Positions 1 to 64,000 of a DNA stretch of 64,000 bases are shown piece by piece. Source of the stretch: Candidatus Xenobia bacterium (GTDB lineage: Bacteria > Vulcanimicrobiota > Xenobia > Xenobiales > QWHO01). A program made the position numbers and the translations under genes. The notes beneath the pieces were generated by a model. It was not told where the DNA came from and made no database searches. It saw only the letters and a program-made list of their open reading frames with translations. The stretch spans positions 32,001-96,000 of the forward strand of contig BTUM01000010.1 in NCBI GenBank assembly GCA_045863235.1, read 5' to 3'. Positions within the stretch are counted from its first letter, which is position 1; each line of letters opens with the position of its first letter.

Positions 1-453
1 AATCGTCCTTGAGGTCAAGCGCCATGTCATGATGCTGATGGAGCCGTGATGACCCCAGAAGAGCGGCATGAGGCGGAATTTTGAGCTGTTCGCCCTTATC
101 CGGACGACGTTGGGGAAAAGCCCGACCAGTGCGCATCGGATTTCCTCGGACCTTCACGCTCGACCAGGCCGAGCAGAACCAGCTCATTGCCCTGGGCGGC
201 CCTTGCAGGAGGCTGCGAATCGCCAGCGAGCGCTCGAGACCCTGACCCTGGTCCAGCTGACGCAACAGGGGTTATGGGGTTGGGGATAAGGTCATCTGCC
301 TTGTGCAGGCTCCAGAGGGCATGGGCTACCCAGTAGTCCTTCTCGACCAGACCCTCCAGTACCCCCTGCTTTGATTTTCCGGCGCCTCCCCTGTCGAAGC
401 GACCAGTGCCTGAGTATGGCGTTCTCAGGCGATTCTCAAGAGCACTTGAGCCA

Positions 454-482
454 TTGACAAAGTGTTTATGTTACACTATAAA
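454..482 (+). promoter_or_regulatory. sigma70-type promoter of the radical SAM operon with a palindromic operator in the spacer
   Basis: TTGACA (454-459), 17-nt spacer, TATAAA (477-482); inverted repeat AGTGT-N7-ACACT at 461-477; second inverted repeat CTCAAG-N4-CTTGAG at 435-450. Confidence 0.75.
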
Positions 483-521
483 GAAAATAGATACTTTTCC
501 GGGAAAGCGAGGGCGTCCGAG

Positions 522-1967
522 GTGAATCGAGCCTGGAGCCTGCCCAACGCGGCCGATGCCGCCCACTACCCGCCTCAGGCCTGTTTCGAGGCCGGCGAGC
601 GCAACCATCACATCGCCAACACCGCCTACCCCATCGCCCACCAGCTGACCTGGAAGCCCTATCGGGTCGGCACCGAGCGCTACCAGTCCCTGGTGGCGCA
701 GGCCTTCGAGGGCCTCGATCCCCTGCTGCTCTACGTCCACATTCCGTTCTGCGAAGTGCGCTGCGCCTACTGCGAGTACACCGTGGTCGGCCAGGACGAG
801 CTGCACGGCACCGAGCAGTATTTGCGGCGCCTGCACCGCGAGCTCGAGCTCTATGCAGGTCTTCTCGGCTCGCGTCGGCTGGCGGGCTTTGACATCGGTG
901 GCGGCACGCCGTCCTTTCTGGAGGGAGAGCAGATCGAGGCGTTGATGGAGAAAGTACGCCAGCACTTCGAGCTGCCCCCCGACGTGGTGGTCAGCATCGA
1001 GACCACGCCCCGCATCGCCGCACTGCAGCCGAACAGGCTGGCCAGGTTCCAACAGGCCGGGATCGGTCGCATCAGCATGGGCATCCAGGTCATCCAGCCC
1101 GATCTCCTCAAGGTGCTCGAGCGAGACGGCAACGGGGTGGAGCATCACTTCCGAGCCGTGGAGCACATCCGCGCGGCCGGCTTCACCGACTTCAACGTCG
1201 ACCTGATGTATGGATTTGCGCGCCAATCATTGGAAAGCTGGCGGGCCACCCTCGAGCACGCCCTGAGGCTCGCTCCCGAGGCCATCACGCTCTATCGCAT
1301 GCGCTACAAGCTCACCCGCATCTCCGAGCAGGCCTCGCAGGTGGCGCTCGAGGGGGTGCGCGCACAGGCCGAGCTGGCCAAGAAGATCCTGGCCGACCAC
1401 GGCTATCTGGCCAACCCGGGCAAGAACACCTACAGCCGCATTCCAGGCCATCCGGGCACCAGCGACTACATCACCCGCCGGGTCGTGGAGGGAATGCCCT
1501 ATCTCGGCCTGGGCCTGGGGGCCCAGAGCTTCACCCACACCACCGTCAGCTACAACGACGGCGCCGCCGGCAAGAACCTCAAGCCCTACCTGCGCTCGGT
1601 GGACGCCGGCGAACTGCCCCTGCAAGACCTCTATGACCTGCCGCGCGAGCACATGATGGCCAAGATGATCTGCGTGAGCTTCTACTTTGGCGAGGTGGAC
1701 CGGCCCGCCTTCCGGGCCAAGTTCGGACAGGACATCGACCAGGCCTACCCCGAGGAGGTGGCCTTCGCCCTCGAGCGAGGCTTCATGAGCCTGACAGGCG
1801 ACAAGCTCTCCATGACCGAGCTGGGAGCCCGCCACTTCAACGGCCTGGTAGCGCTGTTCCACGCTCCCTCGGTGAAACGCTACCTGCTCGAGCGCGACCC
1901 CGAGCAGGCCGAGGATATGCACCGCCACCGCAAGCTGGCCCTGGCCGTGGCCCGGAGGGCCTCATGA
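522..1967 (+). CDS. HemN/HemW-like (coproporphyrinogen III oxidase family) radical SAM protein
   Basis: YVHIPFCEVRCAYC (CxxxCxxC), GGGTPS, RISMGIQ, NVDLMYG, YLGLGLGA motifs; start moved to GTG 522 (GAGGG upstream; the track's start at 462 lies inside the promoter). Confidence 0.85.
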   Translation: MNRAWSLPNAADAAHYPPQACFEAGERNHHIANTAYPIAHQLTWKPYRVGTERYQSLVAQAFEGLDPLLLYVHIPFCEVRCAYCEYTVVGQDELHGTEQYLRRLHRELELYAGLLGSRRLAGFDIGGGTPSFLEGEQIEALMEKVRQHFELPPDVVVSIETTPRIAALQPNRLARFQQAGIGRISMGIQVIQPDLLKVLERDGNGVEHHFRAVEHIRAAGFTDFNVDLMYGFARQSLESWRATLEHALRLAPEAITLYRMRYKLTRISEQASQVALEGVRAQAELAKKILADHGYLANPGKNTYSRIPGHPGTSDYITRRVVEGMPYLGLGLGAQSFTHTTVSYNDGAAGKNLKPYLRSVDAGELPLQDLYDLPREHMMAKMICVSFYFGEVDRPAFRAKFGQDIDQAYPEEVAFALERGFMSLTGDKLSMTELGARHFNGLVALFHAPSVKRYLLERDPEQAEDMHRHRKLALAVARRAS

Positions 1968-2719
1968 CCGACTTTGCCAACATCCTGTTCGGGGGCCCCT
2001 GCAACCGGCGTTGCCCCTTCTGCATCGGCCAGCAGCTGCCATGGGCGGTGCGCCAGGACAACCTCGACCGGTTCCCGCCCACCAACCTGGGCTCCCTGAT
2101 CGAGGCCGTCAACCGGCTCGGCGTGCGCCAGATCGTCTTCACCGGCACCACCACCGACCCCCAGCTCTACCGTCACGAGAGTCGCCTGCTCGAGCTGCTG
2201 CGCCGTGAGGTGGTCACCGGGGCCAGCTACTCGCTCCACTCCAACGGCGCCCTGGCGCTGAAAAAGATGGAGGTCTTCAACCAGTATGACAAGGCCTGCC
2301 TGTCGCTGCCTTCGTTCAATCGGGATACCTACCAGCGCATGATGGGGGCCAACACGAAGGTGCCCGACCTGGCGAAGATCCTCGAGCGGTCGACCATTCC
2401 GGTGAAGATCTCCTGCATCATCAACGAGCACAACGCCCACGAGCTGGAGAGCTTTCTGGCTCAGTGCCAGCGCCTGGGGGTCGAGCGGGTCGTCCTCAGG
2501 CGCCTGCTGGGCGAGACCCGACTGTGGCAGGTCCCGCGCTTGCGCCCGGTTCGATTCTACCGGGGAAACCCGGTCTACGATCTGAAGGGAATGGAGGTCA
2601 CTTGCTGGAGCTTCGAGGAGACCAGCTCCACCAGCCTGAACCTGTTCCCCGACGGTACTCTGACCGACGACTACCTCCTCACCCGAGTCGGGGAAACTCT
2701 CGTGAGGGCCGCCGGTTAG
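1964..2719 (+). CDS. small radical SAM protein
   Basis: GPCNRRCPFC motif near the N-terminus, FTG..DP and HSNG core strands; ATGA overlap with the upstream gene. Confidence 0.85.
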   Translation: MTDFANILFGGPCNRRCPFCIGQQLPWAVRQDNLDRFPPTNLGSLIEAVNRLGVRQIVFTGTTTDPQLYRHESRLLELLRREVVTGASYSLHSNGALALKKMEVFNQYDKACLSLPSFNRDTYQRMMGANTKVPDLAKILERSTIPVKISCIINEHNAHELESFLAQCQRLGVERVVLRRLLGETRLWQVPRLRPVRFYRGNPVYDLKGMEVTCWSFEETSSTSLNLFPDGTLTDDYLLTRVGETLVRAAG

Positions 2720-2743
2720 ACTCCGGACAAGGGGAGGTGCTCG

Positions 2744-3133
2744 ATGCGAATCGTCTGGATGGCCCTGCTGGGCCTGCTCTTGCTCGCGCCCGGGATGGCG
2801 CAGAAGAAATCTCCGCCCAGCGTGGGGATGAAGCTCGTCAAGCTGGACAAAACCACCACCGCCAATCCCAACGAGAGCCTCTACGAGCTCTCCCTCGAGC
2901 TCACCAACACCGGCCCAGAGCTGGTGCGCTTCAACAACAACGAAGTGTTGCTGGTGGACGATCAGGACAAGTACCACCGGGTGGTCCGCCTGCGCAACCG
3001 TCAGGTGATGATCCTCAAGCCCGGCGAATCGGTCGTGGCCGACCGCATGTTCTACCAGCTGCCCAACGGTGTCAAGCCCAAACGTGCCGTGCTGCGGGTG
3101 GGGAACAAGATTCTGGGGGAGACCGCCCTCTAG
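2744..3133 (+). CDS. secreted hypothetical protein (DUF4352-like beta-sandwich possible)
   Basis: GGAGG RBS, signal peptide MRIVWMALLGLLLLAPGMA, LELTNTG...LKPGES pattern. Confidence 0.65.
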   Translation: MRIVWMALLGLLLLAPGMAQKKSPPSVGMKLVKLDKTTTANPNESLYELSLELTNTGPELVRFNNNEVLLVDDQDKYHRVVRLRNRQVMILKPGESVVADRMFYQLPNGVKPKRAVLRVGNKILGETAL

Positions 3134-3162
3134 AAGTCCGGCCTCAATACGGAAGCACTGCC

Positions 3163-5391
3163 TCAGGCGACAGATTCACCGCGCGCGGGGGCGTCCGGTT
3201 GCAGGCGCAGCACCACGCCGTGGGAGCCGTCCACCTCCAGTTCGTCGCCGTCGCGCACGGCGGCCATCAGGCCGTGCACTCCCAGCACCGCTGGAATGCC
3301 CACCTCGCGGGCCACCACCGCCCCGTGCGAGAGCACGCCGCCCACCTCCACCACCACCGCCGACGCCAGCGAGAACAGGGGGGTCCAGCAGGGGTCGGTG
3401 GTGGTGGTCACCAGCACCTCGCCTGGCTGCAGGCGCTCGGCCTCTTGCAGTGAGAGCAGGACCCGGGCCTTCCCTCGGGCCAGGCCAGGGCTTCCCGCGA
3501 TGCCCTGCAGAACCGTCCCGGTGGGCGGCTGGGGGAAGTAGAGCCGCAGACCGCCCGGGCCCTGCACCCGGTGAAGCGGGCAGGGACGGGCCTGCGCGCG
3601 CCGGTGCAAGACCTTGCGTCGCTCGACCAGCCCGGGCTCGGGCTGTTTTCCATCGATCAGCGCCTCCACCTCGGCCGGATAGAGGTAGGTCAGCTCCACC
3701 CCCAGCCGCCGCTCCAGCTCGTGCAGGTAAGCGCGTCCCACGGCCAGGCGCCGATGGATCAGGAACTTGGTGTTCTCGCGATGAGGCGCGGCTGCCCGGG
3801 CCAGGGCCAGGACCACCCGCAAGTGGAGCTGGCGCCACCAGGGCTGGCCTCGCAGCAGCTCGTCCTCGGCCTGGCGGCGCTGCTCGGACAGCCTGGCCAG
3901 GTAGGCCTCGCGGCCGTGTACTTCTCCCGCCTCGCGCAGCCGCGCCACCATGGCCAGCACCGGAGCCGGGTCGTCGCGCCAGGTGGGCTCATTGAGGTCC
4001 AGCGAGCCCGGGCCAAGATGGCCGTATTCTTCGAGGTAGCTCTCGAGCGAGGCAGGGGGGTCGCTGGCCAGGTCCCGCAAAGCGGCCGCGGCCGAGGCGA
4101 AGCGGAAAGTGCCCAGCCCCTGCAGCAGCCGGGAGGCCCGCTCGCGCGAGCCGGCCAGCTCTTCGAGCCGGGCCAGGGCCGCGAAGGCCGCGGCCGAGCC
4201 CAGGACGTGAAGGTGAAAGGCGGCTCGCAGGTCGAGCCCACGCTGAATGGCCTGCCAGAGCTCGCGCGAGGTCATCTGCTCGAAGGAGTCAGGTATCCGC
4301 CAGCGCTCTCGCTCGAAGGCACGATAGCGGGAGGGAAAGGTCGCCAGGCCCCAGAGCAACCTGGCCAGGTTGGGCAGCATCCCCGGGCTGAATCGAAGCC
4401 GGGGCGACTCGCGGTGCTCGCCCACCAGGATGCCCTCGACCAGCACGCGAGGGTTCTCGATGGGAAGCTGGGCCACGATGGCCTCCAGCGCGGTCACGTT
4501 GAGAAAGACGCGCCCCTGGAAGACGCCCATGGCCTGCTGATCGGGAGCGGGGCGGGCTCCCAGCAGGCCCAGCGAGGCCATGAAAGCCTCGTGGATCAGC
4601 TCCACCATCAGCACTTGCATGAGCGGGGTGAGCACATTGGGCAGGGCCTCGCGAGCGTTGACGCTGGTCCAGTGCGTCTCGTCCGGACCCACCGGCGGGC
4701 TCTCGCGGGGGCCCAGGAAATGCAGACTGGCATCCTCACCGGTGGCGGTAACCGGGCGCACCTGCAGCCAGACGACCTGGCTCCGCGCCTCGGCCCACTC
4801 GAAGTCGAGCGGAGCTCCCATCTCGAGTCGCTCCTGGAGGCACAGTGCCTCTCGCACCAGGGACAGCTCCGAGCCGGGCTCGTGCCACTCGCGCTGGCCG
4901 GCCACGGTGCCGCCCACCAGCCCCTCGGCCGTGCCCGGGCACCACTCCACCAGGATGCGATCGCGGCTACCGCTGACCGGGTCACAGGTGAAGAGCACTC
5001 CAGCCCGCTCGGCTGCTACCATGGGCTGGATCAGCACGCTCAGAGTCCCACCCGCCCCATAGCTCCGGGCGCGCTGGGAATCAGCGCTGGCCCGGCAGGC
5101 CCGGATGGCCCGGGGCAGATCGGCCTGCTCCACCCTGAGCAGGCTCTCGAACTGGCCGGCGTAAGAACGTTGCGGACCATCCTCGGCGGCGGCACTCGAG
5201 CGCACCGCATACGGGCCCGGGCCCAGCAGCTCGGCCACCCGGGCGGCCAGCGCCTCAGGCTCGTCCTGGGGAGGGAGACAGACGGTGGGAGGGATGCTCG
5301 CTCCGGCTCGGAGCAGCATCCACAGGCCCCGGCCCTTGCCGCCCAACTCCAGGCGCTGGGAGTCACTCAGATCTCGCGCCAGAAGAAACAT
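3163..5391 (-). CDS. PEP/pyruvate-binding (ATP-grasp) + central + phospho-His swivel domain protein, rifampin-phosphotransferase-like architecture
   Basis: LGGKG, AVRSSAAAEDG..SYAGQFES, AGVLFT.DP, LQVRPVT at the N-terminus; GEVLVT..TDP.WTPLF and LSHGAVVARE.GIPAV at the C-terminus; start ATG 5391 (MFLLARD). Confidence 0.85.
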   Translation of the reverse strand: MFLLARDLSDSQRLELGGKGRGLWMLLRAGASIPPTVCLPPQDEPEALAARVAELLGPGPYAVRSSAAAEDGPQRSYAGQFESLLRVEQADLPRAIRACRASADSQRARSYGAGGTLSVLIQPMVAAERAGVLFTCDPVSGSRDRILVEWCPGTAEGLVGGTVAGQREWHEPGSELSLVREALCLQERLEMGAPLDFEWAEARSQVVWLQVRPVTATGEDASLHFLGPRESPPVGPDETHWTSVNAREALPNVLTPLMQVLMVELIHEAFMASLGLLGARPAPDQQAMGVFQGRVFLNVTALEAIVAQLPIENPRVLVEGILVGEHRESPRLRFSPGMLPNLARLLWGLATFPSRYRAFERERWRIPDSFEQMTSRELWQAIQRGLDLRAAFHLHVLGSAAAFAALARLEELAGSRERASRLLQGLGTFRFASAAAALRDLASDPPASLESYLEEYGHLGPGSLDLNEPTWRDDPAPVLAMVARLREAGEVHGREAYLARLSEQRRQAEDELLRGQPWWRQLHLRVVLALARAAAPHRENTKFLIHRRLAVGRAYLHELERRLGVELTYLYPAEVEALIDGKQPEPGLVERRKVLHRRAQARPCPLHRVQGPGGLRLYFPQPPTGTVLQGIAGSPGLARGKARVLLSLQEAERLQPGEVLVTTTTDPCWTPLFSLASAVVVEVGGVLSHGAVVAREVGIPAVLGVHGLMAAVRDGDELEVDGSHGVVLRLQPDAPARGESVA

Positions 5392-5722
5392 CCCTCGGCC
5401 TTCGGGGCCCCCTCCTCGGAACCTGGAACTCGGCACTGGTGGGCGGAGTCCCCCACAGAAGCTGGTGCTGTTCAATCTCTTCCGCGACGGAACCGAGCTG
5501 GAGGTGGCCTTGCCGCGCGCCGAGCTGTCGGACATCGCTGAGCCGAACGGGCCGCTCGGGCCATAAAGCGCCGGGCCGCACCCCGGCGAGCCTCTTTGCA
5601 GTGACCTGGCCAGCGAACTCCATTGGGAGCGATCAGGCCTACCGTGGCGGGCGAGGGGCGCAGCCTGGCGGATGCCCGAACCAGCGAAGGCACCCGGCCA
5701 GGTGCCGGCGAAGCGCGCGTGC

Positions 5723-6475
5723 ATGAGTGGAGCAGTGTTCATCACCGGCGCCTCGGCCGGAATCGGGGCCGCCTGCGCGCGAGCCTTCGCCCGCGAAGGG
5801 CGCGAACTCATCCTGGCGGCCCGGCGGCTCGACCGGCTCGAGCAGCTCAAAAATGAACTGGGCAGCAAGGTCAGAGTGGACGTGTTCGGACTCGACGTCA
5901 CCGACCGCCAGGCGGTCATCGACCTGGTCCAAAACCAGGCCGAAGTCTTCGAGCGCACGGAGGTTCTGCTCAACAACGCCGGCATGGCGCTCGGGCGCGA
6001 GCCGCTGCACGCGGGCAACCCGGAGGATTGGGACCGCATGCTCGACCTGAACGTGAAGGGCTTCCTCTATGTGTTGCACGCCGTGCTGCCCATCCTGATT
6101 CGGCGGGGCACCGGGCACGTCGTCAATCTCAGCTCGGCGGCCGGGCACTACATGTATCCCAACGGCAACGTCTACGCCGCCAGCAAGTTCGCCGTCAAGG
6201 GGCTGACCGAAGGGCTGCGGATGGACCTGCACGGCAAGAGCATCCGGGTGACCAGCATCTCACCGGGTATGGTCGAGACCGAGTTCAGCGTGGTGCGCTT
6301 TGGCGACGAGGAGAAAGCCAGAGCCATCTACCAGGGTTTCACCCCGCTCGATCCCGAGGACGTGGCTGACGCCGTCCTGTGGGCCGTGACCCGGCCTCCC
6401 CACGTCAACATTGCTGACATCCTGATGTTCCCCACCGCCCAGTCGCGCATCGACGCCGTCCACCGGGGCCCCTAG
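5723..6475 (+). CDS. SDR oxidoreductase, YdfG-like NADP-dependent 3-hydroxyacid dehydrogenase
   Basis: TGASAGIG, NNAG, YAASK, PGMVETEFS, RPPHVNI motifs. Confidence 0.9.
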   Translation: MSGAVFITGASAGIGAACARAFAREGRELILAARRLDRLEQLKNELGSKVRVDVFGLDVTDRQAVIDLVQNQAEVFERTEVLLNNAGMALGREPLHAGNPEDWDRMLDLNVKGFLYVLHAVLPILIRRGTGHVVNLSSAAGHYMYPNGNVYAASKFAVKGLTEGLRMDLHGKSIRVTSISPGMVETEFSVVRFGDEEKARAIYQGFTPLDPEDVADAVLWAVTRPPHVNIADILMFPTAQSRIDAVHRGP

Positions 6476-6555
6476 CAAGCAAACCGCAAGACCTCTTGTC
6501 ACGCCCTGCCCCGGGCGGCTGTAGGATTTCGCCCCCGGCGCGCGAACGCGCCCTG

Positions 6556-9285
6556 ATGTTTCGCCGTAGCTCCGTTCTGCTGTTTGTTTTCCTTCTGACT
6601 CTGGGCGTCCAGGCCCAGGCCCCTCCCAAGCTGCCGCCCGGCGTGCGCCAGGTCACCAGCGTCGAGGGCATCACCGAGTACCAGCTCCAGAACGGGCTCA
6701 AGGTCTTGCTCTTCCCCGACCCGTCCTCCTCGGACATCACCGTCAACATCACCTACCTGGTCGGCTCCAACCACGAGGGCTATGGCGAGAAGGGCATGGC
6801 CCACCTGCTCGAGCACCTGCTCTTCAAGGGCAGCAAGAACCACAAGAACATCCCTCAAGAGCTGACCGCCCACGGCGCCCGGCCCAACGGCACCACCTCC
6901 CAGGACCGCACCAATTACTTCGAGTCCTTCCGCGCCTCTGACGAGAACCTCAAGTGGGCTCTGGACCTGGAAGCAGACCGCATGGTCAACTCCTTCGTGG
7001 CCAAAAAGGACCTCGACTCGGAGATGACCGTGGTGCGCAACGAGTTCGAGTCGGGCGAGAACGACCCGTTCGGGGTGCTGCTCAACAAGACCATGTCCAC
7101 CGCCTTCCTGTGGCACGCCTACGGACAGACCACCATCGGCAACCGCTCCGACATTGAGAAGGTGCCCATCGAGCGGCTGCAGGCCTTCTACAAGCGCTAC
7201 TACCAGCCCGACAACGCCATGTTGATCGTGGCCGGCAAGATCGATCCCGCCCGCACCCTGGCGCTGGTCCAGGCTACTTTTGGCAAGATCCCCAAACCAA
7301 CGCGCAAGTTGATCAAGCCTTACACCATCGAGCCCACCCAGGACGGCGAGCGGGCCCTCATCTTGCGACGAGTGGGGGACATCCAGGCGGTGCTGGCCGC
7401 CTACCACGTGCCCCCCGGCAGCCACGAGGACTTCGCAGCCCTGGACGTGATGTGCGAGATCCTCTCCGATACCCCCTCGGGCCGCCTCTACAAGGCCCTG
7501 GTGGAGTCGGGCAAGGCCACGGCCGTCTTCGGAGGAGCCTTCCAACTGCGCGACCCGGGGCTGGCCCTGTTCGCCGCCCAGGTCCGTAAGGACGGCCCCC
7601 TGGCCGAGGTCAAGGACATCCTGATCCAGGTGGTTCAGGAGATGCCCGCCAGCGAGCCGACCGCCGAAGAGGTGGAGCGGGCCAAGCTGGGTCTGCTCAA
7701 AAGCGTCGAGCTGACGCTCAACTCCAGCGAGCGGCTGGCCCTGCAACTCTCCGAGTGGGAGGCCATGGGCGACTGGCGGCTCTTCTTCCTCTACCGAGAC
7801 CGCATCGAGAAAGTCACACCGGCCGACGTGCAGCGGGTGGCCAAAGCTTACCTCAAGACCTCCAACCGCACCGTGGGCGAGTTCATCCCCACCGATGCGC
7901 CCGAGCGGGCCTCCATTCCCGAGACCGGCGAGCCCTCCGCCCACGTGCGGGGCTACACCGGCCGGGCGGCGATAGCCCAGGGCGAGGCATTCGAGGCCTC
8001 CCCGGCCAACATCGACAAGCGCACCCGGGTCGTGCCCCTGGAAGGGGGCATCGAGATGGCCCTCCTGCCCAAGAAAACCCGCGGCGAGACGGTCTTCGTG
8101 AGCATGATCTTCCGCTTCGGCAGCCTGTCGGACCTGCAGCACCTCGACCACGTGGCCGCCTTCACGGGCAGCATGCTGATGCGAGGCACGAAGCAACGCA
8201 CCCGCGAGCAGATCCAGGATGAGCTCGACCGACTCAAGGCGCGCATGTCGATCGGGGGCGGCGCCACGTCGGCCACAGTCAGCATCGAGACCACCCGGGC
8301 TAACCTGCCCGCCGTGCTCAAGCTGGCCCGCGAGGTGCTGCGCGAGCCTTCTTTCCCCGAAGCCGAGTTCAAGGTCTTGATGGAGCAGAGCATCGCCGGT
8401 CTGGAGAGCCAGAAGAGCGAGCCCGAGACGCTCGCCAGCATCGCCTCCAGCCTGCACATGGACCCCTATCCGGTGGGCGATCCGCGCCACCCCGAGACGC
8501 TCGACGAGGCCATCGCCAACGAGAAGAAGGTCACCCTGGAGCAAGTGAAGGCCTTCCATCAGGGCTTTTACGGCGCCAGCAACGTCCAGATCGGGGTGGT
8601 GGGCGACTTCGACGAGGAAGCCACCCAGCGGCTGCTGACCGAGCTGTTCGCCGACTGGAAGAGCCCCAGGAAGTTCGAGCGCCTGGTCAACCAGTACTTC
8701 GACGTGAAGGTGGCCCACGAGAGCATCTACGTGCCGGACAAGGCCAACGTGACCATCCTGGGCAACCTCAACCTCAAGCTGCAGGACACCGACCCCGACT
8801 ACCCGGCCCTGGTGCTGGGCAACTTCCTGCTGGGGGGCGGGTTCCTCAACTCGCGCCTGGCCACCCGCATTCGCCAGAAGGAGGGCCTCAGCTACGGCGT
8901 GGGGTCTAGCCTCTCGGGCGGCAGCCTGGACCCGGTGGGCGAGTTCTCGTTCTACGCCATCTGTGCCCCCGAGAACGCCGACAAGGTCGAGAAAGCCTTC
9001 CGCGAGGAGCTGCAAAAGGTGCTCGACGTGGGCTACACCGCCGACGAGGTCAAGGCCGCGCTGGCCGGTTACCTGCAGATGCGCGAGGGCTCTCGGGCCA
9101 AGGACTCGAGCCTGACCGGCAAGCTGGCCTCCAACCTCTACCTCGACCGCACCATGGCCTGGGACCAGGCTTTCGAGGACAAGCTGCGCAAGCTGACTCC
9201 GGACGAGATTCGGGTGGCCATGAAAAAGCACATCGACCCCGCTCGCATCTCCATCTTCCGTTCCGGCACGCTGCCCCAGAAATGA
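6556..9285 (+). CDS. M16B zinc metallopeptidase (PqqL/pitrilysin family), secreted
   Basis: Signal peptide, GMAHLLEHLLFKGS (HxxEH), NGTT..DRTNY, C-terminal SRL..IRQKEGLSYG. Confidence 0.92.
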   Translation: MFRRSSVLLFVFLLTLGVQAQAPPKLPPGVRQVTSVEGITEYQLQNGLKVLLFPDPSSSDITVNITYLVGSNHEGYGEKGMAHLLEHLLFKGSKNHKNIPQELTAHGARPNGTTSQDRTNYFESFRASDENLKWALDLEADRMVNSFVAKKDLDSEMTVVRNEFESGENDPFGVLLNKTMSTAFLWHAYGQTTIGNRSDIEKVPIERLQAFYKRYYQPDNAMLIVAGKIDPARTLALVQATFGKIPKPTRKLIKPYTIEPTQDGERALILRRVGDIQAVLAAYHVPPGSHEDFAALDVMCEILSDTPSGRLYKALVESGKATAVFGGAFQLRDPGLALFAAQVRKDGPLAEVKDILIQVVQEMPASEPTAEEVERAKLGLLKSVELTLNSSERLALQLSEWEAMGDWRLFFLYRDRIEKVTPADVQRVAKAYLKTSNRTVGEFIPTDAPERASIPETGEPSAHVRGYTGRAAIAQGEAFEASPANIDKRTRVVPLEGGIEMALLPKKTRGETVFVSMIFRFGSLSDLQHLDHVAAFTGSMLMRGTKQRTREQIQDELDRLKARMSIGGGATSATVSIETTRANLPAVLKLAREVLREPSFPEAEFKVLMEQSIAGLESQKSEPETLASIASSLHMDPYPVGDPRHPETLDEAIANEKKVTLEQVKAFHQGFYGASNVQIGVVGDFDEEATQRLLTELFADWKSPRKFERLVNQYFDVKVAHESIYVPDKANVTILGNLNLKLQDTDPDYPALVLGNFLLGGGFLNSRLATRIRQKEGLSYGVGSSLSGGSLDPVGEFSFYAICAPENADKVEKAFREELQKVLDVGYTADEVKAALAGYLQMREGSRAKDSSLTGKLASNLYLDRTMAWDQAFEDKLRKLTPDEIRVAMKKHIDPARISIFRSGTLPQK

Positions 9286-9286
9286 C

Positions 9287-9314
9287 AAAAGCCCGGCCTT
9301 CCGCCGGGCTTCTT
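9287..9314. terminator. intrinsic (probably bidirectional) terminator
   Basis: AAGCCCGGC-cttcc-GCCGGGCTT hairpin flanked by A and T tracts, between convergent genes. Confidence 0.7.
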
Positions 9315-9327
9315 CAAGTTGACGGCT

Positions 9328-9972
9328 TCAGCGGCGGATATTGTAGCCGTTGAAGCTGCCCACCGGGCTCGGGTAGTTGTTGACCATGGAGCCGAGCCCG
9401 CCGGGATACAGGTTGGGATTGTTGCAGTAGTCGCGCACCATCATGGGGTCGAGGCCCATGTTGCGAAGGTCGGAGTCGGTCAGCGTGCGCAGGTAATTGG
9501 GGTCATTCATGTTGGGATTGTTGAGCATCGGGTTGTTGAGCATCCCGGAGCCGGCCATCCCGACGCCGGTGTTCACGCCCGAGGTCGCATAGGAGCTGGC
9601 ATAGGTGCTGGGACCGCCGTAGCCCATTCCGAAGCTGCTCATTCCCGAAAGGCTGGCCTGGCGGGCCAGAGTGCTCAACTGCTCCTGGGTGCGGCGCGAC
9701 TCCTGGGCCACCTCGTCCTGGATGCGGCTGACTTCCTGCTGGGCGCCCATGGCGATGGTGTGGCGGGTCTGCTTGCCCCCCTCGACCATCCGTCCCATCT
9801 GAGCGAAGATCTGCTTGACGTCGTCTCCATCCCAATCGGTGCCCTTGATGCTGGGAGTGAAGGCCTCGTCGACCGGGCACCACCCATCATTGGAGGCAAT
9901 GGCCCGCGACGGCGTCGTGTGCTGCGAGGCCGGGGCTTGAGCTCCATTGAGAAAGTGAGCCGGGATGTTCAT
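9328..9972 (-). CDS. hypothetical protein (central coiled coil, G/S/M/N-rich C-terminus)
   Basis: Open frame with host-like codon bias; NNPM/NNPN repeats; ends at the terminator. Confidence 0.6.
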   Translation of the reverse strand: MNIPAHFLNGAQAPASQHTTPSRAIASNDGWCPVDEAFTPSIKGTDWDGDDVKQIFAQMGRMVEGGKQTRHTIAMGAQQEVSRIQDEVAQESRRTQEQLSTLARQASLSGMSSFGMGYGGPSTYASSYATSGVNTGVGMAGSGMLNNPMLNNPNMNDPNYLRTLTDSDLRNMGLDPMMVRDYCNNPNLYPGGLGSMVNNYPSPVGSFNGYNIRR

Positions 9973-10081
9973 GGCTGACATCAGTTTAGCAGATCAAACC
10001 CGAGATCGGAACCCCATTGGTGTTGCCTTTCTGTGTCTCGTTTGCAAAGAGATTGTAAACAGTCAACCATTCAGAAATTTT

Positions 10082-11158
10082 TCAGGGCTGATATCCGGTC
10101 AACTCGGCATAACCACTGCCTCCGCCCACAATGCGCACGGCGCCCTCCCAATAGCGAACCGAGAGCTTCATTTCCTGGTCCTCGAGGTAGGGCTCGAGCT
10201 CGAGGGGGGGGACTCCCCGGGCGGTCAACCGCCAGCGCCGGGGATAGACTTTTCCTCGTTCCAGCACCTCGAGTCGAGCGTCCTCCAGGCGCGTCCAACG
10301 GCCATCCGATTGCACCCTGGTTCCATCCTGGTAGGTCACCTGTCCCTGGCGGTCGCGCAACTGGAAGTACATCACCTCGCTGCCGTCGGCGAGCTGCAGC
10401 CCGAACCAGTCCCAGCCGCTCTCGTTGCGGCTCAGGGCATTGGAGGTCCACTCGTGGTCCATCCAGCTCCAGCCCGCGACGGCCACGCCGTTGACCAGCC
10501 CCCGGGTCTTCAGCCGGGTGCGCGAGACGTAGTAGGAAGCCTGCCCCTCGGCCGTGCCCTTGCGGCTGAAGCCCTGCTCGCCCTGCAGCACCGGCGGCCG
10601 CTCATCAGACAGAGTCAGGTCGAGCGCAATCTGGTCCTGGGAAGCCTGCAGGCGAATGGGATTGAGCCCGCTCGCCTGCCAGCTCCCCAGCCACACCCGC
10701 TCGGGCTCGAAGCCCGCCAACCCCAGGGCCGGGCGGCCAAACTGCTCGAAGCTGGTGAACCGCCCGACGCTCACGTCGGTCACCGCGAAGTGGGCCATGG
10801 CCAGCTGACGGGTGGCCCAGCGGCTTTCTCGAGGCACCTCGCTCGGGCTGAGCGAGCGCCGAAAGAAGGTGAGCTGGTAACCGAAATGGCGGCCATCGGC
10901 GGAATCGAGGTTGCCGGTGTAGTACCACCACTCGCTCTGAAAGTCGGGATGGGGGCCGTGGTCGGAGGGAAACTCCAGCCGGATCGGACGGTCGGCCCGG
11001 GCGAACCCGGCCTGCTGGCTCGGCCCCAGCACCTCGGTGATCTGCATGGTCGCTTCAATCTCGGACCGAGGGGTGGGGCCGCAGGAAGTGGCCAGGACCA
11101 GCAGGAGGATGAGGGCAGCAGTCCCCCGCGTTCCGAGCAGCGGGACTCTAAGAAGCAC
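10082..11158 (-). CDS. AttH/CrtC-like lipocalin-domain lipoprotein
   Basis: [58 protein letters not shown]; lipobox-like LATSC. Confidence 0.85.
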
Positions 11159-11813
11159 GTTCCACCAGCTGCCCGTCATGCAGGTCGAAGACCCGGTCGG
11201 CCAGGCGCAACAGCTCCTGACTGTGAGTGGCCACCAGCAGCGTCTTGCCCCGCTCGCGGAGCAACTCCCCGAGAAGCCCCAGAACCGACTCGCCGGTCTC
11301 GTCATCCAGGTTTCCGGTGGGCTCGTCGGCCAGAATCAGCTCGGGATCGTGGGCCAGGGCCCGAGCCAGAGCCACCCGCTGCTGCTCGCCCCCGGAGAGG
11401 CGCTCGGGGAAACTGTGGGCCCGATCCGCCAGGCCCACCCGGGCCAACAGCTCCCCGACCGCCTCGAAACCCCGGCTGTGGTTCAGCTCCAGGGGCAGGG
11501 CCACGTTCTCCTCCACGGTCAGGGTGGGGATCAGGTTGAAGAACTGGAACACGAAGCCCACGTGGCGGCGCCGCCACAGGGTGCGAGAGCGGTCATCCAG
11601 CTCGCCCAAACGGGTGCCCAGCACCTCGATCCTCCCCGCGTCCGGGAGGTCGATGCCGCTGACCAGGTTGAGCAGGGTGGACTTGCCCGAGCCGCTCTTG
11701 CCCAGCAAGACCACGAACTGACCGGCTTGCACGCTGAGGCTGGCAGCCTTGAGCACGGGTCGAAGACGCCCCGCCTCGCGATAGCTGCGCGAGACCTCGC
11801 TGAGCAGGATCAC
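11148..11813 (-). CDS. ABC transporter ATP-binding protein (LolD/MacB-type)
   Basis: [42 protein letters not shown]. Confidence 0.93.
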
Positions 11814-12676
11814 GGCTCGGAGGGCCAGCGCACGCGGATCTTCTTGCCGCTCCGAAGGGTGTGGTTCTTGTAGGACCCCGAGAGGGGGAGCGTGGCCTGC
11901 ACCGCCTCCAGCGCCTCCAGCATCAAGGTGATCTCCGCTGCGGTGGGGTCGGAGCGGTCGTGGCGCCGGGTGGAGACCAGCCAGGGGATCAGGCCCGGCT
12001 CGGGCAGAGGCCAGTTGTGCCGCCGAGCCTCGGCCAGCAAGCGCGGCCCGGCTTCCTGCTCGTTGAGAAACGAGAGCGAGAGCAGCGGACTGCGGGCCAG
12101 GGTGGGCTGGTCTTCGCTGAGGGCGGCCACGGCCGCCTGCTTGTTGAGAAACAGAGCCAGCCCACGCTGCAGGTCGGCTCCCCCCATCACCGAGACCCAG
12201 ATGGGCGAGGGGTCAAGGCCCTCCAGGCGGGCCAGCTGCACATCGTCGATCTCGGTCCACAGCTGGCGTTGCCAGAAGTCGGTGGCCGCCAGGCACAGCT
12301 CGGCCACCCGCTCGGGGGTCACCTCGGGGCGACCCAGGTAACCGGGCAGGGTCGCGTCCAGGGCCTGCTCCAGGCTGTCGTAGGCGGCCTCGAGCACGCG
12401 CGCGTCTTCGGGGGCTGGCAGCTTCAGCTCTTTGCGGGGCGAAAGCCAGCGCTCGGGCTGGCCGGCGGTGCCCTGGAGAGGATTGCGGGCAGCCTTCTCC
12501 ATCAGCTCGAGCTCCAGGGCCACGGGGCTGTCGGCCTCGATGGCCTCCACCAGCTTGAGCTGACCGTCCGAGCCCACCCAGACCACCACGTCTATGGGAC
12601 GGCCCTCCACGGTTTGAGAAGAGCGACGCCGGTCGCCCAGCCAGGTCTCGCCGGTCAGGATGGGGAGATCGTCCAC
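11810..12676 (-). CDS. hypothetical protein
   Basis: 288-aa frame with good codon bias, 4-nt overlap with the ABC ATPase. Confidence 0.65.
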
Positions 12677-12817
12677 GAGGCTCGCGTTCGACCGGGGGGA
12701 CGCTCACCCTGCCGTCCGAGAGCGAGAGCCATCCACGTGGATGTTGATCAGGATCACTGAAGCCCATCTTCCGTCAGGGATACACTGGGGTTATAATTAA
12801 CCAGGAGGATACACGAC

Positions 12818-13054
12818 GTGGACGCACTCGAACGAAGGCTTCAGCAGCTAGAGTCCCTGCAGTCGGAAGAATTTCGGCTCATCTTGGGCGCCTTCGAGCA
12901 GCAGAAGAAGGCCATGCAGAGCTACGCGGACACCTGGACGGAAATCTACGGTGCTCTGCGTGACATCGTCCGGACTGAGCGCACCGAGACGCGTGAGGAG
13001 ATCCGGCGCATCCACGAGCGTTTGAGCCGCCTGGAGAATCCTCCCGCGGCTTGA
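12818..13054 (+). CDS. small coiled-coil hypothetical protein
   Basis: TATAAT (12792-12797) and AGGAGG (12803-12808) before GTG; heptad-like sequence ending RLENPPAA. Confidence 0.75.
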   Translation: MDALERRLQQLESLQSEEFRLILGAFEQQKKAMQSYADTWTEIYGALRDIVRTERTETREEIRRIHERLSRLENPPAA

Positions 13055-13111
13055 GCTTCGTCGCCTTGACCGTGCCGCGACACGTGCCGGGTACGAGCGA
13101 TGCGACGAAGT

Positions 13112-14968
13112 TCAACCCAAGCTGATCAAGAGCGCCTGGGCCTCCACCGTGTCCCCCACGGCAAAGTGGACCTCCTCCACCCGCCCGGCACGAGGCGCGA
13201 GCACGGTGTGCTCCATCTTCATCGCCTCCAGCTTGAGCAGCGCCGCGCCCGCCTCCACCTCGTCTCCCACCGCCACCAGCACCTCCAGCACCTTGCCCGG
13301 CATGGGGGCGTAGAGCGAGCCGGCCGGAGCCGCCGCCGGCTCGGGCTCGGGCAGCTGGGGCAGGCTCTCCAGCCGGGTGGGGCCGCTGACCAGGCTGTGC
13401 ACCCACCAGCTTTCGCCCTGGCGCAGCGCGAGCACGGTCTGGTAGTGCCCGTCCAGCGCCAGCCGCAACTCGGGCAGCTGGTGCTCGAGCAGCTCCAGGC
13501 GATGCTCGCTCTGATCCACCACCAGACGGTAGAGACTTCCCCCGCGAAGAGGCGGGAAGAGCTGCACCTCGCGCACTGCCCCCGAAGGCCCGCGATAGCG
13601 CCGCGGAGGGGCCCCGCCGGGCTGGATGCGCCAGAAGTCGTGCGGGCTCTCCAGCCATTCGGCCAGGGCGGCCGCAGCCAGCACCACTGGCTCCATCTCA
13701 GCCGCCTCCGCCAGAGGGTTGCGAGAGAGCCAGGTCGTGTCCAGCGGACCGGCTTCGAGGGCCCGAACCAGCGAGCGCAGAAGGGTCAGATTGCTGACCA
13801 CACCCAGCAGCACCGTCTGCTCCAGGGCCCGGCCCAGTCGGCGAAGAGCCGTGCCCCGATCGGGTCCATGGGCCACCAGCTTGGCCAGCATCGGATCGTA
13901 GCCGGCGCTCACCTGATCGCCGGTGGCCAGGGCCGTCTCCACCCGCACCCCCGGGCCCGGTTTGAAGAGGAGCACCGGGCCGGTGGCGGGCAGGCCGGTG
14001 CGCGGGTCCTCGGCATAGAGGCGGGCCTCCACGCTGTGCCCCCGCTCCTCGGGAACGGCCGGCAGGCGCTCGCCCATGGCCACCCGCAACTGCCACTCCA
14101 CCAGGTCCAGGCCCAGCACCTCCTCGGTGACCGGATGCTCGACCTGCAATCGCGTGTTCATCTCCAAAAAGTAGAACCCGTCGTCCTCGACCAGGAACTC
14201 CACCGTGCCGGCATTCTGGTAGGCCACCGCCCGGGCCACTCGCAGAGCGGCCTCGTGCAGCTCGTGGCGGCGGGGCAGATCGGGCGCCGGGGCCTCCTCG
14301 ATCACCTTCTGGTGACGACGCTGCAACGAGCAGTCACGGTCGCCCAGGGCCAGCAACTGGCCGTGGGCGTCTCCGAAGACCTGCACCTCGACGTGACGGG
14401 GCTCGAGCAGCGCCCTTTCGACCAGCAGCGCGCCCGAGCCGAAGGCGGCCTCGGCCTCGCGCCGGGCCGAGGCCAGGGAAGCCTCAAGCTCCGAGGCGCT
14501 GCCAATCAGGCGCATTCCCTTGCCTCCCCCGCCGGCGGCCGCCTTCAGCATGAGCGGATATCCCAGGTGTGAGGCCAGCTCCACCGGCCCCCCGGGAAGC
14601 ACCGGAACCCCCTGGGCAGCGGCCAGCTCGCGGGCCGCCCGCTTGTCGCCCATGGCCTCGATGGCCTCGGGGGTGGGGCCCACCCAGGTCAATCGCGCCT
14701 CCTGCACGGCCCGGGCGAAGGCCGCGTTCTCGGCCAGAAATCCGTAGCCGGGGTGGACCGCGTCGCAGCCCGAGCGACGGGCCGCCTCCACCAGGGCCGC
14801 TACGTCAAGGTAGCCCGGCACGGCCACCGCCTGCTCCACTGCCCGCAGGTGTCCCGAGCCCACGTCGTCGGGCGCGAACACCCCCACCGGGCGAATGCCC
14901 AGCTTGAGGCAGGTGCGGGCGATGCGGGCGGCGATCTCGCCCCGGTTGGCGATGAGCAGCGCGTTCAA
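13112..14968 (-). CDS. acyl-CoA carboxylase alpha subunit (biotin carboxylase + biotinyl domain; MCC/geranyl-CoA carboxylase type)
   Basis: LIANRGEIA, HPGYGFLAEN, AAAGGGGKGMR, RDCSLQRRHQK, EMNTRLQVEHPVTE, EAMKM. Confidence 0.93.
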   Translation of the reverse strand: MNALLIANRGEIAARIARTCLKLGIRPVGVFAPDDVGSGHLRAVEQAVAVPGYLDVAALVEAARRSGCDAVHPGYGFLAENAAFARAVQEARLTWVGPTPEAIEAMGDKRAARELAAAQGVPVLPGGPVELASHLGYPLMLKAAAGGGGKGMRLIGSASELEASLASARREAEAAFGSGALLVERALLEPRHVEVQVFGDAHGQLLALGDRDCSLQRRHQKVIEEAPAPDLPRRHELHEAALRVARAVAYQNAGTVEFLVEDDGFYFLEMNTRLQVEHPVTEEVLGLDLVEWQLRVAMGERLPAVPEERGHSVEARLYAEDPRTGLPATGPVLLFKPGPGVRVETALATGDQVSAGYDPMLAKLVAHGPDRGTALRRLGRALEQTVLLGVVSNLTLLRSLVRALEAGPLDTTWLSRNPLAEAAEMEPVVLAAAALAEWLESPHDFWRIQPGGAPPRRYRGPSGAVREVQLFPPLRGGSLYRLVVDQSEHRLELLEHQLPELRLALDGHYQTVLALRQGESWWVHSLVSGPTRLESLPQLPEPEPAAAPAGSLYAPMPGKVLEVLVAVGDEVEAGAALLKLEAMKMEHTVLAPRAGRVEEVHFAVGDTVEAQALLISLG

Positions 14969-16119
14969 CGGGGCAGCAGGCCCTCGTACTTGGCGATGAT
15001 GTTGAGCATCACCTCATCGGCGCCGGCTCCGATGCTCAAAAGGCGCGCGTCGCGGTAGTAGCGGGCCATCGGGTATTCCTCGGCGTAGCCCATGCCGCCG
15101 TGGAACTGAACGCAGGTATCGGCCACCTCGCGCACCAGGCGGCCGGCCTTGAGCTTGGCCATGCTCACCTGGCGGGTCATGTCCTCGCCGGCCACCAGCA
15201 GGCGCGTGCAGTGATAGTTGAGCTGGCGCAACGCCTCGAGCTCGGTCAGAAGCTCGCACAGGCGGAAGTAGATCCACTGGTTCTCCACCAGAGGCTTGCC
15301 GAACACCTTGCGCTGCCGGCAGTAATCGATGGTCATCCGGATGGTCTTCTCGGCCGCGGTGACGGCCATCACCGAGCCCACCAGGCGCTCTTTCTGGAAC
15401 TGCTTCATCTGCAGCACGAAGCCGTTGCCCTCGTCGCCGATGCGGTTCTTGACCGGAACGCGGGCGTCCTCGAAGCTCAGCACGGCGGTATCAGAGGAGT
15501 GATTGCCCATCTTCTCGAGCTTGCGGCTCACCTTGAAACCGGGGGTATCGCGCGGCACCACCAGCAATGACATGCCCCGAAAGCCCCCCTCATCGGACGT
15601 GCGGCACAACACCACGATGAAGTCAGCCTGAGTGCCGTTGGTGATCCACATCTTGGAGCCGTTGACCAGGTAATCATCCCCGTCGCGCCGGGCCCGGGTG
15701 GTGATGGCGGCCACGTCCGAGCCGGCGTCCGGCTCGCTGACGGCGATGGCGGCCATCAGCTCGCCCCGGATGGCGGGTGCCAGAAAGCGCTCGCGCAGCT
15801 CGTCGGTGCCGAACTCGGCCAGGGCCGGGGTGGCCATGTCGGTGTGCACCAGGATGCCCATGGGCACGCCCATGCAGTCGGTCCTGGCCATCTCCTCGGC
15901 GAAGACGATGTTGAACCAGTAGTCCAGGCCGGCTCCGCCGTATTCGGGCGGGTAGGAGACGCCCAGCATGCCCAGCGGGCCCATCTTGCTCAGAAGCTCG
16001 CGGCCCGGGAAGATGCGCTCGGCCTCCCAGCGCTCCACATTGGGGTTGATCTCGCTCTCCACGAAGCGCCGCACGGTCTGGCGGAACATCTCGTGCTCGG
16101 GGGTGAACGTCAACTTCAC
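14965..16119 (-). CDS. acyl-CoA dehydrogenase (AtuD/citronellyl-CoA dehydrogenase-like)
   Basis: AVSEPDAGSDV, NGSKMWITNG, QFHGGMGY, YRDARLLSIGAGADEVM; GGAGG RBS. Confidence 0.92.
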   Translation of the reverse strand: MKLTFTPEHEMFRQTVRRFVESEINPNVERWEAERIFPGRELLSKMGPLGMLGVSYPPEYGGAGLDYWFNIVFAEEMARTDCMGVPMGILVHTDMATPALAEFGTDELRERFLAPAIRGELMAAIAVSEPDAGSDVAAITTRARRDGDDYLVNGSKMWITNGTQADFIVVLCRTSDEGGFRGMSLLVVPRDTPGFKVSRKLEKMGNHSSDTAVLSFEDARVPVKNRIGDEGNGFVLQMKQFQKERLVGSVMAVTAAEKTIRMTIDYCRQRKVFGKPLVENQWIYFRLCELLTELEALRQLNYHCTRLLVAGEDMTRQVSMAKLKAGRLVREVADTCVQFHGGMGYAEEYPMARYYRDARLLSIGAGADEVMLNIIAKYEGLLPR

Positions 16120-16363
16120 AGACCTCCGTTCCTGGGCTCAGGTGGCGAAGTTAGCCTCCCCGGGGTCGATCTCCCCCCGAGGATCGATCGGCCAGGTCGA
16201 CCGGCGTGGAACATCAATTCCAGGAGGAGCGAGTTGTCCCCGAGCCTCCGGAGCGATTCCAGGGCATTTCGAATGAATTCCCAGCTGGGCGCAGCAGCAA
16301 TCCTACATGTCAGGCTGACCTGGCCAAAGGAATGCTCTTCAAGAGGTCGAAGGGGGTGGCGCC

Positions 16364-16825
16364 ATGAAGATAATGCCCAGAGCGATTGAGGGTCTGATCG
16401 TAAGTCCCGTCGGGGACGGAGACTCGGTAGTCTTCAATAAACAGCAGAATCGCGTTCACTCTCTGAATGCCGTGGCTGCCAGGGTTCTCTCGGCGTGCGA
16501 CGGGGTCACTCCGATGAGCGACGTTGTGCAAGCTCTGGCACCAGCTTATGGTGACAGTACCGAAGATGTCCTCTGGTTAACGCTCCGGAGGCTGCAGAGC
16601 TCAGGCCTGCTGGCCACTCCCCTGCCAGGCAACGGGCTCTCATCCAGACGCGAGTTCTTGGGCAAATGGGGCAAGATCGCGGCCGCGCTGCCCATCGTGG
16701 CCTCCATCGCCGCTCCGGCGCCGGCGGCCGCCCAGTCAGCTGGATGCGGGTTCTTTGGAGACCCCTGTCCCTGCTGTCCCGGTTTTGGTCTCGCTTGCGT
16801 GGGCGGTATTTGCACTGCCACCTGA
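16364..16825 (+). CDS. PqqD/RRE-domain protein fused to a twin-arginine-like signal and a Cys-rich C-terminal peptide
   Basis: VHSLNAVAARVLSACDG...LRRLQSSGLL (PqqD pattern); SSRREFL...AALPIVASIAAPAPAAA/QS; tail CGFFGDPCPCCPGFGLACVGGIC. Confidence 0.8.
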   Translation: MKIMPRAIEGLIVSPVGDGDSVVFNKQQNRVHSLNAVAARVLSACDGVTPMSDVVQALAPAYGDSTEDVLWLTLRRLQSSGLLATPLPGNGLSSRREFLGKWGKIAAALPIVASIAAPAPAAAQSAGCGFFGDPCPCCPGFGLACVGGICTAT

Positions 16826-17928
16826 GCGTAGCCGGCCGACTCTTTGACCGCTGGCGACCCCTGGCCCCTCTCTGGCGGGCTGCTTACCTGAACGACGAGC
16901 GAGCGATCCAATCGTGGCTCACCTGGCGCGGCAACAATCCTCTGGCCAGCCAACCAGGCTACCTTCCGAGCGTGTTAGGCAACCTCCGCCGACTGGGCTA
17001 CAAGGACGCAGACTTCGGTTTTCTCGAGCATCTCGAAGAAGAATTCTGGTCTCACCTCGAGTTAATCGAGCGCGGAGGCGAGCGAGCCCTGGGCCACCTG
17101 CACCAACAGGGCATCCCTACCCTGCGACTCAAGGGAGCTGCCATGGTGAAGTCCTACTACCGCGAGTCCGGCTCCCGCTGGATGGCCGACTTCGACATCC
17201 TGGTTCCTCGCCACGATGCGGCTCGGGCCCTGGATGCCCTGGCCAGCCAGGGCTGGGTGAGCGACCATGATCTACCCCTTTCCCAGATGCTGACACATCA
17301 CAGTCAGGGTCACCGGCACCCGGACCACCCTGGCTACCGGATCGATCTGCACTGGCATGCCCTGTCCGAATGCCGCTGGCCCGGTTCCGACGAAGCAGTT
17401 TGGAGCCGCAGCCGAGACGGACTGCTCGATCCGGCCGACCATCTGGTGGTACTATGCTGCAATGCCGCCCGGGACAACTCCCGCTCTCCCTGGCTACTGG
17501 ATGCCAGCGCCATTCTGGAGCGGACCGGTGAACAGCTCGACTGGTCGGTGGTGATTTCAGAAAGTCGAGCCCGCCGAGTTGAGATCCCGGTGGCGGCCGC
17601 TCTGGCCTTCCTGGGTAGCGAGCTGGGGCTACCAGTATCCCGGGCCCTGGATGAGGCCCCCTCCGCATGGTGCGACGGGGTTTACTTCTGGAGCCAGATG
17701 CACGCCTCCCCGTTGGCGATGCTGGCTGAAACCTGGTGTGATTTTCTACGCACCGATCGACCGGGCTGGCGATGGTGGAGGATACTCGACTTCCTGCAAG
17801 AGCGATGGGGTGTCAGCGGGCCGCTCCCTCTAGGGGCCGAGCTGCTGCGGCGCGCCCGCAGGCGGCTTGTCCGCAATCGACCGGCCGACTTCCCCTCCAA
17901 AGCAATTCAGAGTGTGGCTTCCGGATGA
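16822..17928 (+). CDS. nucleotidyltransferase family protein (NTP_transf_5-like)
   Basis: LKGAAM..YY.....RWMADFDILVP, IDLHW, WLLD motifs; start uncertain (CTG 16822 overlapping the upstream stop, or TTG 16810). Confidence 0.78.
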   Translation: MSVAGRLFDRWRPLAPLWRAAYLNDERAIQSWLTWRGNNPLASQPGYLPSVLGNLRRLGYKDADFGFLEHLEEEFWSHLELIERGGERALGHLHQQGIPTLRLKGAAMVKSYYRESGSRWMADFDILVPRHDAARALDALASQGWVSDHDLPLSQMLTHHSQGHRHPDHPGYRIDLHWHALSECRWPGSDEAVWSRSRDGLLDPADHLVVLCCNAARDNSRSPWLLDASAILERTGEQLDWSVVISESRARRVEIPVAAALAFLGSELGLPVSRALDEAPSAWCDGVYFWSQMHASPLAMLAETWCDFLRTDRPGWRWWRILDFLQERWGVSGPLPLGAELLRRARRRLVRNRPADFPSKAIQSVASG

Positions 17929-17982
17929 CCTGGCCATTGTCGCGTGGGGGTCGTCGAAAGCGAGATACCGCTGCCGATTCCT

Positions 17983-18783
17983 TTACAGGCCCAGATATTC
18001 TCGTTCCTCATAAAGACGCATCAGATTGTCAAAAAAGCTGCTCCCCTTGTCCACCATGAGCACCTGGCCGCTGACCCCATCCATCAACCCCGAGCAGAGA
18101 GCCAGGATGACGTTGGCGACCTCCTCGCACGTGATGAACTGGTTGGCGCCGAAGCGGCTGGCGAAGTCCTCGAACTCGGGGCCGAAGGTCGCCCGCAGCG
18201 ACTCGGTGCGCACCAGTCGCGAGCGAACCACGTTGATGCGGATGTCCTCAGCGTGGAGTCGAAAGTTGATGTATCGACAGAGGGTCTCCATGACGGCTTT
18301 GGAGGCGGCCACGAAGTCATAGTTCTTGTAGAAGGCGTCCGGCCCCCCGCTGGACAGACCGACGACGTAACGGGGATAACGGCCGAAGGATGCCTGGATG
18401 GCTCGGGTAATGGCGTACATGGGCCAGGCACTGTAGTGAATGCTCTGGTAGAGGGCGCGCTCCTCATAATCCTCCAGGCCCCTGACGATCAGGGCCACCG
18501 AGACGTTTGAGACAAATGCTTCCACGCCATCGTGCTCGGCTTTCATGCGGGCCAACAGCTCTTTGCTGTCCTCTTCCCGGCCGACATCGGCGCAAACGAT
18601 CCGGGGGGTCGGGAGTCCGGCGTCACGGAACTGTTTGAGGACCTCATCCTCCTCGGCCGTACCCCACTTGTGGGTCAGCCATGCCACCGCGCCCTGTCGG
18701 GCGAAAGCCAGTCCGGTCGCCAGCCCGATGCCCATGGTGGCGCCGGTGATCAGCACCGCCTTCCCGCTGAAGTCATTGATCAA
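17983..18783 (-). CDS. SDR enoyl-ACP reductase, FabL-like
   Basis: GKAVLITGATMGIG; YDFVAASKAVMETLCRY (Y-x6-K, FabL/FabI type); TTG start after GAGGA. Confidence 0.75.
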   Translation of the reverse strand: MINDFSGKAVLITGATMGIGLATGLAFARQGAVAWLTHKWGTAEEDEVLKQFRDAGLPTPRIVCADVGREEDSKELLARMKAEHDGVEAFVSNVSVALIVRGLEDYEERALYQSIHYSAWPMYAITRAIQASFGRYPRYVVGLSSGGPDAFYKNYDFVAASKAVMETLCRYINFRLHAEDIRINVVRSRLVRTESLRATFGPEFEDFASRFGANQFITCEEVANVILALCSGLMDGVSGQVLMVDKGSSFFDNLMRLYEEREYLGL

Positions 18784-19522
18784 GAGATTCCTCGATTCCG
18801 CTCCGAGCCTCTGGCGAGGCAAAACTCACCCGGTGCATCAGAGACTCGACGGTGTGCGTGCGCTCAAAGGCCTGGCGGCGGGGCAGGGAGAGGGTGCGTT
18901 TGAGGATCTCCAGCGCGCCGCGAGGTTTCTCGGCAAATCGGGCGGCCAGGTCCATGGCCCTTCCCAGCACCTGCTCGCGCGGCAGGATGGCATTGAAGCC
19001 GCTGCGCCCCTCGAACCAGGAGCCCTTCTTCGGCTCGCCTCCGAACAAGAGCTCGCAAGCCAGGGCCGGGGTCATGACGTGGGTGAGCAGTTCGGTGAGG
19101 CCCATTCCCGGAGTGAACCCCATGTTCATGAAACTGGCGCCATAACGGCTCTCCCGGGCGATCAGCAGGATGTCGGCGCAAATTCCCAGCGCCAGCCCTC
19201 CCCCGATGGCGTGCCCTTCCATGGCAGCGATGACGGGCACCGGAAGATCGAGCACCACCTTGGGGAGCACGATGTCGGCTGGAGCCAACCGTCCCCCCAG
19301 CAGTCCCACCAGCACCTCGCGGCTGGCACCCGAGCAGAACACCTCCGGCAGGCCGCTCAGCACGATGACGCGCAGCTCGGGCCACTCCGTGGCCGCCCGC
19401 AGGTTGGCCAGCAGAGCTTCGACAAAGGCCTCGCTCATCGCGTTCTTGCCCGCTTCGTCGCGCATCGCGATCTGGGCGATCCCGCCTTCGTGACGGAGGC
19501 ACTCGATCACCGTTTCTCCCAT
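18773..19522 (-). CDS. enoyl-CoA hydratase-like ECH2 (PksI-type beta-branching decarboxylase)
   Basis: MRDEAGKNAMS, AAMEGHAIGGGL, FMNMGFTPGMG, LKRTL motifs typical of PksI. Confidence 0.85.
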   Translation of the reverse strand: MGETVIECLRHEGGIAQIAMRDEAGKNAMSEAFVEALLANLRAATEWPELRVIVLSGLPEVFCSGASREVLVGLLGGRLAPADIVLPKVVLDLPVPVIAAMEGHAIGGGLALGICADILLIARESRYGASFMNMGFTPGMGLTELLTHVMTPALACELLFGGEPKKGSWFEGRSGFNAILPREQVLGRAMDLAARFAEKPRGALEILKRTLSLPRRQAFERTHTVESLMHRVSFASPEARSGIEESLDQ

Positions 19523-20208
19523 GGCGCCCGGCCGTGCTCCACGAAGTCGCGCACCCGGCGCTGTACCCTGGGCTCGGCCAGCAGCTCGTCGGTGATCAGA
19601 ACGCCTCGAGCCAGCCCCTCGGCCAGCTCCAGGCGCTCGGCCTGGCTGACGAAAGAACGCAGGCGCCCCGCGCCAACGCCCCGGGCCAGATCGCGCGACC
19701 AGCGTCGGGCCACTCGCTCCAAAGAATCCTCCGGGGCGATCTCATCCACCAGGCCACTGGCCTGAGCCCACTCGGCAGTCCGACTGCTCCCGACCATGGC
19801 CAGCAGTCGAGCCTTCTGAGGAGACATCCGTTGCAGCAAGACGGGCATGATGATGGCCGGCAACAGACCGAACAGACATTCCGGCAGCCCGAAGGTAGAG
19901 CGCGGCGTGGCCAGCACCAGGTCGCAGGCCGCGGCCAGGCCCAGCCCGCCTCCCAGAGTCTCGCCGTCCACCAGGGCCACGGTCGGCACGGGAGCCTCGA
20001 CCAGGCTGGCGAGACAGGCTGCAAAATCCTGCGTGCTCGGTGTCTGGCCCATCAGGGCAAGGTCGAGGCCGCGGCAGAAGATCCCCGCCTGGCCCTCCAG
20101 CAGCCAGATCCTGGCCTCCTCCGCGGCTGCGCGCTCGAGCTGGTGGGCCAGCCCGGCCAAGGTCTCGGGCGACAGTGTCGCCGGCACCTCAATGCGCATC
20201 AGCTCCAA
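19507..20208 (-). CDS. enoyl-CoA hydratase-like ECH1 (PksH-type beta-branching dehydratase)
   Basis: FCRGLDL, GGGLGLAAACDLVLA, FGLPECLFGLLPA, GLVDE; sits between HCS and ECH2. Confidence 0.85.
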   Translation of the reverse strand: MELMRIEVPATLSPETLAGLAHQLERAAAEEARIWLLEGQAGIFCRGLDLALMGQTPSTQDFAACLASLVEAPVPTVALVDGETLGGGLGLAAACDLVLATPRSTFGLPECLFGLLPAIIMPVLLQRMSPQKARLLAMVGSSRTAEWAQASGLVDEIAPEDSLERVARRWSRDLARGVGAGRLRSFVSQAERLELAEGLARGVLITDELLAEPRVQRRVRDFVEHGRAPWEKR

Positions 20209-21425
20209 CCATACTGGCGATAGAATTCGTGGGCACCGCGAAAGACGAGATAGCCCTTGCCGGCATAGTGTCTCTCGTACCAGTGGTCAAAGCCACTCGT
20301 GTCGGCCTCGAAGTCGCCGTCGTCGATGTGGGCCGTGCGCTCGCCCTCGGCCTGCTCATACTCCTCAACGCTGAGCCCATGGCGCTGGTCGAGCAACCTC
20401 TTGAGATCAGCGGCAGCTGCCACCGAGTGGGCCTGCGGGCCGAGCAGGCCGCTCCACATTTCCGAGCAGCACCCGGATCCGTAAGAGAACATCCCGATTC
20501 GATCCCCGGTCTCAAGCTCGGGGCACTCGTCCAGCAGGCCCAGCAGGCCCACGAAAGTGCTCGAGCCATAGGTTCCACCCAGGCGACGGATGTAGGTCAG
20601 CGAGGGTCGGGTCTTCTCGGCCCAGAGCTCATCCGCCTCAGATCGCTTGTAGCTGCCAAAGTGGCCCAGAGCCGTGCGCGTGGCCCGCAGGGTCAGCCCG
20701 CCGAAAGGCGCGTGGTAGACATTCTTTTTGAAGTAGTCGTAACCGACGCTCTGACCGAGCGTCCTGAGGTAGTCCGCCACAGCCATGTCCAGTGCTTCCA
20801 GATAACTGAGCAGGCTGGTCTCGCTGTTGCCGGTCTCTACCCGCGAGGTTGGCCGGGTGAGGTCCGAAACCTCGTTGGTGAAGATGCCGCTCTTGCCCGG
20901 CTCGATCTCCAAAAGGTCGGGCTCAGACGAGACCAGCAGGGCCGTGGCGCTGGCGCCCATCACGAACTCCCACGGCTTGCCAAAGTGGGCCCGGCTCTGA
21001 TCGGTCGAGATCACCAGAGCCTTCTTACCCGCCCCCCCGCTAGCCAGCCAGCTGGCGGCCATGTGCAAACCCGCGGTGGCTCCGTAGCACGCGTGCTTGA
21101 GCTCGAAGTTGCGGCAACGACTGGTCAGCCCCAGGTAGCGCTGGACCCAGGTGCTCATCGGCTTCTCCTGGTCCACCCCGCTCTCGCTGCCCACGATCAA
21201 GAGCTCGATCGAGGCCTTCTCTTCCTCGGTCAGCATGGGCAGGGCGGCGTTCACGGCCATGGTGACCGGGTCTTCCCAGGGTGGATTGACGCTGCGCTCG
21301 TCGATCATCATGACCTCGCGGATATTGGCCGGGTCGTGGTTGCGGGCCGCGCACAGGCGGTCCATGGGGAGGGCCATGCTGGCCGGATAAACCCGAGCCT
21401 TCTCGATGCCGACGCGCGAGCTCAT
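20199..21425 (-). CDS. HMG-CoA synthase-like 3-hydroxy-3-methylglutaryl-ACP synthase (PksG-type)
   Basis: EDPVTMAVNAA, SESGVDQEK, FELKHACYGATAGL, SLLSYLEAL, YHAPFGG, FSYGSGCCSE. Confidence 0.92.
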   Translation of the reverse strand: MSSRVGIEKARVYPASMALPMDRLCAARNHDPANIREVMMIDERSVNPPWEDPVTMAVNAALPMLTEEEKASIELLIVGSESGVDQEKPMSTWVQRYLGLTSRCRNFELKHACYGATAGLHMAASWLASGGAGKKALVISTDQSRAHFGKPWEFVMGASATALLVSSEPDLLEIEPGKSGIFTNEVSDLTRPTSRVETGNSETSLLSYLEALDMAVADYLRTLGQSVGYDYFKKNVYHAPFGGLTLRATRTALGHFGSYKRSEADELWAEKTRPSLTYIRRLGGTYGSSTFVGLLGLLDECPELETGDRIGMFSYGSGCCSEMWSGLLGPQAHSVAAAADLKRLLDQRHGLSVEEYEQAEGERTAHIDDGDFEADTSGFDHWYERHYAGKGYLVFRGAHEFYRQYGWS

Positions 21426-22162
21426 GGACCCCAGTCCAGCCCGCCGGTGACCGAGATGGCTTCACCATTGATATAGCTGGCGGCCTCGGAGCAAAGAAAG
21501 AGGATGGCTCGAGCCGCCTCGACAGGCTCGCCGGTGCGACCGAGCGGGTTGTAGGTTATCCAGAACTGCCGGTTGCCCTCGCTCATTCCCTCGCGGGTCA
21601 TGTCGGTCTCGATGAAACCGAGCAACACCGCGTTACTGCGGATGCCGCGGCGGCCATACTCCTTGGCCAGGGTGCTGGACAGACCGAGCAGGCCGGCCTT
21701 GCTGGCGGCGTAGGGAGCCTGACCGCTGATTCCCTTCGCCCCCATCGAGGAAACAAAAACGAGGCTGCCGCTTCGATTGGCCACCATGCCAGGGAGAAAT
21801 TGACGAGCCACAAAGAAAGAGCCCGTCAGGTTGGTATCGATGACCGTCTGCCAGGTTTCGTCCGGCATGTTGGCCGCCAGTCCGTTCAGGTTGATGCCGG
21901 CGTTACAGATCACCGCATCCACCCGGTCGAAGTCATCGAGCACCTGGTTTCCGACCTCATCGACCTGGTCCGAGTTGCGCACATCTAGAGGATAAGCCTG
22001 GCAGCGAGCCTCGGGACGGACCGCGTGGGCGGCTCGGATGACCTCCTCGGCCCGGTCGGGGCTGGTGTGGTAGGTAAAAGCCACCTCGTAGCCCTGACGA
22101 ATCGCCTCCAAAACGATGGCCTGGCCGATTCCGCGCGATCCCCCGGTGATGAAGACGTTCAC
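21422..22162 (-). CDS. 3-oxoacyl-ACP reductase (FabG-like SDR)
   Basis: TGGSRGIG, CNAGI, NLTGSF, GQAPYAASKAG, GFIETDMT; GTGA overlap with the KS. Confidence 0.9.
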   Translation of the reverse strand: MNVFITGGSRGIGQAIVLEAIRQGYEVAFTYHTSPDRAEEVIRAAHAVRPEARCQAYPLDVRNSDQVDEVGNQVLDDFDRVDAVICNAGINLNGLAANMPDETWQTVIDTNLTGSFFVARQFLPGMVANRSGSLVFVSSMGAKGISGQAPYAASKAGLLGLSSTLAKEYGRRGIRSNAVLLGFIETDMTREGMSEGNRQFWITYNPLGRTGEPVEAARAILFLCSEAASYINGEAISVTGGLDWGP

Positions 22163-23457
22163 GCTCCAACCTCCTCGGGCTCGGGGCGGCGTAAGATGGA
22201 CACCGAGTTGATGCCTCCGAAGCCAAACGAGTTCTTCATGACGTAGCGCATCGGATGCTCCACCACGCGCCCGCGGCAAACGTCCAGGTCGACCTCCGGG
22301 TCCAGCTCATCGATATTGATGGAAGGATGCAAGCGACCGGCGTTCATCTGCAGGATGGCTGCCACCGACTCCACCAGGGGGGCAGCCCAGCAGGTGTGGC
22401 CGAGCATGGACTTGGTCGCGTTCAGCTTGAGCTTGTAAGCGTGAGGTCCGAAGACCTTCTTGATGGACCGAATCTCGGTCAGGTCGCCGAGCGGGGTGGA
22501 GGTGGCGTGGGCATTGACGTAGTCGATCTGCTCCGGGGCCAGTTGGCAGGTTTGGAGCAGTCGCAGCATCAGCCTGGACTGACCCTCCTCGGAAGGCTGG
22601 GGCAGGTGGTTGCCGTCCGAGTTGCTCTCCACCCCGACCAGCTCGGCATGGATGCGGGCCCCCCGACGGCGGGCCGCCTCCCAGGACTCCAGCACCAGGG
22701 TGGCGCCCCCGTGGGCCGGCACGAAACCTTCCCGGCGGACGTCAAAGGGACGGCTGGCTCGGGTGGGGTCGTCGTTGAAGCTCTCAAAGGTAATGGCGCC
22801 CATCAGCGCCATGGCGTGCAGCTCCACCGGGGAAAAATCCAGCACCGCCCCCACCACCACGGCCACCTCCACCTCGTGGTAACGAATCTCGTCCACTGCC
22901 GAGCGAAGGGCGGCGTTGCCGCTCGCGCAGGCGCCTCCGATGGTGTAGATGGGGCCCATCACCGGCAGGACCTCGGAGATCGAGCCGGCATGATCGGTGT
23001 CAAGGCCCGTCAGAGCGAGCAGCGAGTCCATATAGTCCGGCTCTTCCTCGAACTGCAGCCGGTTCTGGTACTGGAAGTCGAAGTTGATGTTGTGACCGGC
23101 CACGATGGCGGCGATCCGGGATGGATCGATCTCCTGGCCGAACAGGCCCGCGTCCTGAAAGCCGTCCACCGCCAGCAGCATGGAAAGGCCGGTCGACCAG
23201 GGGGCGCGGGAAACCAGCTTGCGCAAGCGCTTGTGGACGTCGGCCGGAATCTCGCTGCTCAACCGGGCCAGTTTTGCCTTCACGTCGTAGTCGCTGAGGT
23301 CGGCTCCCACCTTGGAGTAGATCCGGGAGGTATCCCAGCGCTTCCAGTTGGAGAGGGCCGAGCGGCCCGCCAGCAAGGCCTCGAGGTAGCCCGGCAGCGT
23401 GTCCCCCAGGGGAGTGTTGATAGCCATCCCCGTGACGGCGATGCGCTCACTCCTCAA
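22159..23457 (-). CDS. beta-ketoacyl-ACP synthase, PksF-like but with the active-site Cys retained
   Basis: YTIGGACASGNAA, SRPFD.RREGFV, YVNAHATST.LGD, TKSMLGH, NSFGFGGINS. Confidence 0.9.
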   Translation of the reverse strand: MRSERIAVTGMAINTPLGDTLPGYLEALLAGRSALSNWKRWDTSRIYSKVGADLSDYDVKAKLARLSSEIPADVHKRLRKLVSRAPWSTGLSMLLAVDGFQDAGLFGQEIDPSRIAAIVAGHNINFDFQYQNRLQFEEEPDYMDSLLALTGLDTDHAGSISEVLPVMGPIYTIGGACASGNAALRSAVDEIRYHEVEVAVVVGAVLDFSPVELHAMALMGAITFESFNDDPTRASRPFDVRREGFVPAHGGATLVLESWEAARRRGARIHAELVGVESNSDGNHLPQPSEEGQSRLMLRLLQTCQLAPEQIDYVNAHATSTPLGDLTEIRSIKKVFGPHAYKLKLNATKSMLGHTCWAAPLVESVAAILQMNAGRLHPSINIDELDPEVDLDVCRGRVVEHPMRYVMKNSFGFGGINSVSILRRPEPEEVGA

Positions 23458-23953
23458 CCAGGTAGACCTCTTGAACCGAATACGAGCAGATCGTCTCCCG
23501 GCAGAGCACCTGTCCCAGGCACAGAGCCGTGTAATCGTTCCAATCGAGGATGCGGGCCAACAAGGTCAGCTCGCTGTCGGGGCCGATGGCCTCCAGATAC
23601 TCGGCGGTGTGCACCTTGAGGGCCCGCACTCGAGACGAGCGCCCCAGCAGATAAGGCAACAGGCACAACCCGAGCTGGCCCACCATCTCGATCTGCAGCA
23701 CCCCGGGATAGACCGGCTCGCCCGGAAAGTGGCCCGCGAACACGGGGTCGCTGGCAGACACGTAGCGTCGGCCCCGAATCGATTGCTCCTCGACGCCGAT
23801 GTGGGTGATCTCGTCCAAGAACAGGAATGGTTCGCGGTGTGGGAGCATCCGCTCGATCTCCTCGCGGCCCAGAAAGACCCCCTCCCCTTGCGGAACCCAG
23901 ATGGGCTTACGCCGGGCCGACTTACCGGTGGAACGCAGCTCCAGCGGGTCCAC
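23447..23953 (-). CDS. 3-hydroxyacyl-ACP dehydratase (FabZ-like)
   Basis: LPHREPFLFLDEI, FAGHFPGEPVYPGVLQIE. Confidence 0.9.
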   Translation of the reverse strand: MDPLELRSTGKSARRKPIWVPQGEGVFLGREEIERMLPHREPFLFLDEITHIGVEEQSIRGRRYVSASDPVFAGHFPGEPVYPGVLQIEMVGQLGLCLLPYLLGRSSRVRALKVHTAEYLEAIGPDSELTLLARILDWNDYTALCLGQVLCRETICSYSVQEVYLVEE

Positions 23954-24893
23954 TCAGAAGCTCCTCCACCAGCGTCGCCATTGAAGCACCAAAATCTCCT
24001 TCTGAGTCGGTCGTGTAGCGCTTCGGATCCAGCCACTTTCTTCCAAAGAAGTCCGTAAGCACCGATTTGGGGCCGGTTTCTACGAAGATCAAGTCTTTCT
24101 CCTGCCGAGAAAGGCACTCCATGGACTCCCTCCAGCGCACCGGATTCCAGGTGTGGCGAGACAGACAATCGATGAAACCGACGCGATCGGGCTCAGCCAG
24201 GAATTCTCCCGTCAGGTTGGGCAGATAGGGGCGCTCTGGGGTCCGCCAGCAAGCCGCCTCCAGGGCCGGCCGCAGGACCTCCCCGGTGGAGCGAAAGCGG
24301 GGCGAATGCATGGGCAATCGCTCCTCGATCACGCGCGACTGGGCATAGAACTCTTCCTCGGCCTGCAGGGCCAGTCTCTCGACCAGGTCGGCCTGGCCGG
24401 AGAGGACGCACTGGCGGGGCGTGTTGTACATTCCGATGCCCACCTGCCCGTCTGTCCTGGTCCGCTCCAGGAGCTCCTCGATCTCCTCGGGACCGACCGG
24501 AAAAACTGCCGTCATGACTCCCTCGGGACCCTCCTCATAGGCCAGGCCGCGAACTTCGAGGATGCGCAGCGCCTCCTCGAAATCCAGGGCCCCGATGTGA
24601 ACCAGGTGATTGAACTCGCCCAGGCTCAGGCCAGCCGAATACTCCGCCTCCAGGCCCTGCCGCTGCAGATTCTGCCAGTGCATGTGATTGGCCAGAAAAA
24701 CCCCCAGCTGGACGTCGCGGTTGCGCTCGAACACCGTCGGATTGTCGGAGCGAAAGTGGCGCTTGAGGTCGCGTCCGAGAACGTCCGAGGCTTGCTCGAG
24801 AATGGCCAGGTTGCGGGGATCCCAGGCCAGGAGGTGGTCGAACATAGCCGGGTATCTGGAGTTTTGTCCGGGGAAGAGCAGAGCGACGGGCAT
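23922..24893 (-). CDS. ACP S-malonyltransferase (FabD-like)
   Basis: LLFPGQ, AGLSLGEF (GxSxG), R in VRG, PMHSP, PVRW, FVETGP. Confidence 0.9.
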   Translation of the reverse strand: MPVALLFPGQNSRYPAMFDHLLAWDPRNLAILEQASDVLGRDLKRHFRSDNPTVFERNRDVQLGVFLANHMHWQNLQRQGLEAEYSAGLSLGEFNHLVHIGALDFEEALRILEVRGLAYEEGPEGVMTAVFPVGPEEIEELLERTRTDGQVGIGMYNTPRQCVLSGQADLVERLALQAEEEFYAQSRVIEERLPMHSPRFRSTGEVLRPALEAACWRTPERPYLPNLTGEFLAEPDRVGFIDCLSRHTWNPVRWRESMECLSRQEKDLIFVETGPKSVLTDFFGRKWLDPKRYTTDSEGDFGASMATLVEELLSGPAGAAFHR

Positions 24894-24966
24894 GGGGCTA
24901 ATGGGCTCTCGCTCGGGTCGTGCCCGGCAGCACAATCTGGCGACCGGGCCGCCACAGGCATTGCAC

Positions 24967-26235
24967 TTAGACCTGGACCCCCTTGAGCAAGCCTCTGCTG
25001 CGCATGGCCGGCACGATCACGTCGGCGATGATCCCGAGCGCCTGGTCCAGGCTCTCGCGGCTGTGCCCGGCCGTCACGCTGGCCCGGAAGCGCAACTGCT
25101 CGAGCGGGACGCTGGGATAGTCCACCGGGCTGACGAACAGGCCCCGGTCCCGGAGGGCGTGGCCCAGTTCGTAGAGCAAGGCCCGGTCGTCGCCGATCAC
25201 GATGGGAATCACGTAGCTGTTGGAATCGCCCGTATTCAGGCCCAGGCCATGGAGTTGCCGGCGGAAATAGTTGGCGTTCTCCCACAGGCGCTCTCGCCGC
25301 CACGGCTCTTCCCGGACGACCTCCAGCGCGGCCGACAGACCGGCGACCGTGGCCGGGGGCAGAGCGCACGAGAAGCCATAGGGATTGGAGTAGAAGCGCA
25401 GGTAATCGACGATCTCCGGAGTCGCAGCGGCAAAGCCCCCACACGATGAAAAGCCCTTGGAGAAGGTTCCATACTGGATGCCGACCCTCTGGCCGGCTCC
25501 AAAGTGCTCCACGACCCCCCCACCCCCGGGTCCGCAGCACAGGATGGAGTGGGCCTCATCGACCAGCATGCCCACCCGGTGGCTTTCGGCCACCTCGAGC
25601 AGGGCCGGCAGGTTGGCCATGTCGCCATCCATCGAGTAGATCCCCTCCACGATGACGATCCGGCGCTTGCCGCTCTCCCGGGTCAAGATGGCGTCCAGAG
25701 ACTGCGGGTCATTGTGCTGGAAGAAGGCCAGCCTGGCTCCCGATACCCGGACCCCGTCCACCAGCGACGTGTGGGAGCGCTCGTCGAGGACGGCGCAGTC
25801 CCCCTTGCGCAGCAGTCCGGCCACCGTCCCCAGCGCGCCGGCAAATCCGCTGTTGTAGGTCAACACGCCCTCCTGCCCGGTGAGAAGCCGAAGTCCGCTC
25901 TCCAACTGGTCGTGCAGGGTGGTTCGGCCCGAGAGGATGGGTGAGCCGCATGAGCCGGTGCCGAACTGATCGAGCGCGTCCTTGGCGGCCTGGATGATCT
26001 TTGGATGGCGCATCAGCGCCAGGTAGCCGTACGAGGCCATGTTGATGACCGACCGGGAGCCCAGTCGGCAGGTCGCTTCGGCAGCCGAGCCCAGGGAAGG
26101 CTCGTAGAGGGAGATGGCCCAGGCCACGTCGCGCCGCCACTTGAGGAAATCGGGCGGGGGAACCAGCGGATCGTCAGTCTCGGCCAGAAAAAAATCTGCC
26201 AGGCTGAACTTGTCGGATTCAGACCCTGAGTTCAT
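24967..26235 (-). CDS. PLP-dependent alpha-oxoamine synthase (serine palmitoyltransferase/BioF family)
   Basis: NMASYGYLAL, GTGSCGS..LSG, H.SLVDG, FQHND, EGIYSMDGD, LVDEAHS, GTFSK (PLP lysine), FSCALPP. Confidence 0.9.
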   Translation of the reverse strand: MNSGSESDKFSLADFFLAETDDPLVPPPDFLKWRRDVAWAISLYEPSLGSAAEATCRLGSRSVINMASYGYLALMRHPKIIQAAKDALDQFGTGSCGSPILSGRTTLHDQLESGLRLLTGQEGVLTYNSGFAGALGTVAGLLRKGDCAVLDERSHTSLVDGVRVSGARLAFFQHNDPQSLDAILTRESGKRRIVIVEGIYSMDGDMANLPALLEVAESHRVGMLVDEAHSILCCGPGGGGVVEHFGAGQRVGIQYGTFSKGFSSCGGFAAATPEIVDYLRFYSNPYGFSCALPPATVAGLSAALEVVREEPWRRERLWENANYFRRQLHGLGLNTGDSNSYVIPIVIGDDRALLYELGHALRDRGLFVSPVDYPSVPLEQLRFRASVTAGHSRESLDQALGIIADVIVPAMRSRGLLKGVQV

Positions 26236-26238
26236 GGC

Positions 26239-26505
26239 TCAGGAGGCCGGGGCTTGTTCCTTCTGAGCGACGGTCTGGTGCAGAATGTCGACCAGGGCGT
26301 CCAGATTGGTGAGTTTGGAGAGCTCAGAGCGAGGGATCTTGACCTTCAGCTCGCGCATCGAGCAGGAAACGATCTCCACGATATCCAGGCTGTTCAGGCC
26401 CAGGTCTTTCATGGAGCGGGAGGGGTCGATCTGCGCCTCCTGGATCTCCTCGGAAATCTCCATGATGTGCTTGTTGATGACCGCTTGAATCGCTTCCCTC
26501 GTCAT
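26239..26505 (-). CDS. acyl carrier protein (AcpK/donor-ACP-like)
   Basis: SMKDLGLNSLDIVEIV (GxNS attachment motif), LKVKIPRSEL. Confidence 0.88.
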   Translation of the reverse strand: MTREAIQAVINKHIMEISEEIQEAQIDPSRSMKDLGLNSLDIVEIVSCSMRELKVKIPRSELSKLTNLDALVDILHQTVAQKEQAPAS

Positions 26506-26711
26506 GATCTGGAACCTCCCGTACTCGTGGCGGGGACTTCAAAGGGTCGTGTCGGCGTTCCTTCCAACCAAAAGCCGATCCCGGCCGACGAAGGGAGGAG
26601 GGCGAGGACCAGCGCCCGGGAAGGACCAGGCGGTCAGTTGGACCTGGCCAGGGGCGAAAGGCCCGGTGGTCGCCACAGGAACTCCGTGGAAGGCCGCTAA
26701 ACTCCCTCGTT

Positions 26712-27410
26712 GTGCGAGCGGGGTTGGTAGTTCCTCGAACCATCTTTCAGACCTGGCGCAACAAGACTGCTCTGCCCCAGGATGTGGAGCCTTACGTGGC
26801 CCGTCTGCGGGACTTTTGCATCCAACACGGATTCGAGCACGTCCTGGTCGATGATGACGAAATGACGAGCTTCGTCCGTGATTCGTTCCCGGGCTATCTC
26901 CCGGTCTATAAGTCCCTGGAGACCGTGGTGGAGCGGACCGACCTCTGGCGCTACCTGATCTTGCTCCGGCACGGGGGCTTCTATCTGGACCTGGACTGCG
27001 AGATTACGGAGGCGTTCGGCCGCGTGACGGACCATTTGGACAAGCCCCTGGTCCAGGTTGAGCACGACAAGTGGCTCGACTGGGCTCGAGGCGTGTGCCA
27101 TCTTCCCCAGATTGGCCAGTTCTTTCTCGGTTTTCCCGCCGGGAGCCCGATCCTGGAGGAGGTCGTAGCGGAGGTGGTCCGTCGCCTCGAGCACAGACCT
27201 TACCGGAAGCTGGGCCGCTATCAGGAGATCCTTTTCACGACCGGACCGGGGGCCTTCGGAGAGGTCGTGTGCCGCCACCGAACCCGGGTCCACTTCTTTC
27301 GAGTCAACCAGTTGGTCGTCCACCATACGCGAGGAAACTGGGTGGGCGGGCTCAACCGGGGTCCTCTGCGATGGCTCTGGCGCCGCTGCTCTGTTCCCTA
27401 TGTCCGGTAG
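26712..27410 (+). CDS. GT32 (Och1/Sur1-like, DXD) glycosyltransferase
   Basis: VPRTIFQTW, DLWRYLILLRHGGFYLDLD, TTGPG, HHTRGNW. Confidence 0.85.
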   Translation: MRAGLVVPRTIFQTWRNKTALPQDVEPYVARLRDFCIQHGFEHVLVDDDEMTSFVRDSFPGYLPVYKSLETVVERTDLWRYLILLRHGGFYLDLDCEITEAFGRVTDHLDKPLVQVEHDKWLDWARGVCHLPQIGQFFLGFPAGSPILEEVVAEVVRRLEHRPYRKLGRYQEILFTTGPGAFGEVVCRHRTRVHFFRVNQLVVHHTRGNWVGGLNRGPLRWLWRRCSVPYVR

Positions 27411-27522
27411 GAGTGAGAGGGTCCCGGGCCACGGGGACGGTTGACCGGTCCCACGGACCAGGAGGGCTCGGGAGCACCAGCCAGCAGCAGGAAGCCCTGG
27501 CTCGAGCCCAAAGCCTGCCTCC

Positions 27523-28494
27523 ATGCGCATCCTGGTTACCGGGGGGGGAGGGTTCATCGGCTCGGTCGTGGTCTTGAAACTGCTCGAGCAGGGCCACCAG
27601 GTGCGCTGCTACCTGCGTGACCCGACTCGGGCCCAGCGATTGCAGGGACTTGATTACGAGACCGCGCTGGGGGACATCCTGGATCCCGTGGCCACGGGGC
27701 AGGCTCTGGAAGGCTGTGAAGCGGCGATCCACCTCGCCTGCATCTCGGACTGGAGTAACATTCGCTCGGGACGGATGCAGCAGGTCGTGGTGCAGGGCAC
27801 CCGCAACGTGCTGGAGGCGGCTCGCCGGGCCGGTTGCCGCCGAGCCGTCTACGTCTCCTCCAGCCTGGCCGTCTGCGCCAGTGAGACGCCCCGGGTCTTC
27901 GACGAGTCCTCCCCCGCTTCACCCCATCTCTCCAGCCTGGTTTACGCCCGGGCCAAGGTCGAGGCCGAAGGGTTGTGCCGTGCCTTCTGTCGGGACGGAC
28001 TGGAGGTCGTGATCGTGAACCCCTGCGAGGTCTACGGGCCCAGGGATGACCGCCTGGTGACGGCCGCAAATCTGATCGATTTTGCCCGAAGCTCCCCGGT
28101 ACTGGTCTGCGACGGCGGGACGTCGGTCGTCTTCGTCGAGGACGTGGCCGAGGGGATCCTGGCCGCCCTGCAGCGCGGCACAGCAGGAGAGCGCTACATT
28201 CTGGGCGGGGAGAACCTCACGGTGCGCCAGTTGGCGGAGCTTACCCTGGAGTTGCTGGGCCGTCAGCAGAAGATCGTCAAGATGCCGAACAAGCTGCTGC
28301 GACCCATTGCCTGGCTGGGCCGCACCCTGCGCCTACCGCTGCCATTCGAGCCGGAGGTAATCCCCTACGCCACGCTCTACTGGTTCATGGACAACTCCAA
28401 GGCGTGCCGGGAGTTGAACCTGTCCTTTCGATCGGCCCGGGACACCCTGGCTCCCACCTTGCGCTGGCTGCAAGAGAGCGGCCACATTCGCTAA
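27523..28494 (+). CDS. NAD-dependent epimerase/dehydratase (extended SDR, HpnA/dihydroflavonol-reductase-like)
   Basis: ILVTGGGGFIG, VYVSS, YARAK, VNPCEVYGP, VEDVAEG, GERYILGGEN. Confidence 0.9.
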   Translation: MRILVTGGGGFIGSVVVLKLLEQGHQVRCYLRDPTRAQRLQGLDYETALGDILDPVATGQALEGCEAAIHLACISDWSNIRSGRMQQVVVQGTRNVLEAARRAGCRRAVYVSSSLAVCASETPRVFDESSPASPHLSSLVYARAKVEAEGLCRAFCRDGLEVVIVNPCEVYGPRDDRLVTAANLIDFARSSPVLVCDGGTSVVFVEDVAEGILAALQRGTAGERYILGGENLTVRQLAELTLELLGRQQKIVKMPNKLLRPIAWLGRTLRLPLPFEPEVIPYATLYWFMDNSKACRELNLSFRSARDTLAPTLRWLQESGHIR

Positions 28495-30854
28495 TCCCCC
28501 CGGGTGCCCAGCACCTGGGCGGGGTTGAGCCGGAAGATCTGGCGCAGGGGCAGGATGATCCCGGCCAGGCTGAGCAGCAGGCTGATGCCGGCCACCTGGA
28601 GCAGCGTCTTCGGTTGCAGAGCAAAGCTCAACTGAATCAGGTCACTCTGGTAGCTGTTCACCAGCCAGGCTCCCAGCGCCAGACCGGCGGGGATGCCCAC
28701 GGCCAGGCCGGCCAGCCACAGGAGCAGGGTCTCCACCACCAGCATCCTGGCCAGGATCTCATAGCGCACCCCCAGCACCAGCATGGTCACCAGCTCGTGG
28801 GTTCGCTCGGACAGATTCATCGTGGTGGTGCCCATGACCAGGGCCACCGCCAGGATGCCGGAGAAAGCAAACATCAGCCCTTCGTAGCTGGTCAACATGC
28901 GCAGGAGGTCGTCGATGTCGCCGACCATGTCGGCAAGATTGATCACCTGGGCGACCTGACCATGCTCGAGAAGTCGCCGGGCCAGGGTTCTGGCCGTGCC
29001 GGGCTGGCAGCGAACGAGCAACGTATTGACCCCGTCCGGGGGCATCGGCTCGGTCCGGGCCAGCTGCTGCTGGAGCCGGGGCAGGGCCAGCTTGAACGGG
29101 TTGCTGAGGGGCTCGAGCAGCACCGGCCCGACGCTGTAAGTGACCGGGCGAGCATCGCGAGGCGTGGTCATCCTCAGAGTGACCCGATCGCCGGGACGAA
29201 CTCCAAGCTGGCGGGCCAGAATCGGTCCCATGGTCAACTGGTCCTCGAACTGGACTGGCCGGCCCTGAAGGTCCAGAAGACGCAGCAACTGCGCCTGCTC
29301 GGGCACACCCCAGACGCTCCGTTCCACGAAGGCGGAATCCGAATCCACCCGGGAATGGCAGCGCAGGTAGTGCTCCACCCGCTCCACTCCCTTCCAACGG
29401 GAGATCGCGGGCAGGTCGGCCGGGCCGTAGATTCCACTCAAATTGACCTGGAGATCGTAGCGATGCACCTGGCTGAGGTAGTACTGCAAGGTGGAGGCCT
29501 GCCCGTCCAGAAAGGCGAGAGTCATCACGATCTGGGCCACTCCCGAGGCGATCCCCAGGACGCCGGCCAGAGTGCGCAGCGGGTGGCGCAAGAGGTTGCG
29601 TAGAGGCAGGCGAACGAGGTAGGGAAGACCGGCAAACCAGGCTCGCCCCGCTCGGACGGGCTCAAACTCGGCACGCAGGGCCTCCACCACCGGCAGGTTG
29701 ACGACCCGGCGCGTGGCCAGCCAGCCTGCCACGAGGCTGGAGCCCAGCGCCAGCCCGGCGGCCACCAGGTACCACCACGGATACAGGCTGGTCCGCACGA
29801 ACGGGATGCCCAGAACATCGCTGTAGAGGCGAGTGCAGAAGTCGGCCAACCAGCAGCCGGCCCCGATCCCCACCACCCCGGCCAGCAAGCCCAGACTGGC
29901 GCACATGCTGGCGTAGAGCCCCAGGCACTGCCACCGGGAGAACCCCAGGGCCATCAGAATGCCGATCTGACGGCGTTGCTGATTGACCACCTGCCAGAAG
30001 GCAACGAACAGAAAGAGCGAGCTCAGGGTCAAAAACAGCGACGGGAACAAGACCGCCATGGCCGCGAACGCATCCTGATCGCGCACCAGCATAGAGTAGG
30101 AGGGCTGCTGCTCCCTCATCACGGCCGGCCCGAAGAGATAGCGCTCGGCCACGGATTCGGCAGCCCGGGCCACGGCCTCCCGGTCGGCTCCCGGTCGAAT
30201 GCGAACGTGAATCTGGTGGAAACCGGCCTGGTGAGACAGTCCCTCCACCTCGCCGGGAGCACCAAAGAGGATGGCCAGGTTGCGGGCCGAGGGAATGGGG
30301 TCCTGACGGTCCTCGGCCAGCCAGATGTACTCCGGGGTGCTGACCAGACCGACCACCCGGAAGGAGGCGCGGTCCCGAACACCCTCAAATCGCAAGGTGT
30401 CTCCCAGATGAATCTGGTGGGCGGCAGCAAAGCGACGCTCCAACAAGACCTCACCCCGCCCCAAACGAAGAAGTCGCCCCTGGTGGAGGTGAACCCGGTT
30501 CACCTGCCCCTCACTGCCCGGCGGCAGACCGTGCAGGCGAGCCCGCGCATAGCGAAGGCGTCCTCTGGCGTCGCTGCCGACCACCACGCGCCCGCCGATC
30601 ACCTGGCGACCGGTGGCCACGGCCACGCCCGGCAACTGGCGAATTCGCTCCAGCACGGCCAGCGGCGCGCCCTCGACCTCCAGGGTGAAGTCCAGAAAGG
30701 CCAGTCGCTGATAGGTCAGCTCGGTGGAGAGCCGGAGGTTGAGAAAGGAAGAGTAGAAGGCTACGAAAAGGCAGACGGCCATCGTGATGATCAGCCAGGC
30801 TGCCCCAAAGGGGAGCCAGTGCTGGCGCAGGTCGCGCCAGCCCTTCAAGAGCAA
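28491..30854 (-). CDS. ABC transporter permease, duplicated MacB-PCD/FtsX type
   Basis: Two repeats with QRRQIGILMALGF and ERTHELVTMLVLG, multiple TM helices. Confidence 0.88.
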   Translation of the reverse strand: MLLKGWRDLRQHWLPFGAAWLIITMAVCLFVAFYSSFLNLRLSTELTYQRLAFLDFTLEVEGAPLAVLERIRQLPGVAVATGRQVIGGRVVVGSDARGRLRYARARLHGLPPGSEGQVNRVHLHQGRLLRLGRGEVLLERRFAAAHQIHLGDTLRFEGVRDRASFRVVGLVSTPEYIWLAEDRQDPIPSARNLAILFGAPGEVEGLSHQAGFHQIHVRIRPGADREAVARAAESVAERYLFGPAVMREQQPSYSMLVRDQDAFAAMAVLFPSLFLTLSSLFLFVAFWQVVNQQRRQIGILMALGFSRWQCLGLYASMCASLGLLAGVVGIGAGCWLADFCTRLYSDVLGIPFVRTSLYPWWYLVAAGLALGSSLVAGWLATRRVVNLPVVEALRAEFEPVRAGRAWFAGLPYLVRLPLRNLLRHPLRTLAGVLGIASGVAQIVMTLAFLDGQASTLQYYLSQVHRYDLQVNLSGIYGPADLPAISRWKGVERVEHYLRCHSRVDSDSAFVERSVWGVPEQAQLLRLLDLQGRPVQFEDQLTMGPILARQLGVRPGDRVTLRMTTPRDARPVTYSVGPVLLEPLSNPFKLALPRLQQQLARTEPMPPDGVNTLLVRCQPGTARTLARRLLEHGQVAQVINLADMVGDIDDLLRMLTSYEGLMFAFSGILAVALVMGTTTMNLSERTHELVTMLVLGVRYEILARMLVVETLLLWLAGLAVGIPAGLALGAWLVNSYQSDLIQLSFALQPKTLLQVAGISLLLSLAGIILPLRQIFRLNPAQVLGTRGD

Positions 30855-30868
30855 GCGGGGCAGCCTGA

Positions 30869-31126
30869 TCAGTGGCTTTGGGAGCGCGCGCGCATCAGGT
30901 CCTGCAGGTCGCCGATGGTTCTCAGGTTATCGATGTCGCTGTGCTCGAGCGTGACCCCGAGATTCTCCTCCAGGATGATCACCATCTCTACCAGTGTGAT
31001 CGAGTCCATGCCCAGATCGCGAATGGCCTGGCTCCTGGTCAGAGTGCCAACCTCCGGGAGAGCGACATGCTTGAGGGCATCGCGCAAGGCCTCGAGAAAT
31101 TGCGGGTCAAGGGGCTCCTCGCTCAT
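30869..31126 (-). CDS. acyl carrier protein
   Basis: DLGMDSITLVEMVIILEENLGV, TIGDL. Confidence 0.88.
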   Translation of the reverse strand: MSEEPLDPQFLEALRDALKHVALPEVGTLTRSQAIRDLGMDSITLVEMVIILEENLGVTLEHSDIDNLRTIGDLQDLMRARSQSH

Positions 31127-31186
31127 GGGAGCTGAGGTTTCTCGCCCAGACACACTGCCCCCTCTTTGCTCGAGTCGAAGATGCGT

Positions 31187-32275
31187 TTAGCGCAGCGCGG
31201 GCTTCTCCAGCACGCGATAGATTTTGTAGCGGCGGCCGCCCAGAATCCGGGCCAGGCTGTTCATGGGCTGGTTGTCCTCCAGCACCCAGGACACCTCCAG
31301 GGCCCGCCATTTCACGCGCACTCCCTCGCTCAAGACAGCGTTCGCCAGGGCACCGGCCACCATGGCTCCGGAGAGATCGGCGCCGAGGTCGCGCCGCACC
31401 CCCAGCGCATAGCCGCGGAAGCGGTCAATGGACTTGCGCCCCCAGAGGTAACGCAGCACGAAGCCAGGTGTGATGCGGCCTCGGGAGGCCTTGATGAGGG
31501 GGTTGTAGTTGGGGAGCAAGAACAGGCTCCCGACCTCCCGACCCTCATAGCTGGCCAGCCAGACCAGTTTCGGATCGAGAAAGTAGCGAGTCAAAAGCAG
31601 CAAGGCCTGCACCTGCTCCTCATCGATCGGCTCGAAACCCCAGTTCCCTGACAGCGCGCTGTCAAAGACCTCAGCCATGCTACGAACGTCCTCGGTGAGG
31701 CGCGAGCGATTGAGCGTGCGCACCTCGACCCCGCACTGCTCGGCTCGCTGGGCCGCCCTCCGGGCCACCTCGAGACGCGCGCTGTCGGGAAGGATCTCGT
31801 AGGCATAGAGGTCTTTGAGCTTGTGCATCCCGGCCTGCTCGAGATACTCGAGATAGTAGGCCGGGTTGTAAGGCATCAGGAAGTAAGGCTCGTACTCGAA
31901 GCCCTCCACCAGAAGGCCGCTGTAGGACTCCTCCAGACGGAAGTGGTACGGTCCTCGCATGGGAAGCTGAGGAGCCAGTTGGTGAGCTTCCTCCAACAGC
32001 CTGACCAGAGCCTCGCGGTGACCCTGAACGCACTCCAAGAAGCCAAAGTGCAACGCATCCCCGTGGATCTTCACTCCCACCCGGGCTACCGGCTCTCCGT
32101 CCTCCAGAGCCAGGAGAAAACGCCTCTCCGGGTCGCGCAGCCGCCCCATCAGCTGGCGCAGGTGCATCCAGACCGGAGGGACCCAGAGCGTGGCCGGGTC
32201 GCTGTGGACTCGCCAGGAGAGGTCCATGAAACGTCGTACCTGGGACTGGCGGATCACGGGCACGATCTTCAGCAT
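31187..32275 (-). CDS. YghO-family GNAT acyltransferase, resembling bacterial ceramide synthase (bCerS)
   Basis: FMDLSWRVHSDP..WVPP, FGFLEC, MRGP, GLLVEGF..P.FLMPYNPAYY, NWGFEP, LPNYN, LGV, SWVLEDNQPM, YKIYRV. Confidence 0.75.
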   Translation of the reverse strand: MLKIVPVIRQSQVRRFMDLSWRVHSDPATLWVPPVWMHLRQLMGRLRDPERRFLLALEDGEPVARVGVKIHGDALHFGFLECVQGHREALVRLLEEAHQLAPQLPMRGPYHFRLEESYSGLLVEGFEYEPYFLMPYNPAYYLEYLEQAGMHKLKDLYAYEILPDSARLEVARRAAQRAEQCGVEVRTLNRSRLTEDVRSMAEVFDSALSGNWGFEPIDEEQVQALLLLTRYFLDPKLVWLASYEGREVGSLFLLPNYNPLIKASRGRITPGFVLRYLWGRKSIDRFRGYALGVRRDLGADLSGAMVAGALANAVLSEGVRVKWRALEVSWVLEDNQPMNSLARILGGRRYKIYRVLEKPALR

Positions 32276-33435
32276 GAAACACCTCGTGCGACCCGGGCAT
32301 ACTGATCGAGAAGGTCACGGCACAGGTCGTCCCATTGCTGGGTCCTGGCAAAGGCGGCCGCACGCTCGCCAAAGGTCCTGCGCCGCTCCGGGTTGTCCAC
32401 CAGCTCCTCGATCCTGGCGCAAAAGTCCTCCACGTCCCTGGGCACGGCATGATAGCCGTCCACGGCGTCGTGCACGACGTCCCTGGGCCCGCCGCAAGCG
32501 GCCACCACGCAGGGAAGTCCGCTGGCCATAGCCTCCAGGACCACGTTGCTGAAGGTGTCGGTCATGGAAGGCTGGACGAAGACATCGGCCGAGGCATACA
32601 TCCGGGCCAGCTCGGTCCCCTTCAGCCGGCCGGTGAAGACCGCTCGAGGCATCAGGCGCCGAAGCTCGCGCTCGCGTCTTCCGGTCCCGGTGACCACCAT
32701 GCGGATGTCAGGCCGGGTGGCCTGAAACCGCTCGTAAATGCCGGCCAGGGTGTGCAGCTCTTTCTCCCAGACCAGCCGGCCCACGAAGAGCACTCTCCGG
32801 GTGGCCGGGCCGCACAGGTCGTCGGCGTACGCGAGGTCGCGCCGGCCGGGGTGGAAGAGCTCGGTGTCCACTCCCCTGCCCCAGACCGCCAGGCGACCCG
32901 CCTCGATGCCAACCTGCACCAGCTCCGAGCGAATGGAAGGAGTGGGGACAAAGAGCCGGTCGCAGCGATTGTAGAGCTTGCGCATGAACCACTCGAACAG
33001 CCTCTTCGATTGCATTCCCAGCCGGGGCCATCGCCTGAAGTAATAAGGAAAGTAGGACAGGAAGTGGGTGTGATAGATGGACACCACCGGGATGCCCCTG
33101 CGCTTGCCATAGCTCAGGGCATACCAGCCGAGAAAGGAGGGCGAGCTGAAGTGGACGAGGTCAGGGGCGAACGCGTCCAGCCTCTGGCCCAGCCTGCGGT
33201 TGAAGAAGGGCCAGCTGAGAGGGGCATCGTCGTGAAAGGGATTGATGAGCCGGGGCACGACCAGCACCGGAAAGGGCAGTCGCACTCCCGGTGAAGGGGG
33301 GTAGCCGGTGACCAGCAACAAGTCGACGCTGGAGGCGGGTACCCGCTGGATGAGAGAGTGAAGGGTGTGGGTTACGCCGTCCACGCCCTCCTTCAGGATA
33401 TCCGAGAAAAGAGCCAGTTTAAGCCGTTCTGACAA
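32269..33435 (-). CDS. GT4 glycosyltransferase (MgtA/PimB-like)
   Basis: DGVTHT, YHTHF, WGRGVDTELFHP, FVGRL..EK, YASADVFVQPSMTDTFSNVVLEAMASGLP. Confidence 0.9.
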   Translation of the reverse strand: MSERLKLALFSDILKEGVDGVTHTLHSLIQRVPASSVDLLLVTGYPPSPGVRLPFPVLVVPRLINPFHDDAPLSWPFFNRRLGQRLDAFAPDLVHFSSPSFLGWYALSYGKRRGIPVVSIYHTHFLSYFPYYFRRWPRLGMQSKRLFEWFMRKLYNRCDRLFVPTPSIRSELVQVGIEAGRLAVWGRGVDTELFHPGRRDLAYADDLCGPATRRVLFVGRLVWEKELHTLAGIYERFQATRPDIRMVVTGTGRRERELRRLMPRAVFTGRLKGTELARMYASADVFVQPSMTDTFSNVVLEAMASGLPCVVAACGGPRDVVHDAVDGYHAVPRDVEDFCARIEELVDNPERRRTFGERAAAFARTQQWDDLCRDLLDQYARVARGVSC

Positions 33436-33526
33436 GCTGGAGCCTTCGAACGGCAACCGCGGCCTCCTGCAGGAGCGCTCCCCCCAAGCAGGAATCGAGC
33501 CTCTGCAACGGGAGCGGTCGATTCTC

Positions 33527-34690
33527 TTGAAAGTCCTGGACATCACCGAGTTCTATTCCGAACGAGGAGGGGGAGTGCGCAGCCATCTGACGCTGCGGGG
33601 CCGCGCACTGGGCGAGCTGGGGGTGGAGCAAGTGGTGGTGGCGCCCGGGCCGCGCGAGGAGGAAGCTCAAGGGGCGCTCTCGCGATTGATCAGGCTGCGC
33701 GGGCCGTCACTCCCCTATGATCCGACCTACCATCTGCTCGTCCGCCTGGACCGACTTCGTCAGGTCGTCAAACGCGAACGACCCGACGTGCTCGAGATTC
33801 ACTCGCCCTACCTGGCCGCCCTGGCGGCGCTGTCGATTCCACGCGCCTACTTTGGAATTCGCACCTTCGTGTGGCACTCCGACTTCATCGACACGCACCT
33901 GGGCCCCTGGCTTTCCCGGCGGTTGCCAGCCCCGCTGATGGGAGCCTTCCGGGCCACGATGTGGGCTCTGGTGCGCTCCCTGGCGGCCCGCTGCGAGGCC
34001 ACCTTCGTGGCCGGGCAGGGCCAGGCGGCCAAGCTGCGCTCCCATGGCGTGCCCCGGGTGGTGCACCATCCCTTCGGGATCGACCGGGCCACCTTCTCAC
34101 CGGCGGCGCGAGACGAGGCCCTGAGGAACCGGATGCTGGAGGGGTCCCCGCCCGGGTCGAAGCTGCTGGTCGGAGTGGGACGCTTTGCGGTTGAGAAGCA
34201 GTGGGACGTGGTCATCGAAGCCTTTGCCCGAGTCAGAGCCAGGCATCCGGCCGTGCTGGTGCTCTTCGGCGACGGTCCGGAGCGAAGAGCGCTGGAGCTT
34301 CTCGCCCGGGAGGTCGCCGGGATCCGTTTCGCCGGCTTTTCGCACGACCGTGTCCAGCTGGCCGCCGCGCTGGCAAGCGCCGACCTCCTGGTCCACGGAT
34401 GCCCCTTTGAGACCTTCGGACTGGCCGTGGCCGAGGCCCTGGCCTGCGGCACCCCCGTGGTCGTTCCGGATCAGGGTGGAGCGCAAGAGTTGGCCGGGGA
34501 GGCCGTCGCTGAGCGCTACCGGGCCGGGAGCGCCCTGGCTTGCGCGGCCGCCATCGAGCGGATGCTGGAGCGGGACGAGGCGAGCCTGCGCCAGGCGGGA
34601 GAGACCGCATCCCAGAGCATTCCGGAAGTACGCGAGCAGAACATTCGGCAGCTGGAAACCTACCGCAGGCTGCTCCAGAAGGGCGCCTAG
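33527..34690 (+). CDS. GT4 glycosyltransferase
   Basis: LKVLDITEFYSERGGGVRS, VGRFAVEK, GDGP, ASADLLVHGCPFETFGLAVAEALACGTP. Confidence 0.9.
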   Translation: MKVLDITEFYSERGGGVRSHLTLRGRALGELGVEQVVVAPGPREEEAQGALSRLIRLRGPSLPYDPTYHLLVRLDRLRQVVKRERPDVLEIHSPYLAALAALSIPRAYFGIRTFVWHSDFIDTHLGPWLSRRLPAPLMGAFRATMWALVRSLAARCEATFVAGQGQAAKLRSHGVPRVVHHPFGIDRATFSPAARDEALRNRMLEGSPPGSKLLVGVGRFAVEKQWDVVIEAFARVRARHPAVLVLFGDGPERRALELLAREVAGIRFAGFSHDRVQLAAALASADLLVHGCPFETFGLAVAEALACGTPVVVPDQGGAQELAGEAVAERYRAGSALACAAAIERMLERDEASLRQAGETASQSIPEVREQNIRQLETYRRLLQKGA

Positions 34691-34691
34691 C

Positions 34692-35429
34692 TTGCGGGTC
34701 CATGTCTCGCTGCACGATGTCTCCCCGGTCTTTGAAGCGGAAGTCGAAGCGGCTCTGGACCTGTGTCAAAAGGTTGGAGCCCGTCCGGCGCTGCTGGTAG
34801 TTCCCAACTATCACGGACGCTCGCCCCTGCGCGAGGCCCCGGCCTATTGCCAGCGGCTGCGCTCACTGCAGTCCGAAGGCCACGAGATCTACCTGCACGG
34901 ATACCTGCACCGTTGCCGCAGCGAGGCTGGTGCCCGGGGTGACGGACGGCCGGGCCCCTTGCGCCGCCTGATCGCCCAGCGAGTGGTCTCGGCCGGCGAG
35001 GCCGAGTTCAGCGACCTCAGTCGGCAGGAGGCCGCCGAGCGACTGGACCGAGGGCTGGCGGACTTGCGAGAGGTGGGACTTCGTATCGACGGCTTCGTTC
35101 CTCCGGCCTGGTCGATGCCGGGCTGGGTGCACGGACTTCTGGCCGAACGGCGGGTCGGCTTCACCGAGGATCACTTCCGGGTGGTGGATCCGACCAGCGG
35201 CTCCACCCGACTGACCGTGCTGCTCAACTACGCCAGCCGGACGCGGCTTCGACTGTATTCCACCGTCTGTTACTGCCGTCTGGCCCGCTATGCGGGCTGG
35301 CTGCTCCCGGCGCGCATCGCCATTCATCCGCAGGACCTGCGTGTTCCCCTGCTGCAGCGCGAGATTGTCGGTTTGCTCAACTGGGCGGCAGGCCGGCTGG
35401 TGCACCGGGGACGAGACCTGCTGGGCTAA
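34692..35429 (+). CDS. polysaccharide deacetylase-like protein (DUF2334/CE4-like)
   Basis: VSLHDVSP, LLVVP, IYLHGYLH, GEAEF, GFVPPAW, RIAIHPQD. Confidence 0.85.
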   Translation: MRVHVSLHDVSPVFEAEVEAALDLCQKVGARPALLVVPNYHGRSPLREAPAYCQRLRSLQSEGHEIYLHGYLHRCRSEAGARGDGRPGPLRRLIAQRVVSAGEAEFSDLSRQEAAERLDRGLADLREVGLRIDGFVPPAWSMPGWVHGLLAERRVGFTEDHFRVVDPTSGSTRLTVLLNYASRTRLRLYSTVCYCRLARYAGWLLPARIAIHPQDLRVPLLQREIVGLLNWAAGRLVHRGRDLLG

Positions 35430-36745
35430 GATTGTCGACCGCTCCTGTCGTCGCTGAGTTTGGTTTGCAGGCGCACCCAGAAGACGACGGCCACCACCAG
35501 GTGCACGAGGGAGGTCGAGAGCGCGATCCCCGCCAGACCGAGTGGGCCGACGAGGAGCGCATTGAGCAGCACGTTGAGCCCGGCATTGAGCAGCCCCATG
35601 GAGACCATGATGCGGCTGTTCTGGAGGGCCACGTGGGCGCGCGCGAGGATGAGCAGGGCGCCGAAGGGAGGCACCCCGACCAGCGCCCAGGGTAAGATCG
35701 CAGCCATCCGCTCGACCCCGGACGCATCCATGCTCCCGTGCAGGAAAGCCAGACGAAGCAGCGGGACCCGAAGCCAGAACAGCGCAAGGCTGGCGACCGT
35801 CAAGAGAGCGCAGACCGTCAGCAGCGACCGCCGCAGGGTCTGCTCGAACCGCTCCAGGGAGCGGTCGGCCACGCTGTGAGACAGATGAGACAAGAGCACC
35901 GTCAGGACGGTTGCCTGGGCCAGGGAGTTTGGGACCGAGGCCACATCGGTTGCGTAGCGCAGCAGTGTGCCTCCCCCCACGATCGAGACGAAGCCGGCAA
36001 AGACCTGGTCGATAAAGGGGTTGATGCGGGTCACCGTGGTGCCGGCCACCTCCGAGCCCAGAAGTCCAGCCAGTCGCCGAACCGGCTCGGGACGAGCCAG
36101 AGAAAGCCGCAGTCGAATGGCGGCCGGACCGAGCGCCAGGCCGGCCAGCAGAGCGGCAGCCAGCAACTCGCCCAGCAGCATTCCCGTGGGGACGGCCAGG
36201 ATCCCCAGCCGAAAGCGAGCCAGAGCGACGAAGATCAGGCAGACCAGAATGCCCAGGCCACTCGAGACCGGGTAGGCAAAATACCAGCTTCGGACATTGA
36301 GCAGCCCGACCAGAAAGGTCCGCAGGGTGAGTGCGACCAGGAAACACGAGAACAAGAGCACCAATGCGACTGCCAGCCCCAGTTTTGGCCCCTCGACAAA
36401 CAGCCACGCGGCGGCGATCGCGGCTCCCCCCAGGGCGGCCGCCAGGACCGGCCCGAAGACCAGCAGGTGACCCAGGACCGAGCCGGCCACAGCCGGAAAG
36501 AGGGACGGCTCACGCCGATCCAGCTCGATCAGCACTGGCATGAGGGCCGAGTCGTGAAATCCCGAGCTGAGCAGAGCCCCGGCAAAAGTGAAATAGGCCC
36601 AGAGGAGAAAAAAGAGGTCGGTTTCGTCCGTGCGGCCGAACCAGGCGGCCAGCAACAATGGAAACAGCAGCTCGCCACTTCGAAGGACGATCTGCACCGG
36701 CAGCAAAAGCAGCGCCGTGCGCGCCACAGCGGGAGGACCGGACAT
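35426..36745 (-). CDS. MurJ/MviN-like (MOP) lipid-linked oligosaccharide flippase
   Basis: AAWFG....D, about 12 TM helices, IDQVFAG, LRYA, GLAGIALSTS. Confidence 0.82.
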   Translation of the reverse strand: MSGPPAVARTALLLLPVQIVLRSGELLFPLLLAAWFGRTDETDLFFLLWAYFTFAGALLSSGFHDSALMPVLIELDRREPSLFPAVAGSVLGHLLVFGPVLAAALGGAAIAAAWLFVEGPKLGLAVALVLLFSCFLVALTLRTFLVGLLNVRSWYFAYPVSSGLGILVCLIFVALARFRLGILAVPTGMLLGELLAAALLAGLALGPAAIRLRLSLARPEPVRRLAGLLGSEVAGTTVTRINPFIDQVFAGFVSIVGGGTLLRYATDVASVPNSLAQATVLTVLLSHLSHSVADRSLERFEQTLRRSLLTVCALLTVASLALFWLRVPLLRLAFLHGSMDASGVERMAAILPWALVGVPPFGALLILARAHVALQNSRIMVSMGLLNAGLNVLLNALLVGPLGLAGIALSTSLVHLVVAVVFWVRLQTKLSDDRSGRQS

Positions 36746-36788
36746 CTTTCGAGCAACTGCGGCAGGTCCAGGGAAAACGCCTGCCTGG

Positions 36789-38459
36789 CTGCTGAGGTGG
36801 ACCGAGGGAGGCGCTCTGGCCTGGATTCTGGCAGCTGTTCTCCTGCTGCACCTCCCGGGCCTGGGCTGGGGCATCCCCGGTCCCGATGGCTGGGACGACG
36901 ACGGCGTGGCCCCGCGCGACTTTCTGGTGGGGGTCGTGCAGACCTATCAGCCGGGGGAGTTCTTCCGCTACCCGCCGGTGCATCTGTTGCTCCTGTCCTT
37001 CGTGACGCTCCCGATCTGGCTGGTGGGCGTCCTGAAGGCCACCGCCCTCACACCGCAAGCCCTCGTTCACGAATTCATCCAGCCGCCCTACATGACAATG
37101 TTCGCGGTCATCGCTCGCCTGGTCACGGTGCTGATGTCGCTGGGCGTGGTGGCCCTGATGGCCAGGCTGGGCGAGGAGGTTTACGATCGCCGGACGGGGC
37201 TGTTCGTGGCCATCGTGGTGGGACTGAACACGCCCTTCACTTACTACTCCCAGACCAGCAACCTGGAGGTGCCCTACCTGTTCTGGAGCCTGTTCGCGCT
37301 GGTCGAGCTGGCCCGAACCATAGTTCGCCATGAGCCCGGCCGCCTGCCCACCGTCGGGTTGCTGGCGGCCCTGGCCGTGGGCACGAAAGACCAGGCAGCC
37401 GCTCTGCTCTTTTGCATCCCCCTGGCCCTGGCGGGCTGGTTTGTCCTTGACCCGTGGCCCCGCAACGAGTCGAGGCGGGTGCTCGGGAAGCTTGCCCGGG
37501 CTGCTCTGATAGCCCTTTCTAGCCTGGCCCTGCTCGATGGCGCTCTGGTCAATCCCCACGGCTTTGCCGCTCGAATCCGCTTTCTTCTTGGCAGCGGCAG
37601 TCAAGACCACGCCCTCTACCCGGACTCGTGGGCCGGCTACGCCGGTGTCCTGGGCGACAGTCTCCTCAGCTTTGGCTCGTTTTATCCCTGGCCGTTCCTG
37701 CTCTTGATCGTCTGGGGCCTGCTGCTGCACCTGGGCCAACGCAGGCCTGGCAACCAACTCGTAGCCGGTCTGCTACCCCTTCTTGCTGCTCTGTCCCTGA
37801 CCCTGGCCTTCAACTGCCTGGTCCGTCGCACCGAGCATCGCTTCCTGCTCCCTCAGACCATGCTACTCGGCTTCTACGCCGGACTCGCCGTGAGCCGACT
37901 GGTTACGCTCAACCGACAGGCAGCCATGGTGGTGTTGGCCCCGCTGGGGGCCTGGGCACTATTCAACTGCCTGGCGGTGGACGCCAACCTCCTGCGCGAT
38001 CCCCGTTACGACGCCGAGGCCTGGCTTCAGGCCCACGTCCGACCAGGCGAGGTGATCGAGGTCTACGGCAACCAGGTATACTGGCCGCGGCTGCCTGCCT
38101 GGGCGCGCGTCGTGCGGGTCGACGACACAACCGTGGAGAGTCGCAGCGCGCTGCTCGAGGTGACCGAAATCCGGGCTCCCTACCAGGACGCGAGCCAACG
38201 CCGCCCCCGGTGGATCGTGGTCTCCGAGGTGTTCTCCTCGCGCTATCGCTCGCAGAGGACGAAGTTGGCGGCGGGCTACCGCCGGGACTCGGCGGCACGA
38301 GAATACTTCCAGCAACTCGAGCGCGGGCAGGCCGGCTACCGCGTGGCCCACGTCTCCAGGTTCGACTCGCGAGTCTGGCCCCGGGTCCAGATTCACGCCA
38401 GCACCGGCAACAATATCTGGATCTTCGAGCGCCTGGTCAGTGGCCAGCCAGCTCCATGA
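36789..38459 (+). CDS. GT-C fold membrane glycosyltransferase (ArnT/PMT-like)
   Basis: WGIPG..GWDDD acidic loop after TM1, RYPPVH, ARLVTV, LAVGTK, RFLLP; start codon uncertain. Confidence 0.72.
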   Translation: MLRWTEGGALAWILAAVLLLHLPGLGWGIPGPDGWDDDGVAPRDFLVGVVQTYQPGEFFRYPPVHLLLLSFVTLPIWLVGVLKATALTPQALVHEFIQPPYMTMFAVIARLVTVLMSLGVVALMARLGEEVYDRRTGLFVAIVVGLNTPFTYYSQTSNLEVPYLFWSLFALVELARTIVRHEPGRLPTVGLLAALAVGTKDQAAALLFCIPLALAGWFVLDPWPRNESRRVLGKLARAALIALSSLALLDGALVNPHGFAARIRFLLGSGSQDHALYPDSWAGYAGVLGDSLLSFGSFYPWPFLLLIVWGLLLHLGQRRPGNQLVAGLLPLLAALSLTLAFNCLVRRTEHRFLLPQTMLLGFYAGLAVSRLVTLNRQAAMVVLAPLGAWALFNCLAVDANLLRDPRYDAEAWLQAHVRPGEVIEVYGNQVYWPRLPAWARVVRVDDTTVESRSALLEVTEIRAPYQDASQRRPRWIVVSEVFSSRYRSQRTKLAAGYRRDSAAREYFQQLERGQAGYRVAHVSRFDSRVWPRVQIHASTGNNIWIFERLVSGQPAP

Positions 38460-39681
38460 GCTCTTGCTGCCACACGCGCGAGCGCCCGCGGGCATTGAAC
38501 TCGCGCTCGACCCGCTCACGGGCAGCCGCCCCCTGGCTGCGGCGCGTCTCGGCCTGGCGGGCGTAGCGGACGAGCTCGCGCCCCAGCGCGTTTACATCGG
38601 GAGGTCGACCGGGGACCAGGGTCCCGTGGATGCCGCCCTGGATCATCTCCCCCAGGCCCCCCACGTCGAAAGCCAGCACGGGTTTGCCCATTGCCATCGA
38701 CTCCAGCACGGCCCGCGGCAGGGGGTCCTCGTAAATGCTCGGCACGACGGCCACGTCGAAGTCGGCCACATAGGGCTTCACATCGCTTCGAGAGCCGATG
38801 AAGTGAAAGACCTCCCCGAGCCCCAGCTCCCCGACCAGCGCGCGGCACTGGGCCAGGTGGTCGGGTTGGACGTCGCCGGGGGTTTCGCCCAGAACGAAGA
38901 AGCGCACGTTCCCCCGCTCCTCGGTGGTCAACTCATCCAGCGCCAGACGGGCGGCCCTGATCATCTCGACATACCCCTTGCGCGGCAGGATCCGCCCCTG
39001 GCTGCCAAACACGATCGTGTCCCGGGAGAGGCCAAACTCGGCCCTCAGCCTCGGCTCGACCGCCGCGCTGGCGAACTCGTCCACGTCGATGGCGTCGTGC
39101 AGAACCCGCACTTTGTCCTGGCAATGGTCGAACAGGCGCGAGGTCGGCTCGGATACGCAGACGATGCGCCGCACCGACTTGCCGGCCGAGAGCCGCCGAT
39201 GCAGCCCGGTGATGACCTTTCCCACTTGGGTGTAGAACACGTGCCACAGGGTGGGGACCCCGGTCCAGGCGGCCAGCGCCCCTCCCGCGAAATTGGCCGT
39301 GGTCCCGTTGCAGAAGACGGCGTCAAATCGTCCCTGACGAACCCGCCGAGCCAGAGCCGCCGTCCCCGCAGCTCCTCGCAGGACGTTTCCGACCGCGCGC
39401 ACTCCCCGCATCATCAGAGGAGCCGCCAGGTCCTCGCGCTCGATGGCCCGGCTCCAGGGCTCGAAGGGGTTCTCGATGAGATTGGGCTCGAAGAAGACCT
39501 CCTCGGCCACCTGGCCGAGGAGCTCGCCGATGAGGCCGTTTCTGGGAAGTACAACAGTGCGGTGAATGAGGTCCGGGTCGAGGAACTTCAGAATATAGAA
39601 CAGGGTACGGCCTGGCCCCCCGTTCCGCCAGGTATCGTTGAGAAAAAGGACACGCAGCTTGCGATTCGGGGGATTGCTCAC
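38437..39681 (-). CDS. GT4 glycosyltransferase
   Basis: LRVLFLND..NGGP, GRILPRKG, FDVAVVPSIYEDPLPRAVLESMAMGKP. Confidence 0.88.
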   Translation of the reverse strand: MSNPPNRKLRVLFLNDTWRNGGPGRTLFYILKFLDPDLIHRTVVLPRNGLIGELLGQVAEEVFFEPNLIENPFEPWSRAIEREDLAAPLMMRGVRAVGNVLRGAAGTAALARRVRQGRFDAVFCNGTTANFAGGALAAWTGVPTLWHVFYTQVGKVITGLHRRLSAGKSVRRIVCVSEPTSRLFDHCQDKVRVLHDAIDVDEFASAAVEPRLRAEFGLSRDTIVFGSQGRILPRKGYVEMIRAARLALDELTTEERGNVRFFVLGETPGDVQPDHLAQCRALVGELGLGEVFHFIGSRSDVKPYVADFDVAVVPSIYEDPLPRAVLESMAMGKPVLAFDVGGLGEMIQGGIHGTLVPGRPPDVNALGRELVRYARQAETRRSQGAAARERVEREFNARGRSRVWQQELMELAGH

Positions 39682-39765
39682 TCGCCCGCCGACTTCAGAG
39701 GCCTGATCGAGAATCCTCCTGCTCAACTTCGTCGCAGAAAGGAGAGAACGCTTGTCATCGAGTAA

Positions 39766-41196
39766 GTGCCGAGCTCCATGATCGCCGCGAGGCTCGACTC
39801 CGGGCTGCGCAGGGTCGTCCCCTGGGCGGCCCTGGCGGCCCTGTTGCTCTGGTCTCCAAGCGCCCTCAGCCCCGACCATTCCTCCGACGACGCCGATCCC
39901 GAGGTGCTCAACCTGGCCTGGCGCCTGGCTCGGGGAGAGCCGCTCTATGGCGAGGTCGGCTCACCCCCCTGGGTCGTGAACCCCTACACCCCTCTCTACC
40001 TGTTCCTGGTGTCGCTGGGCCTGAAGCTTACCGGGCTCAGCTACCTTCCGGCCCGCTTCGTGTCGCTGGCGGCCACCCTGGCCGTGGTCATCGCCCTGGC
40101 CATGGTTTCGCGGCAGGTGACCGGGAGCATCCGGGCCGGGCTGTGGGCCGCGTGCCTCCTCACCCTGGTGCCTGCCGTCCTGCTCAATGAGGCCAGGCCC
40201 CACCCGCAGATGCTGGCCGTGGCGCTGTCGCTGTGGTCATTCGTGGCCTTCTCGAGCCGGCGAACTCTCCCGTCCGAGGTGGTCAGCCCCTGGCTGGCGG
40301 TGCTGGCGATCTACACCAAGCAGACCCAGGTCACCCTGCCGGTGGCCATGCTGATCTGGCTGGCCGGCCACGATCGCCGCCGGATGGGACGCTATGCTGG
40401 CTGGCTGGCGCTGTTCGGACTGCTTCCCCTGTTCGCCCTCCAGTCAGCCACCAATGGCCAGTTCCTCCACTCGATTCTGGCCATGAACCTGATCGGCTAC
40501 GAGCCCGGGCAGATCCTGCCGCTGCTGGTGGACCAGGCCGGAGCCCTCTTCCCCTTCATCGCTCTGGCCCTGGTCCGTCTGGGGCAGCGCTGGCAGAACG
40601 GACAGCTCGAGCCGGTGGACTTCTACTTCGGCGCCCTCACCCTCACCACCGTGGCCTCGCTCGGTCGGCCCGGGGCATACAGCCAGTACGTGGTCGAGTG
40701 GTTGTGGATCACCGCTCTCTACCTGCTCTGGACCGGGGGGCTGCGCTTCGGGTCGGGTCGAGAGGCCCTGGGAGCCCTGCAGCTGGCTCTGGTCATCTGT
40801 TACGGTCTGGGCTTCATGGTCTTCTACCTGGTGCCCCGAGAGCAGGCCAGCCTGAGGGCGGCCCGGCCGGTGCGCGAGTTGCTCATGACCGAGCCCGGGC
40901 CGATGATCTCCGAGCAGGGGAGCTTCTCGCTCTTCACCCGGGGCGAGATCCACCTCCAGCTCTTCCACTTCATCGCCCTGTCCCGCCGCGGCCTGTGGGA
41001 TCCAGCCCCCCTGTTCAGGGAAGTGGAGGAGCACCAACTGGCCTGGGTGGTGACCAAGTTCTCGCTGGAGGAGAGCGCCGGCGAGGGTGACGATCAGGCT
41101 CGCTTCCCCCCCGAGCTCGTGCAAGCCCTGCGGCGCAACTACGTCCGCCGGGCCCAGATCGGCCCGTATTTCCTCTATCGCCCCCGGACGCCCTGA
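39766..41196 (+). CDS. GT-C fold membrane glycosyltransferase (ArnT/PMT-like)
   Basis: G.PLY, NPYTPLY, ARFVS, ARP, IYTKQT; multiple TM helices. Confidence 0.72.
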   Translation: MPSSMIAARLDSGLRRVVPWAALAALLLWSPSALSPDHSSDDADPEVLNLAWRLARGEPLYGEVGSPPWVVNPYTPLYLFLVSLGLKLTGLSYLPARFVSLAATLAVVIALAMVSRQVTGSIRAGLWAACLLTLVPAVLLNEARPHPQMLAVALSLWSFVAFSSRRTLPSEVVSPWLAVLAIYTKQTQVTLPVAMLIWLAGHDRRRMGRYAGWLALFGLLPLFALQSATNGQFLHSILAMNLIGYEPGQILPLLVDQAGALFPFIALALVRLGQRWQNGQLEPVDFYFGALTLTTVASLGRPGAYSQYVVEWLWITALYLLWTGGLRFGSGREALGALQLALVICYGLGFMVFYLVPREQASLRAARPVRELLMTEPGPMISEQGSFSLFTRGEIHLQLFHFIALSRRGLWDPAPLFREVEEHQLAWVVTKFSLEESAGEGDDQARFPPELVQALRRNYVRRAQIGPYFLYRPRTP

Positions 41197-42644
41197 CGTT
41201 CCAGCACGACCATCGTGGGGTCATAGACCCGGGTCCAATCGAGGGGGACGTAGCGGCTGGCCATCACGGCCTGCAACTCGACCTGCTGCGCAGGCCCTAC
41301 CGCCATGGGCAAGGTCGAGTCGATCAAGCGAGGAGCCATGGACTTCAGATCCTCGAGGTAATTGCAGGGAGGAAGGCCGTAGCGCTCGCGCACCAGGGCC
41401 ACCCCCTCGGCCATGCGATTGGGCGAGTCGAACAGCCAGGGCCCGTAGTAGGAGGCGTCCCGGACCACGATGGGGTGCAGGGGATAGGCGAGCAAGACCG
41501 TGTCGGAGGAAGCCATGCCCTCCATCAGGGCGCGACGAAAACGCACGTCCGAAACGATCGTCCCACGCTCGAGGCAGCTTGCGATCTCCACCACCACGGC
41601 CACGGCCAGCACGGCAGGAACGAGGCTGGCCAACCTCTCGCTCACTCTGCAGGCATCCCAATCGGCGCGGCTGGCCAGAACCAGCAAACTCATGGCCATG
41701 GACAGGTAGCTCACGATGAAATTCTGCATGTAGACATGGGGCCAGCAGCTCACCAATCCAGCGACCACTGTGAAGGCGAGGTAACCCAGATGGATCCAGA
41801 ACTTGCTGCGAAGAAGCGGCGAAGTGACGCGAGCCACGCAAATCCAGAGGCCCGTCTGCAACAGCGCCATCTTGATCCAGGGGAGACGGGCCAGACTCGG
41901 CCCCGGATCAAAGCTCCCCACCTTCTGGAGCAAGGCCGAGTAGGAGATGGCGAAGGAGAGATAACCCGGCGAGATCCCTGACAAGAGAAGGTAGAGGAGC
42001 GCCGTGCCCCCGGCCCCTCCCAGCCAGACAAGCACCTGGCGCGCATGGATTCTTCGCTCGCTCAGCACGATGAGCCAGCCCGACAGGATGACCACCCGGG
42101 GAGTGAAGAGGAAGGCCAGGCTGAACAGCGCGCCGCTGGCCAGGCACCAACGCGCGTCAGCTCTTTGATCGCCCCATCTCCAGGCCACACAGGAGAGGAC
42201 CCAGGCGGCCGCGGCCAGGCTCTCGGGGCGAAGCTGAACGGCATAGGTCTCCATCAGACACCACCCGACGAAAGAGGTGGTCGCCACAGCCGTCGCGTAC
42301 TCGGCATTCACGGGCCGGGTGGCCAGCGAGCGGGCCAGTGCCCAGAATCCGAGCACCAGAGTCAGCATGCTGAGCACCACCAGGAGGTGACCGAAGTAGA
42401 GAACCTCGGGGCCGTCCAGGCCGACCAGGAAGTAGATCTTGAGAACGTCCCAAAGCAAAGGCATGTGGTGTTGGAAGAAATCGACCAGCGGCCGCTGGCC
42501 AAGCTCTCCCATGAGCCAGGCGATGTGGGCGTGCTCGTTCTCATCGCAATTTCCGCGCTGCACGAACAGGAGAGCCAGCCACAACGCGACCATGATCGCG
42601 AAAAAGCCTCGCAGAGGCTTGATCTTGTCGAGAACTACAATCAC
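41175..42644 (-). CDS. GT-C-like integral membrane protein
   Basis: DENEHAHIAW...DFFQHH.PL after TM1, LRPE, multiple TM helices. Confidence 0.65.
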   Translation of the reverse strand: MIVVLDKIKPLRGFFAIMVALWLALLFVQRGNCDENEHAHIAWLMGELGQRPLVDFFQHHMPLLWDVLKIYFLVGLDGPEVLYFGHLLVVLSMLTLVLGFWALARSLATRPVNAEYATAVATTSFVGWCLMETYAVQLRPESLAAAAWVLSCVAWRWGDQRADARWCLASGALFSLAFLFTPRVVILSGWLIVLSERRIHARQVLVWLGGAGGTALLYLLLSGISPGYLSFAISYSALLQKVGSFDPGPSLARLPWIKMALLQTGLWICVARVTSPLLRSKFWIHLGYLAFTVVAGLVSCWPHVYMQNFIVSYLSMAMSLLVLASRADWDACRVSERLASLVPAVLAVAVVVEIASCLERGTIVSDVRFRRALMEGMASSDTVLLAYPLHPIVVRDASYYGPWLFDSPNRMAEGVALVRERYGLPPCNYLEDLKSMAPRLIDSTLPMAVGPAQQVELQAVMASRYVPLDWTRVYDPTMVVLERQGVRGR

Positions 42645-42793
42645 ACGCAGACGCTCACAGAGGAAGGGCGGTTTGTTCGCGAGGTGCCCGATTTCCCTTT
42701 TCGGGAAGGGAATTTCCCGAGGCCGTATCGATATAGCCGGGTGAAGCTCCCACATTTTCAGGAGGCGGGTCTGACTCCTTGAGTCCGAGCGCG

Positions 42794-44245
<1,452 letters not shown>

Positions 44246-44331
44246 GAGCCAGTTTCCGGTGTTGATGCGACCAGGTTCAACGCTGGCCATCAGTTGGGGG
44301 GAGCCGGGAGGGTGTTGTCAAATCCTCGACC

Positions 44332-45339
44332 ATGCCTGCTGCGGTTGTCTGCGCCCTCCTCTGGCTGATGCTGATTTGCCCGGCCCCGGCCCAGGGCTCG
44401 CTACCCGATCCGGCCTGCCTGGGTCAAGCAAGCAGCGTTTCGATCACGGTCGTTCGCGCCCGACCGGGCGACCCGGGTTTCCGACAGCTGTTTCGAACCG
44501 CCCTGGCCGGCGCGCGCTCGCAGCAGGGGGAACACTCGATGGCCTCGGCGTTGAGCGGAATTCTCAGTCAGGAAAGCCAGTTGTCCATGGTCCAGGCGGC
44601 TCTGCCCCTGCAATTCGTGCGCGTGGAGCAAGCGGGCGAGGACCGGCTGCGCGCCACCAGCGCCATCACGGTCACGGGTTGGCGTGGTTTGCAGGGCGTG
44701 GTCTACAACACCCTGGTGACACCTCCTGACGGGGGGAAGCCCGAAGTGCGACGCCACCGTGGCGAGGAGATCGTGCTGCGTCCCGGCTGGCGCGACTCCC
44801 GGGGCCCGCGGGTGGTGGCCCGGGTGCGGGGAACCTTTCTCAACTGCAGCACTCCCGACCTTGCCCGCCAGGCCATCGATGGGTTGCTCAACCCCTCCGC
44901 CAAACGGCCCCAGGGGCCTCTCTGGGATGCCTATGCGCGCCTGAACCCGAACCGGGACGTCTACGGAGCTCTGCTCAACCGCAATGGCTCCCTGGGCCAG
45001 ATGCTGAGCTGGGCCTGCGGCGACGAGCTCGAGCCGGTCCGCCGCAAGGTGGGGGTCGAGCAGTTCGAGCGCGTGACCAGCTCCGTCACGACGGTAGCCT
45101 GGGAAGGGGAAGTGGTCTCCGACGATCGCATCGACCTCGACTTGAGCTTCACCACCGCCCACCCCGGCCAGGTGGCAGAGCTCAGCCAGGTCTGGGAGGA
45201 GATCTGTCAGGTGCTCAAAGGCAAGGGTCGTCTGGGAGAGTACAAGCTGGTCAGGACCGCTTCGGGTGCTCAGGTGCATCTCTCGCTCGTCGGCTTCCGC
45301 GAGGCGGTCGGTGGTTTTCTGGGGACGCTCAAGCTCTAA
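44332..45339 (+). CDS. secreted hypothetical protein
   Basis: Signal peptide (…PAPAQ), 335-aa frame with host-like codon bias. Confidence 0.6.
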   Translation: MPAAVVCALLWLMLICPAPAQGSLPDPACLGQASSVSITVVRARPGDPGFRQLFRTALAGARSQQGEHSMASALSGILSQESQLSMVQAALPLQFVRVEQAGEDRLRATSAITVTGWRGLQGVVYNTLVTPPDGGKPEVRRHRGEEIVLRPGWRDSRGPRVVARVRGTFLNCSTPDLARQAIDGLLNPSAKRPQGPLWDAYARLNPNRDVYGALLNRNGSLGQMLSWACGDELEPVRRKVGVEQFERVTSSVTTVAWEGEVVSDDRIDLDLSFTTAHPGQVAELSQVWEEICQVLKGKGRLGEYKLVRTASGAQVHLSLVGFREAVGGFLGTLKL

Positions 45340-45461
45340 CACGATGAGCCTCCAGGTTCGGTCACACCACCCGACCTGCCCGGGCACGCCACCTGGTCAG
45401 GTAGGATGGCTCCGTAAACCAGTGCGGGTTTTTCTGCGGACTCTGCCTTGACGCATCTGAG

Positions 45462-45490
45462 TTGACTAACTTTTTGAGTCAAGTTAGAAT
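45462..45490 (+). promoter_or_regulatory. TA promoter with overlapping palindromic operators
   Basis: TTGACT-17-TAGAAT; inverted repeats TTGACT/AGTCAA and CTAACTT/AAGTTAG; ATG 6 nt after the -10 box. Confidence 0.75.
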
Positions 45491-45496
45491 CCGACC

Positions 45497-45727
45497 ATGA
45501 AGCAGGTCACGATTCACGAGGCGAAGACCCATTTGTCCCGCCTGATCCAGGAAGCTATCAAGGGCGAGCAGATCATCATCGCCAGGGGGTCAACACCACT
45601 GGTGGAGTTGCGGGTCCTGCCGAGCGCTCGCACCAAGCGCACTCCGGGAGTTTTTGCCGGCCTGGACTACTGGATGTCAGAAGACTTCGGCGAGCCTCTC
45701 GAGGACTTCAAGGACTATATGCAGTGA
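45497..45727 (+). CDS. Phd/YefM family antitoxin
   Basis: VTIHEAKTHLSRLI..A..GE.IIIAR; C-terminal EDFGEPLEDF. Confidence 0.9.
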   Translation: MKQVTIHEAKTHLSRLIQEAIKGEQIIIARGSTPLVELRVLPSARTKRTPGVFAGLDYWMSEDFGEPLEDFKDYMQ

Positions 45728-46107
45728 AGGTACTGGTGGATACCCACGTCTGGCTCTGGTGGCTGTTCGATCCGGGCAAGCTTTCGAAATCCTGCCGGAG
45801 AATCTTGAGCGACGATGCCACCGACGCTTTCTTCAGCGCGGCCTCGGGCTGGGAACTGGCCATCAAGACTCAACTGGGCAAGCTCTCCTTGCCGAAACCT
45901 TTGGCGGACGTCTACCGAGAGCTCGACGCTCAAAACGTGATCTGGCTGGAGATTGCCCGTTCCCATTGCCTTCGCCTCGAAATGCTACCGCTCCACCACC
46001 GGGACCCGTTCGATCGGATGCTGGCCGCCCAGGCTGCAGAGCTAAGACTACCGGTACTCTCCATCGACCCGTGGTTCGAGCCTTATGGCCTGCAGCGCAT
46101 CTGGTAA
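45724..46107 (+). CDS. vapC: PIN-domain VapC toxin
   Basis: LVDTHVWLW, SAASGWELAIK..LGKL, LPLHHRDPFDRMLAAQA, LSID. Confidence 0.9.
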   Translation: MKVLVDTHVWLWWLFDPGKLSKSCRRILSDDATDAFFSAASGWELAIKTQLGKLSLPKPLADVYRELDAQNVIWLEIARSHCLRLEMLPLHHRDPFDRMLAAQAAELRLPVLSIDPWFEPYGLQRIW

Positions 46108-46700
46108 AGCGTTGCCCACGACCTTCTTGCCCTCCGGCGAGAGGCAGCACGGCTGCTTTGTTTGACCGGGCCTGAGTCAGGATTTGCCGAACAGGAAGTT
46201 GCCTTCTCCCATCTGGCAGAAATACATCATCGTGTATTACGACAGTGCGACTCGCCAGGTGCTCACCACCGAGGTGCCCTTGGCACCCCGACGGTGACTC
46301 CCATTCCCCTGGTCGGACTGGCTGGCTTTCGAACCGGGGGCAGGCTCCTGGCTAAGAATGTCACCCGCTGCAACTTCTCTCTGAGCGAGGACATGCTCTC
46401 ACTCGATCTCGAGTTGCAGCGAAAGCGATATGGGTCCGAGAAAGAGAGGTCGTGGAGCTGCCTGCCCGCGCCTTTCTCAGGAACTGACGTCCAACGGTCG
46501 GTCCCCTGCGGCGGGTGGTGCTCGTGCGGCCTCTTACTGAAGAAGGGCCACACGCCCGTCTTTGAGAGTATCAGACAAGCGTATCCGATCGTATTCGTGC
46601 CCTTGCTGCCGTAGCGACAGCGCGGGGGGAGTGGTGCTGATTCAGGCCGCCCTTTTCGCTATTGCGCAGCGCGCATTTCCTGCGGACAAAGTTGTGACCC

Positions 46701-48092
46701 TCAAGGACGAGCCCGCAGCGCGGTACCCTCGGCGATCTGGTCTCCCCCCTCCAGCACGACCTCGTCACCAGCCTCCAGGCCGCTCTTGACCTCCACCTGA
46801 TCGGTGGTGGCCTGTCCCAGCTCGACCTTGAGGCGGGCCGCCTTCCCAGCGCGCACCGCGGTGACATAGTCGGCCCCCTGATCGTGGTAGATGGCCGAGC
46901 CCGGCAAGAGGAGCGCATCCTTCGCCAGGCTCTTGCTTCCTTCTACGACGGCTTCCAGGCCATCGCGCAGGGTCGGGTGGGGCGGATCGAGCCGGACGGC
47001 GATGCGCAGCACCTTGGACCCCCCCGGGCCACGCTCCCGCGGCTCCAGGGCGGTGGCCACCCGAAACACGCTTCCCGTGAAGCGTTGCCCGGGCAGCGAG
47101 CTGAACGTCACCTCGACCGGCATGTCCAGGGCCACCCGGGCCGCATCCTGCTCGTCCACCTCGGCCTCCACGTTGACGTCCTGGGAGGTAATCAGGGTCA
47201 GGATGGGCTGCTGCCAGTCCACCACCTCCCCGGGCTCGAACAGGAGCTGGAAGACGACCCCGTCCCGAGGGGCCCTGACCGTGTACCGATCGAGGCGAGC
47301 CAGCGCCGAGCGGAGGCTTCCCTCCAGGCGACGAGTCTCCTGACGGGCCGCGCGCAAGCGATCCTCGAACACGCTCAACTCCGCCCCCAGGCCGCTCTGA
47401 GCCGCCGACAGGGCGGCTCGGGCCTGGGAGAGCTCGGCCCGCTGCACCTCCAGGTCGGCCTCGCGCGGTTGCAAGAGCCGCAGCTCGGCCTGGCTCTGCT
47501 TGAGGGCTGCTCGGGCTGTCTTGACCTGGGTCTCGGCCAGCTCGAGTTGCGAGGTGGACAGGACATCCTGCTGAAACAGCTTGCGGCTGCGGGCGAGATC
47601 GGCTGTCGCTTGCTGCAGCCGGGCCTCGGCCGCCTCCACCCCGGCGCGGGCGGCCGCGAGATCCTCAGCGCGGGGGCGCGCGGCCTGAGCCAGGCGTGCC
47701 TCGGCCGCCTGGTTCCCGGCCCGGGCCTGCGACAGCTCACCCTCCAGCTGGCTCTGCTTCAGAGCCAGCGAGTGCAGCGCTTCGGTTTCGCGGCTGCGCG
47801 CACCCTCGAGCTCGGCCTGGACGGCCTCCACCTCGGCCCGGGCCTCCCGGCTCTCCAGACGAGCCAGGACCTGACCCTGGCGAACCTTTTCGTTCTCCTT
47901 CACGGCCACGCGCTCGAGCCGGCCGGAGACACCCGAGGCCACTCTCACCAGCGGCGACGTCACCCGCCCGGTGGCCGCAAAACGGGCCTCCAGGTGACCC
48001 CGCTCGGGTTTGATGACGCGCACCTCGGCCGCAGGCTCGCCCGGGCAGCCGGTCAGAATCAGGGCCACGAGCAGTGCCAGAAAGTGCCTCAC
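46701..48092 (-). CDS. efflux membrane fusion protein (HlyD/MacA family), lipoprotein
   Basis: Lipobox LTGC, SGRLERVAVKENEKV..GQVLARL, long coiled coil, VRAP.DGVV, VDEQD; GTG start overlaps the TolC stop. Confidence 0.88.
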   Translation of the reverse strand: MRHFLALLVALILTGCPGEPAAEVRVIKPERGHLEARFAATGRVTSPLVRVASGVSGRLERVAVKENEKVRQGQVLARLESREARAEVEAVQAELEGARSRETEALHSLALKQSQLEGELSQARAGNQAAEARLAQAARPRAEDLAAARAGVEAAEARLQQATADLARSRKLFQQDVLSTSQLELAETQVKTARAALKQSQAELRLLQPREADLEVQRAELSQARAALSAAQSGLGAELSVFEDRLRAARQETRRLEGSLRSALARLDRYTVRAPRDGVVFQLLFEPGEVVDWQQPILTLITSQDVNVEAEVDEQDAARVALDMPVEVTFSSLPGQRFTGSVFRVATALEPRERGPGGSKVLRIAVRLDPPHPTLRDGLEAVVEGSKSLAKDALLLPGSAIYHDQGADYVTAVRAGKAARLKVELGQATTDQVEVKSGLEAGDEVVLEGGDQIAEGTALRARP

Positions 48093-49401
48093 GCGGTCAG
48101 GCCCTTTCTCGACCCCGAGGAGCCGTCCTTCCGGGGCTGAAGCGGCAGGGGCGAGCGACCCAGCGCCCAGTCGAGCCGAGCTCGGGCCTCCACGACCTGG
48201 TAGAAGATCGCCACCTGTTCCAACCGGGCTCGGTCCAGGTCGAGCTGGGCATCTCGAACCACGTGAAAGGGCACGAACCCGGCTTCGTACTGGGCGGTCG
48301 CCACCCGCAGAGCCTCCCGAGCCCGGCTCACCCGCACCTGGGACGTCGACTCGGAGCGGCGGGCGAGCTCCACCCCTCGATAGGCCTGGCGGACCTCCTG
48401 CTCGACCTGGCGCACGGCCTCGTCGAGTCGGGCCGACGCCAGGTCGCGGGTGGCTTGCGCCTGAGCCACCAGGTGCCTGGTGCGGTTGCCGTCCAGGAAA
48501 GGCCAGCTCAGCGTCAATCCGGCCCGTAGCCCGACCCCGTCGACCACGTTCTCGGTAGTGCTCTCGATAGCCCCTCCCAGCAGGGCCTGAAGCTCGGGGT
48601 TGTTCTCCTTGCCGGCCGCCTCCACTCCCTTCTCGGCGGCCGCCAGCTCGAGCCTGGCCGCTTTGAGCCAGGGCCGCTCGAGGCTTGCCTCGGCCAGCGC
48701 CTCCTCGAGCGACTGGGTCAGCGGCTCGGGCGCGGGCGGCTCGACCAGCTCCAGGGACGAATCCAGCGGCAGCCCGATCAACCGGCTCAAAGCCTCCTCC
48801 GAGTCCTGGACCCGAAAGCGCATCCGGGTGAGCTCCAGCTCCCGCTCGGAGACCGGCAGCTCGGCGGTGAGCAGATCGCCGCGCGGGGCCTGACCGGCCT
48901 GAAAGCGAGCCTGCGCCAGGCTCTGGTGACGTCGAGCCGACTCCAAGGACTCGTGGGCAACCTTCAAACGCGCATGGGCTGCCAGCGACTCCAGGTAGGC
49001 CAGCCGCACCTCCAGGCAAACCCTGTGCTCTTCGTTCACCGCTTCCTGGGCGGCCCGAGAAGCCTGGGTCCGGGCCTGCTCAAAGCGGGCCAGAACCCGG
49101 CCCCCGTCCATCAGGAGCTGACGGAACTCGAGGCGAGCCGGAGAAAGCGCGTAGTCGGTGTTGAAGTTGCTCTGAAAGATGGCCGGTGGGGGGGCCAGGG
49201 CGTAGAGAGCTCCCATCGGGCGACCCGGGGCCGCCACCACCTCGGCCTCCTCCTCGCGCACGCGCACCATCGCCAGAGCCGCCGCAATGCGAGGATTCTT
49301 GACCAGGGCCAGTTGAACCGCCTCGTCCAGGGTGACCTTCAGCCGTTCGGACTGGGCCTGTGCCAGGACGCACAGGCAAAGTCCCCAGAGAATCAGCCGC
49401 T

Positions 49402-49408
<7 letters not shown>
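48089..49408 (-). CDS. TolC family outer membrane efflux protein
   Basis: Signal peptide, TLDEAVQLALVKNP, ARFQAG, WPFLDG, QYEAG repeats. Confidence 0.85.
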
Positions 49409-50103
<695 letters not shown>

Positions 50104-50187
50104 GGTGGGGGGGCTTTCACCGTGGAAGAGCACTCGCCTTCTCTATCTGATGCAGGGATGCGGGAAGAGCCGTTGTATCTGCCTCTC

Positions 50188-51411
50188 GTGACTGGCCTGA
50201 ACCAAGTCCAGCGCGTGGCCGTGACCGGCGTGGGAGTGTTGTCAGCCCTGGGGCCCACGCGCAGGGAGTTCTGGCAGGCCCTGACCGAGGGACGCGACGG
50301 AATCAGAGAGCTCGTAGGCCCCCGGCTGGATGGTCTGCGAATAAGGACCGGGGCTCAGCTGCTCGACTACCGGGCCAGCGATCACTTCGAGCAGCGCCCG
50401 GCGGACATGCTCGACCCCTTTGCCCAGTACTTCGTGGTCGCCGGGCGTGAGGCCGTGCTCGATGCAGGCTTTGAGCCCGACCGACCCGACCGGGTGGCCA
50501 TCGTTTCGGGCTCGGCCGGCGGCGGCCAGGTCACCCTGGACGAGCAGTACCATCGTCTGTATGGGGAAAGTCGCAAGGTTCTTCCCGCCACCATTCCCCG
50601 ATTCATGACCAACGCGGGGGCCAGCGCCCTCTCGCAGGAGCTCGGATGGACAGGGCCCAGCTTCACCCTGTCCACCGCCTGCTCTTCGAGCGCTCACGCC
50701 CTGGGTCACGCTTTCTGGATGGTGCGCCACGGCCTGATCGACGCGGCCCTGGCCGGGGGCAGCGAAGCTCCTTTCTGCAATGGCTACCTGCGCGCCTGGG
50801 AATCCATTCGGGCGATGGACCCGGTGCGTTGCCGCCCCTTCTCCAAAGACCGGCAGGGCCTGACCCTGGGCGAAGGGGCCGGCGCGTTGCTGCTCGAGCC
50901 CCTCACCCGGGCCCGAGAGCGAGGGGCCAGGGTTTACGGCGAAGTCGTGGGCTTCGGGATGTCCAGCGATGCGCACGACCTGACCCGACCCCTCCCCGAG
51001 GGCGGGGCGTCGGCCATGCAGGCGGCTTTGCTCGACGCCGCCATGAGGCCCGACGAGGTCGACTATGTCAACGCGCACGGCACCGGCACCATGGCCAACG
51101 ACGCGACCGAGACCCGGGCCATCCGACTGGTCTTTGGGCCCCACGCTGACCGGCTGCTGGTCAGCTCCACCAAGTCAGCCCACGGTCATGCCCTTGGGGC
51201 CGCCGGGGCCCTGGAGGCAGCGGCCAGCCTGTTCGCCCTCCAGGAGGGACTGGCCCCGGCGACCCTGGGATACAACGAACCCGACCCGGAGTGCGACCTC
51301 GACTATGTGCACGAGGGTCCTCGCAAGGCCGACCTGAGGGTGGCCCTGTCGAACTCGTTCGCCTTCGGCGGACTGAATGCGGTCCTGGTCTTCCGACGAA
51401 TCCCTGACTGA
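50188..51411 (+). CDS. beta-ketoacyl-ACP synthase II (FabF/NodE-like)
   Basis: RVAVTGVG, STACSSSAHA, CRPFS.DR.G..LGEGAG, NAHGTGT.AND, TKSAHGH, SNSFAFGG. Confidence 0.9.
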   Translation: MTGLNQVQRVAVTGVGVLSALGPTRREFWQALTEGRDGIRELVGPRLDGLRIRTGAQLLDYRASDHFEQRPADMLDPFAQYFVVAGREAVLDAGFEPDRPDRVAIVSGSAGGGQVTLDEQYHRLYGESRKVLPATIPRFMTNAGASALSQELGWTGPSFTLSTACSSSAHALGHAFWMVRHGLIDAALAGGSEAPFCNGYLRAWESIRAMDPVRCRPFSKDRQGLTLGEGAGALLLEPLTRARERGARVYGEVVGFGMSSDAHDLTRPLPEGGASAMQAALLDAAMRPDEVDYVNAHGTGTMANDATETRAIRLVFGPHADRLLVSSTKSAHGHALGAAGALEAAASLFALQEGLAPATLGYNEPDPECDLDYVHEGPRKADLRVALSNSFAFGGLNAVLVFRRIPD

Positions 51412-51617
51412 GACCCCGCAGAGGAATCAAAAGACCGGTCAGTGTCAGCAAGGATGGGCTGGTGGTCAACGAGAGCTTCTCCAGCTTTGCCGGGCCGGTC
51501 GGAGTGAGCCCCGATGGGAGCCGCATTGTCCTGGCGACCCTCGAGAGGCTTGACCCGATCGTCACCATCGAGTCGGTCTTCCAGGTCTACCAGCTCGAGA
51601 ATCCTTTGCTCCCGTGA
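51411..51617 (+). pseudogene. probable 3' remnant of a TolB-like beta-propeller gene
   Basis: Frame reading ...VSKDGLVV...VGVSPDGSRIVLAT...FQVYQLENPLLP* with no convincing start/RBS. Confidence 0.35.
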
Positions 51618-51618
51618 G

Positions 51619-53170
51619 CTACATCCGGAAGACCCCGTAACGGGGAGGTCCCTGGCTCACGAAGTCGCGCCGGTGCACCGCCGCCAGCGCCAGGCTGAGA
51701 ACGCGCCGCGTATCGCGCGGGTCGATCAGGGCGTCGTCCCAGAGGCGCGCGGTGGCGTAATAGGGCGAGGACTCCTCCTCGAAGCGCTGGCGCACGGCCT
51801 CGGCTTCGGCCTCCCCTACTCCCACCTGGCGCAGCACCCCGGCCGCCTGCTCGCCGCCCATCACGGCGATGCGGCTGGTGGGCCAGCTGAACAGGAAGCT
51901 GGGGTCGAAGGCCCGGCCGCACATCCCGTAGTTGCCCGCCCCGTAGGACCCGCCCACCAGCACCGTCAGCTGGGGCACGCTGGAGGTGGAGACGGCGTTG
52001 ACCAGCTTGCTGCCGTGCTTGACGATGCCCTCGCGCTCGGCCTTCGTGCCCACCATGAAGCCGGTGATATTCTGCAGGTAGATCAGCGGCGTGCGGGCCT
52101 GGTTGCAGAGCTGGATGAACTGCGCCCCCTTCAGGGCCGAATCGCCGAAAAGCACCCCGTTGTTGCCCAGCAGGCCCACGGGCCAACCGTCCAGGTGGGC
52201 CTGGGCGCAGATCAGCGTGCTGCCGTAGTCGGGCTTGAACTCGAAGAGCTCGCTCTCGTCCACGATGCGTGCCATCACCTCGCGCATGTCGAAAGGGTGG
52301 CGCGGGTCGACGCTCACCACGCCGAGCAGCTCCTCGGGGTCGAGGCGGGGCTCGCTGGGGGTCCGACGCGTCCCGTAGACAGGCTGGGGGGCCAGCCGGG
52401 CCACAATCTCGCGGCCCAGGCGCAGGGCGTCGCGATCATCCACAGCTGTATAGTCGCTCACCCCCGACACGCTGGCGTGCATCTCGGCGCCGCCCAGGCT
52501 CTCCTCGTCCACCTCCTCTCCGGTGGCCATGCGAACCAGCGGCGGGCCGCCCAGGAACACGCGGGCCTGGTTCCTCACCATCACCACGTGATCCGAAAGG
52601 CCCGGAATGTAGGCCCCCCCGGCAGTGCTCGAGCCGAACACCAGGGCCACCTGGGCGATGCCCTTACCGGACATCCGCGCCTGGTTGGCAAACACCCTCC
52701 CCCCGTTCTCGGCAAAGAGCTCGGCCTGGTGGGTCAGGTTGGCCCCGGCCGACTCGACGAGATAAACGCAGGGCAGGCGGTTCTCCAGCGCGATGGCCTG
52801 AGCCCGCAACATCTTCTTGAGGGTGACGGGATAGATGGCCCCGCCCTTCACAGTCGGATCGTTGGCCGAGACCAGGCAGAGACGGCCAGCCACGCTGCCG
52901 ATGCCGGCGATCTGTGAGGCGGAGGGGCACTCGTCAGAGTACATCCCCCAGGCCGCCAGGGGAGAAAGCTCCAGGAAGGGGGTGCCGGGGTCAAGCAAGA
53001 GCTCCACCCGCTCGCGAGGCAAGAGCTTGCCCCGCTTTCGCATGCGCTCGGCAGCGGCCGGACCGCCTCCCTGCTGCACCCGGGCCAATCGCTCGGAGAG
53101 CTCGTTCACCAGTTCCAGCGTTCGGGCCCGGTTGGCCGCGAACTCAGGGCCGCGGGGCGACAGGCGGCTC

Positions 53171-53178
<8 letters not shown>
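51619..53178 (-). CDS. acyl-CoA carboxylase beta (carboxyltransferase) subunit, MCC/AtuC-like
   Basis: RGKLLPRERVELLLDPG, NDPTVKGG, ESAGANL, GSSTAGGAY, QNITGFMVG, GSYGAGNYGMCGR, YGVFRM. Confidence 0.93.
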
Positions 53179-54015
<837 letters not shown>

Positions 54016-54019
<4 letters not shown>

Positions 54020-54762
54020 TGGGCCTTCCCCTGCGCCGCCACCGCGGCGGCCCGTTTGGCGGCCTCCTCCGAGTCGCCCAGGTAGTAATTGCGAAGGGGC
54101 TTGAGCTCCTCGTCCAGTTCGTAGACCAGGGGCAGCCCGGTAGGGATGTTCAGCTCGAGGATGTCCTTCTCGCTGACGTCGTCGAGGTACTTGACCAGGG
54201 CCCGCAAACTGTTACCGTGGGCGGTGATCAGCACCCGCTGGCCGGACTTGACCGCCGGGGCGATGGTGTCGTGCCAGTAAGGCAGGAAGCGCGCCACCGT
54301 GTCTTTGAGGCTCTCGGCCCGGGGAAGCTGCTCACCGTTCAAGCCCGCGTACCGCCGGTCATGGCCGGGGAAGCGCTCGTCGGAGGGGTCGAGCGGCGGC
54401 GGGGGCACATCGTAGCTGCGGCGCCAGATCTTCACCTGGGCCTCGCCGTGCTTCTCGGCCGTCTCGGCCTTGTTCAGCCCCTGCAAGGCCCCGTAGTGAC
54501 GCTCGTTGAGGCGCCAGGAGCGATGCACCGGCAGCCACATCAAGTCCATCTCGTCGAGGGTGATCCAGAGCGTGCGGATGGCTCGCTTGAGCACCGAGGT
54601 GTAGGCCACGTCGAAGGTCAGGCCAGCCTGGAGAATCATTTGCGCCCCCTTGCGGGCCTCCTCGATGCCGGCCGGGGTGAGGTCGACGTCGGTCCAGCCG
54701 GTGAAGCGGTTCTCCAGGTTCCAGGCGCTCTGGCCGTGACGGAGCAAGACGAGTTTGTGCAT
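54016..54762 (-). CDS. gpmA: 2,3-bisphosphoglycerate-dependent phosphoglycerate mutase
   Basis: [50 protein letters not shown]. Confidence 0.97.
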
Positions 54763-54819
54763 GATGAGGTCCTCCTTGCGCAGGGCGCACCTTTCGCAGG
54801 GGGCCGGGGGCAACCCTCT

Positions 54820-57192
54820 CTAGAGCGCGGTTCCCTCGGTCGAGAAGGCTCCCCGGTCGATGTAGTTCTCGACCGTGAAGGGGATCTGGCTGCGGGTCAG
54901 GTTGAACCGAGGAAAGTTGGGGGGCAAGACGTGCGTCTGGTAGGGATAAAAGAGCAACGCCTGGTCGGTATAGCCGAAATGCGGGTTGGCCGTGTAGGTC
55001 TGGCCGGCCACCGTGTTGGTCATCTGCAGGTAGGCGCCCTCCACGTCGGCAAAACGACTGGTGATGGAGCCCCGCAGCTGGATCTTCCCTTTGGCGTTCA
55101 TGATGCGCGGGTCCTGGGCCGCGAACTGGCGACCGCTCTTGAGCGTGATGGCCTGGGGCGGCGTGCCCGGGTCAGGGGGGATGCCCGTGATCCCCACCAG
55201 ATTCGCCTGCACATCGCGCTTGCTCAAGAAGTCCGGGTTGCCGGCGGTGTTGTCCCAGTCGAACTGCACCGAGCGCTCGAAACTGAGCAGAGCGGCGTCG
55301 ACGACCATTTCAGGACTGGGCAGCTCGGCGGTGTAGTTGCGGTCGTTGAGCAACACGAAGTTCTGGGCCACCAGACCAAGCACCGAAGGCTGATTGTCGG
55401 CATACTCCAGGTCGCTGCCCACGATCAAGTTCCCCTCGCGCTCCACGCCCGGCTTGGGTGGGGGGTAGAACATGCGGTCGGCGGGGAATCCTGTCAGGCC
55501 AAGCTGGGCAGCCGAGTAGGGCGGACCGGGCTCGGCCCGATTGAGCAGATTGCCATTCTGGTCACGAGCCTCGAAAAAGTCGCGAGCCGCCTGATGGTAG
55601 ATGCTGGTGGCGGCATCGTAGACGGGCGTCTGGTTGGGGGCCACTCCCACGATCTCGCGGTCGGTTCCCTCACCGGCCACGATGGTCAGGTGGCCGGCCA
55701 CCTTGGCTCCCGGGGCGGTCTGAACCTTGACGTTGCCGCCCTTAACGTAGAGGACCCCTTCCTTGAAGCTGGAGATGGGCACGTTCTGGTAACCCGGAAT
55801 GTCGAAGAGTTGCCCGGAGTACTTGCCCTCGAGCTGGATCGAAACCCGATCGTTATCGGCCCCCTGACCCAGGGTGACCACGACGTTGGGGATGCCGGGC
55901 GTGTTGTTGGCCTGGGCCTTAATGGCCGGGTTGGTGCTGAGGGCTCGGGGGTCCATCTCGATGGCATTGCGCACCTCAACCTTGCCGGTCTGCTCACCGG
56001 GAGGCAGCGTGACACCGGCCGGCAGCGGATCGCTATCCGTGGCTGAAGGATCGATGACGGGAGCAGCGCCGAAACTGATCGTCCCGTCCGGGTTCACCTG
56101 CCCGGCGCGCATCGCGCCCGCGGTCGAGTCGATCTCGATGAAGCCGCTCAGCGAGCCGCCCCCCTGGCGACGGCTGGCCTTGTACTGGCCATAGCCGCGC
56201 TGAACCTGATTGCCTGCCCGCTTGGTGATGTAGGGAAAGACCTCGCCCGGCTCGGATGCCTGGGGAAGGCCGAGCCGGGGGGCCAGGCGGCTGATCCCGC
56301 CCGAATACAGGCCCGCATCCACGGTCGGATCGACCTCGTCCCCCTGGCGGTCGAGGTTGGTGCTCTGGGCGATGGAGACGCCCTGGCGGAACATCGCGCC
56401 GCCGGCCGCGTTGGGAGGGAACAGGTAGCGGATGCGGCCCGAGGCGTCGTACCAGGACTGGCGCAGGTTGGGGTCGCCCAGGTGGCCCACGATCCGCACC
56501 GGCATGGTCTCGGTGTAATCCTCGGGAATGCCCACCCGCATGGCCAGCTCGTCGCGGGCCCCGGGCACATTGCCCTGCACGTCCCAGGAAACGTCGTTCT
56601 CATTGGTCTTGCGGCGGGTGGCCGAGTCCTCCAGCAAGCGCACGTCCACCTGGCGGCTGGCCACCGCGTTGGTGAGCGGATCGCCCCGCCGGAAAATGCG
56701 CGAGCGAATGTTCACCGTGTAGCGCTGGGGCTGGCCTTCGATGGCGGTGGTGTCCACGGTGACCGGGCTGAAGTCCATCTCCACCACGGCCTCCAGCTCA
56801 TTGCCGATGGGGATGCGAGTGGGGTTGACCGGGTCGCCAAAATAGATGTTGCGCTGAGCCGTGGTGCCCTGCCGAACACGAATGGGATAGCCTCGGAACA
56901 GTCCGCCGGGCATGCCGGCGCCATCGTGGATGCGCAGGGTAAAATAGCGGTCCGTCAGGGAGGTGAACTGCATGCTGCCTCCCCCGGTCAAGTTGGGGGG
57001 AGCCTGCATGTAGTTGATCAGATAGTCCAGAGCCCAGTTACAGGCCTGCAGGGAAGCGGCCTGAAAGTAGCCCGACCGAGAGCTGCGCGACTCGTTGTGG
57101 GCCAGGGCCAGGAAGGTGATGCTGAGCGTGATGAGCACGGCCACCGTGAACAGGGCCAGAATCATCGAGATCCCTCGGGGTCGTCTGTTCAT
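54820..57192 (-). CDS. large PilX-like minor pilin / pilus-associated protein
   Basis: N-terminal RPRG|ISMILALFTVAVLITLSITF prepilin-like segment lacking Glu5, followed by a long beta-rich domain. Confidence 0.65.
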   Translation of the reverse strand: MNRRPRGISMILALFTVAVLITLSITFLALAHNESRSSRSGYFQAASLQACNWALDYLINYMQAPPNLTGGGSMQFTSLTDRYFTLRIHDGAGMPGGLFRGYPIRVRQGTTAQRNIYFGDPVNPTRIPIGNELEAVVEMDFSPVTVDTTAIEGQPQRYTVNIRSRIFRRGDPLTNAVASRQVDVRLLEDSATRRKTNENDVSWDVQGNVPGARDELAMRVGIPEDYTETMPVRIVGHLGDPNLRQSWYDASGRIRYLFPPNAAGGAMFRQGVSIAQSTNLDRQGDEVDPTVDAGLYSGGISRLAPRLGLPQASEPGEVFPYITKRAGNQVQRGYGQYKASRRQGGGSLSGFIEIDSTAGAMRAGQVNPDGTISFGAAPVIDPSATDSDPLPAGVTLPPGEQTGKVEVRNAIEMDPRALSTNPAIKAQANNTPGIPNVVVTLGQGADNDRVSIQLEGKYSGQLFDIPGYQNVPISSFKEGVLYVKGGNVKVQTAPGAKVAGHLTIVAGEGTDREIVGVAPNQTPVYDAATSIYHQAARDFFEARDQNGNLLNRAEPGPPYSAAQLGLTGFPADRMFYPPPKPGVEREGNLIVGSDLEYADNQPSVLGLVAQNFVLLNDRNYTAELPSPEMVVDAALLSFERSVQFDWDNTAGNPDFLSKRDVQANLVGITGIPPDPGTPPQAITLKSGRQFAAQDPRIMNAKGKIQLRGSITSRFADVEGAYLQMTNTVAGQTYTANPHFGYTDQALLFYPYQTHVLPPNFPRFNLTRSQIPFTVENYIDRGAFSTEGTAL

Positions 57193-57201
57193 GGGGCCTC
57201 C

Positions 57202-58041
57202 TCAGTGGCTTCCTGGTCGAGATTGGAGATTGACATCGGTCTTCAACTCGCCCACGCTGACGAACTCGCGCAGCGTCAACGTGACTCGCACGGTCAGGGT
57301 CAACAGGTTGGGCTCGAAGAAAACGTCGGGCTGGTTGGGGGGCGCGGGAATCTTGGGCTGGGCCACTTCGAACTCGATCCGGTCCAGCGGATTAGGCAGG
57401 ACAGCCACCGGCTGATTCTCCGGGTTGATGCTGGGACCGACAAGATTGGCGTCGTTGCCAGGATAGAAGTAGCTGATCACGGCTCGGGCCCGGGTCGGCT
57501 GGGTGACCGGTCCCTGGAATTCGTGGCCGCCCGGGGCTGCCCCCGGACCGCTGGCCACGCGATAGACGCGCCGCAGGAGAACGCGCGGGTTGCCCTGGTC
57601 GACGACGTATTCCACGTAGACGAAATTGTTGGTGGAATCGATGTTGTTGATGTCGACGTCGGTTCCCGAGCGGGTAAAGATCAGCCGGTTCTTGACCACC
57701 GACAGAATCGGCGCCCCTGGAACCGGGTTGGCCACCTGGGTGCGCGCGTAGAAGGGTCCGAAGGCGGGGTCAAAGTCACTGTAGGGCCCGGGGAAAAGCA
57801 CCGCCGACACGGGGATCTGGTCGATGGTCTGCTCGAAGCCCGGAATGATCACCGCCGTGCGCAACTCGGAGGCCATCTTGTCGATCACGTCCCGGCAGGT
57901 CGACTGAGCTCGCCTGGACAGCTCACCCTTCTGGTGAGCCCACAGCCCGTGCCTGAAGATCAGAGCCAGGGCGGCCAGCAGCAAGCCGAGCAGCCCGGCC
58001 GTAAAGATGGTTTCCACCACCGTGAAGCCGCGCCGACGCAT
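57202..58041 (-). CDS. type IV prepilin-like protein (PilW/PulJ-like)
   Basis: MRRRG|FTVVE N-methylation motif + hydrophobic helix. Confidence 0.8.
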   Translation of the reverse strand: MRRRGFTVVETIFTAGLLGLLLAALALIFRHGLWAHQKGELSRRAQSTCRDVIDKMASELRTAVIIPGFEQTIDQIPVSAVLFPGPYSDFDPAFGPFYARTQVANPVPGAPILSVVKNRLIFTRSGTDVDINNIDSTNNFVYVEYVVDQGNPRVLLRRVYRVASGPGAAPGGHEFQGPVTQPTRARAVISYFYPGNDANLVGPSINPENQPVAVLPNPLDRIEFEVAQPKIPAPPNQPDVFFEPNLLTLTVRVTLTLREFVSVGELKTDVNLQSRPGSH

Positions 58042-58571
58042 CAGTACCGGTTCTCCGTGCGCGAGGTCTTGACCGTTACGTGCCGGCGCTGCAGCTCACG
58101 CTCGTTGGGCTCATCCCAGGCAATGGTCACCTCGATATCGGCGTAGCGAGGATAACCGTCCTCAATGTTGGGGGTGAGCACGCGAATTCCCAGCGGAATC
58201 CCGGCACCTGCACTTGCGTCCGGCAGCAGGAAGGGAGCCTTGAGCTCGGTCTTGATGACACCGGCAGGCGGCAGGGTGCCGCTCTGGGTGTACTGGCTCA
58301 GCTGGAACAGGCTGGGCTGGGCCGGATTGACCGAGTCGAAGGGGAACTGGCGCACCTCCTCGGCGATGGCCGTGGCCAGTTGAGCGGCCTGGGTGGCCCG
58401 CTGGCTCTTGCGATTGAGCTTGTAGCCAGCCGGGTAGACGGCGGCAAAGGCGATCAGAACAGTCGACAGCAAGACGATGGTGACCATCAGCTCGAGTAGG
58501 CTGAGACCACGCCGTTTGGCAGCATCCAGGACCAAAAAGTCTATCCTCCAGGCAAAACGCCGAATCGGCAT
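58041..58571 (-). CDS. type IV prepilin-like protein (PilV-like)
   Basis: KRRG|LSLLELMVTIV motif; C-terminal IEVTIAW; true start may be ~12 codons downstream. Confidence 0.8.
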   Translation of the reverse strand: MPIRRFAWRIDFLVLDAAKRRGLSLLELMVTIVLLSTVLIAFAAVYPAGYKLNRKSQRATQAAQLATAIAEEVRQFPFDSVNPAQPSLFQLSQYTQSGTLPPAGVIKTELKAPFLLPDASAGAGIPLGIRVLTPNIEDGYPRYADIEVTIAWDEPNERELQRRHVTVKTSRTENRY

Positions 58572-58733
58572 GAGGCATCCGACAGGGATTCCCTGCCCTC
58601 AGTTTAGCATGCCTTTGTTAAAAGTGTTCGCGGTCGGCCGTGCCGGGTGAACTGAGCTTGACCAGGCCCAATAAGGACGTCGGTGAGCTACGAGTTGGAC
58701 CCCGCCAACAAGCGGGCCATGAAGCGGGTCAGG

Positions 58734-59135
58734 TCAGGAGATGCGGTTGATACCAGGAAAGTGGTCAAATCCAGCGTCAAAGCTCAGAATGCGGCGGATA
58801 CCCCGATGCTCCATCACCGCCAGGTGGATCGCATCCCGGGCCGACAGGATCGTCTTGCCGAGCAGAATGTCCCTGGCCCGAACTGCGTCGGCCAGATCGA
58901 CAGGAAAGACTTCATCCACCACCCCGAGCAGCGCCTCAAACGCAGGTTGAACGGCACTCAATCGGTTGGTTGCGGCGTAGCGATGGAGAATTTCCTGGAA
59001 TACCTCCGCATCGGTCACCAGGCGGTCGTTTCGAGCTATGCTTTCCTCGATCAGCTTTCGACTCCTATCCTTGTTGGGATGAGGAGCCCCGATCAGGTAC
59101 ATCGGGATGTTGGAGTCGACCAGAACCTCCGTCAC
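58734..59135 (-). CDS. vapC: PIN-domain VapC toxin
   Basis: VLVDSNIPMYLIG..HP.K, TDAEVFQEILHRY, LSARDAIHLAVM, ILSFDAGFD. Confidence 0.9.
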   Translation of the reverse strand: MTEVLVDSNIPMYLIGAPHPNKDRSRKLIEESIARNDRLVTDAEVFQEILHRYAATNRLSAVQPAFEALLGVVDEVFPVDLADAVRARDILLGKTILSARDAIHLAVMEHRGIRRILSFDAGFDHFPGINRIS

Positions 59136-59383
59136 GGCAGGGAATCGTAGCCGCGCTCGATCTCGGCAAGCATCTCATCGATATCGCCCACGGGGAAAGA
59201 ATACTGGTAGGCTTTATGGGTCGCCTCCAGTCTTGACCTGGGGTCTGGACGGGACTCCTGCTCGCGGGCGGAACGAAGAGCGCTGCGTACCCACTCCGCC
59301 ACGGTCACTCGCTTTCGTCGTGCGGCGGCCCGGATCTCAGCTAACTCCTCTTCACCAAACAGAACCTGAAGCCTCTTACTCAT
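59132..59383 (-). CDS. ribbon-helix-helix antitoxin (VapB-like)
   Basis: MSKRLQVL...E..EI..AARR..TVAEWVR; FP.GDIDEMLAEIERG; overlaps vapC. Confidence 0.85.
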   Translation of the reverse strand: MSKRLQVLFGEEELAEIRAAARRKRVTVAEWVRSALRSAREQESRPDPRSRLEATHKAYQYSFPVGDIDEMLAEIERGYDSLP

Positions 59384-59390
59384 CAGCGTG

Positions 59391-59419
59391 AGTATAACAG
59401 ACTACCATAGATGGGTCAA
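59391..59419 (-). promoter_or_regulatory. sigma70 promoter of the TA pair (leaderless transcript likely)
   Basis: Minus strand TTGACC-17-TATACT with extended TG; ATG 7 nt downstream, no SD. Confidence 0.7.
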
Positions 59420-59623
59420 AACCACCGCGGCCCTCGTGAGGAGACGATTTGAACATCCGGGGATCGTGGTGGTTTCCCGCAGCCAGAACCAGGCAGAACA
59501 ACCGATCTGGAAGAGTCGCCCAGGAGTCCTCCGGCCGCCTGGGGGCGGGTCTGGCCCTGTGCCTGGCAGCCTGGCAAATGAGATGGGGCTTCTCCTATCA
59601 CTTCTGATCGAGCCGGCCAGCCG

Positions 59624-59655
59624 AAAAAGAAGCGACCCCTCGCGGGGTCGCTTCT
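59624..59655 (-). terminator. intrinsic terminator after clpB
   Basis: 12-bp stem AGAAGCGACCCC/GGGGTCGCTTCT, 4-nt loop, T-tract on the minus strand. Confidence 0.85.
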
Positions 59656-59667
59656 CCCTTCGTCCGA

Positions 59668-62274
59668 TCAGGCAACCGCCGGCTCGGCCTGGAGCACCCG
59701 CAGACCCAGGTGCTCGCCCTCGCGGTCGATGCGCACCAGGTCGCCGGGCTTGAGCTGGCCCGACAACAACCCGCGGGCGAGCAGATCTTGCACGTGCTTT
59801 TGCACGGCCCGCTTGAGGGGACGGGCGCCGAAGACTGGATCCCATCCTTCCGCGGCCAGGAAGGCCTTGGCGGCCGAGGTGAGCTCCACGGTGACCTTGT
59901 GCTCGGCCATCCGCTTGAGCAGGTGGGCCACCTGGATGTCCACGATCTTCTCCAGCGACTCGCGCGAGAGCTTGTGGAACGTGATCACCTCGTCGATGCG
60001 GTTGAGGAACTCGGGCCGGAACCGCTCGCGCAGGCTCTTGTCGAGCAGGCGCTCGCGCTCGGCATCGCTGAGGCTCTCCTCCTGGATCCACTCGCTGCCG
60101 ACGTTGCTGGTCATGATGACCAGCGTCTGGCGGAAGTCGACCGTGCGCCCATGGCCGTCGGTCAGGCGTCCGTCGTCCATCAGTTGCAAGAGCACGTTGA
60201 AGACGTCGGGGTGGGCCTTCTCGATCTCGTCGAAGAGCACCACCGAGTAGGGCCGGCGACGCACCGCCTCGGTCAGCTGCCCTCCCTCATCGTAGCCGAT
60301 GTAACCGGGAGGGGCGCCGATCATGCGGGCCACCGAGTGTTTCTCCATGTATTCCGACATGTCCAGGCGCACCATCGCCTTCTCGTCGTCGAACATGAAC
60401 TCGGCCAGCGCCCGCGCGAGCTCGGTCTTGCCCACGCCGGTGGGGCCCAGGAAGAGGAAGGTGCCGATGGGCCGGTCGGGGTCAGCCACCCCGGCCCGTG
60501 AGCGGCGCACGGCGTTGGACACGCTGACCACCGCGTGATCTTGCCCCACCACTCGCTGCTCGATGCGCTCTTCCATGTGCATCAGCTTGGCCTTCTCGCT
60601 CTCGAGCAGGCGGTTGACGGGAATGCCGGTCCAGCGCGAAACCACGGTGGCCACGTCCTCTTCCTCGACCTCTTCCTTCAGGAAGCGGCCGTCTTTTTGC
60701 AGCTCGGCCAGACGCGCCTCGTCGGCGGCCAGCTCTTTCTGCAGGTTGAGGGTCAGACCGTAGCGGATCTCGGCCACCCGCGCGAGATCGCCCCGGCGCT
60801 CGGCCTCCTGCTCTTCCAGAGCCACCTTCTCGAGCCGCTCCTTGGTCGAGCGGATCTTGGCGATGGCTTCCTTCTCGGCCGCCCAGACGGCCTTCATGCC
60901 GTCCGACTTCTCGCGAAGCTCGGCCAGCTCTTCCTCGAGCTTGCCCAGGCGCTCCTTGGAGGCCTTGTCCTTCTCCTTCCCCAGCGCCTGCTTCTCGATC
61001 TCGAGCTGCATGATGCGCCGCTGGAGCTGGTCGATCTCGTGCGGCATAGAGTCGATCTCCATGCGCAGGCTGGAGGCTGCCTCGTCGATCAGGTCCACCG
61101 CTTTGTCGGGCAGGAACCGGTCGGCGATGTAACGATGCGAGAGAACGGCGGCCCCCACGATGGCGCTATCGGTGATGCGCACGCCGTGGTGGATCTCGTA
61201 CTTCTCTTTCAGTCCGCGCAGGATGGCGATGGTCTGCTCGACCGTCGGCTCGCCCACGAAGACCGGCTGGAAGCGGCGCTCCAGGGCCGGGTCCTTCTCG
61301 ATGTGCTTGCGGAACTCGTCCAGGGTGGTGGCGCCGATGCAGCGCAACTCGCCGCGTGCCAGCGCCGGCTTGAGCATGTTGGCAGCATCCACCGCCCCCT
61401 CGGCCGCGCCCGCGCCCACCAGGGTATGGAGCTCGTCGATGAAGCAGATGATGCGCCCCTCCGAGGCCGTGATCTCCTTGAGCACGGCCTTGAGACGGTC
61501 TTCGAACTCACCGCGGTACTTGGCGCCAGCCACCAGCGCGCCCATGTCCAGGGCGAACACGGTGCGGTCCTTGAGACCTTCCGGCACGTCCCCCTCCACG
61601 ATGCGGCGAGCCAGACCCTCCACGATGGCGGTCTTGCCCACCCCCGGCTCGCCGATGAGCACGGGGTTGTTCTTGGTGCGCCGTGAGAGCACCTGAATGG
61701 TGCGGCGGATCTCCTCGTCGCGCCCGATGACCGGGTCGAGCTTGCCCTTGCGGGCCATTTCGGTGAGATCGCGGCCGTAGCGCTCAAGCGCCTGGTACTT
61801 GGCCTCGGGGTTCTGGTCGGTCACCCGCTGGGTACCGCGGATCTGCACCAGAGCCTGGTAAATCTTGTCACCCTGCACGCCAAGCTCGGCCAGCAGCTTG
61901 CCAGCCGGCTCGTCCTTCTTGGCCGCCAGGCCAAGAAGCATGTGCTCGGTGGAAATGTACTCGTCCTTGAGACGGTCGGCCTCTTTCGTGGCGCGCTCGA
62001 GCACCTCGCGAAGTCGGGCCGAGAGCCCCGCCGGGCCGGCGTTGGACCCGTAGACCTTGGGCAGCTTGTCCAGCTCTTGCTGGGCGCGCTGCTCGAGCCC
62101 GTCGGGGTCGACGCCGAGCTTGCGCAGCAACGGGCCGACCACTCCGTCCTGCTGGCCGAGCAGGGCCAACAGGAGGTGCAGCGGCTCGATCTGCGACTGG
62201 TTGCCCTGGTCGGCCAGCTCTTGCGAGCGGGAAACGGCCTCCTGGGCTTTCACCGTGAGCTTGTCGAATCGCAT
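59668..62274 (-). CDS. clpB: ATP-dependent chaperone ClpB
   Basis: Two AAA+ modules ([16 protein letters not shown]), [14 protein letters not shown], coiled-coil M domain, [23 protein letters not shown]. Confidence 0.97.
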
Positions 62275-62406
62275 GGATTCCTCCTCATGAAACTTGAATT
62301 GAGTCCAGGATACCCGCCCCCCCGTTAGAGCTGCATATGCGCGGCGATGGCATCTTGTTTGCCGCTCGGGAGGGACCGGGCCAGCCCCGTGGAACAGCCG
62401 GCAGCT

Positions 62407-63039
62407 ATGGCTTTGCACGTTCTCGAACATCCGCTCATCCAACACAAGCTCACCTGGTTGCGAGACAAGTCCACGAGCCCCAAAGAGTTTCGCAACCTGG
62501 TGGAAGAGATCGCCACCTTGATGGCTTACGAAGCGACGCGGGGGTTACCACTGGAGGAGGTCGAGGTGGAAACGCCTCTCCAGAAAACGTTGGGAAGGGC
62601 CATCGTGGGCAAGAAGCTCGCCCTCATCCCCATCTTGCGAGCAGGCCTGGGGATGGTAGAAGGCATCATGCGGCTCATACCCCACGCCAAGATCGGGCAC
62701 ATCGGGCTCTATCGCGATCACGACACCTTGCAGCCGGTGGAGTACTACTTCAAGGTCCCCGATGACCTCACCGAGCGAGACATCCTGCTACTCGACCCGA
62801 TGCTGGCCACGGGCGGCTCGGCGGCCGCGGCGGTCAACTTTCTCAAGGCCCGCGGGGCACGCAGCAAGAGCATCAAGCTGCTCTGCCTGCTGGCCGCGCC
62901 CGAGGGCATCGAGGCCATGCGCAAGAACGATCCCGAGGTGGACATCTTCACCGCCAGCGTCGACGATTGCTTGAACGAGAAGGGTTACATCATGCCCGGT
63001 CTGGGTGACGCCGGCGACCGGCTCTTCGGCACCCTGTGA
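62407..63039 (+). CDS. upp: uracil phosphoribosyltransferase
   Basis: [57 protein letters not shown]. Confidence 0.97.
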
Positions 63040-63524
63040 CGCGCTGGCTGCTGGTCCTGCTGCTTCTGGCCCCGGGCCTGGCCTTCGAGGCACCCGAGGT
63101 GCAGCTCGCCTTCACCAACCCGACCGGCTGGGAGCAACGCCCCGCCGCCAAGGAAGGCGGTCTGGTGCTGTTCGCCGCCCCCAAAACCCCGGCCGTGCGC
63201 AGCACGCTGGAGGTCTCGGTGACGGAGATGGGTCAGGTCGAAGAGCTACGCCGCCAGGATGCGCTCGGGGTTGTGCGCCACCTGGCCGGCAGGCTGGAAA
63301 ACTTCGACCTGCTGGGCAGCAAGGAGACAAAGGTGGCCGGAATGAAAGCCCAGCGCATCACCTACAAGGCGCGTTCGGGCAAGACCATCCTGCAGACCAC
63401 CCAGGTCTTCCTGGTGCGCTCGGGGCGGCTCTTTCTCTTCACCCTGACCACCTCGCCCGAGCAGCACGCGGCCCACTCCAAGGTGCTCAACAAGGTGCTC
63501 GAATCCGTGCGCTGGCTCTCGTAA
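63036..63524 (+). CDS. secreted PsbP/DcrB-like hypothetical protein
   Basis: Signal peptide, F..PTGW, TKVAG..A, LFTLTT, VLESVRW; GTGA overlap with upp. Confidence 0.65.
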
Positions 63525-63590
63525 CGGGTCCGCAAGGGGTTCAAAGCTCGGGCGCGAAGAGCTGAGGTCAATCAGGTCTGCGGGGGGCCA

Positions 63591-64000
63591 ATGCTCAGAA
63601 AAGCGACACTTCTGCTCATTCTGCTCGGGTGCACGATCTACCTCGGCTGCCAGGGGGGCGATTTCCAGCAAACGGGTGCGGGAGGGGGCCCACCCAACCC
63701 GGCCCCCCCTTTCTCCGGGCCGCTCTTCGGAAGGGTCTTCGTACAACCCCTGATCCTGGTGGATGCGGCCGACCAGGGCGAAGTCGCAGCCAGCCGGGGT
63801 GAGCTCGAGGCACTGGGCTACCGTGTGGCCACCGACGGCTCGGTGATCGCTTACGAGCAGTCGCCTGCCGAATACTGGACGGTCGAGTTCGCAGGCCAGA
63901 CCTCCCGCACCGACCCCAACGGCAATTTCACCATCAACGTCTTGGACGGCGGCCCCTCCGAAGGCATTCTGCGCCATCCCAGCGACGCGCGACTGTTCAC
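63591..64000 (+). CDS. putative lipoprotein (partial, runs off the window)
   Basis: MLRKATLLLILLGCTIYLGC lipobox-like, P/G linker, open frame to the window end. Confidence 0.55.
   Translation, partial: MLRKATLLLILLGCTIYLGCQGGDFQQTGAGGGPPNPAPPFSGPLFGRVFVQPLILVDAADQGEVAASRGELEALGYRVATDGSVIAYEQSPAEYWTVEFAGQTSRTDPNGNFTINVLDGGPSEGILRHPSDARLF

Follow-up and report, generated by a model that had tools for sequence, protein, structure and literature searches.

The window, a 64,000-nucleotide stretch of bacterial DNA, carries a plus-strand gene (16364..16825) for a 153-residue precursor in which an RRE, a twin-arginine leader and a six-cysteine cargo form one chain, together with a gene for an NTP_transf_5 (PF14907) enzyme. 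The system is real and conserved, a variant of the kinase/transferase phosphopeptide systems that is fused and probably routed through Tat. As read from aligned members, the conserved module consists of the RRE, the leader and a candidate acceptor serine, while the cargo is interchangeable. The family probably makes secreted peptides tagged with phosphate and sugar.

The precursor gene and its family

The precursor starts with ATG, behind a purine-rich run at 16352-16359, and is identified by its open reading frame, its PF05402 match, its profile relatives and an AF2 model. The first-pass annotation, made from the sequence of the window, had described a PqqD/RRE-like domain, a motif SSRREFL, an AxA site (AAA|QS) and a cysteine-rich tail. 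PF05402 (PqqD) matches at 30.8 bits against a cut-off of 23.4; the motif occupies residues 93-99 and AAA|QS residues 121-125, and the cysteine spacing (C-x6-C-x-CC-x6-C-x4-C) is as given there. A start codon directly before the twin arginines was ruled out, the codon of Leu92 being CTC. A metatranscriptome contig covers 16371-16783 of the precursor with zero differences, and shorter pieces fall in the transferase gene; these RNA-library contigs are consistent with transcription of the precursor, short of proof. Their depth (19.7 on the precursor vs 3-4 elsewhere) is unusable for ranking genes, the run having been found via the precursor gene, and nine further rows whose word shares were small were left aside.

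A full HMMER scan found 3,333 representatives (50% identity) matching the family at E<=0.001 and 408 at 1e-10, and the two arginines are 98% and 95% conserved among 99 aligned members; the precursor is therefore not a chance ORF. A word-index protein search, which returned three relatives only, understates the family. One relative is 55% identical. In the printed proteins (n=153) the RRE and leader are conserved and the tail variable, and the leader pattern is matched by 358 of 388 non-identical members, so that the conserved signal and hypervariable tail anticipated in the first-pass annotation are indeed family traits. Tails of these 358 measure between 1 and 480 residues; cysteine is missing from 30, odd in number in 15 and even in 313 (313 of the 328 that bear any). 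The larger cargoes include TIG, vWF/YfbK, PT-HINT, S74 and DUF1554 domains, and some members carry almost nothing.

Named hosts belong to the Acidobacteriota, Gemmatimonadota and Methylomirabilota. In the window's own phylum 75 of 201 genomes match, many of them weakly and over the RRE alone, and one genome (G060) has 18 matches. Plasmid searches gave one unannotated Gemmatirosa record. The members that we looked up are annotated as unnamed or 'hypothetical'. The RRE papers, in the portions available, treat RREs as separate proteins or enzyme fusions (PMC7470986, PMC12710340), and the 2025 update reports that 21% of PF05402 proteins are larger than discrete RREs yet carry no further annotation (PMC12710340); that fraction probably includes the fused-precursor family. 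An RRE fused to its own leader is not mentioned in the available portions of RRE-Finder 2020 (PMC7470986), the 2025 RRE update (PMC12710340) or the daptide and cell-free lasso preprints, and the literature searched in full text, mostly outside subscription journals, holds no description of one fused to its own twin-arginine leader. Burhizin was discarded as a precedent, its RRE being fused to a peptidase according to the portion seen of the cell-free lasso preprint.

The cargo of the window's copy is 30 residues long (16733..16822), with six cysteines in the order C-C-CC-C-C, and had been likened to an inhibitor cystine knot. The order holds and is common, being found in 126 of 163 six-cysteine tails of the family. 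The spacing is where the likeness weakens when set against the usual loop sizes of such knots: loop 2, between cysteines II and III, is a single residue, unique among the 126 tails (3-11 residues in the others, mode 5). Foldseek matched the tail weakly to knottin 2LL1 (E 1.6, rmsd 1.6 over 34 columns). With a fitting order and an atypical spacing, a cystine knot in this copy, a bacterial peptide, is doubtful.

The RRE, the leader and the export signal

Residues 1-88 (16364..16627) form the RRE/PqqD domain, three strands then three helices. In the AF2 model of the precursor, built with 99 sequences (mean pLDDT 89.7, pTM 0.75), its best structural matches are lasso-peptide B1 proteins, the RREs TbiB1 (Z 9.4, rmsd 2.1, 81 aligned) and TfuB1 (Z 9.1), and the VIA-align Z to TbiB1 is 9.4-9.8 across models; the proposed PqqD/RRE assignment is thus supported by fold as well as by profile. 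Next come the twin-arginine motif (S93 to L99) and an amphipathic helix of residues 95-108 (together 16640..16687), delimited by conservation, a tail-less model and covariation, and then the RRE-recognition strand P110-x-V112-x-S114-I-x-A-P118 (16691..16717), modelled as an added strand of the RRE sheet.

The tail-less AF2 model, which ends at residue 126, retains strand 112-116 (pTM 0.81), and therefore in the model the partner of this strand must be an RRE strand. Both models superpose on NisB 4WD9 up to model residue 119 and chain residue 1020; at 1006 residues the 4WD9 chain is longer by 13 than the NisB portion of 6M7Y, and we read the extra 13 as the bound NisA leader. The top RRE-by-leader covariation pairs (mutual information with APC, 388 sequences) are 42-98 (z 5.1) and 32-114 (z 3.7). 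The latter fits antiparallel pairing of the leader with beta-3, and covariation of F98 and W102 in the leader helix with RRE helix residues 42 and 70 places the R-R-x-F-L helix against those of the RRE. In the locus-only half the signal drops (32-114 at z 2.2, rank 37 of 3150), and it may reflect clade structure. A complex prediction of RRE 1-88 with leader 92-127 scored 0.03 with the partner fold uncertain, and was used neither way. From model, taken with coordinates uninspected, and covariation, the RRE appears to bind its own downstream leader as a fourth strand beside beta-3. Intramolecular binding, which the first-pass annotation had suggested checking by AlphaFold, is therefore what the models depict. 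The residue three before the leader proline is V, A, L or I in family members, with no Y or W, so that binding would not follow the standard YxxP mode.

The twin arginines are present in 353 of the 358 leader-pattern members, preceded by S/T in 297 of the 353. Leader prolines are hardly less constant (P110 98% and P118 97% among the 99 aligned members; the second 99% in the 358). The position of Ser114, P+4, is S/T in 94% of the 358 (S 85%, T 9%). A121-x-A123 (16724..16732) is a predicted signal-peptidase-I-type site by its alanine conservation, 80% and 87% in the 99 aligned members and 69% (P+11) and 83% (P+13) in the 358. The residue just after AxA is Ser/Thr in 91%, though the cargo varies freely; at P+15, the position of Ser125, S accounts for 67% (241/358) and T for 24%. 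A control for this residue in ordinary Tat signals of the genome comprised four proteins only and was uninformative. By sequence, the window precursor's leader consensus is complete, and its genome encodes TatC and two housekeeping LepB genes.

Two features are evidence against a self-binding leader that is exported by Tat: its two conserved prolines, and the canonical Tat Phe, found in only 52 of the 353 (L, M and V prevail). The second bears on an alternative that we consider improbable, namely that the protein is not a Tat substrate, the RR helix being a structural part of an extended RRE and the protein staying cytoplasmic or tethered uncut, or leaving by another route. The helix does pack on the RRE in model and covariation, the Phe is poorly conserved, and TIGR01409 matches just 6 of the 99 members. 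Such a structural role, however, would leave the near-invariant S/T-R-R and an AxA at signal-peptide distance to be explained, as well as the even cysteine counts, the extracellular-type cargo domains and the MauE-thioredoxin fusions that adjoin precursors in 5 of 202 loci; and no dedicated exporter or peptidase cluster recurs among the neighbours of family loci to provide the other route. A signal peptidase of either type, archaeal (TIGR02228) or LepB, was found in none of the 202 loci when these were queried with a 10-sequence profile and with LepB, and the window's genome gave only a weak housekeeping match.

Tat export of such a chain would have partial parallels. TorD/NapD-type chaperones stay bound to a twin-arginine signal until maturation in the cytoplasm has ended; in the precursor this part would be played by the RRE of the same chain. 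Within the available portions of the RRE literature examined, no RRE was described as acting on such a signal. Internal Tat motifs function in actinobacterial Rieske proteins, where, from the part of the paper available, they are preceded by Sec-inserted helices (PMC5449189), whereas the window motif is preceded by a soluble domain; the literature examined gave no precedent for an 88-residue soluble domain ahead of a Tat signal.

Partner enzymes and the acceptor serine

The downstream plus-strand frame matches PF14907 NTP_transf_5 at 96.1 bits and encodes a nucleotidyltransferase-fold enzyme, annotated here as 16810..17928 with an uncertain start (16666-16822 possible). The catalytic residues are intact (K-G, the DxD of D123/D125 at 17188-17196, and a third Asp, D175, at 17344), and all nine columns invariant in 13 cassette enzymes are kept. 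Candidate starts are ATG 16666, ATG 16744, TTG 16795, TTG 16810 (preferred) and CTG 16822, with no ATG or GTG near the junction. The gene had been said to overlap the precursor stop, and does so with every candidate, the first ATG/GTG/TTG beyond that stop being GTG 16972. In a quick tree with long branches the enzyme is grouped with a single other cassette enzyme, and several of its closer relatives belong to a different RRE system or stand alone. The transferase profile found no relative of solved structure.

Profiles built from our own alignments found the transferase at 64 of 79 loci in named genomes, an HprK-like kinase at 54 and both at 50, usually in the order kinase, precursor, transferase; 14 loci have the transferase with no kinase in range and 11 have neither enzyme. 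These 79 ranked highest among 372 matches to a narrow alignment and come mostly from Acidobacteriota, so that they are not independent. Among 80 metagenome loci, many of them short, the transferase was found at 56, the kinase at 31 and both at 22. At 42 loci from 17 genomes of the window's phylum the counts are 14 for the transferase and 21 for the kinase, with 40 of the 42 picked from top matches and 15 from one genome. The coupling to a nucleotidyltransferase proposed for the window is thus borne out across the family, but the two-gene picture is too small, in that a kinase usually lies upstream. The neighbour check that had been suggested therefore comes out for the transferase (64/79) and for the kinase (54/79) in the family, and for the transferase alone at the window locus, which has no HprK-like kinase; there, the kinase would have to act in trans.

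The window's genome could supply one. Contig C29 has an intact orphan kinase, 49% identical to cassette kinases, and contig C6 a second cassette, within a polysaccharide locus; contig C46 holds a separate lasso cluster. Two of the three PF14907-like genes in the genome adjoin its two fused precursors and the third lies in the lasso cluster. The kinases have intact H-A-G, P-loop and S-D-E motifs and often stand beside a degenerate second copy; their profile matches HPr kinases only weakly (E 0.0025). The best NCBIfam matches point to HPr-rel-A (TIGR04352 + TIGR04353): TIGR04352 is best for the kinases and TIGR04353 among the best for the RRE, below cut-off in both cases (50-84 bits vs 200; 21.6 vs 35). 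TIGR04353 is a 74-residue stand-alone chaperone with no leader or cargo, whereas the window RRE is fused. Across the 202 loci there is no B2 peptidase, and asparagine-synthetase-like matches number only four. Other recurrent neighbours are O-antigen ligase/TPR, Wzc-like, glycosyltransferase and peptidase C25 genes, and such polysaccharide neighbours suggest a surface or capsule role for the product.

The nearest parallel is with the linear polyphosphorylated peptides (LPPs) of Bacillota. The available text of Popov et al. 2026 (PMC13381572) describes a gene set LppA/B/K/N/S/D with a discrete RRE, LppK (TIGR04352), LppN (PF14907, as is PbaN), an archaeal-type signal peptidase, an ABC exporter and capsule loci. 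The LPP leader reads YxxPxVLxHQxIxFETxxS, the core starts AQS, and Ser3 is phosphorylated; LppK rejected S3T and LppN was inactive in its one test (PMC13381572). The window family is like the LPPs in its lasso-type RRE, TIGR04352-like kinase and PF14907 transferase with no macrolactam cyclase, and in its conserved leader, hypervariable C-terminus and frequent polysaccharide-locus context. P-x-V and AQS occur in both, and the offset from Pro to Ser is 15 in each (P(-13) to S3 in LppA, P110 to S125 in the window). Unlike the LPPs, with a discrete RRE and separate precursor, the family has its RRE fused in cis to its own leader; a twin-arginine helix and no aromatic three before the proline, in place of YxxP; an AxA site, but neither a dedicated peptidase of archaeal type nor a dedicated ABC exporter that recurs; cargoes that are of disulfide type or as large as domains; and hosts outside the Bacillota, in the Acidobacteriota, Gemmatimonadota, Methylomirabilota and the phylum of the window. 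The window system would work like LPP/Psm but is outside LPP, with no discrete RRE, YxxP motif or dedicated peptidase.

A second parallel is the phosphorylated lasso peptides, paeninodin (PadeK) and pseudomycoidin (PsmK/PsmN), which likewise have an HprK-like kinase, a DxD NTP transferase and a B1-type RRE in the available portion of Zyubko et al. 2019 (PMC6993621). Unlike theirs, the window cassette is without B2 peptidase or cyclase, the RRE is fused, and the candidate acceptor lies at the start of the cargo instead of being a C-terminal Ser. PsmN was needed to add one or two hexoses (+162/+324 Da) to the phosphorylated Ser (PMC6993621). Phospho-glycosylation is thus precedented, PsmK/PsmN phosphorylating Ser and then adding hexose, and for nucleotidylation the available portions of the papers examined hold no precedent.

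This weighs on the modification proposed in the first-pass annotation, in which the transferase alone nucleotidylates an exported knottin with no kinase step. The transferase is the steadier neighbour (64 vs 54 of 79, and the 14 loci with no kinase in range), is the only partner at the window locus, and has a nucleotidyltransferase fold with DxD. But PsmN, the only characterised relative examined, acts by hexose transfer to phosphoserine rather than by NMP transfer in the portion seen, and kinases are available in trans in the genome; we regard this version as very improbable. Nor does the cysteine-rich peptide look like the part modified: it is one of many cargoes, and the conserved acceptor candidate, from sequence, is Ser125 (16736..16738), at the leader/cargo junction and outside the cysteine-rich part, 15 residues after P110 in the LPP register. 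That match in register could be coincidence, as the residues between P and S are unlike those of LPP. If the LPP analogy held, the rejection of S3T by LppK would also speak against Ser125, given Thr in 24% of members.

It is also possible, but unlikely, that the family is an export module only, its RRE a built-in signal chaperone and its cargo exported unmodified, with kinase and transferase acting on the leader (e.g. Ser114), on polysaccharide or on another substrate. Ser114 equals Ser125 in conservation, the cargoes bear no relation to one another and are nearly missing from some members, orphan copies are common (the 18 matches in G060; the 11 of 79 loci with neither enzyme), and polysaccharide genes are frequent neighbours. 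The conservation of Ser114, however, would be explained by its strand, which is paired with the RRE in the model and covaries with His32, and Ser/Thr is kept after AxA in a register that matches the mapped LPP phosphosite.

The window copy and the proposed route

Both genes lie in a segment of ~1.8 kb (16175..17998), in place of which the congener G104 has ~25 nt joining the two flanking genes. GC3 is 0.67 and 0.71 for precursor and transferase and 0.92 and 0.80 for the two flanking genes; only this local contrast is used because the genome-wide background is contaminated by shadow frames (34% of 8,214 frames <=0.71). The acquisition suspected earlier from codon usage thus gains an empty site, as gain or loss: with one relative only, presence and absence cannot decide, and the GC3 contrast favours gain. 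The segment showed no convincing terminal repeats, target duplication, plus-strand promoter or terminator.

The window copy is a kinase-less satellite with an atypical knot. It could further be a drifting, partly decayed insertion that yields little or no modified, folded product while the family itself works as described. Its absence from G104, the missing kinase, the long-branch transferase with no ATG/GTG start near the junction and the one-residue loop 2 (1 of 126 tails) would agree with decay; yet both frames are open, none of the invariant catalytic residues has been lost, the leader matches the full consensus, there is a relative with 55% identity, C29 carries an intact orphan kinase, and the precursor and, in places, the transferase are covered by RNA-library contigs. 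We judge decay a poor prospect.

The reading we prefer, held with about even confidence, is a one-chain LPP-like precursor whose leader stays on its own RRE as Ser125 is first phosphorylated by a kinase and then given a sugar by the transferase, before Tat export and cleavage by a housekeeping signal peptidase. In the first step, on modelling and covariation, the N-terminal RRE would bind the leader, the P-x-V-x-S strand extending its sheet and the R-R-x-F-L helix packing on its helices and hiding the export motif. An HprK-like kinase, acting in trans from contig C29 or C6, would then phosphorylate Ser125, as neighbourhood and LPP analogy suggest. The PF14907 enzyme would add a sugar or sugar-phosphate to the Ser125 phosphate, sugar being preferred to NMP because of the PsmN precedent. 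Finally, going by its motifs, the leader would pass to the Tat translocase and signal peptidase I would cut after A123, and the cargo disulfides would form outside the cytoplasm.

A bolder and rather unlikely extension makes the N-terminus a portable sorting tag, in which the RRE proofreads its own export signal until kinase and transferase have built a phosphodiester-linked glycan on the Ser, and Tat then exports any cargo. Under this same tentative extension the exported cargo, from a knottin to a 500-residue vWF domain, would be displayed on or tied to the capsule. If true, it would amount to a general route for anchoring proteins to glycans in Acidobacteriota, Gemmatimonadota and relatives, and nature would hold a very large repertoire of knottin-like peptides of bacterial origin. 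With such freedom of cargo, the leader could also serve to secrete disulfide-rich peptides that bear a tag. The family itself spans thousands of clusters at 50% identity, from uncultured bacteria that are abundant, and offers two enzyme families about which little is understood a defined substrate in cis.

The transferase start and the downstream cassette

In the region 16666-16972 of the window, neither ATG nor GTG is present at the actual junction of the precursor and transferase genes. The transferase likely starts at TTG 16810 or CTG 16822, either of which makes it overlap the precursor stop. Downstream, on the minus strand, lies a cassette of beta-branching type (17983-26505) that encodes two SDRs, two enoyl-CoA hydratases, an HMG-CoA synthase-like protein, a ketosynthase, a FabA-like protein, an acyltransferase, a class I/II PLP aminotransferase and an ACP, with no modular PKS among its genes. 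The part of this cassette used in searches matched only two congeners, at 89-95% DNA identity.

Other kinase and transferase loci of the genome

The same genome carries a second cassette on contig C6 (L001:6371-9736), enclosed by a polysaccharide locus of Wzy/Wzx/Wza type. Its RRE-leader protein is 239 aa long with a large, cysteine-rich cargo, and is accompanied by an intact kinase, a divergent degenerate kinase and a transferase of PF14907. An intact orphan HprK-like kinase on contig C29 (L235:7693-8514) shares 49% identity with cassette kinases from Acidobacteriota and Gemmatimonadota and is a candidate partner in trans. Contig C46 holds a lasso-peptide cluster (L234, 45287-51834), in which a short precursor with a YxxPxL motif is joined by B1, B2 and cyclase genes as well as by genes for an HprK-like kinase, a PF14907-like transferase and an ABC transporter.

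Family members and their neighbours

One other genome (G060) alone yielded 18 matches to the RRE-leader family (loci L034-L048), mostly orphans with differing cysteine-rich cargoes. Some members have two tandem RRE-like domains ahead of the leader (L051:7353-8330, L067:6541-7551, L037:4261-5340 and L073:7261-8361). Among the 79 named-genome loci (best of 372 matches to the narrow family alignment), 25 have a gene for a gingipain-family peptidase C25 near the cassette (e.g. L088:8705-11779, and relatives), and a 441-aa protein without a Pfam match (L078:8762-10084) recurs in eight loci.

RREs with a fused extension

A separate RRE family bears a fused C-terminal extension (P-x-L ... D-M-x-D/E-L-L-x-L-D-P, commonly ending G-W-P) that lacks the twin-arginine motif. 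Such RREs occur in nine of the 13 loci surrounding relatives of the window's transferase (L274:4965-5459, L275:1417-2271, L276:4512-5144, L277:7864-8436, L278:2259-2663, L279:7693-8097, L280:8600-9007, L281:6371-6775 and L284:8313-8717), adjoined by HprK-like kinases and GT2-like glycosyltransferases. They may be a further kind of self-binding RRE-precursor.

Follow-up and report, generated by a model that had tools for sequence, protein, structure and literature searches.

The operon at positions 17983-26505 (minus strand) of the 64,000-nt stretch of DNA analysed here (the window) raises the question of what is made when a set of fatty acid synthase (FAS)-like genes, the genes for beta-methyl branching and an alpha-oxoamine synthase (AOS) related to SPT are encoded together. 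The window belongs to the genome of an uncultured soil bacterium of Candidatus Eremiobacterota, which is 97.6% complete.

Gene content of the operon and its genome

Ten co-oriented, mostly overlapping genes had been described at this locus in the first-pass annotation, and all of them were located on the minus strand. Adjacent ORFs share 4-121 nt or leave gaps of 3-31 nt, so the spacing is operon-like. Third-position GC was 0.80-0.86 in the eight ORFs passing the filter (those of the AT and KR did not pass), Pfam E-values lay between 1e-8 and 1e-57, and 30 loci outside the genus share the gene order; on these grounds, the ten ORFs are real genes.

The first gene encodes a dedicated acyl carrier protein, ACP1 (26239..26505; PP-binding, 2.1e-8), with the serine present in the motif LGLNSLD; its top NCBIfam model was the AcpK-like PRK07117 (60.9 bits, under the cut-off of 79). 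After a gap of 3 nt follows the PLP-dependent AOS (24967..26235; Aminotran_1_2, 1.2e-44). The FabD-like malonyl-CoA:ACP acyltransferase (AT, 23922..24935; Acyl_transf_1, 2.6e-14) has the active-site motif GLSLG and scored 129 bits against fabD TIGR00128, while the FabZ-like 3-hydroxyacyl-ACP dehydratase (DH, 23447..23953; FabA domain, 1.6e-15) carries the motif HFPGEPVYPGV and scored 66-73 bits against FabZ models, all these values being under the cut-offs. The ketosynthase (KS, 22159..23457; ketoacyl-synt N and C domains, ~1e-33) is of the condensing, FabF/PksF-like type with Cys-His-His; it reached 355 bits against PRK07103 (cut-off 445), and FabF was its top PDB match (241 bits). The catalytic Cys was retained in 27/27 orthologues and both His in 31/31. 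The FabG-like 3-ketoacyl-ACP reductase (KR, 21422..22279; adh_short_C2, 9.5e-57) scored 225 bits against TIGR01830; since the Pfam match begins only at residue 42, translation probably starts further downstream than listed. The last gene of the operon encodes a FabL-like SDR of the enoyl-ACP reductase (ER) type (17983..18822; adh_short_C2, 3.2e-30), for which FabL was the top NCBIfam model, far under the cut-off (99 bits), and in which a Y-x6-K motif, which we take to be an ER signature, was read by eye. The complete KS/KR/DH/ER/AT cycle proposed earlier is thus present, as the AT/KS/KR/DH/ER/ACP set is full and the condensing motifs of the KS are intact.

The three remaining genes form the beta-branching cassette. 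The HMG-ACP synthase (HCS, 20199..21425; HMG_CoA_synt_C, 1.2e-17) is of the PksG/CurD type, with PDB matches to CurD (261 bits) and PksG (246 bits) above those to HMG-CoA synthases (at most 187 bits). The PksH-like dehydratase ECH1 (19507..20208; ECH_1, 5.4e-31) scored 128 bits against PRK07112, under the cut-off, and matched 4nnq (106 bits) and PksH (73 bits) in PDB. The PksI-like decarboxylase ECH2 (18773..19522) exceeded the cut-off of PRK07110 (261 bits, cut-off 215), with PksI (157 bits) and CurF (135 bits) among its PDB matches.

The system had been called free-standing, and the genome agrees with this: HCS occurs once, and of the 17 KS matches none is part of a multimodular PKS. Six large KS-containing ORFs were found on other contigs; they comprise a single-module cis-AT protein (KS-AT-DH-ER-KR-ACP), several proteins resembling PUFA synthases, and one KS-ACP-AOS fusion, and none of them is multimodular or clearly AT-less. 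As reported before, the window itself contains no modular PKS or NRPS; the one other KS encoded in it, at about 50.2-51.4 kb, is FabF-like and stands alone.

Placement of the oxoamine synthase and conservation of the operon

The AOS carries the FSK lysine motif and passes no NCBIfam equivalog cut-off; likewise, the 16 cluster AOSs that were scanned all stayed below the cut-offs for SPT, BioF, KBL, and CqsA. Its PDB matches were SPT (253 bits), ThAOS (246 bits), KBL (217 bits), AONS (183 bits), and CqsA (101 bits). In the phylogenetic tree, the cluster AOSs formed a single clade (support 99/95), joined by the KS-ACP-AOS fusion of the same genome with a support of only 93/75. Together they were sister to a clade of eight SPTs (joint node 97/93), a narrow reference set of exclusively alphaproteobacterial sequences passing NF047599, in trees that left out Bacteroidota SPT, CqsA, and CFAT; KBL and BioF branched outside this grouping. 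At 15 columns separating SPT from KBL, the cluster AOSs match SPT at seven and KBL at two, with another residue at six, and so lean weakly towards SPT. The designation SPT-like therefore holds as far as the enzyme is sister to SPTs and not to BioF or KBL, but it branches apart from the reference SPT clade and scores too low for the SPT cut-offs.

Soil AOSs with 52-62% identity, from loci without HCS, nest in the clade of the window AOS (22 rows, SH-aLRT 99). A YghO-like GNAT lies about 1 kb downstream of the AOS in 12 of 20 such loci, and in the other eight the contig stops at most 1.1 kb from the AOS. All three soil operons examined encode a Lipid_DES desaturase, FA_hydroxylase, AOS, CDP-alcohol phosphatidyltransferase, GNAT, and a further CDP-alcohol phosphatidyltransferase. 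The Lipid_DES of these operons is of the sphingolipid delta-4 desaturase type.

All ten genes occur together in 16 of 32 related loci (15 of 30 outside the genus), and most loci short of ten genes are interrupted by contig ends. The unit is present in Myxococcota, where the cluster is commonest, Acidobacteriota, Alphaproteobacteria, and Planctomycetota, namely in Polyangiaceae, Haliangiales, Kofleriaceae, Vicinamibacterales, one alphaproteobacterium, and a Phycisphaeraceae MAG. Locus L018 is without AT, ECH1, and ECH2, and three loci (L014, L015, and L033) have no adjacent AOS despite several kb of flank. As to the co-occurrence of HCS-ECH-ECH with SPT- and YghO-like genes, 23/32 loci across phyla have an AOS linked to the cluster, and a GNAT is nearby in only 2/30 loci outside the genus.

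Genes upstream of the operon

The second ACP and YghO-family GNAT that had been placed about 4.5 kb upstream were found 4.4 kb upstream on the same strand. ACP2 (30869..31153, minus; PP-binding, 1.5e-9) has a homologue (60%) adjoining the cluster in a related genome (G003), and no acyl-ACP synthetase or other ACP2 loader was detected among the window ORFs scanned. The candidate N-acyltransferase (P0001, 362 aa; 31187..32275, minus) had no Pfam match below 1e-3 and was assigned by YghO homology and a structure model. It aligns end to end with YghO of E. coli K-12 (26% identity, E 1e-38), which makes the family label correct. The AlphaFold2 model (pLDDT 93.7) matched the tandem GNATs MAB_4324 and MshD with a TM of ~0.6; the modelled fold is that of a tandem-GNAT N-acyltransferase.

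In five of five alphaproteobacterial genomes, the top YghO homologue lies 6.4-17.5 kb from a true SPT. In the family tree, these SPT-linked homologues group with E. coli YghO in clade B; the window GNAT and its genome paralogue fall into clade A. E. coli is not known to make sphingolipids. Each of the two AOSs in the window's genome shares a contig with one of its two YghO homologues, at distances of 5 kb and 21 kb; the neighbours of the second pair encode inositol-1-phosphate synthase, PAP2_3, GINT1_N, PhyH, LicD, and PEP mutase. In genomes G041 and G042, the sole YghO homologue is 2.3 and 1.3 kb from the cluster AOS. G043 and G044 carry the cluster, but the search for YghO homologues in them gave no match; together with the two of 30 outside loci having a GNAT nearby, this indicates a lineage-specific ceramide step. 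The proposed ceramide-synthase-like nature of the GNAT is thus backed by the family's proximity to true SPT and qualified by its different subclade and lineage-specific occurrence.

The stop codon of a GT4 glycosyltransferase gene (32269..33546, minus; Glycos_transf_1, 5.4e-32) overlaps the GNAT start by 7 nt; its top NCBIfam model was GlcN-PG synthase (145 bits, under the cut-off). A second GT4 glycosyltransferase (33365..34690, plus; Glycos_transf_1, 9e-25) and a duplicated FtsX/MacB-type permease, a candidate lipid exporter (28491..30854, minus; FtsX, 1.7e-33; MacB_PCD, 8.3e-16), have homologues in the corresponding G003 and G004 loci (39-40% and 42-43%, respectively). Divergent from the operon, a DXD glycosyltransferase (26712..27410, plus; Gly_transf_sug, 1.7e-10) is kept at 100% in L011 and L085. 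The HpnA-like NAD-dependent epimerase/reductase (27523..28494, plus; Epimerase, 2.5e-37) is a candidate ketoreductase. It scored 226 bits against HpnA TIGR03466, under the cut-off; in L019, a fusion protein encoded between the cluster ACP and an SPT-clade AOS shares 57% identity with it through its N-terminal domain. An assignment as CerR orthologue is rejected, since no SPT-linked homologue was found in five SPT-bearing genomes (E 1e-10).

Within the genus, the beta-branching module is exchanged for a type I PKS in the sister species G004 (97% complete, no HCS). Its locus encodes the PKS (ER-KR-ACP), AOS, SDR, a GNAT (67% identical), six glycosyltransferases, ABC transporters, and FtsX, so that the PKS stands before the AOS-SDR-GNAT-glycosyltransferases-exporter part.

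Proposed product, alternatives, and related systems

The joining of FAS and methyl-branching genes to enzymes resembling those of sphingolipid steps suggests that an undescribed branched sphingolipid-like membrane lipid is probably made. We consider it slightly better than an even chance that a beta-branching type II FAS supplies an SPT-like AOS whose product is then N-acylated, glycosylated, and exported; all chemical steps, as well as which amino acid is used, how long the chain is, and where it is branched, are what we infer from the genes. The self-contained type II FAS-like system would be centred on its own carrier, ACP1, on which the AT would load malonate. The single Cys-His-His KS would be self-priming and would then elongate the chain, with the reductive cycle performed by the KR, the FabZ-type DH, and the Y-x6-K SDR. 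On one beta-ketoacyl-ACP1 intermediate, HCS, ECH1, and ECH2 would install a beta-methyl branch. The AOS, whose translation is coupled to that of ACP1, may then join the branched acyl chain on ACP1 to a small amino acid (serine being the probable one), which would give a branched 3-keto long-chain base. In the window's genome, neighbouring genes would complete the lipid: the base would be reduced by a ketoreductase, for which the HpnA-like enzyme is the candidate, N-acylated from acyl-ACP2 by the YghO/bCerS-family tandem GNAT, supplied with sugars by the GT4 and DXD glycosyltransferases, and exported by the FtsX-type permease. Branching at the starter stage, with a terminal iso branch as its result, appears at least as likely as an internal branch and is slightly favoured, purely for parsimony: a single branching event on acetoacetyl-ACP1 would give an isovaleryl-ACP1 starter and hence an iso-branched base from malonyl-CoA alone. 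Literature searches turned up no description of such a pathway.

It is possible, though unlikely, that the conserved core yields not a membrane sphingolipid but a free branched alpha-amino ketone or amino alcohol, perhaps with a short chain, which would act as a diffusible signal, a precursor of pyrazines, or a bioactive secondary metabolite, the GNAT, glycosyltransferases, and exporter of the genus then belonging to a separate glycolipid pathway. Outside the genus, the flanks are not conserved between loci and are rich in regulators typical of secondary-metabolite clusters, with LuxR genes (two in L019, one in L035), Crp-type regulators (L017 and L020), and an adjoining Ser/Thr kinase (L026, L029, L039, and L041), which is paired with a sigma-70-family factor (ECF-sigma) in L026, L039, and L041. 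Signals are known from AOS-family enzymes, and CqsA belongs to the same superfamily; however, CqsA ranked last among the PDB matches (101 bits; SPT, 253 bits), and the nested relatives of the AOS clade occur in operons with Lipid_DES and hydroxylase, which are long-chain-base enzymes. The 28 of 30 outside loci without a nearby GNAT, the two cluster carriers in which no YghO homologue was found, and the 16 kb with different intervening genes between cluster and GNAT in G003 fit a free product, but in two distant genomes the sole YghO homologue adjoins the cluster. Similarly, G004 keeps the GNAT/glycosyltransferase/exporter locus without the cassette, yet an AOS feeds the same GNAT locus there. 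The retention of KR, DH, and ER along with KS points to repeated reductive elongation and not to a C5 product.

We regard it as very unlikely that HCS, ECH1, ECH2, ACP, and KS act in trans on a type I PKS or PUFA-synthase-like protein encoded elsewhere, in the way that AcpK/PksF-I serve the bacillaene PKS. The top models of ACP1, KS, ECH1, and ECH2 (PRK07117, PRK07103, PRK07112, and PRK07110) are indeed of the Bacillus pks type, and candidate partners might be sought among the six large KS-containing ORFs, but none of these is multimodular or clearly AT-less. Moreover, cassette KSs are decarboxylases with Ser replacing Cys, whereas the Cys is retained here; the cassette is always accompanied by its own AT, DH, KR, and ER, and usually by the AOS, in unrelated genomes, and the PKS-AOS-GNAT locus of G004 lacks it. 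That the operon by chance harbours a housekeeping BioF or KBL as the genome's only free-standing AOS is hardly credible: the genome search (E 1e-20) gave no more than two AOS-family genes and the bioF model was among the top scorers, but at 313 bits against a cut-off of 426, and E. coli BioF and KBL as well as a cut-off-passing KBL fall outside the clade with starred support, while the AOS-cluster linkage extends across phyla.

The preferred reading of a branched sphingolipid-like lipid can be compared with several known systems. The closest relatives of HCS, ECH1, ECH2, and the small ACP are in the polyketide HCS cassettes (bacillaene AcpK/PksF/PksG/PksH/PksI and curacin CurB-F), from which the cluster differs in having no modular PKS partner in its genome, in the catalytic Cys of its KS, and in being embedded in a full AT/KR/DH/ER set that ends in an AOS. 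In the alternative isovaleryl-CoA biosynthesis (AIB), whose enzymes are MvaS/LiuC/AibAB, dehydration, decarboxylation, and reduction lead from an HMG thioester to an isovaleryl thioester, the primer of iso-branched lipids. The proposed starter-stage branching would share the chemical logic of this Myxococcus xanthus pathway (PMC5389471), and the cluster is commonest in Myxococcota. Unlike in AIB, the intermediates would be ACP-bound and the enzymes are of the PKS-type HCS/ECH1/ECH2; if acting at the starter stage, the cluster would thus parallel the myxobacterial route with ACP-bound intermediates.

The fungal sphinganine-analogue pathways (fumonisin, AAL toxin, and myriocin) combine a reducing PKS with an AOS such as Fum8; the synthase is of type I, the branches come from SAM-dependent C-methyltransferase domains, and the products are toxins. 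Here too a dedicated synthase would build a methyl-branched acyl chain for condensation with an amino acid by an SPT-like AOS, but through an HCS cassette and a type II synthase, with a membrane lipid as the proposed product; the type I PKS-AOS locus of G004 is the bacterial parallel of the fungal pathways. Bacterial sphingolipid synthesis, as described for Caulobacter, involves Spt, bCerS, and CerR with a dedicated ACP (PMC11087976). The cluster resembles that pathway in the AOS, sister to SPT, that adjoins a dedicated ACP, and in the nearby YghO-family GNAT and glycosyltransferases, and would differ from it in drawing the acyl chain from a private beta-branching FAS and not from the cellular fatty-acid pool. 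As further differences, no CerR-type reductase was recognised, the AOS neither falls within the reference SPT clade nor reaches the SPT cut-offs, and the GNAT belongs to the other subclade.

Gene organization and enzymes of the proposed branching fatty acid synthase

The ten co-oriented genes claimed in the first-pass annotation are all present where it placed them, as confirmed by ORF listing and by Pfam and NCBIfam scans. They lie on the minus strand and encode an acyl carrier protein (ACP1, 26239-26505), an alpha-oxoamine synthase (AOS, 24967-26235), an acyltransferase (AT, 23922-24935), a FabZ-like dehydratase (DH, 23447-23953), a ketosynthase (KS, 22159-23457), a FabG-like ketoreductase (KR, 21422-22279), an HMG-synthase-like enzyme (HCS, 20199-21425), ECH1 (19507-20208), ECH2 (18773-19522), and an SDR (17983-18822). 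Adjacent ORFs overlap by 4-121 nt or are separated by 3-31 nt, and the third-position GC content was 0.80-0.86 in eight of them (the AT and KR ORFs failed the filter). Upstream, the genes for a GT4 glycosyltransferase (32269-33546), a 362-aa GNAT protein (31187-32275), a second carrier protein (ACP2, 30869-31153), and a duplicated FtsX/MacB-type permease (28491-30854), also on the minus strand, appear to form one operon. Between the two operons, a DXD glycosyltransferase (26712-27410) and an HpnA-like epimerase/reductase (27523-28494) are encoded on the plus strand, divergently from ACP1. Two minus-strand ORFs in this interval (26697-27557 and 27554-28069) were rejected as spurious, since they match no family and overlap these better-backed genes. 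A promoter and terminator scan of positions 17500-33800 yielded 1 promoter-like and 11 terminator-like sites, not above shuffled sequence. Beside the GT4 genes, positions 34863-41196 encode a MurJ-type flippase, two PMT_2 membrane glycosyltransferases, and a third GT4; the wider region including this stretch looks like an envelope glycoconjugate locus.

The HCS is nearer to the beta-branching enzymes CurD (261 bits) and PksG (246 bits) than to HMG-CoA synthases (187 bits or less) among PDB sequences, and it falls under the NCBIfam equivalog cut-off for HMG-CoA synthase (261 vs. 360 bits). Its sequence contains the motifs SESG, ACYGAT, and YHAPF, which we take to carry the Glu/Cys/His catalytic triad. 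ECH2 exceeds the cut-off of the PksI-type model PRK07110 (261 bits vs. 215), with PksI and CurF as its PDB matches. ECH1 is PksH-like but weaker: its best model, PRK07112, was matched at 128 bits, under the cut-off of 250, and its PDB matches include PksH. The dehydratase (ECH1) and decarboxylase (ECH2) pair of a branching cassette is present in the cluster. The best model for the KS is the PksF-type PRK07103 (355 bits, under the cut-off of 445). The ketosynthases of such cassettes are decarboxylases in which the active-site Cys is replaced by Ser, but the KS of the window retains a Cys-His-His triad, with the Cys in the motif GACAS. All 27 of 27 orthologues compared retain the Cys, 31 of 31 retain both His residues, and the nearest solved structures are FabF enzymes; the retained triad and these structures indicate that the KS is a condensing enzyme. 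By eye, the SDR has the Y-x6-K spacing that marks FabI/FabL enoyl reductases (ER). The nucleophile motif of the AT (23922-24935, minus strand) reads GLSLG; the usual acyltransferase motif is GHSxG.

The AT, KS, KR, DH, ER, and ACP are thus all encoded by separate genes, as in a type II fatty acid synthase (FAS). All of them score under the housekeeping equivalog cut-offs, which points to a paralogous, dedicated set. No FabH-type initiating KS was found among the cluster genes. The cluster is therefore predicted to comprise a complete reductive cycle and a branching cassette operating on one private ACP. To our knowledge, every HCS beta-branching cassette described so far assists a modular polyketide synthase (PKS), and the possibility that this one serves a modular PKS elsewhere was checked in the whole genome (8.36 Mb, 166 contigs, 97.6% complete). 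The genome contains one HCS and 17 KS matches. Seven large KS-bearing ORFs were domain-scanned: six on other contigs (one KS-AT-DH-ER-KR-ACP, four PUFA-synthase-like, and one KS-ACP-AOS fusion) and a stand-alone FabF-like KS in the window (about 50.2-51.4 kb). None of the seven was a multimodular or clearly AT-less assembly line, and the gene content of the genome does not fit a cassette acting in trans on a modular PKS.

Distribution and composition of the cluster

Within the order, the HCS was found in 3 of 41 related genomes, all three from the same genus, and in none of the 36 genomes outside it. A scan of GTDB species genomes with the HCS revealed 32 loci. Those from Myxococcota belong to Polyangiaceae, Haliangiales, Kofleriaceae, and others; the rest are from Vicinamibacterales, another acidobacterium, an alphaproteobacterium, and a Phycisphaeraceae MAG, together with two MAGs, one under the label Actinomycetes and the other with no label finer than Pseudomonadota. 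According to tblastn, the 32 loci contain the HCS (32, by construction, as it was the search query), KR (31), KS (29), ECH1 (29), ECH2 (28), DH (26), ACP (26), SDR (25), AOS (23), and AT (23). The complete ten-gene set was found in 16 loci, including 15 of the 30 outside the genus, and contig ends cut most of the incomplete ones. The real exceptions are loci L014, L015, and L033, which have no adjacent AOS despite several kb of flank, and L018, in which the AT, ECH1, and ECH2 are absent and a WS/DGAT wax-ester synthase adjoins. In the Kofleriaceae locus L019, an SPT-clade AOS (SPT, serine palmitoyltransferase) follows the cluster instead; it is preceded by an epimerase-FAD_binding_4-ALO fusion (12949-15801) that shares, in its N-terminal domain, 57% identity with the HpnA-like enzyme of the window. 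Two paralogous ER-type SDRs are encoded at most loci, against one in the window.

Different lineages have unrelated flanks around a shared core, which suggests that the unit of roughly ten genes is self-contained and mobile. Regulators are frequent in these flanks (LuxR, Crp, and a Ser/Thr kinase, the last beside a sigma factor in three loci); such surroundings would fit a secondary metabolite or a signal and were counted against the sphingolipid reading. A radical SAM protein (438-443 aa) is encoded directly upstream of the AOS in two Polyangiaceae loci (L013, 3813-5129, and L020, 3823-5154), and an AurF-like di-iron oxygenase lies between the DH and KS in locus L041 (6713-7804). Near the cluster, L013 also encodes a thiolase, and L020 and L024 encode PPTases.

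Placement of the oxoamine synthase and acyltransferase and exchange of the chain-building module

Neither the window AOS nor any of the 16 cluster AOSs scanned passed an equivalog model, which was counted against an SPT assignment. The cluster AOSs score alike for the bioF, Kbl, and SPT models (247-341 bits); the window AOS reaches 224-299 bits with the SPT models (cut-offs 500-670), 313 with bioF (cut-off 426), and 284 with Kbl (cut-off 460). Against PDB sequences it scores 253 bits with the Sphingobacterium SPT, 246 with the Thermus AOS, 217 with KBL, 205-210 with the Sphingomonas SPT, 183 with AONS, and 101 with CqsA. The SPT references for the phylogeny were few, eight proteins, all alphaproteobacterial, that pass NF047599 (597-677 bits, cut-off 500); the cut-off of NF047603 (670) was passed by no genome. 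E. coli BioF and Kbl, one cut-off-passing KBL, and one ALAS were also included. In the resulting 37-row maximum-likelihood tree, all cluster AOSs form one clade (99/95), joined by the KS-ACP-AOS fusion of the window's genome at only 93/75. The SPT clade is the sister of this combined group (joint node 97/93), with E. coli BioF and both KBL sequences outside. The first-pass annotation had proposed an SPT-like enzyme, a claim that would fail if the protein grouped with BioF. Since BioF and KBL lie outside the AOS and SPT clades, that objection falls, and the sister relationship to SPT stands; the enzyme is nevertheless placed outside the clade of the eight reference SPTs. Of 15 columns distinguishing SPT from KBL, the cluster AOSs match SPT at 7 and KBL at 2 and differ from both at 6, which was likewise counted against the assignment.

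A metagenome scan with the AOS gave 69 loci, of which three carry the HCS cluster (two from the same genus and a third, L088). In 20 soil loci without the cassette, the AOS is 52-62% identical to that of the window, and a YghO-like GNAT lies about 1 kb downstream in 12; the other eight contigs break off at most 1.1 kb from the AOS. These soil AOSs nest inside the window AOS clade (22 rows, SH-aLRT 99, in a quick 63-row tree). The gene order in all three soil operons examined (L091, 8066-14799; L100, 635-6948; L093, 797-7251; AOS 54% identical to that of the window) is Lipid_DES desaturase (sphingolipid delta-4 desaturase domain), FA_hydroxylase, AOS, CDP-alcohol phosphatidyltransferase, GNAT, and a further CDP-alcohol phosphatidyltransferase, and they probably encode a phospho-sphingolipid pathway of uncultured soil bacteria. 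The genomic association expected of an SPT was thus observed, with a GNAT 5 kb away in the window and a GNAT and Lipid_DES/FA_hydroxylase at the soil members of the clade. The nested soil operons constitute the strongest evidence that this AOS clade would make sphingoid-type bases. The AOSs of the remaining metagenome loci are 30-45% identical and mostly KBL-like where placed in the tree. In L088 (462-11260), AOSs of the 37%-type and the 52%-type flank an ACP and a second SDR; the presence of both in one cluster suggests that the two AOS clades are probably not interchangeable.

The 362-aa GNAT protein aligns end-to-end with YghO of E. coli K-12 (26% identity over 368 columns, E 1e-38), so its earlier YghO-family label was right. 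It had no Pfam match below 1e-3 and no match to PDB sequences at E up to 1. Its AlphaFold2 model (pLDDT 93.7) has a tandem-GNAT fold like those of MAB_4324 and mycothiol synthase MshD (TM about 0.6), and this predicted fold fits an N-acyltransferase acting on an amine. In each of the five alphaproteobacterial genomes whose SPT passes the cut-off, the protein most similar to this GNAT (28-33% identity, E 1e-37 to 1e-45) is encoded 6.4-17.5 kb away from that SPT, mirroring the clustering of spt and bcerS (bacterial ceramide synthase) as outlined in PMC11334938 and PMC11087976. In the alphaproteobacterial and Phycisphaeraceae MAGs with the cluster, the only YghO homologue of the genome is 2.3 and 1.3 kb, respectively, from the cluster AOS. 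The Polyangiaceae genome with the cluster has one on another contig, and the search detected none in the cluster-bearing genomes of Vicinamibacterales and Kofleriaceae. A GNAT near the cluster in only 2 of the 30 loci outside the genus was counted against the sphingolipid reading. In a 42-row GNAT tree, the window protein and its paralogue belong to a 16-row clade, and E. coli YghO is in the other clade along with the homologues linked to SPT and the two GNATs that adjoin the cluster in other phyla. No homologue of the HpnA-like protein was detected near the SPT in the five SPT-bearing genomes at E 1e-10; it does not correspond to an SPT-linked epimerase-family reductase of the CerR (ceramide reductase) kind, which was also counted against the reading.

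The window's genome has exactly two AOSs and two YghO homologues, each AOS with a YghO homologue on the same contig. The pairs are 5 kb apart in the window and 21 kb apart on contig C7, which encodes the KS-ACP-AOS fusion (1318 aa) and a 44%-identical GNAT paralogue. The C7 locus (59720-92987; L066 and L067), outside the window, also encodes myo-inositol-1-phosphate synthase, PEP mutase with a nucleotidyltransferase domain, two LicD proteins, an ABC exporter, PhyH dioxygenase, PAP2_3, GINT1_N (the family of glucosamine inositolphosphorylceramide transferase), and an MGDG-synthase-like glycosyltransferase. Judged by these genes, it looks like a second, head-group-rich locus of putative sphingolipid type. 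The arrangement in the window is common to two further genomes of the genus (G001 and G002). In another, G003, a 68% identical GNAT is located 16 kb from the cluster, and glycosyltransferases, ABC transporters, an FtsX permease, and an ACP2 homologue are encoded in between. The sister species G004 (97% complete) has no HCS; its locus (L081, contig C74, 1-20000) comprises the C-terminal ER-KR-ACP of a type I PKS, a free AOS, an SDR, and the GNAT, followed by six glycosyltransferases, ABC transporters, and FtsX. The GNAT of G004 is 67% identical to that of the window, and its AOS is 37% identical and groups with the fusion AOS. This locus, with a type I PKS and without the HCS, suggests that the GNAT/glycosyltransferase/exporter backbone is kept and the chain-building module before the AOS is exchanged. 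Such an exchange inside a single genus suggests that bacterial sphingoid bases are put together from interchangeable chain-building modules.

Proposed pathway and position of the branch

The system is rated as a putative bacterial sphingolipid-type pathway whose chain supplier would be a polyketide-style branching FAS. We infer all its chemical steps. The operon would most likely build a beta-methyl-branched acyl-ACP1 from malonyl-CoA, and the SPT-like AOS would condense it with a small amino acid. In the window's genome the product would then probably be reduced, N-acylated from ACP2, glycosylated, and exported. The first-pass annotation had proposed an internal methyl branch. An iterative synthase of type II lacks modules that could set when the cassette acts. 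The simplest control would be an HCS that takes acetoacetyl-ACP1 as its substrate, so that isovaleryl-ACP1 and, in the end, an iso-branched base are made. This iso-branched starter route is slightly preferred to the internal branch. It would be an ACP-bound analogue of the myxobacterial route of alternative isovaleryl-CoA biosynthesis (AIB; PMC5389471).

We consider it possible, at a little under even confidence, that these genes define an undescribed class of bacterial sphingolipids, in which a type II FAS with an integrated, polyketide-style HCS cassette assembles the base de novo on its own carrier protein, with isoprenoid-like branches or a leucine-independent iso terminus derived from malonyl-CoA alone. 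In Eremiobacterota the product would be an N-acylated, glycosylated, and exported envelope glycolipid, with a chain module exchangeable for a type I PKS in a sister species; the core cluster itself occurs widely in uncultured soil Myxococcota, Acidobacteriota, Planctomycetota, and Alphaproteobacteria. Bacterial sphingolipid genes have been identified only recently, and the known chains come from the ordinary fatty-acid pool. If the proposal is true, the supply of an SPT-like enzyme by a stand-alone FAS/HCS system would add to branched-amino-acid primers and SAM methylation a third means of methyl-branching lipids, and would predict a new lipid family, with possible biomarkers, in abundant uncultured soil phyla. 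The ten-gene operon is compact enough for direct heterologous expression. No paper joining an HCS cassette to an AOS or SPT was found among open-access papers and bioRxiv preprints. The L. reuteri fun cluster was rejected as a relative: in the account of PMC6498181, 'PksG' is a local name for a metallo-hydrolase, and the cluster has an AOS and no HCS.

Genes of leucine-catabolism type border the cluster within the genus and do not do so in other phyla. In the window these are an acyl-CoA dehydrogenase (14965-16119), a biotin carboxylase with a weak BT_MCC_alpha match (13112-14968), and a carboxyltransferase (51619-53178), all on the minus strand; a tie to isovaleryl units or to the starter is possible. 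An NTP_transf_5 gene (16666-17928, plus strand) separates the cluster SDR from the acyl-CoA dehydrogenase. In L012 and in the near-identical loci L085 and L086, the dehydrogenase comes straight after the SDR, so the NTP_transf_5 gene looks like a recent insertion.
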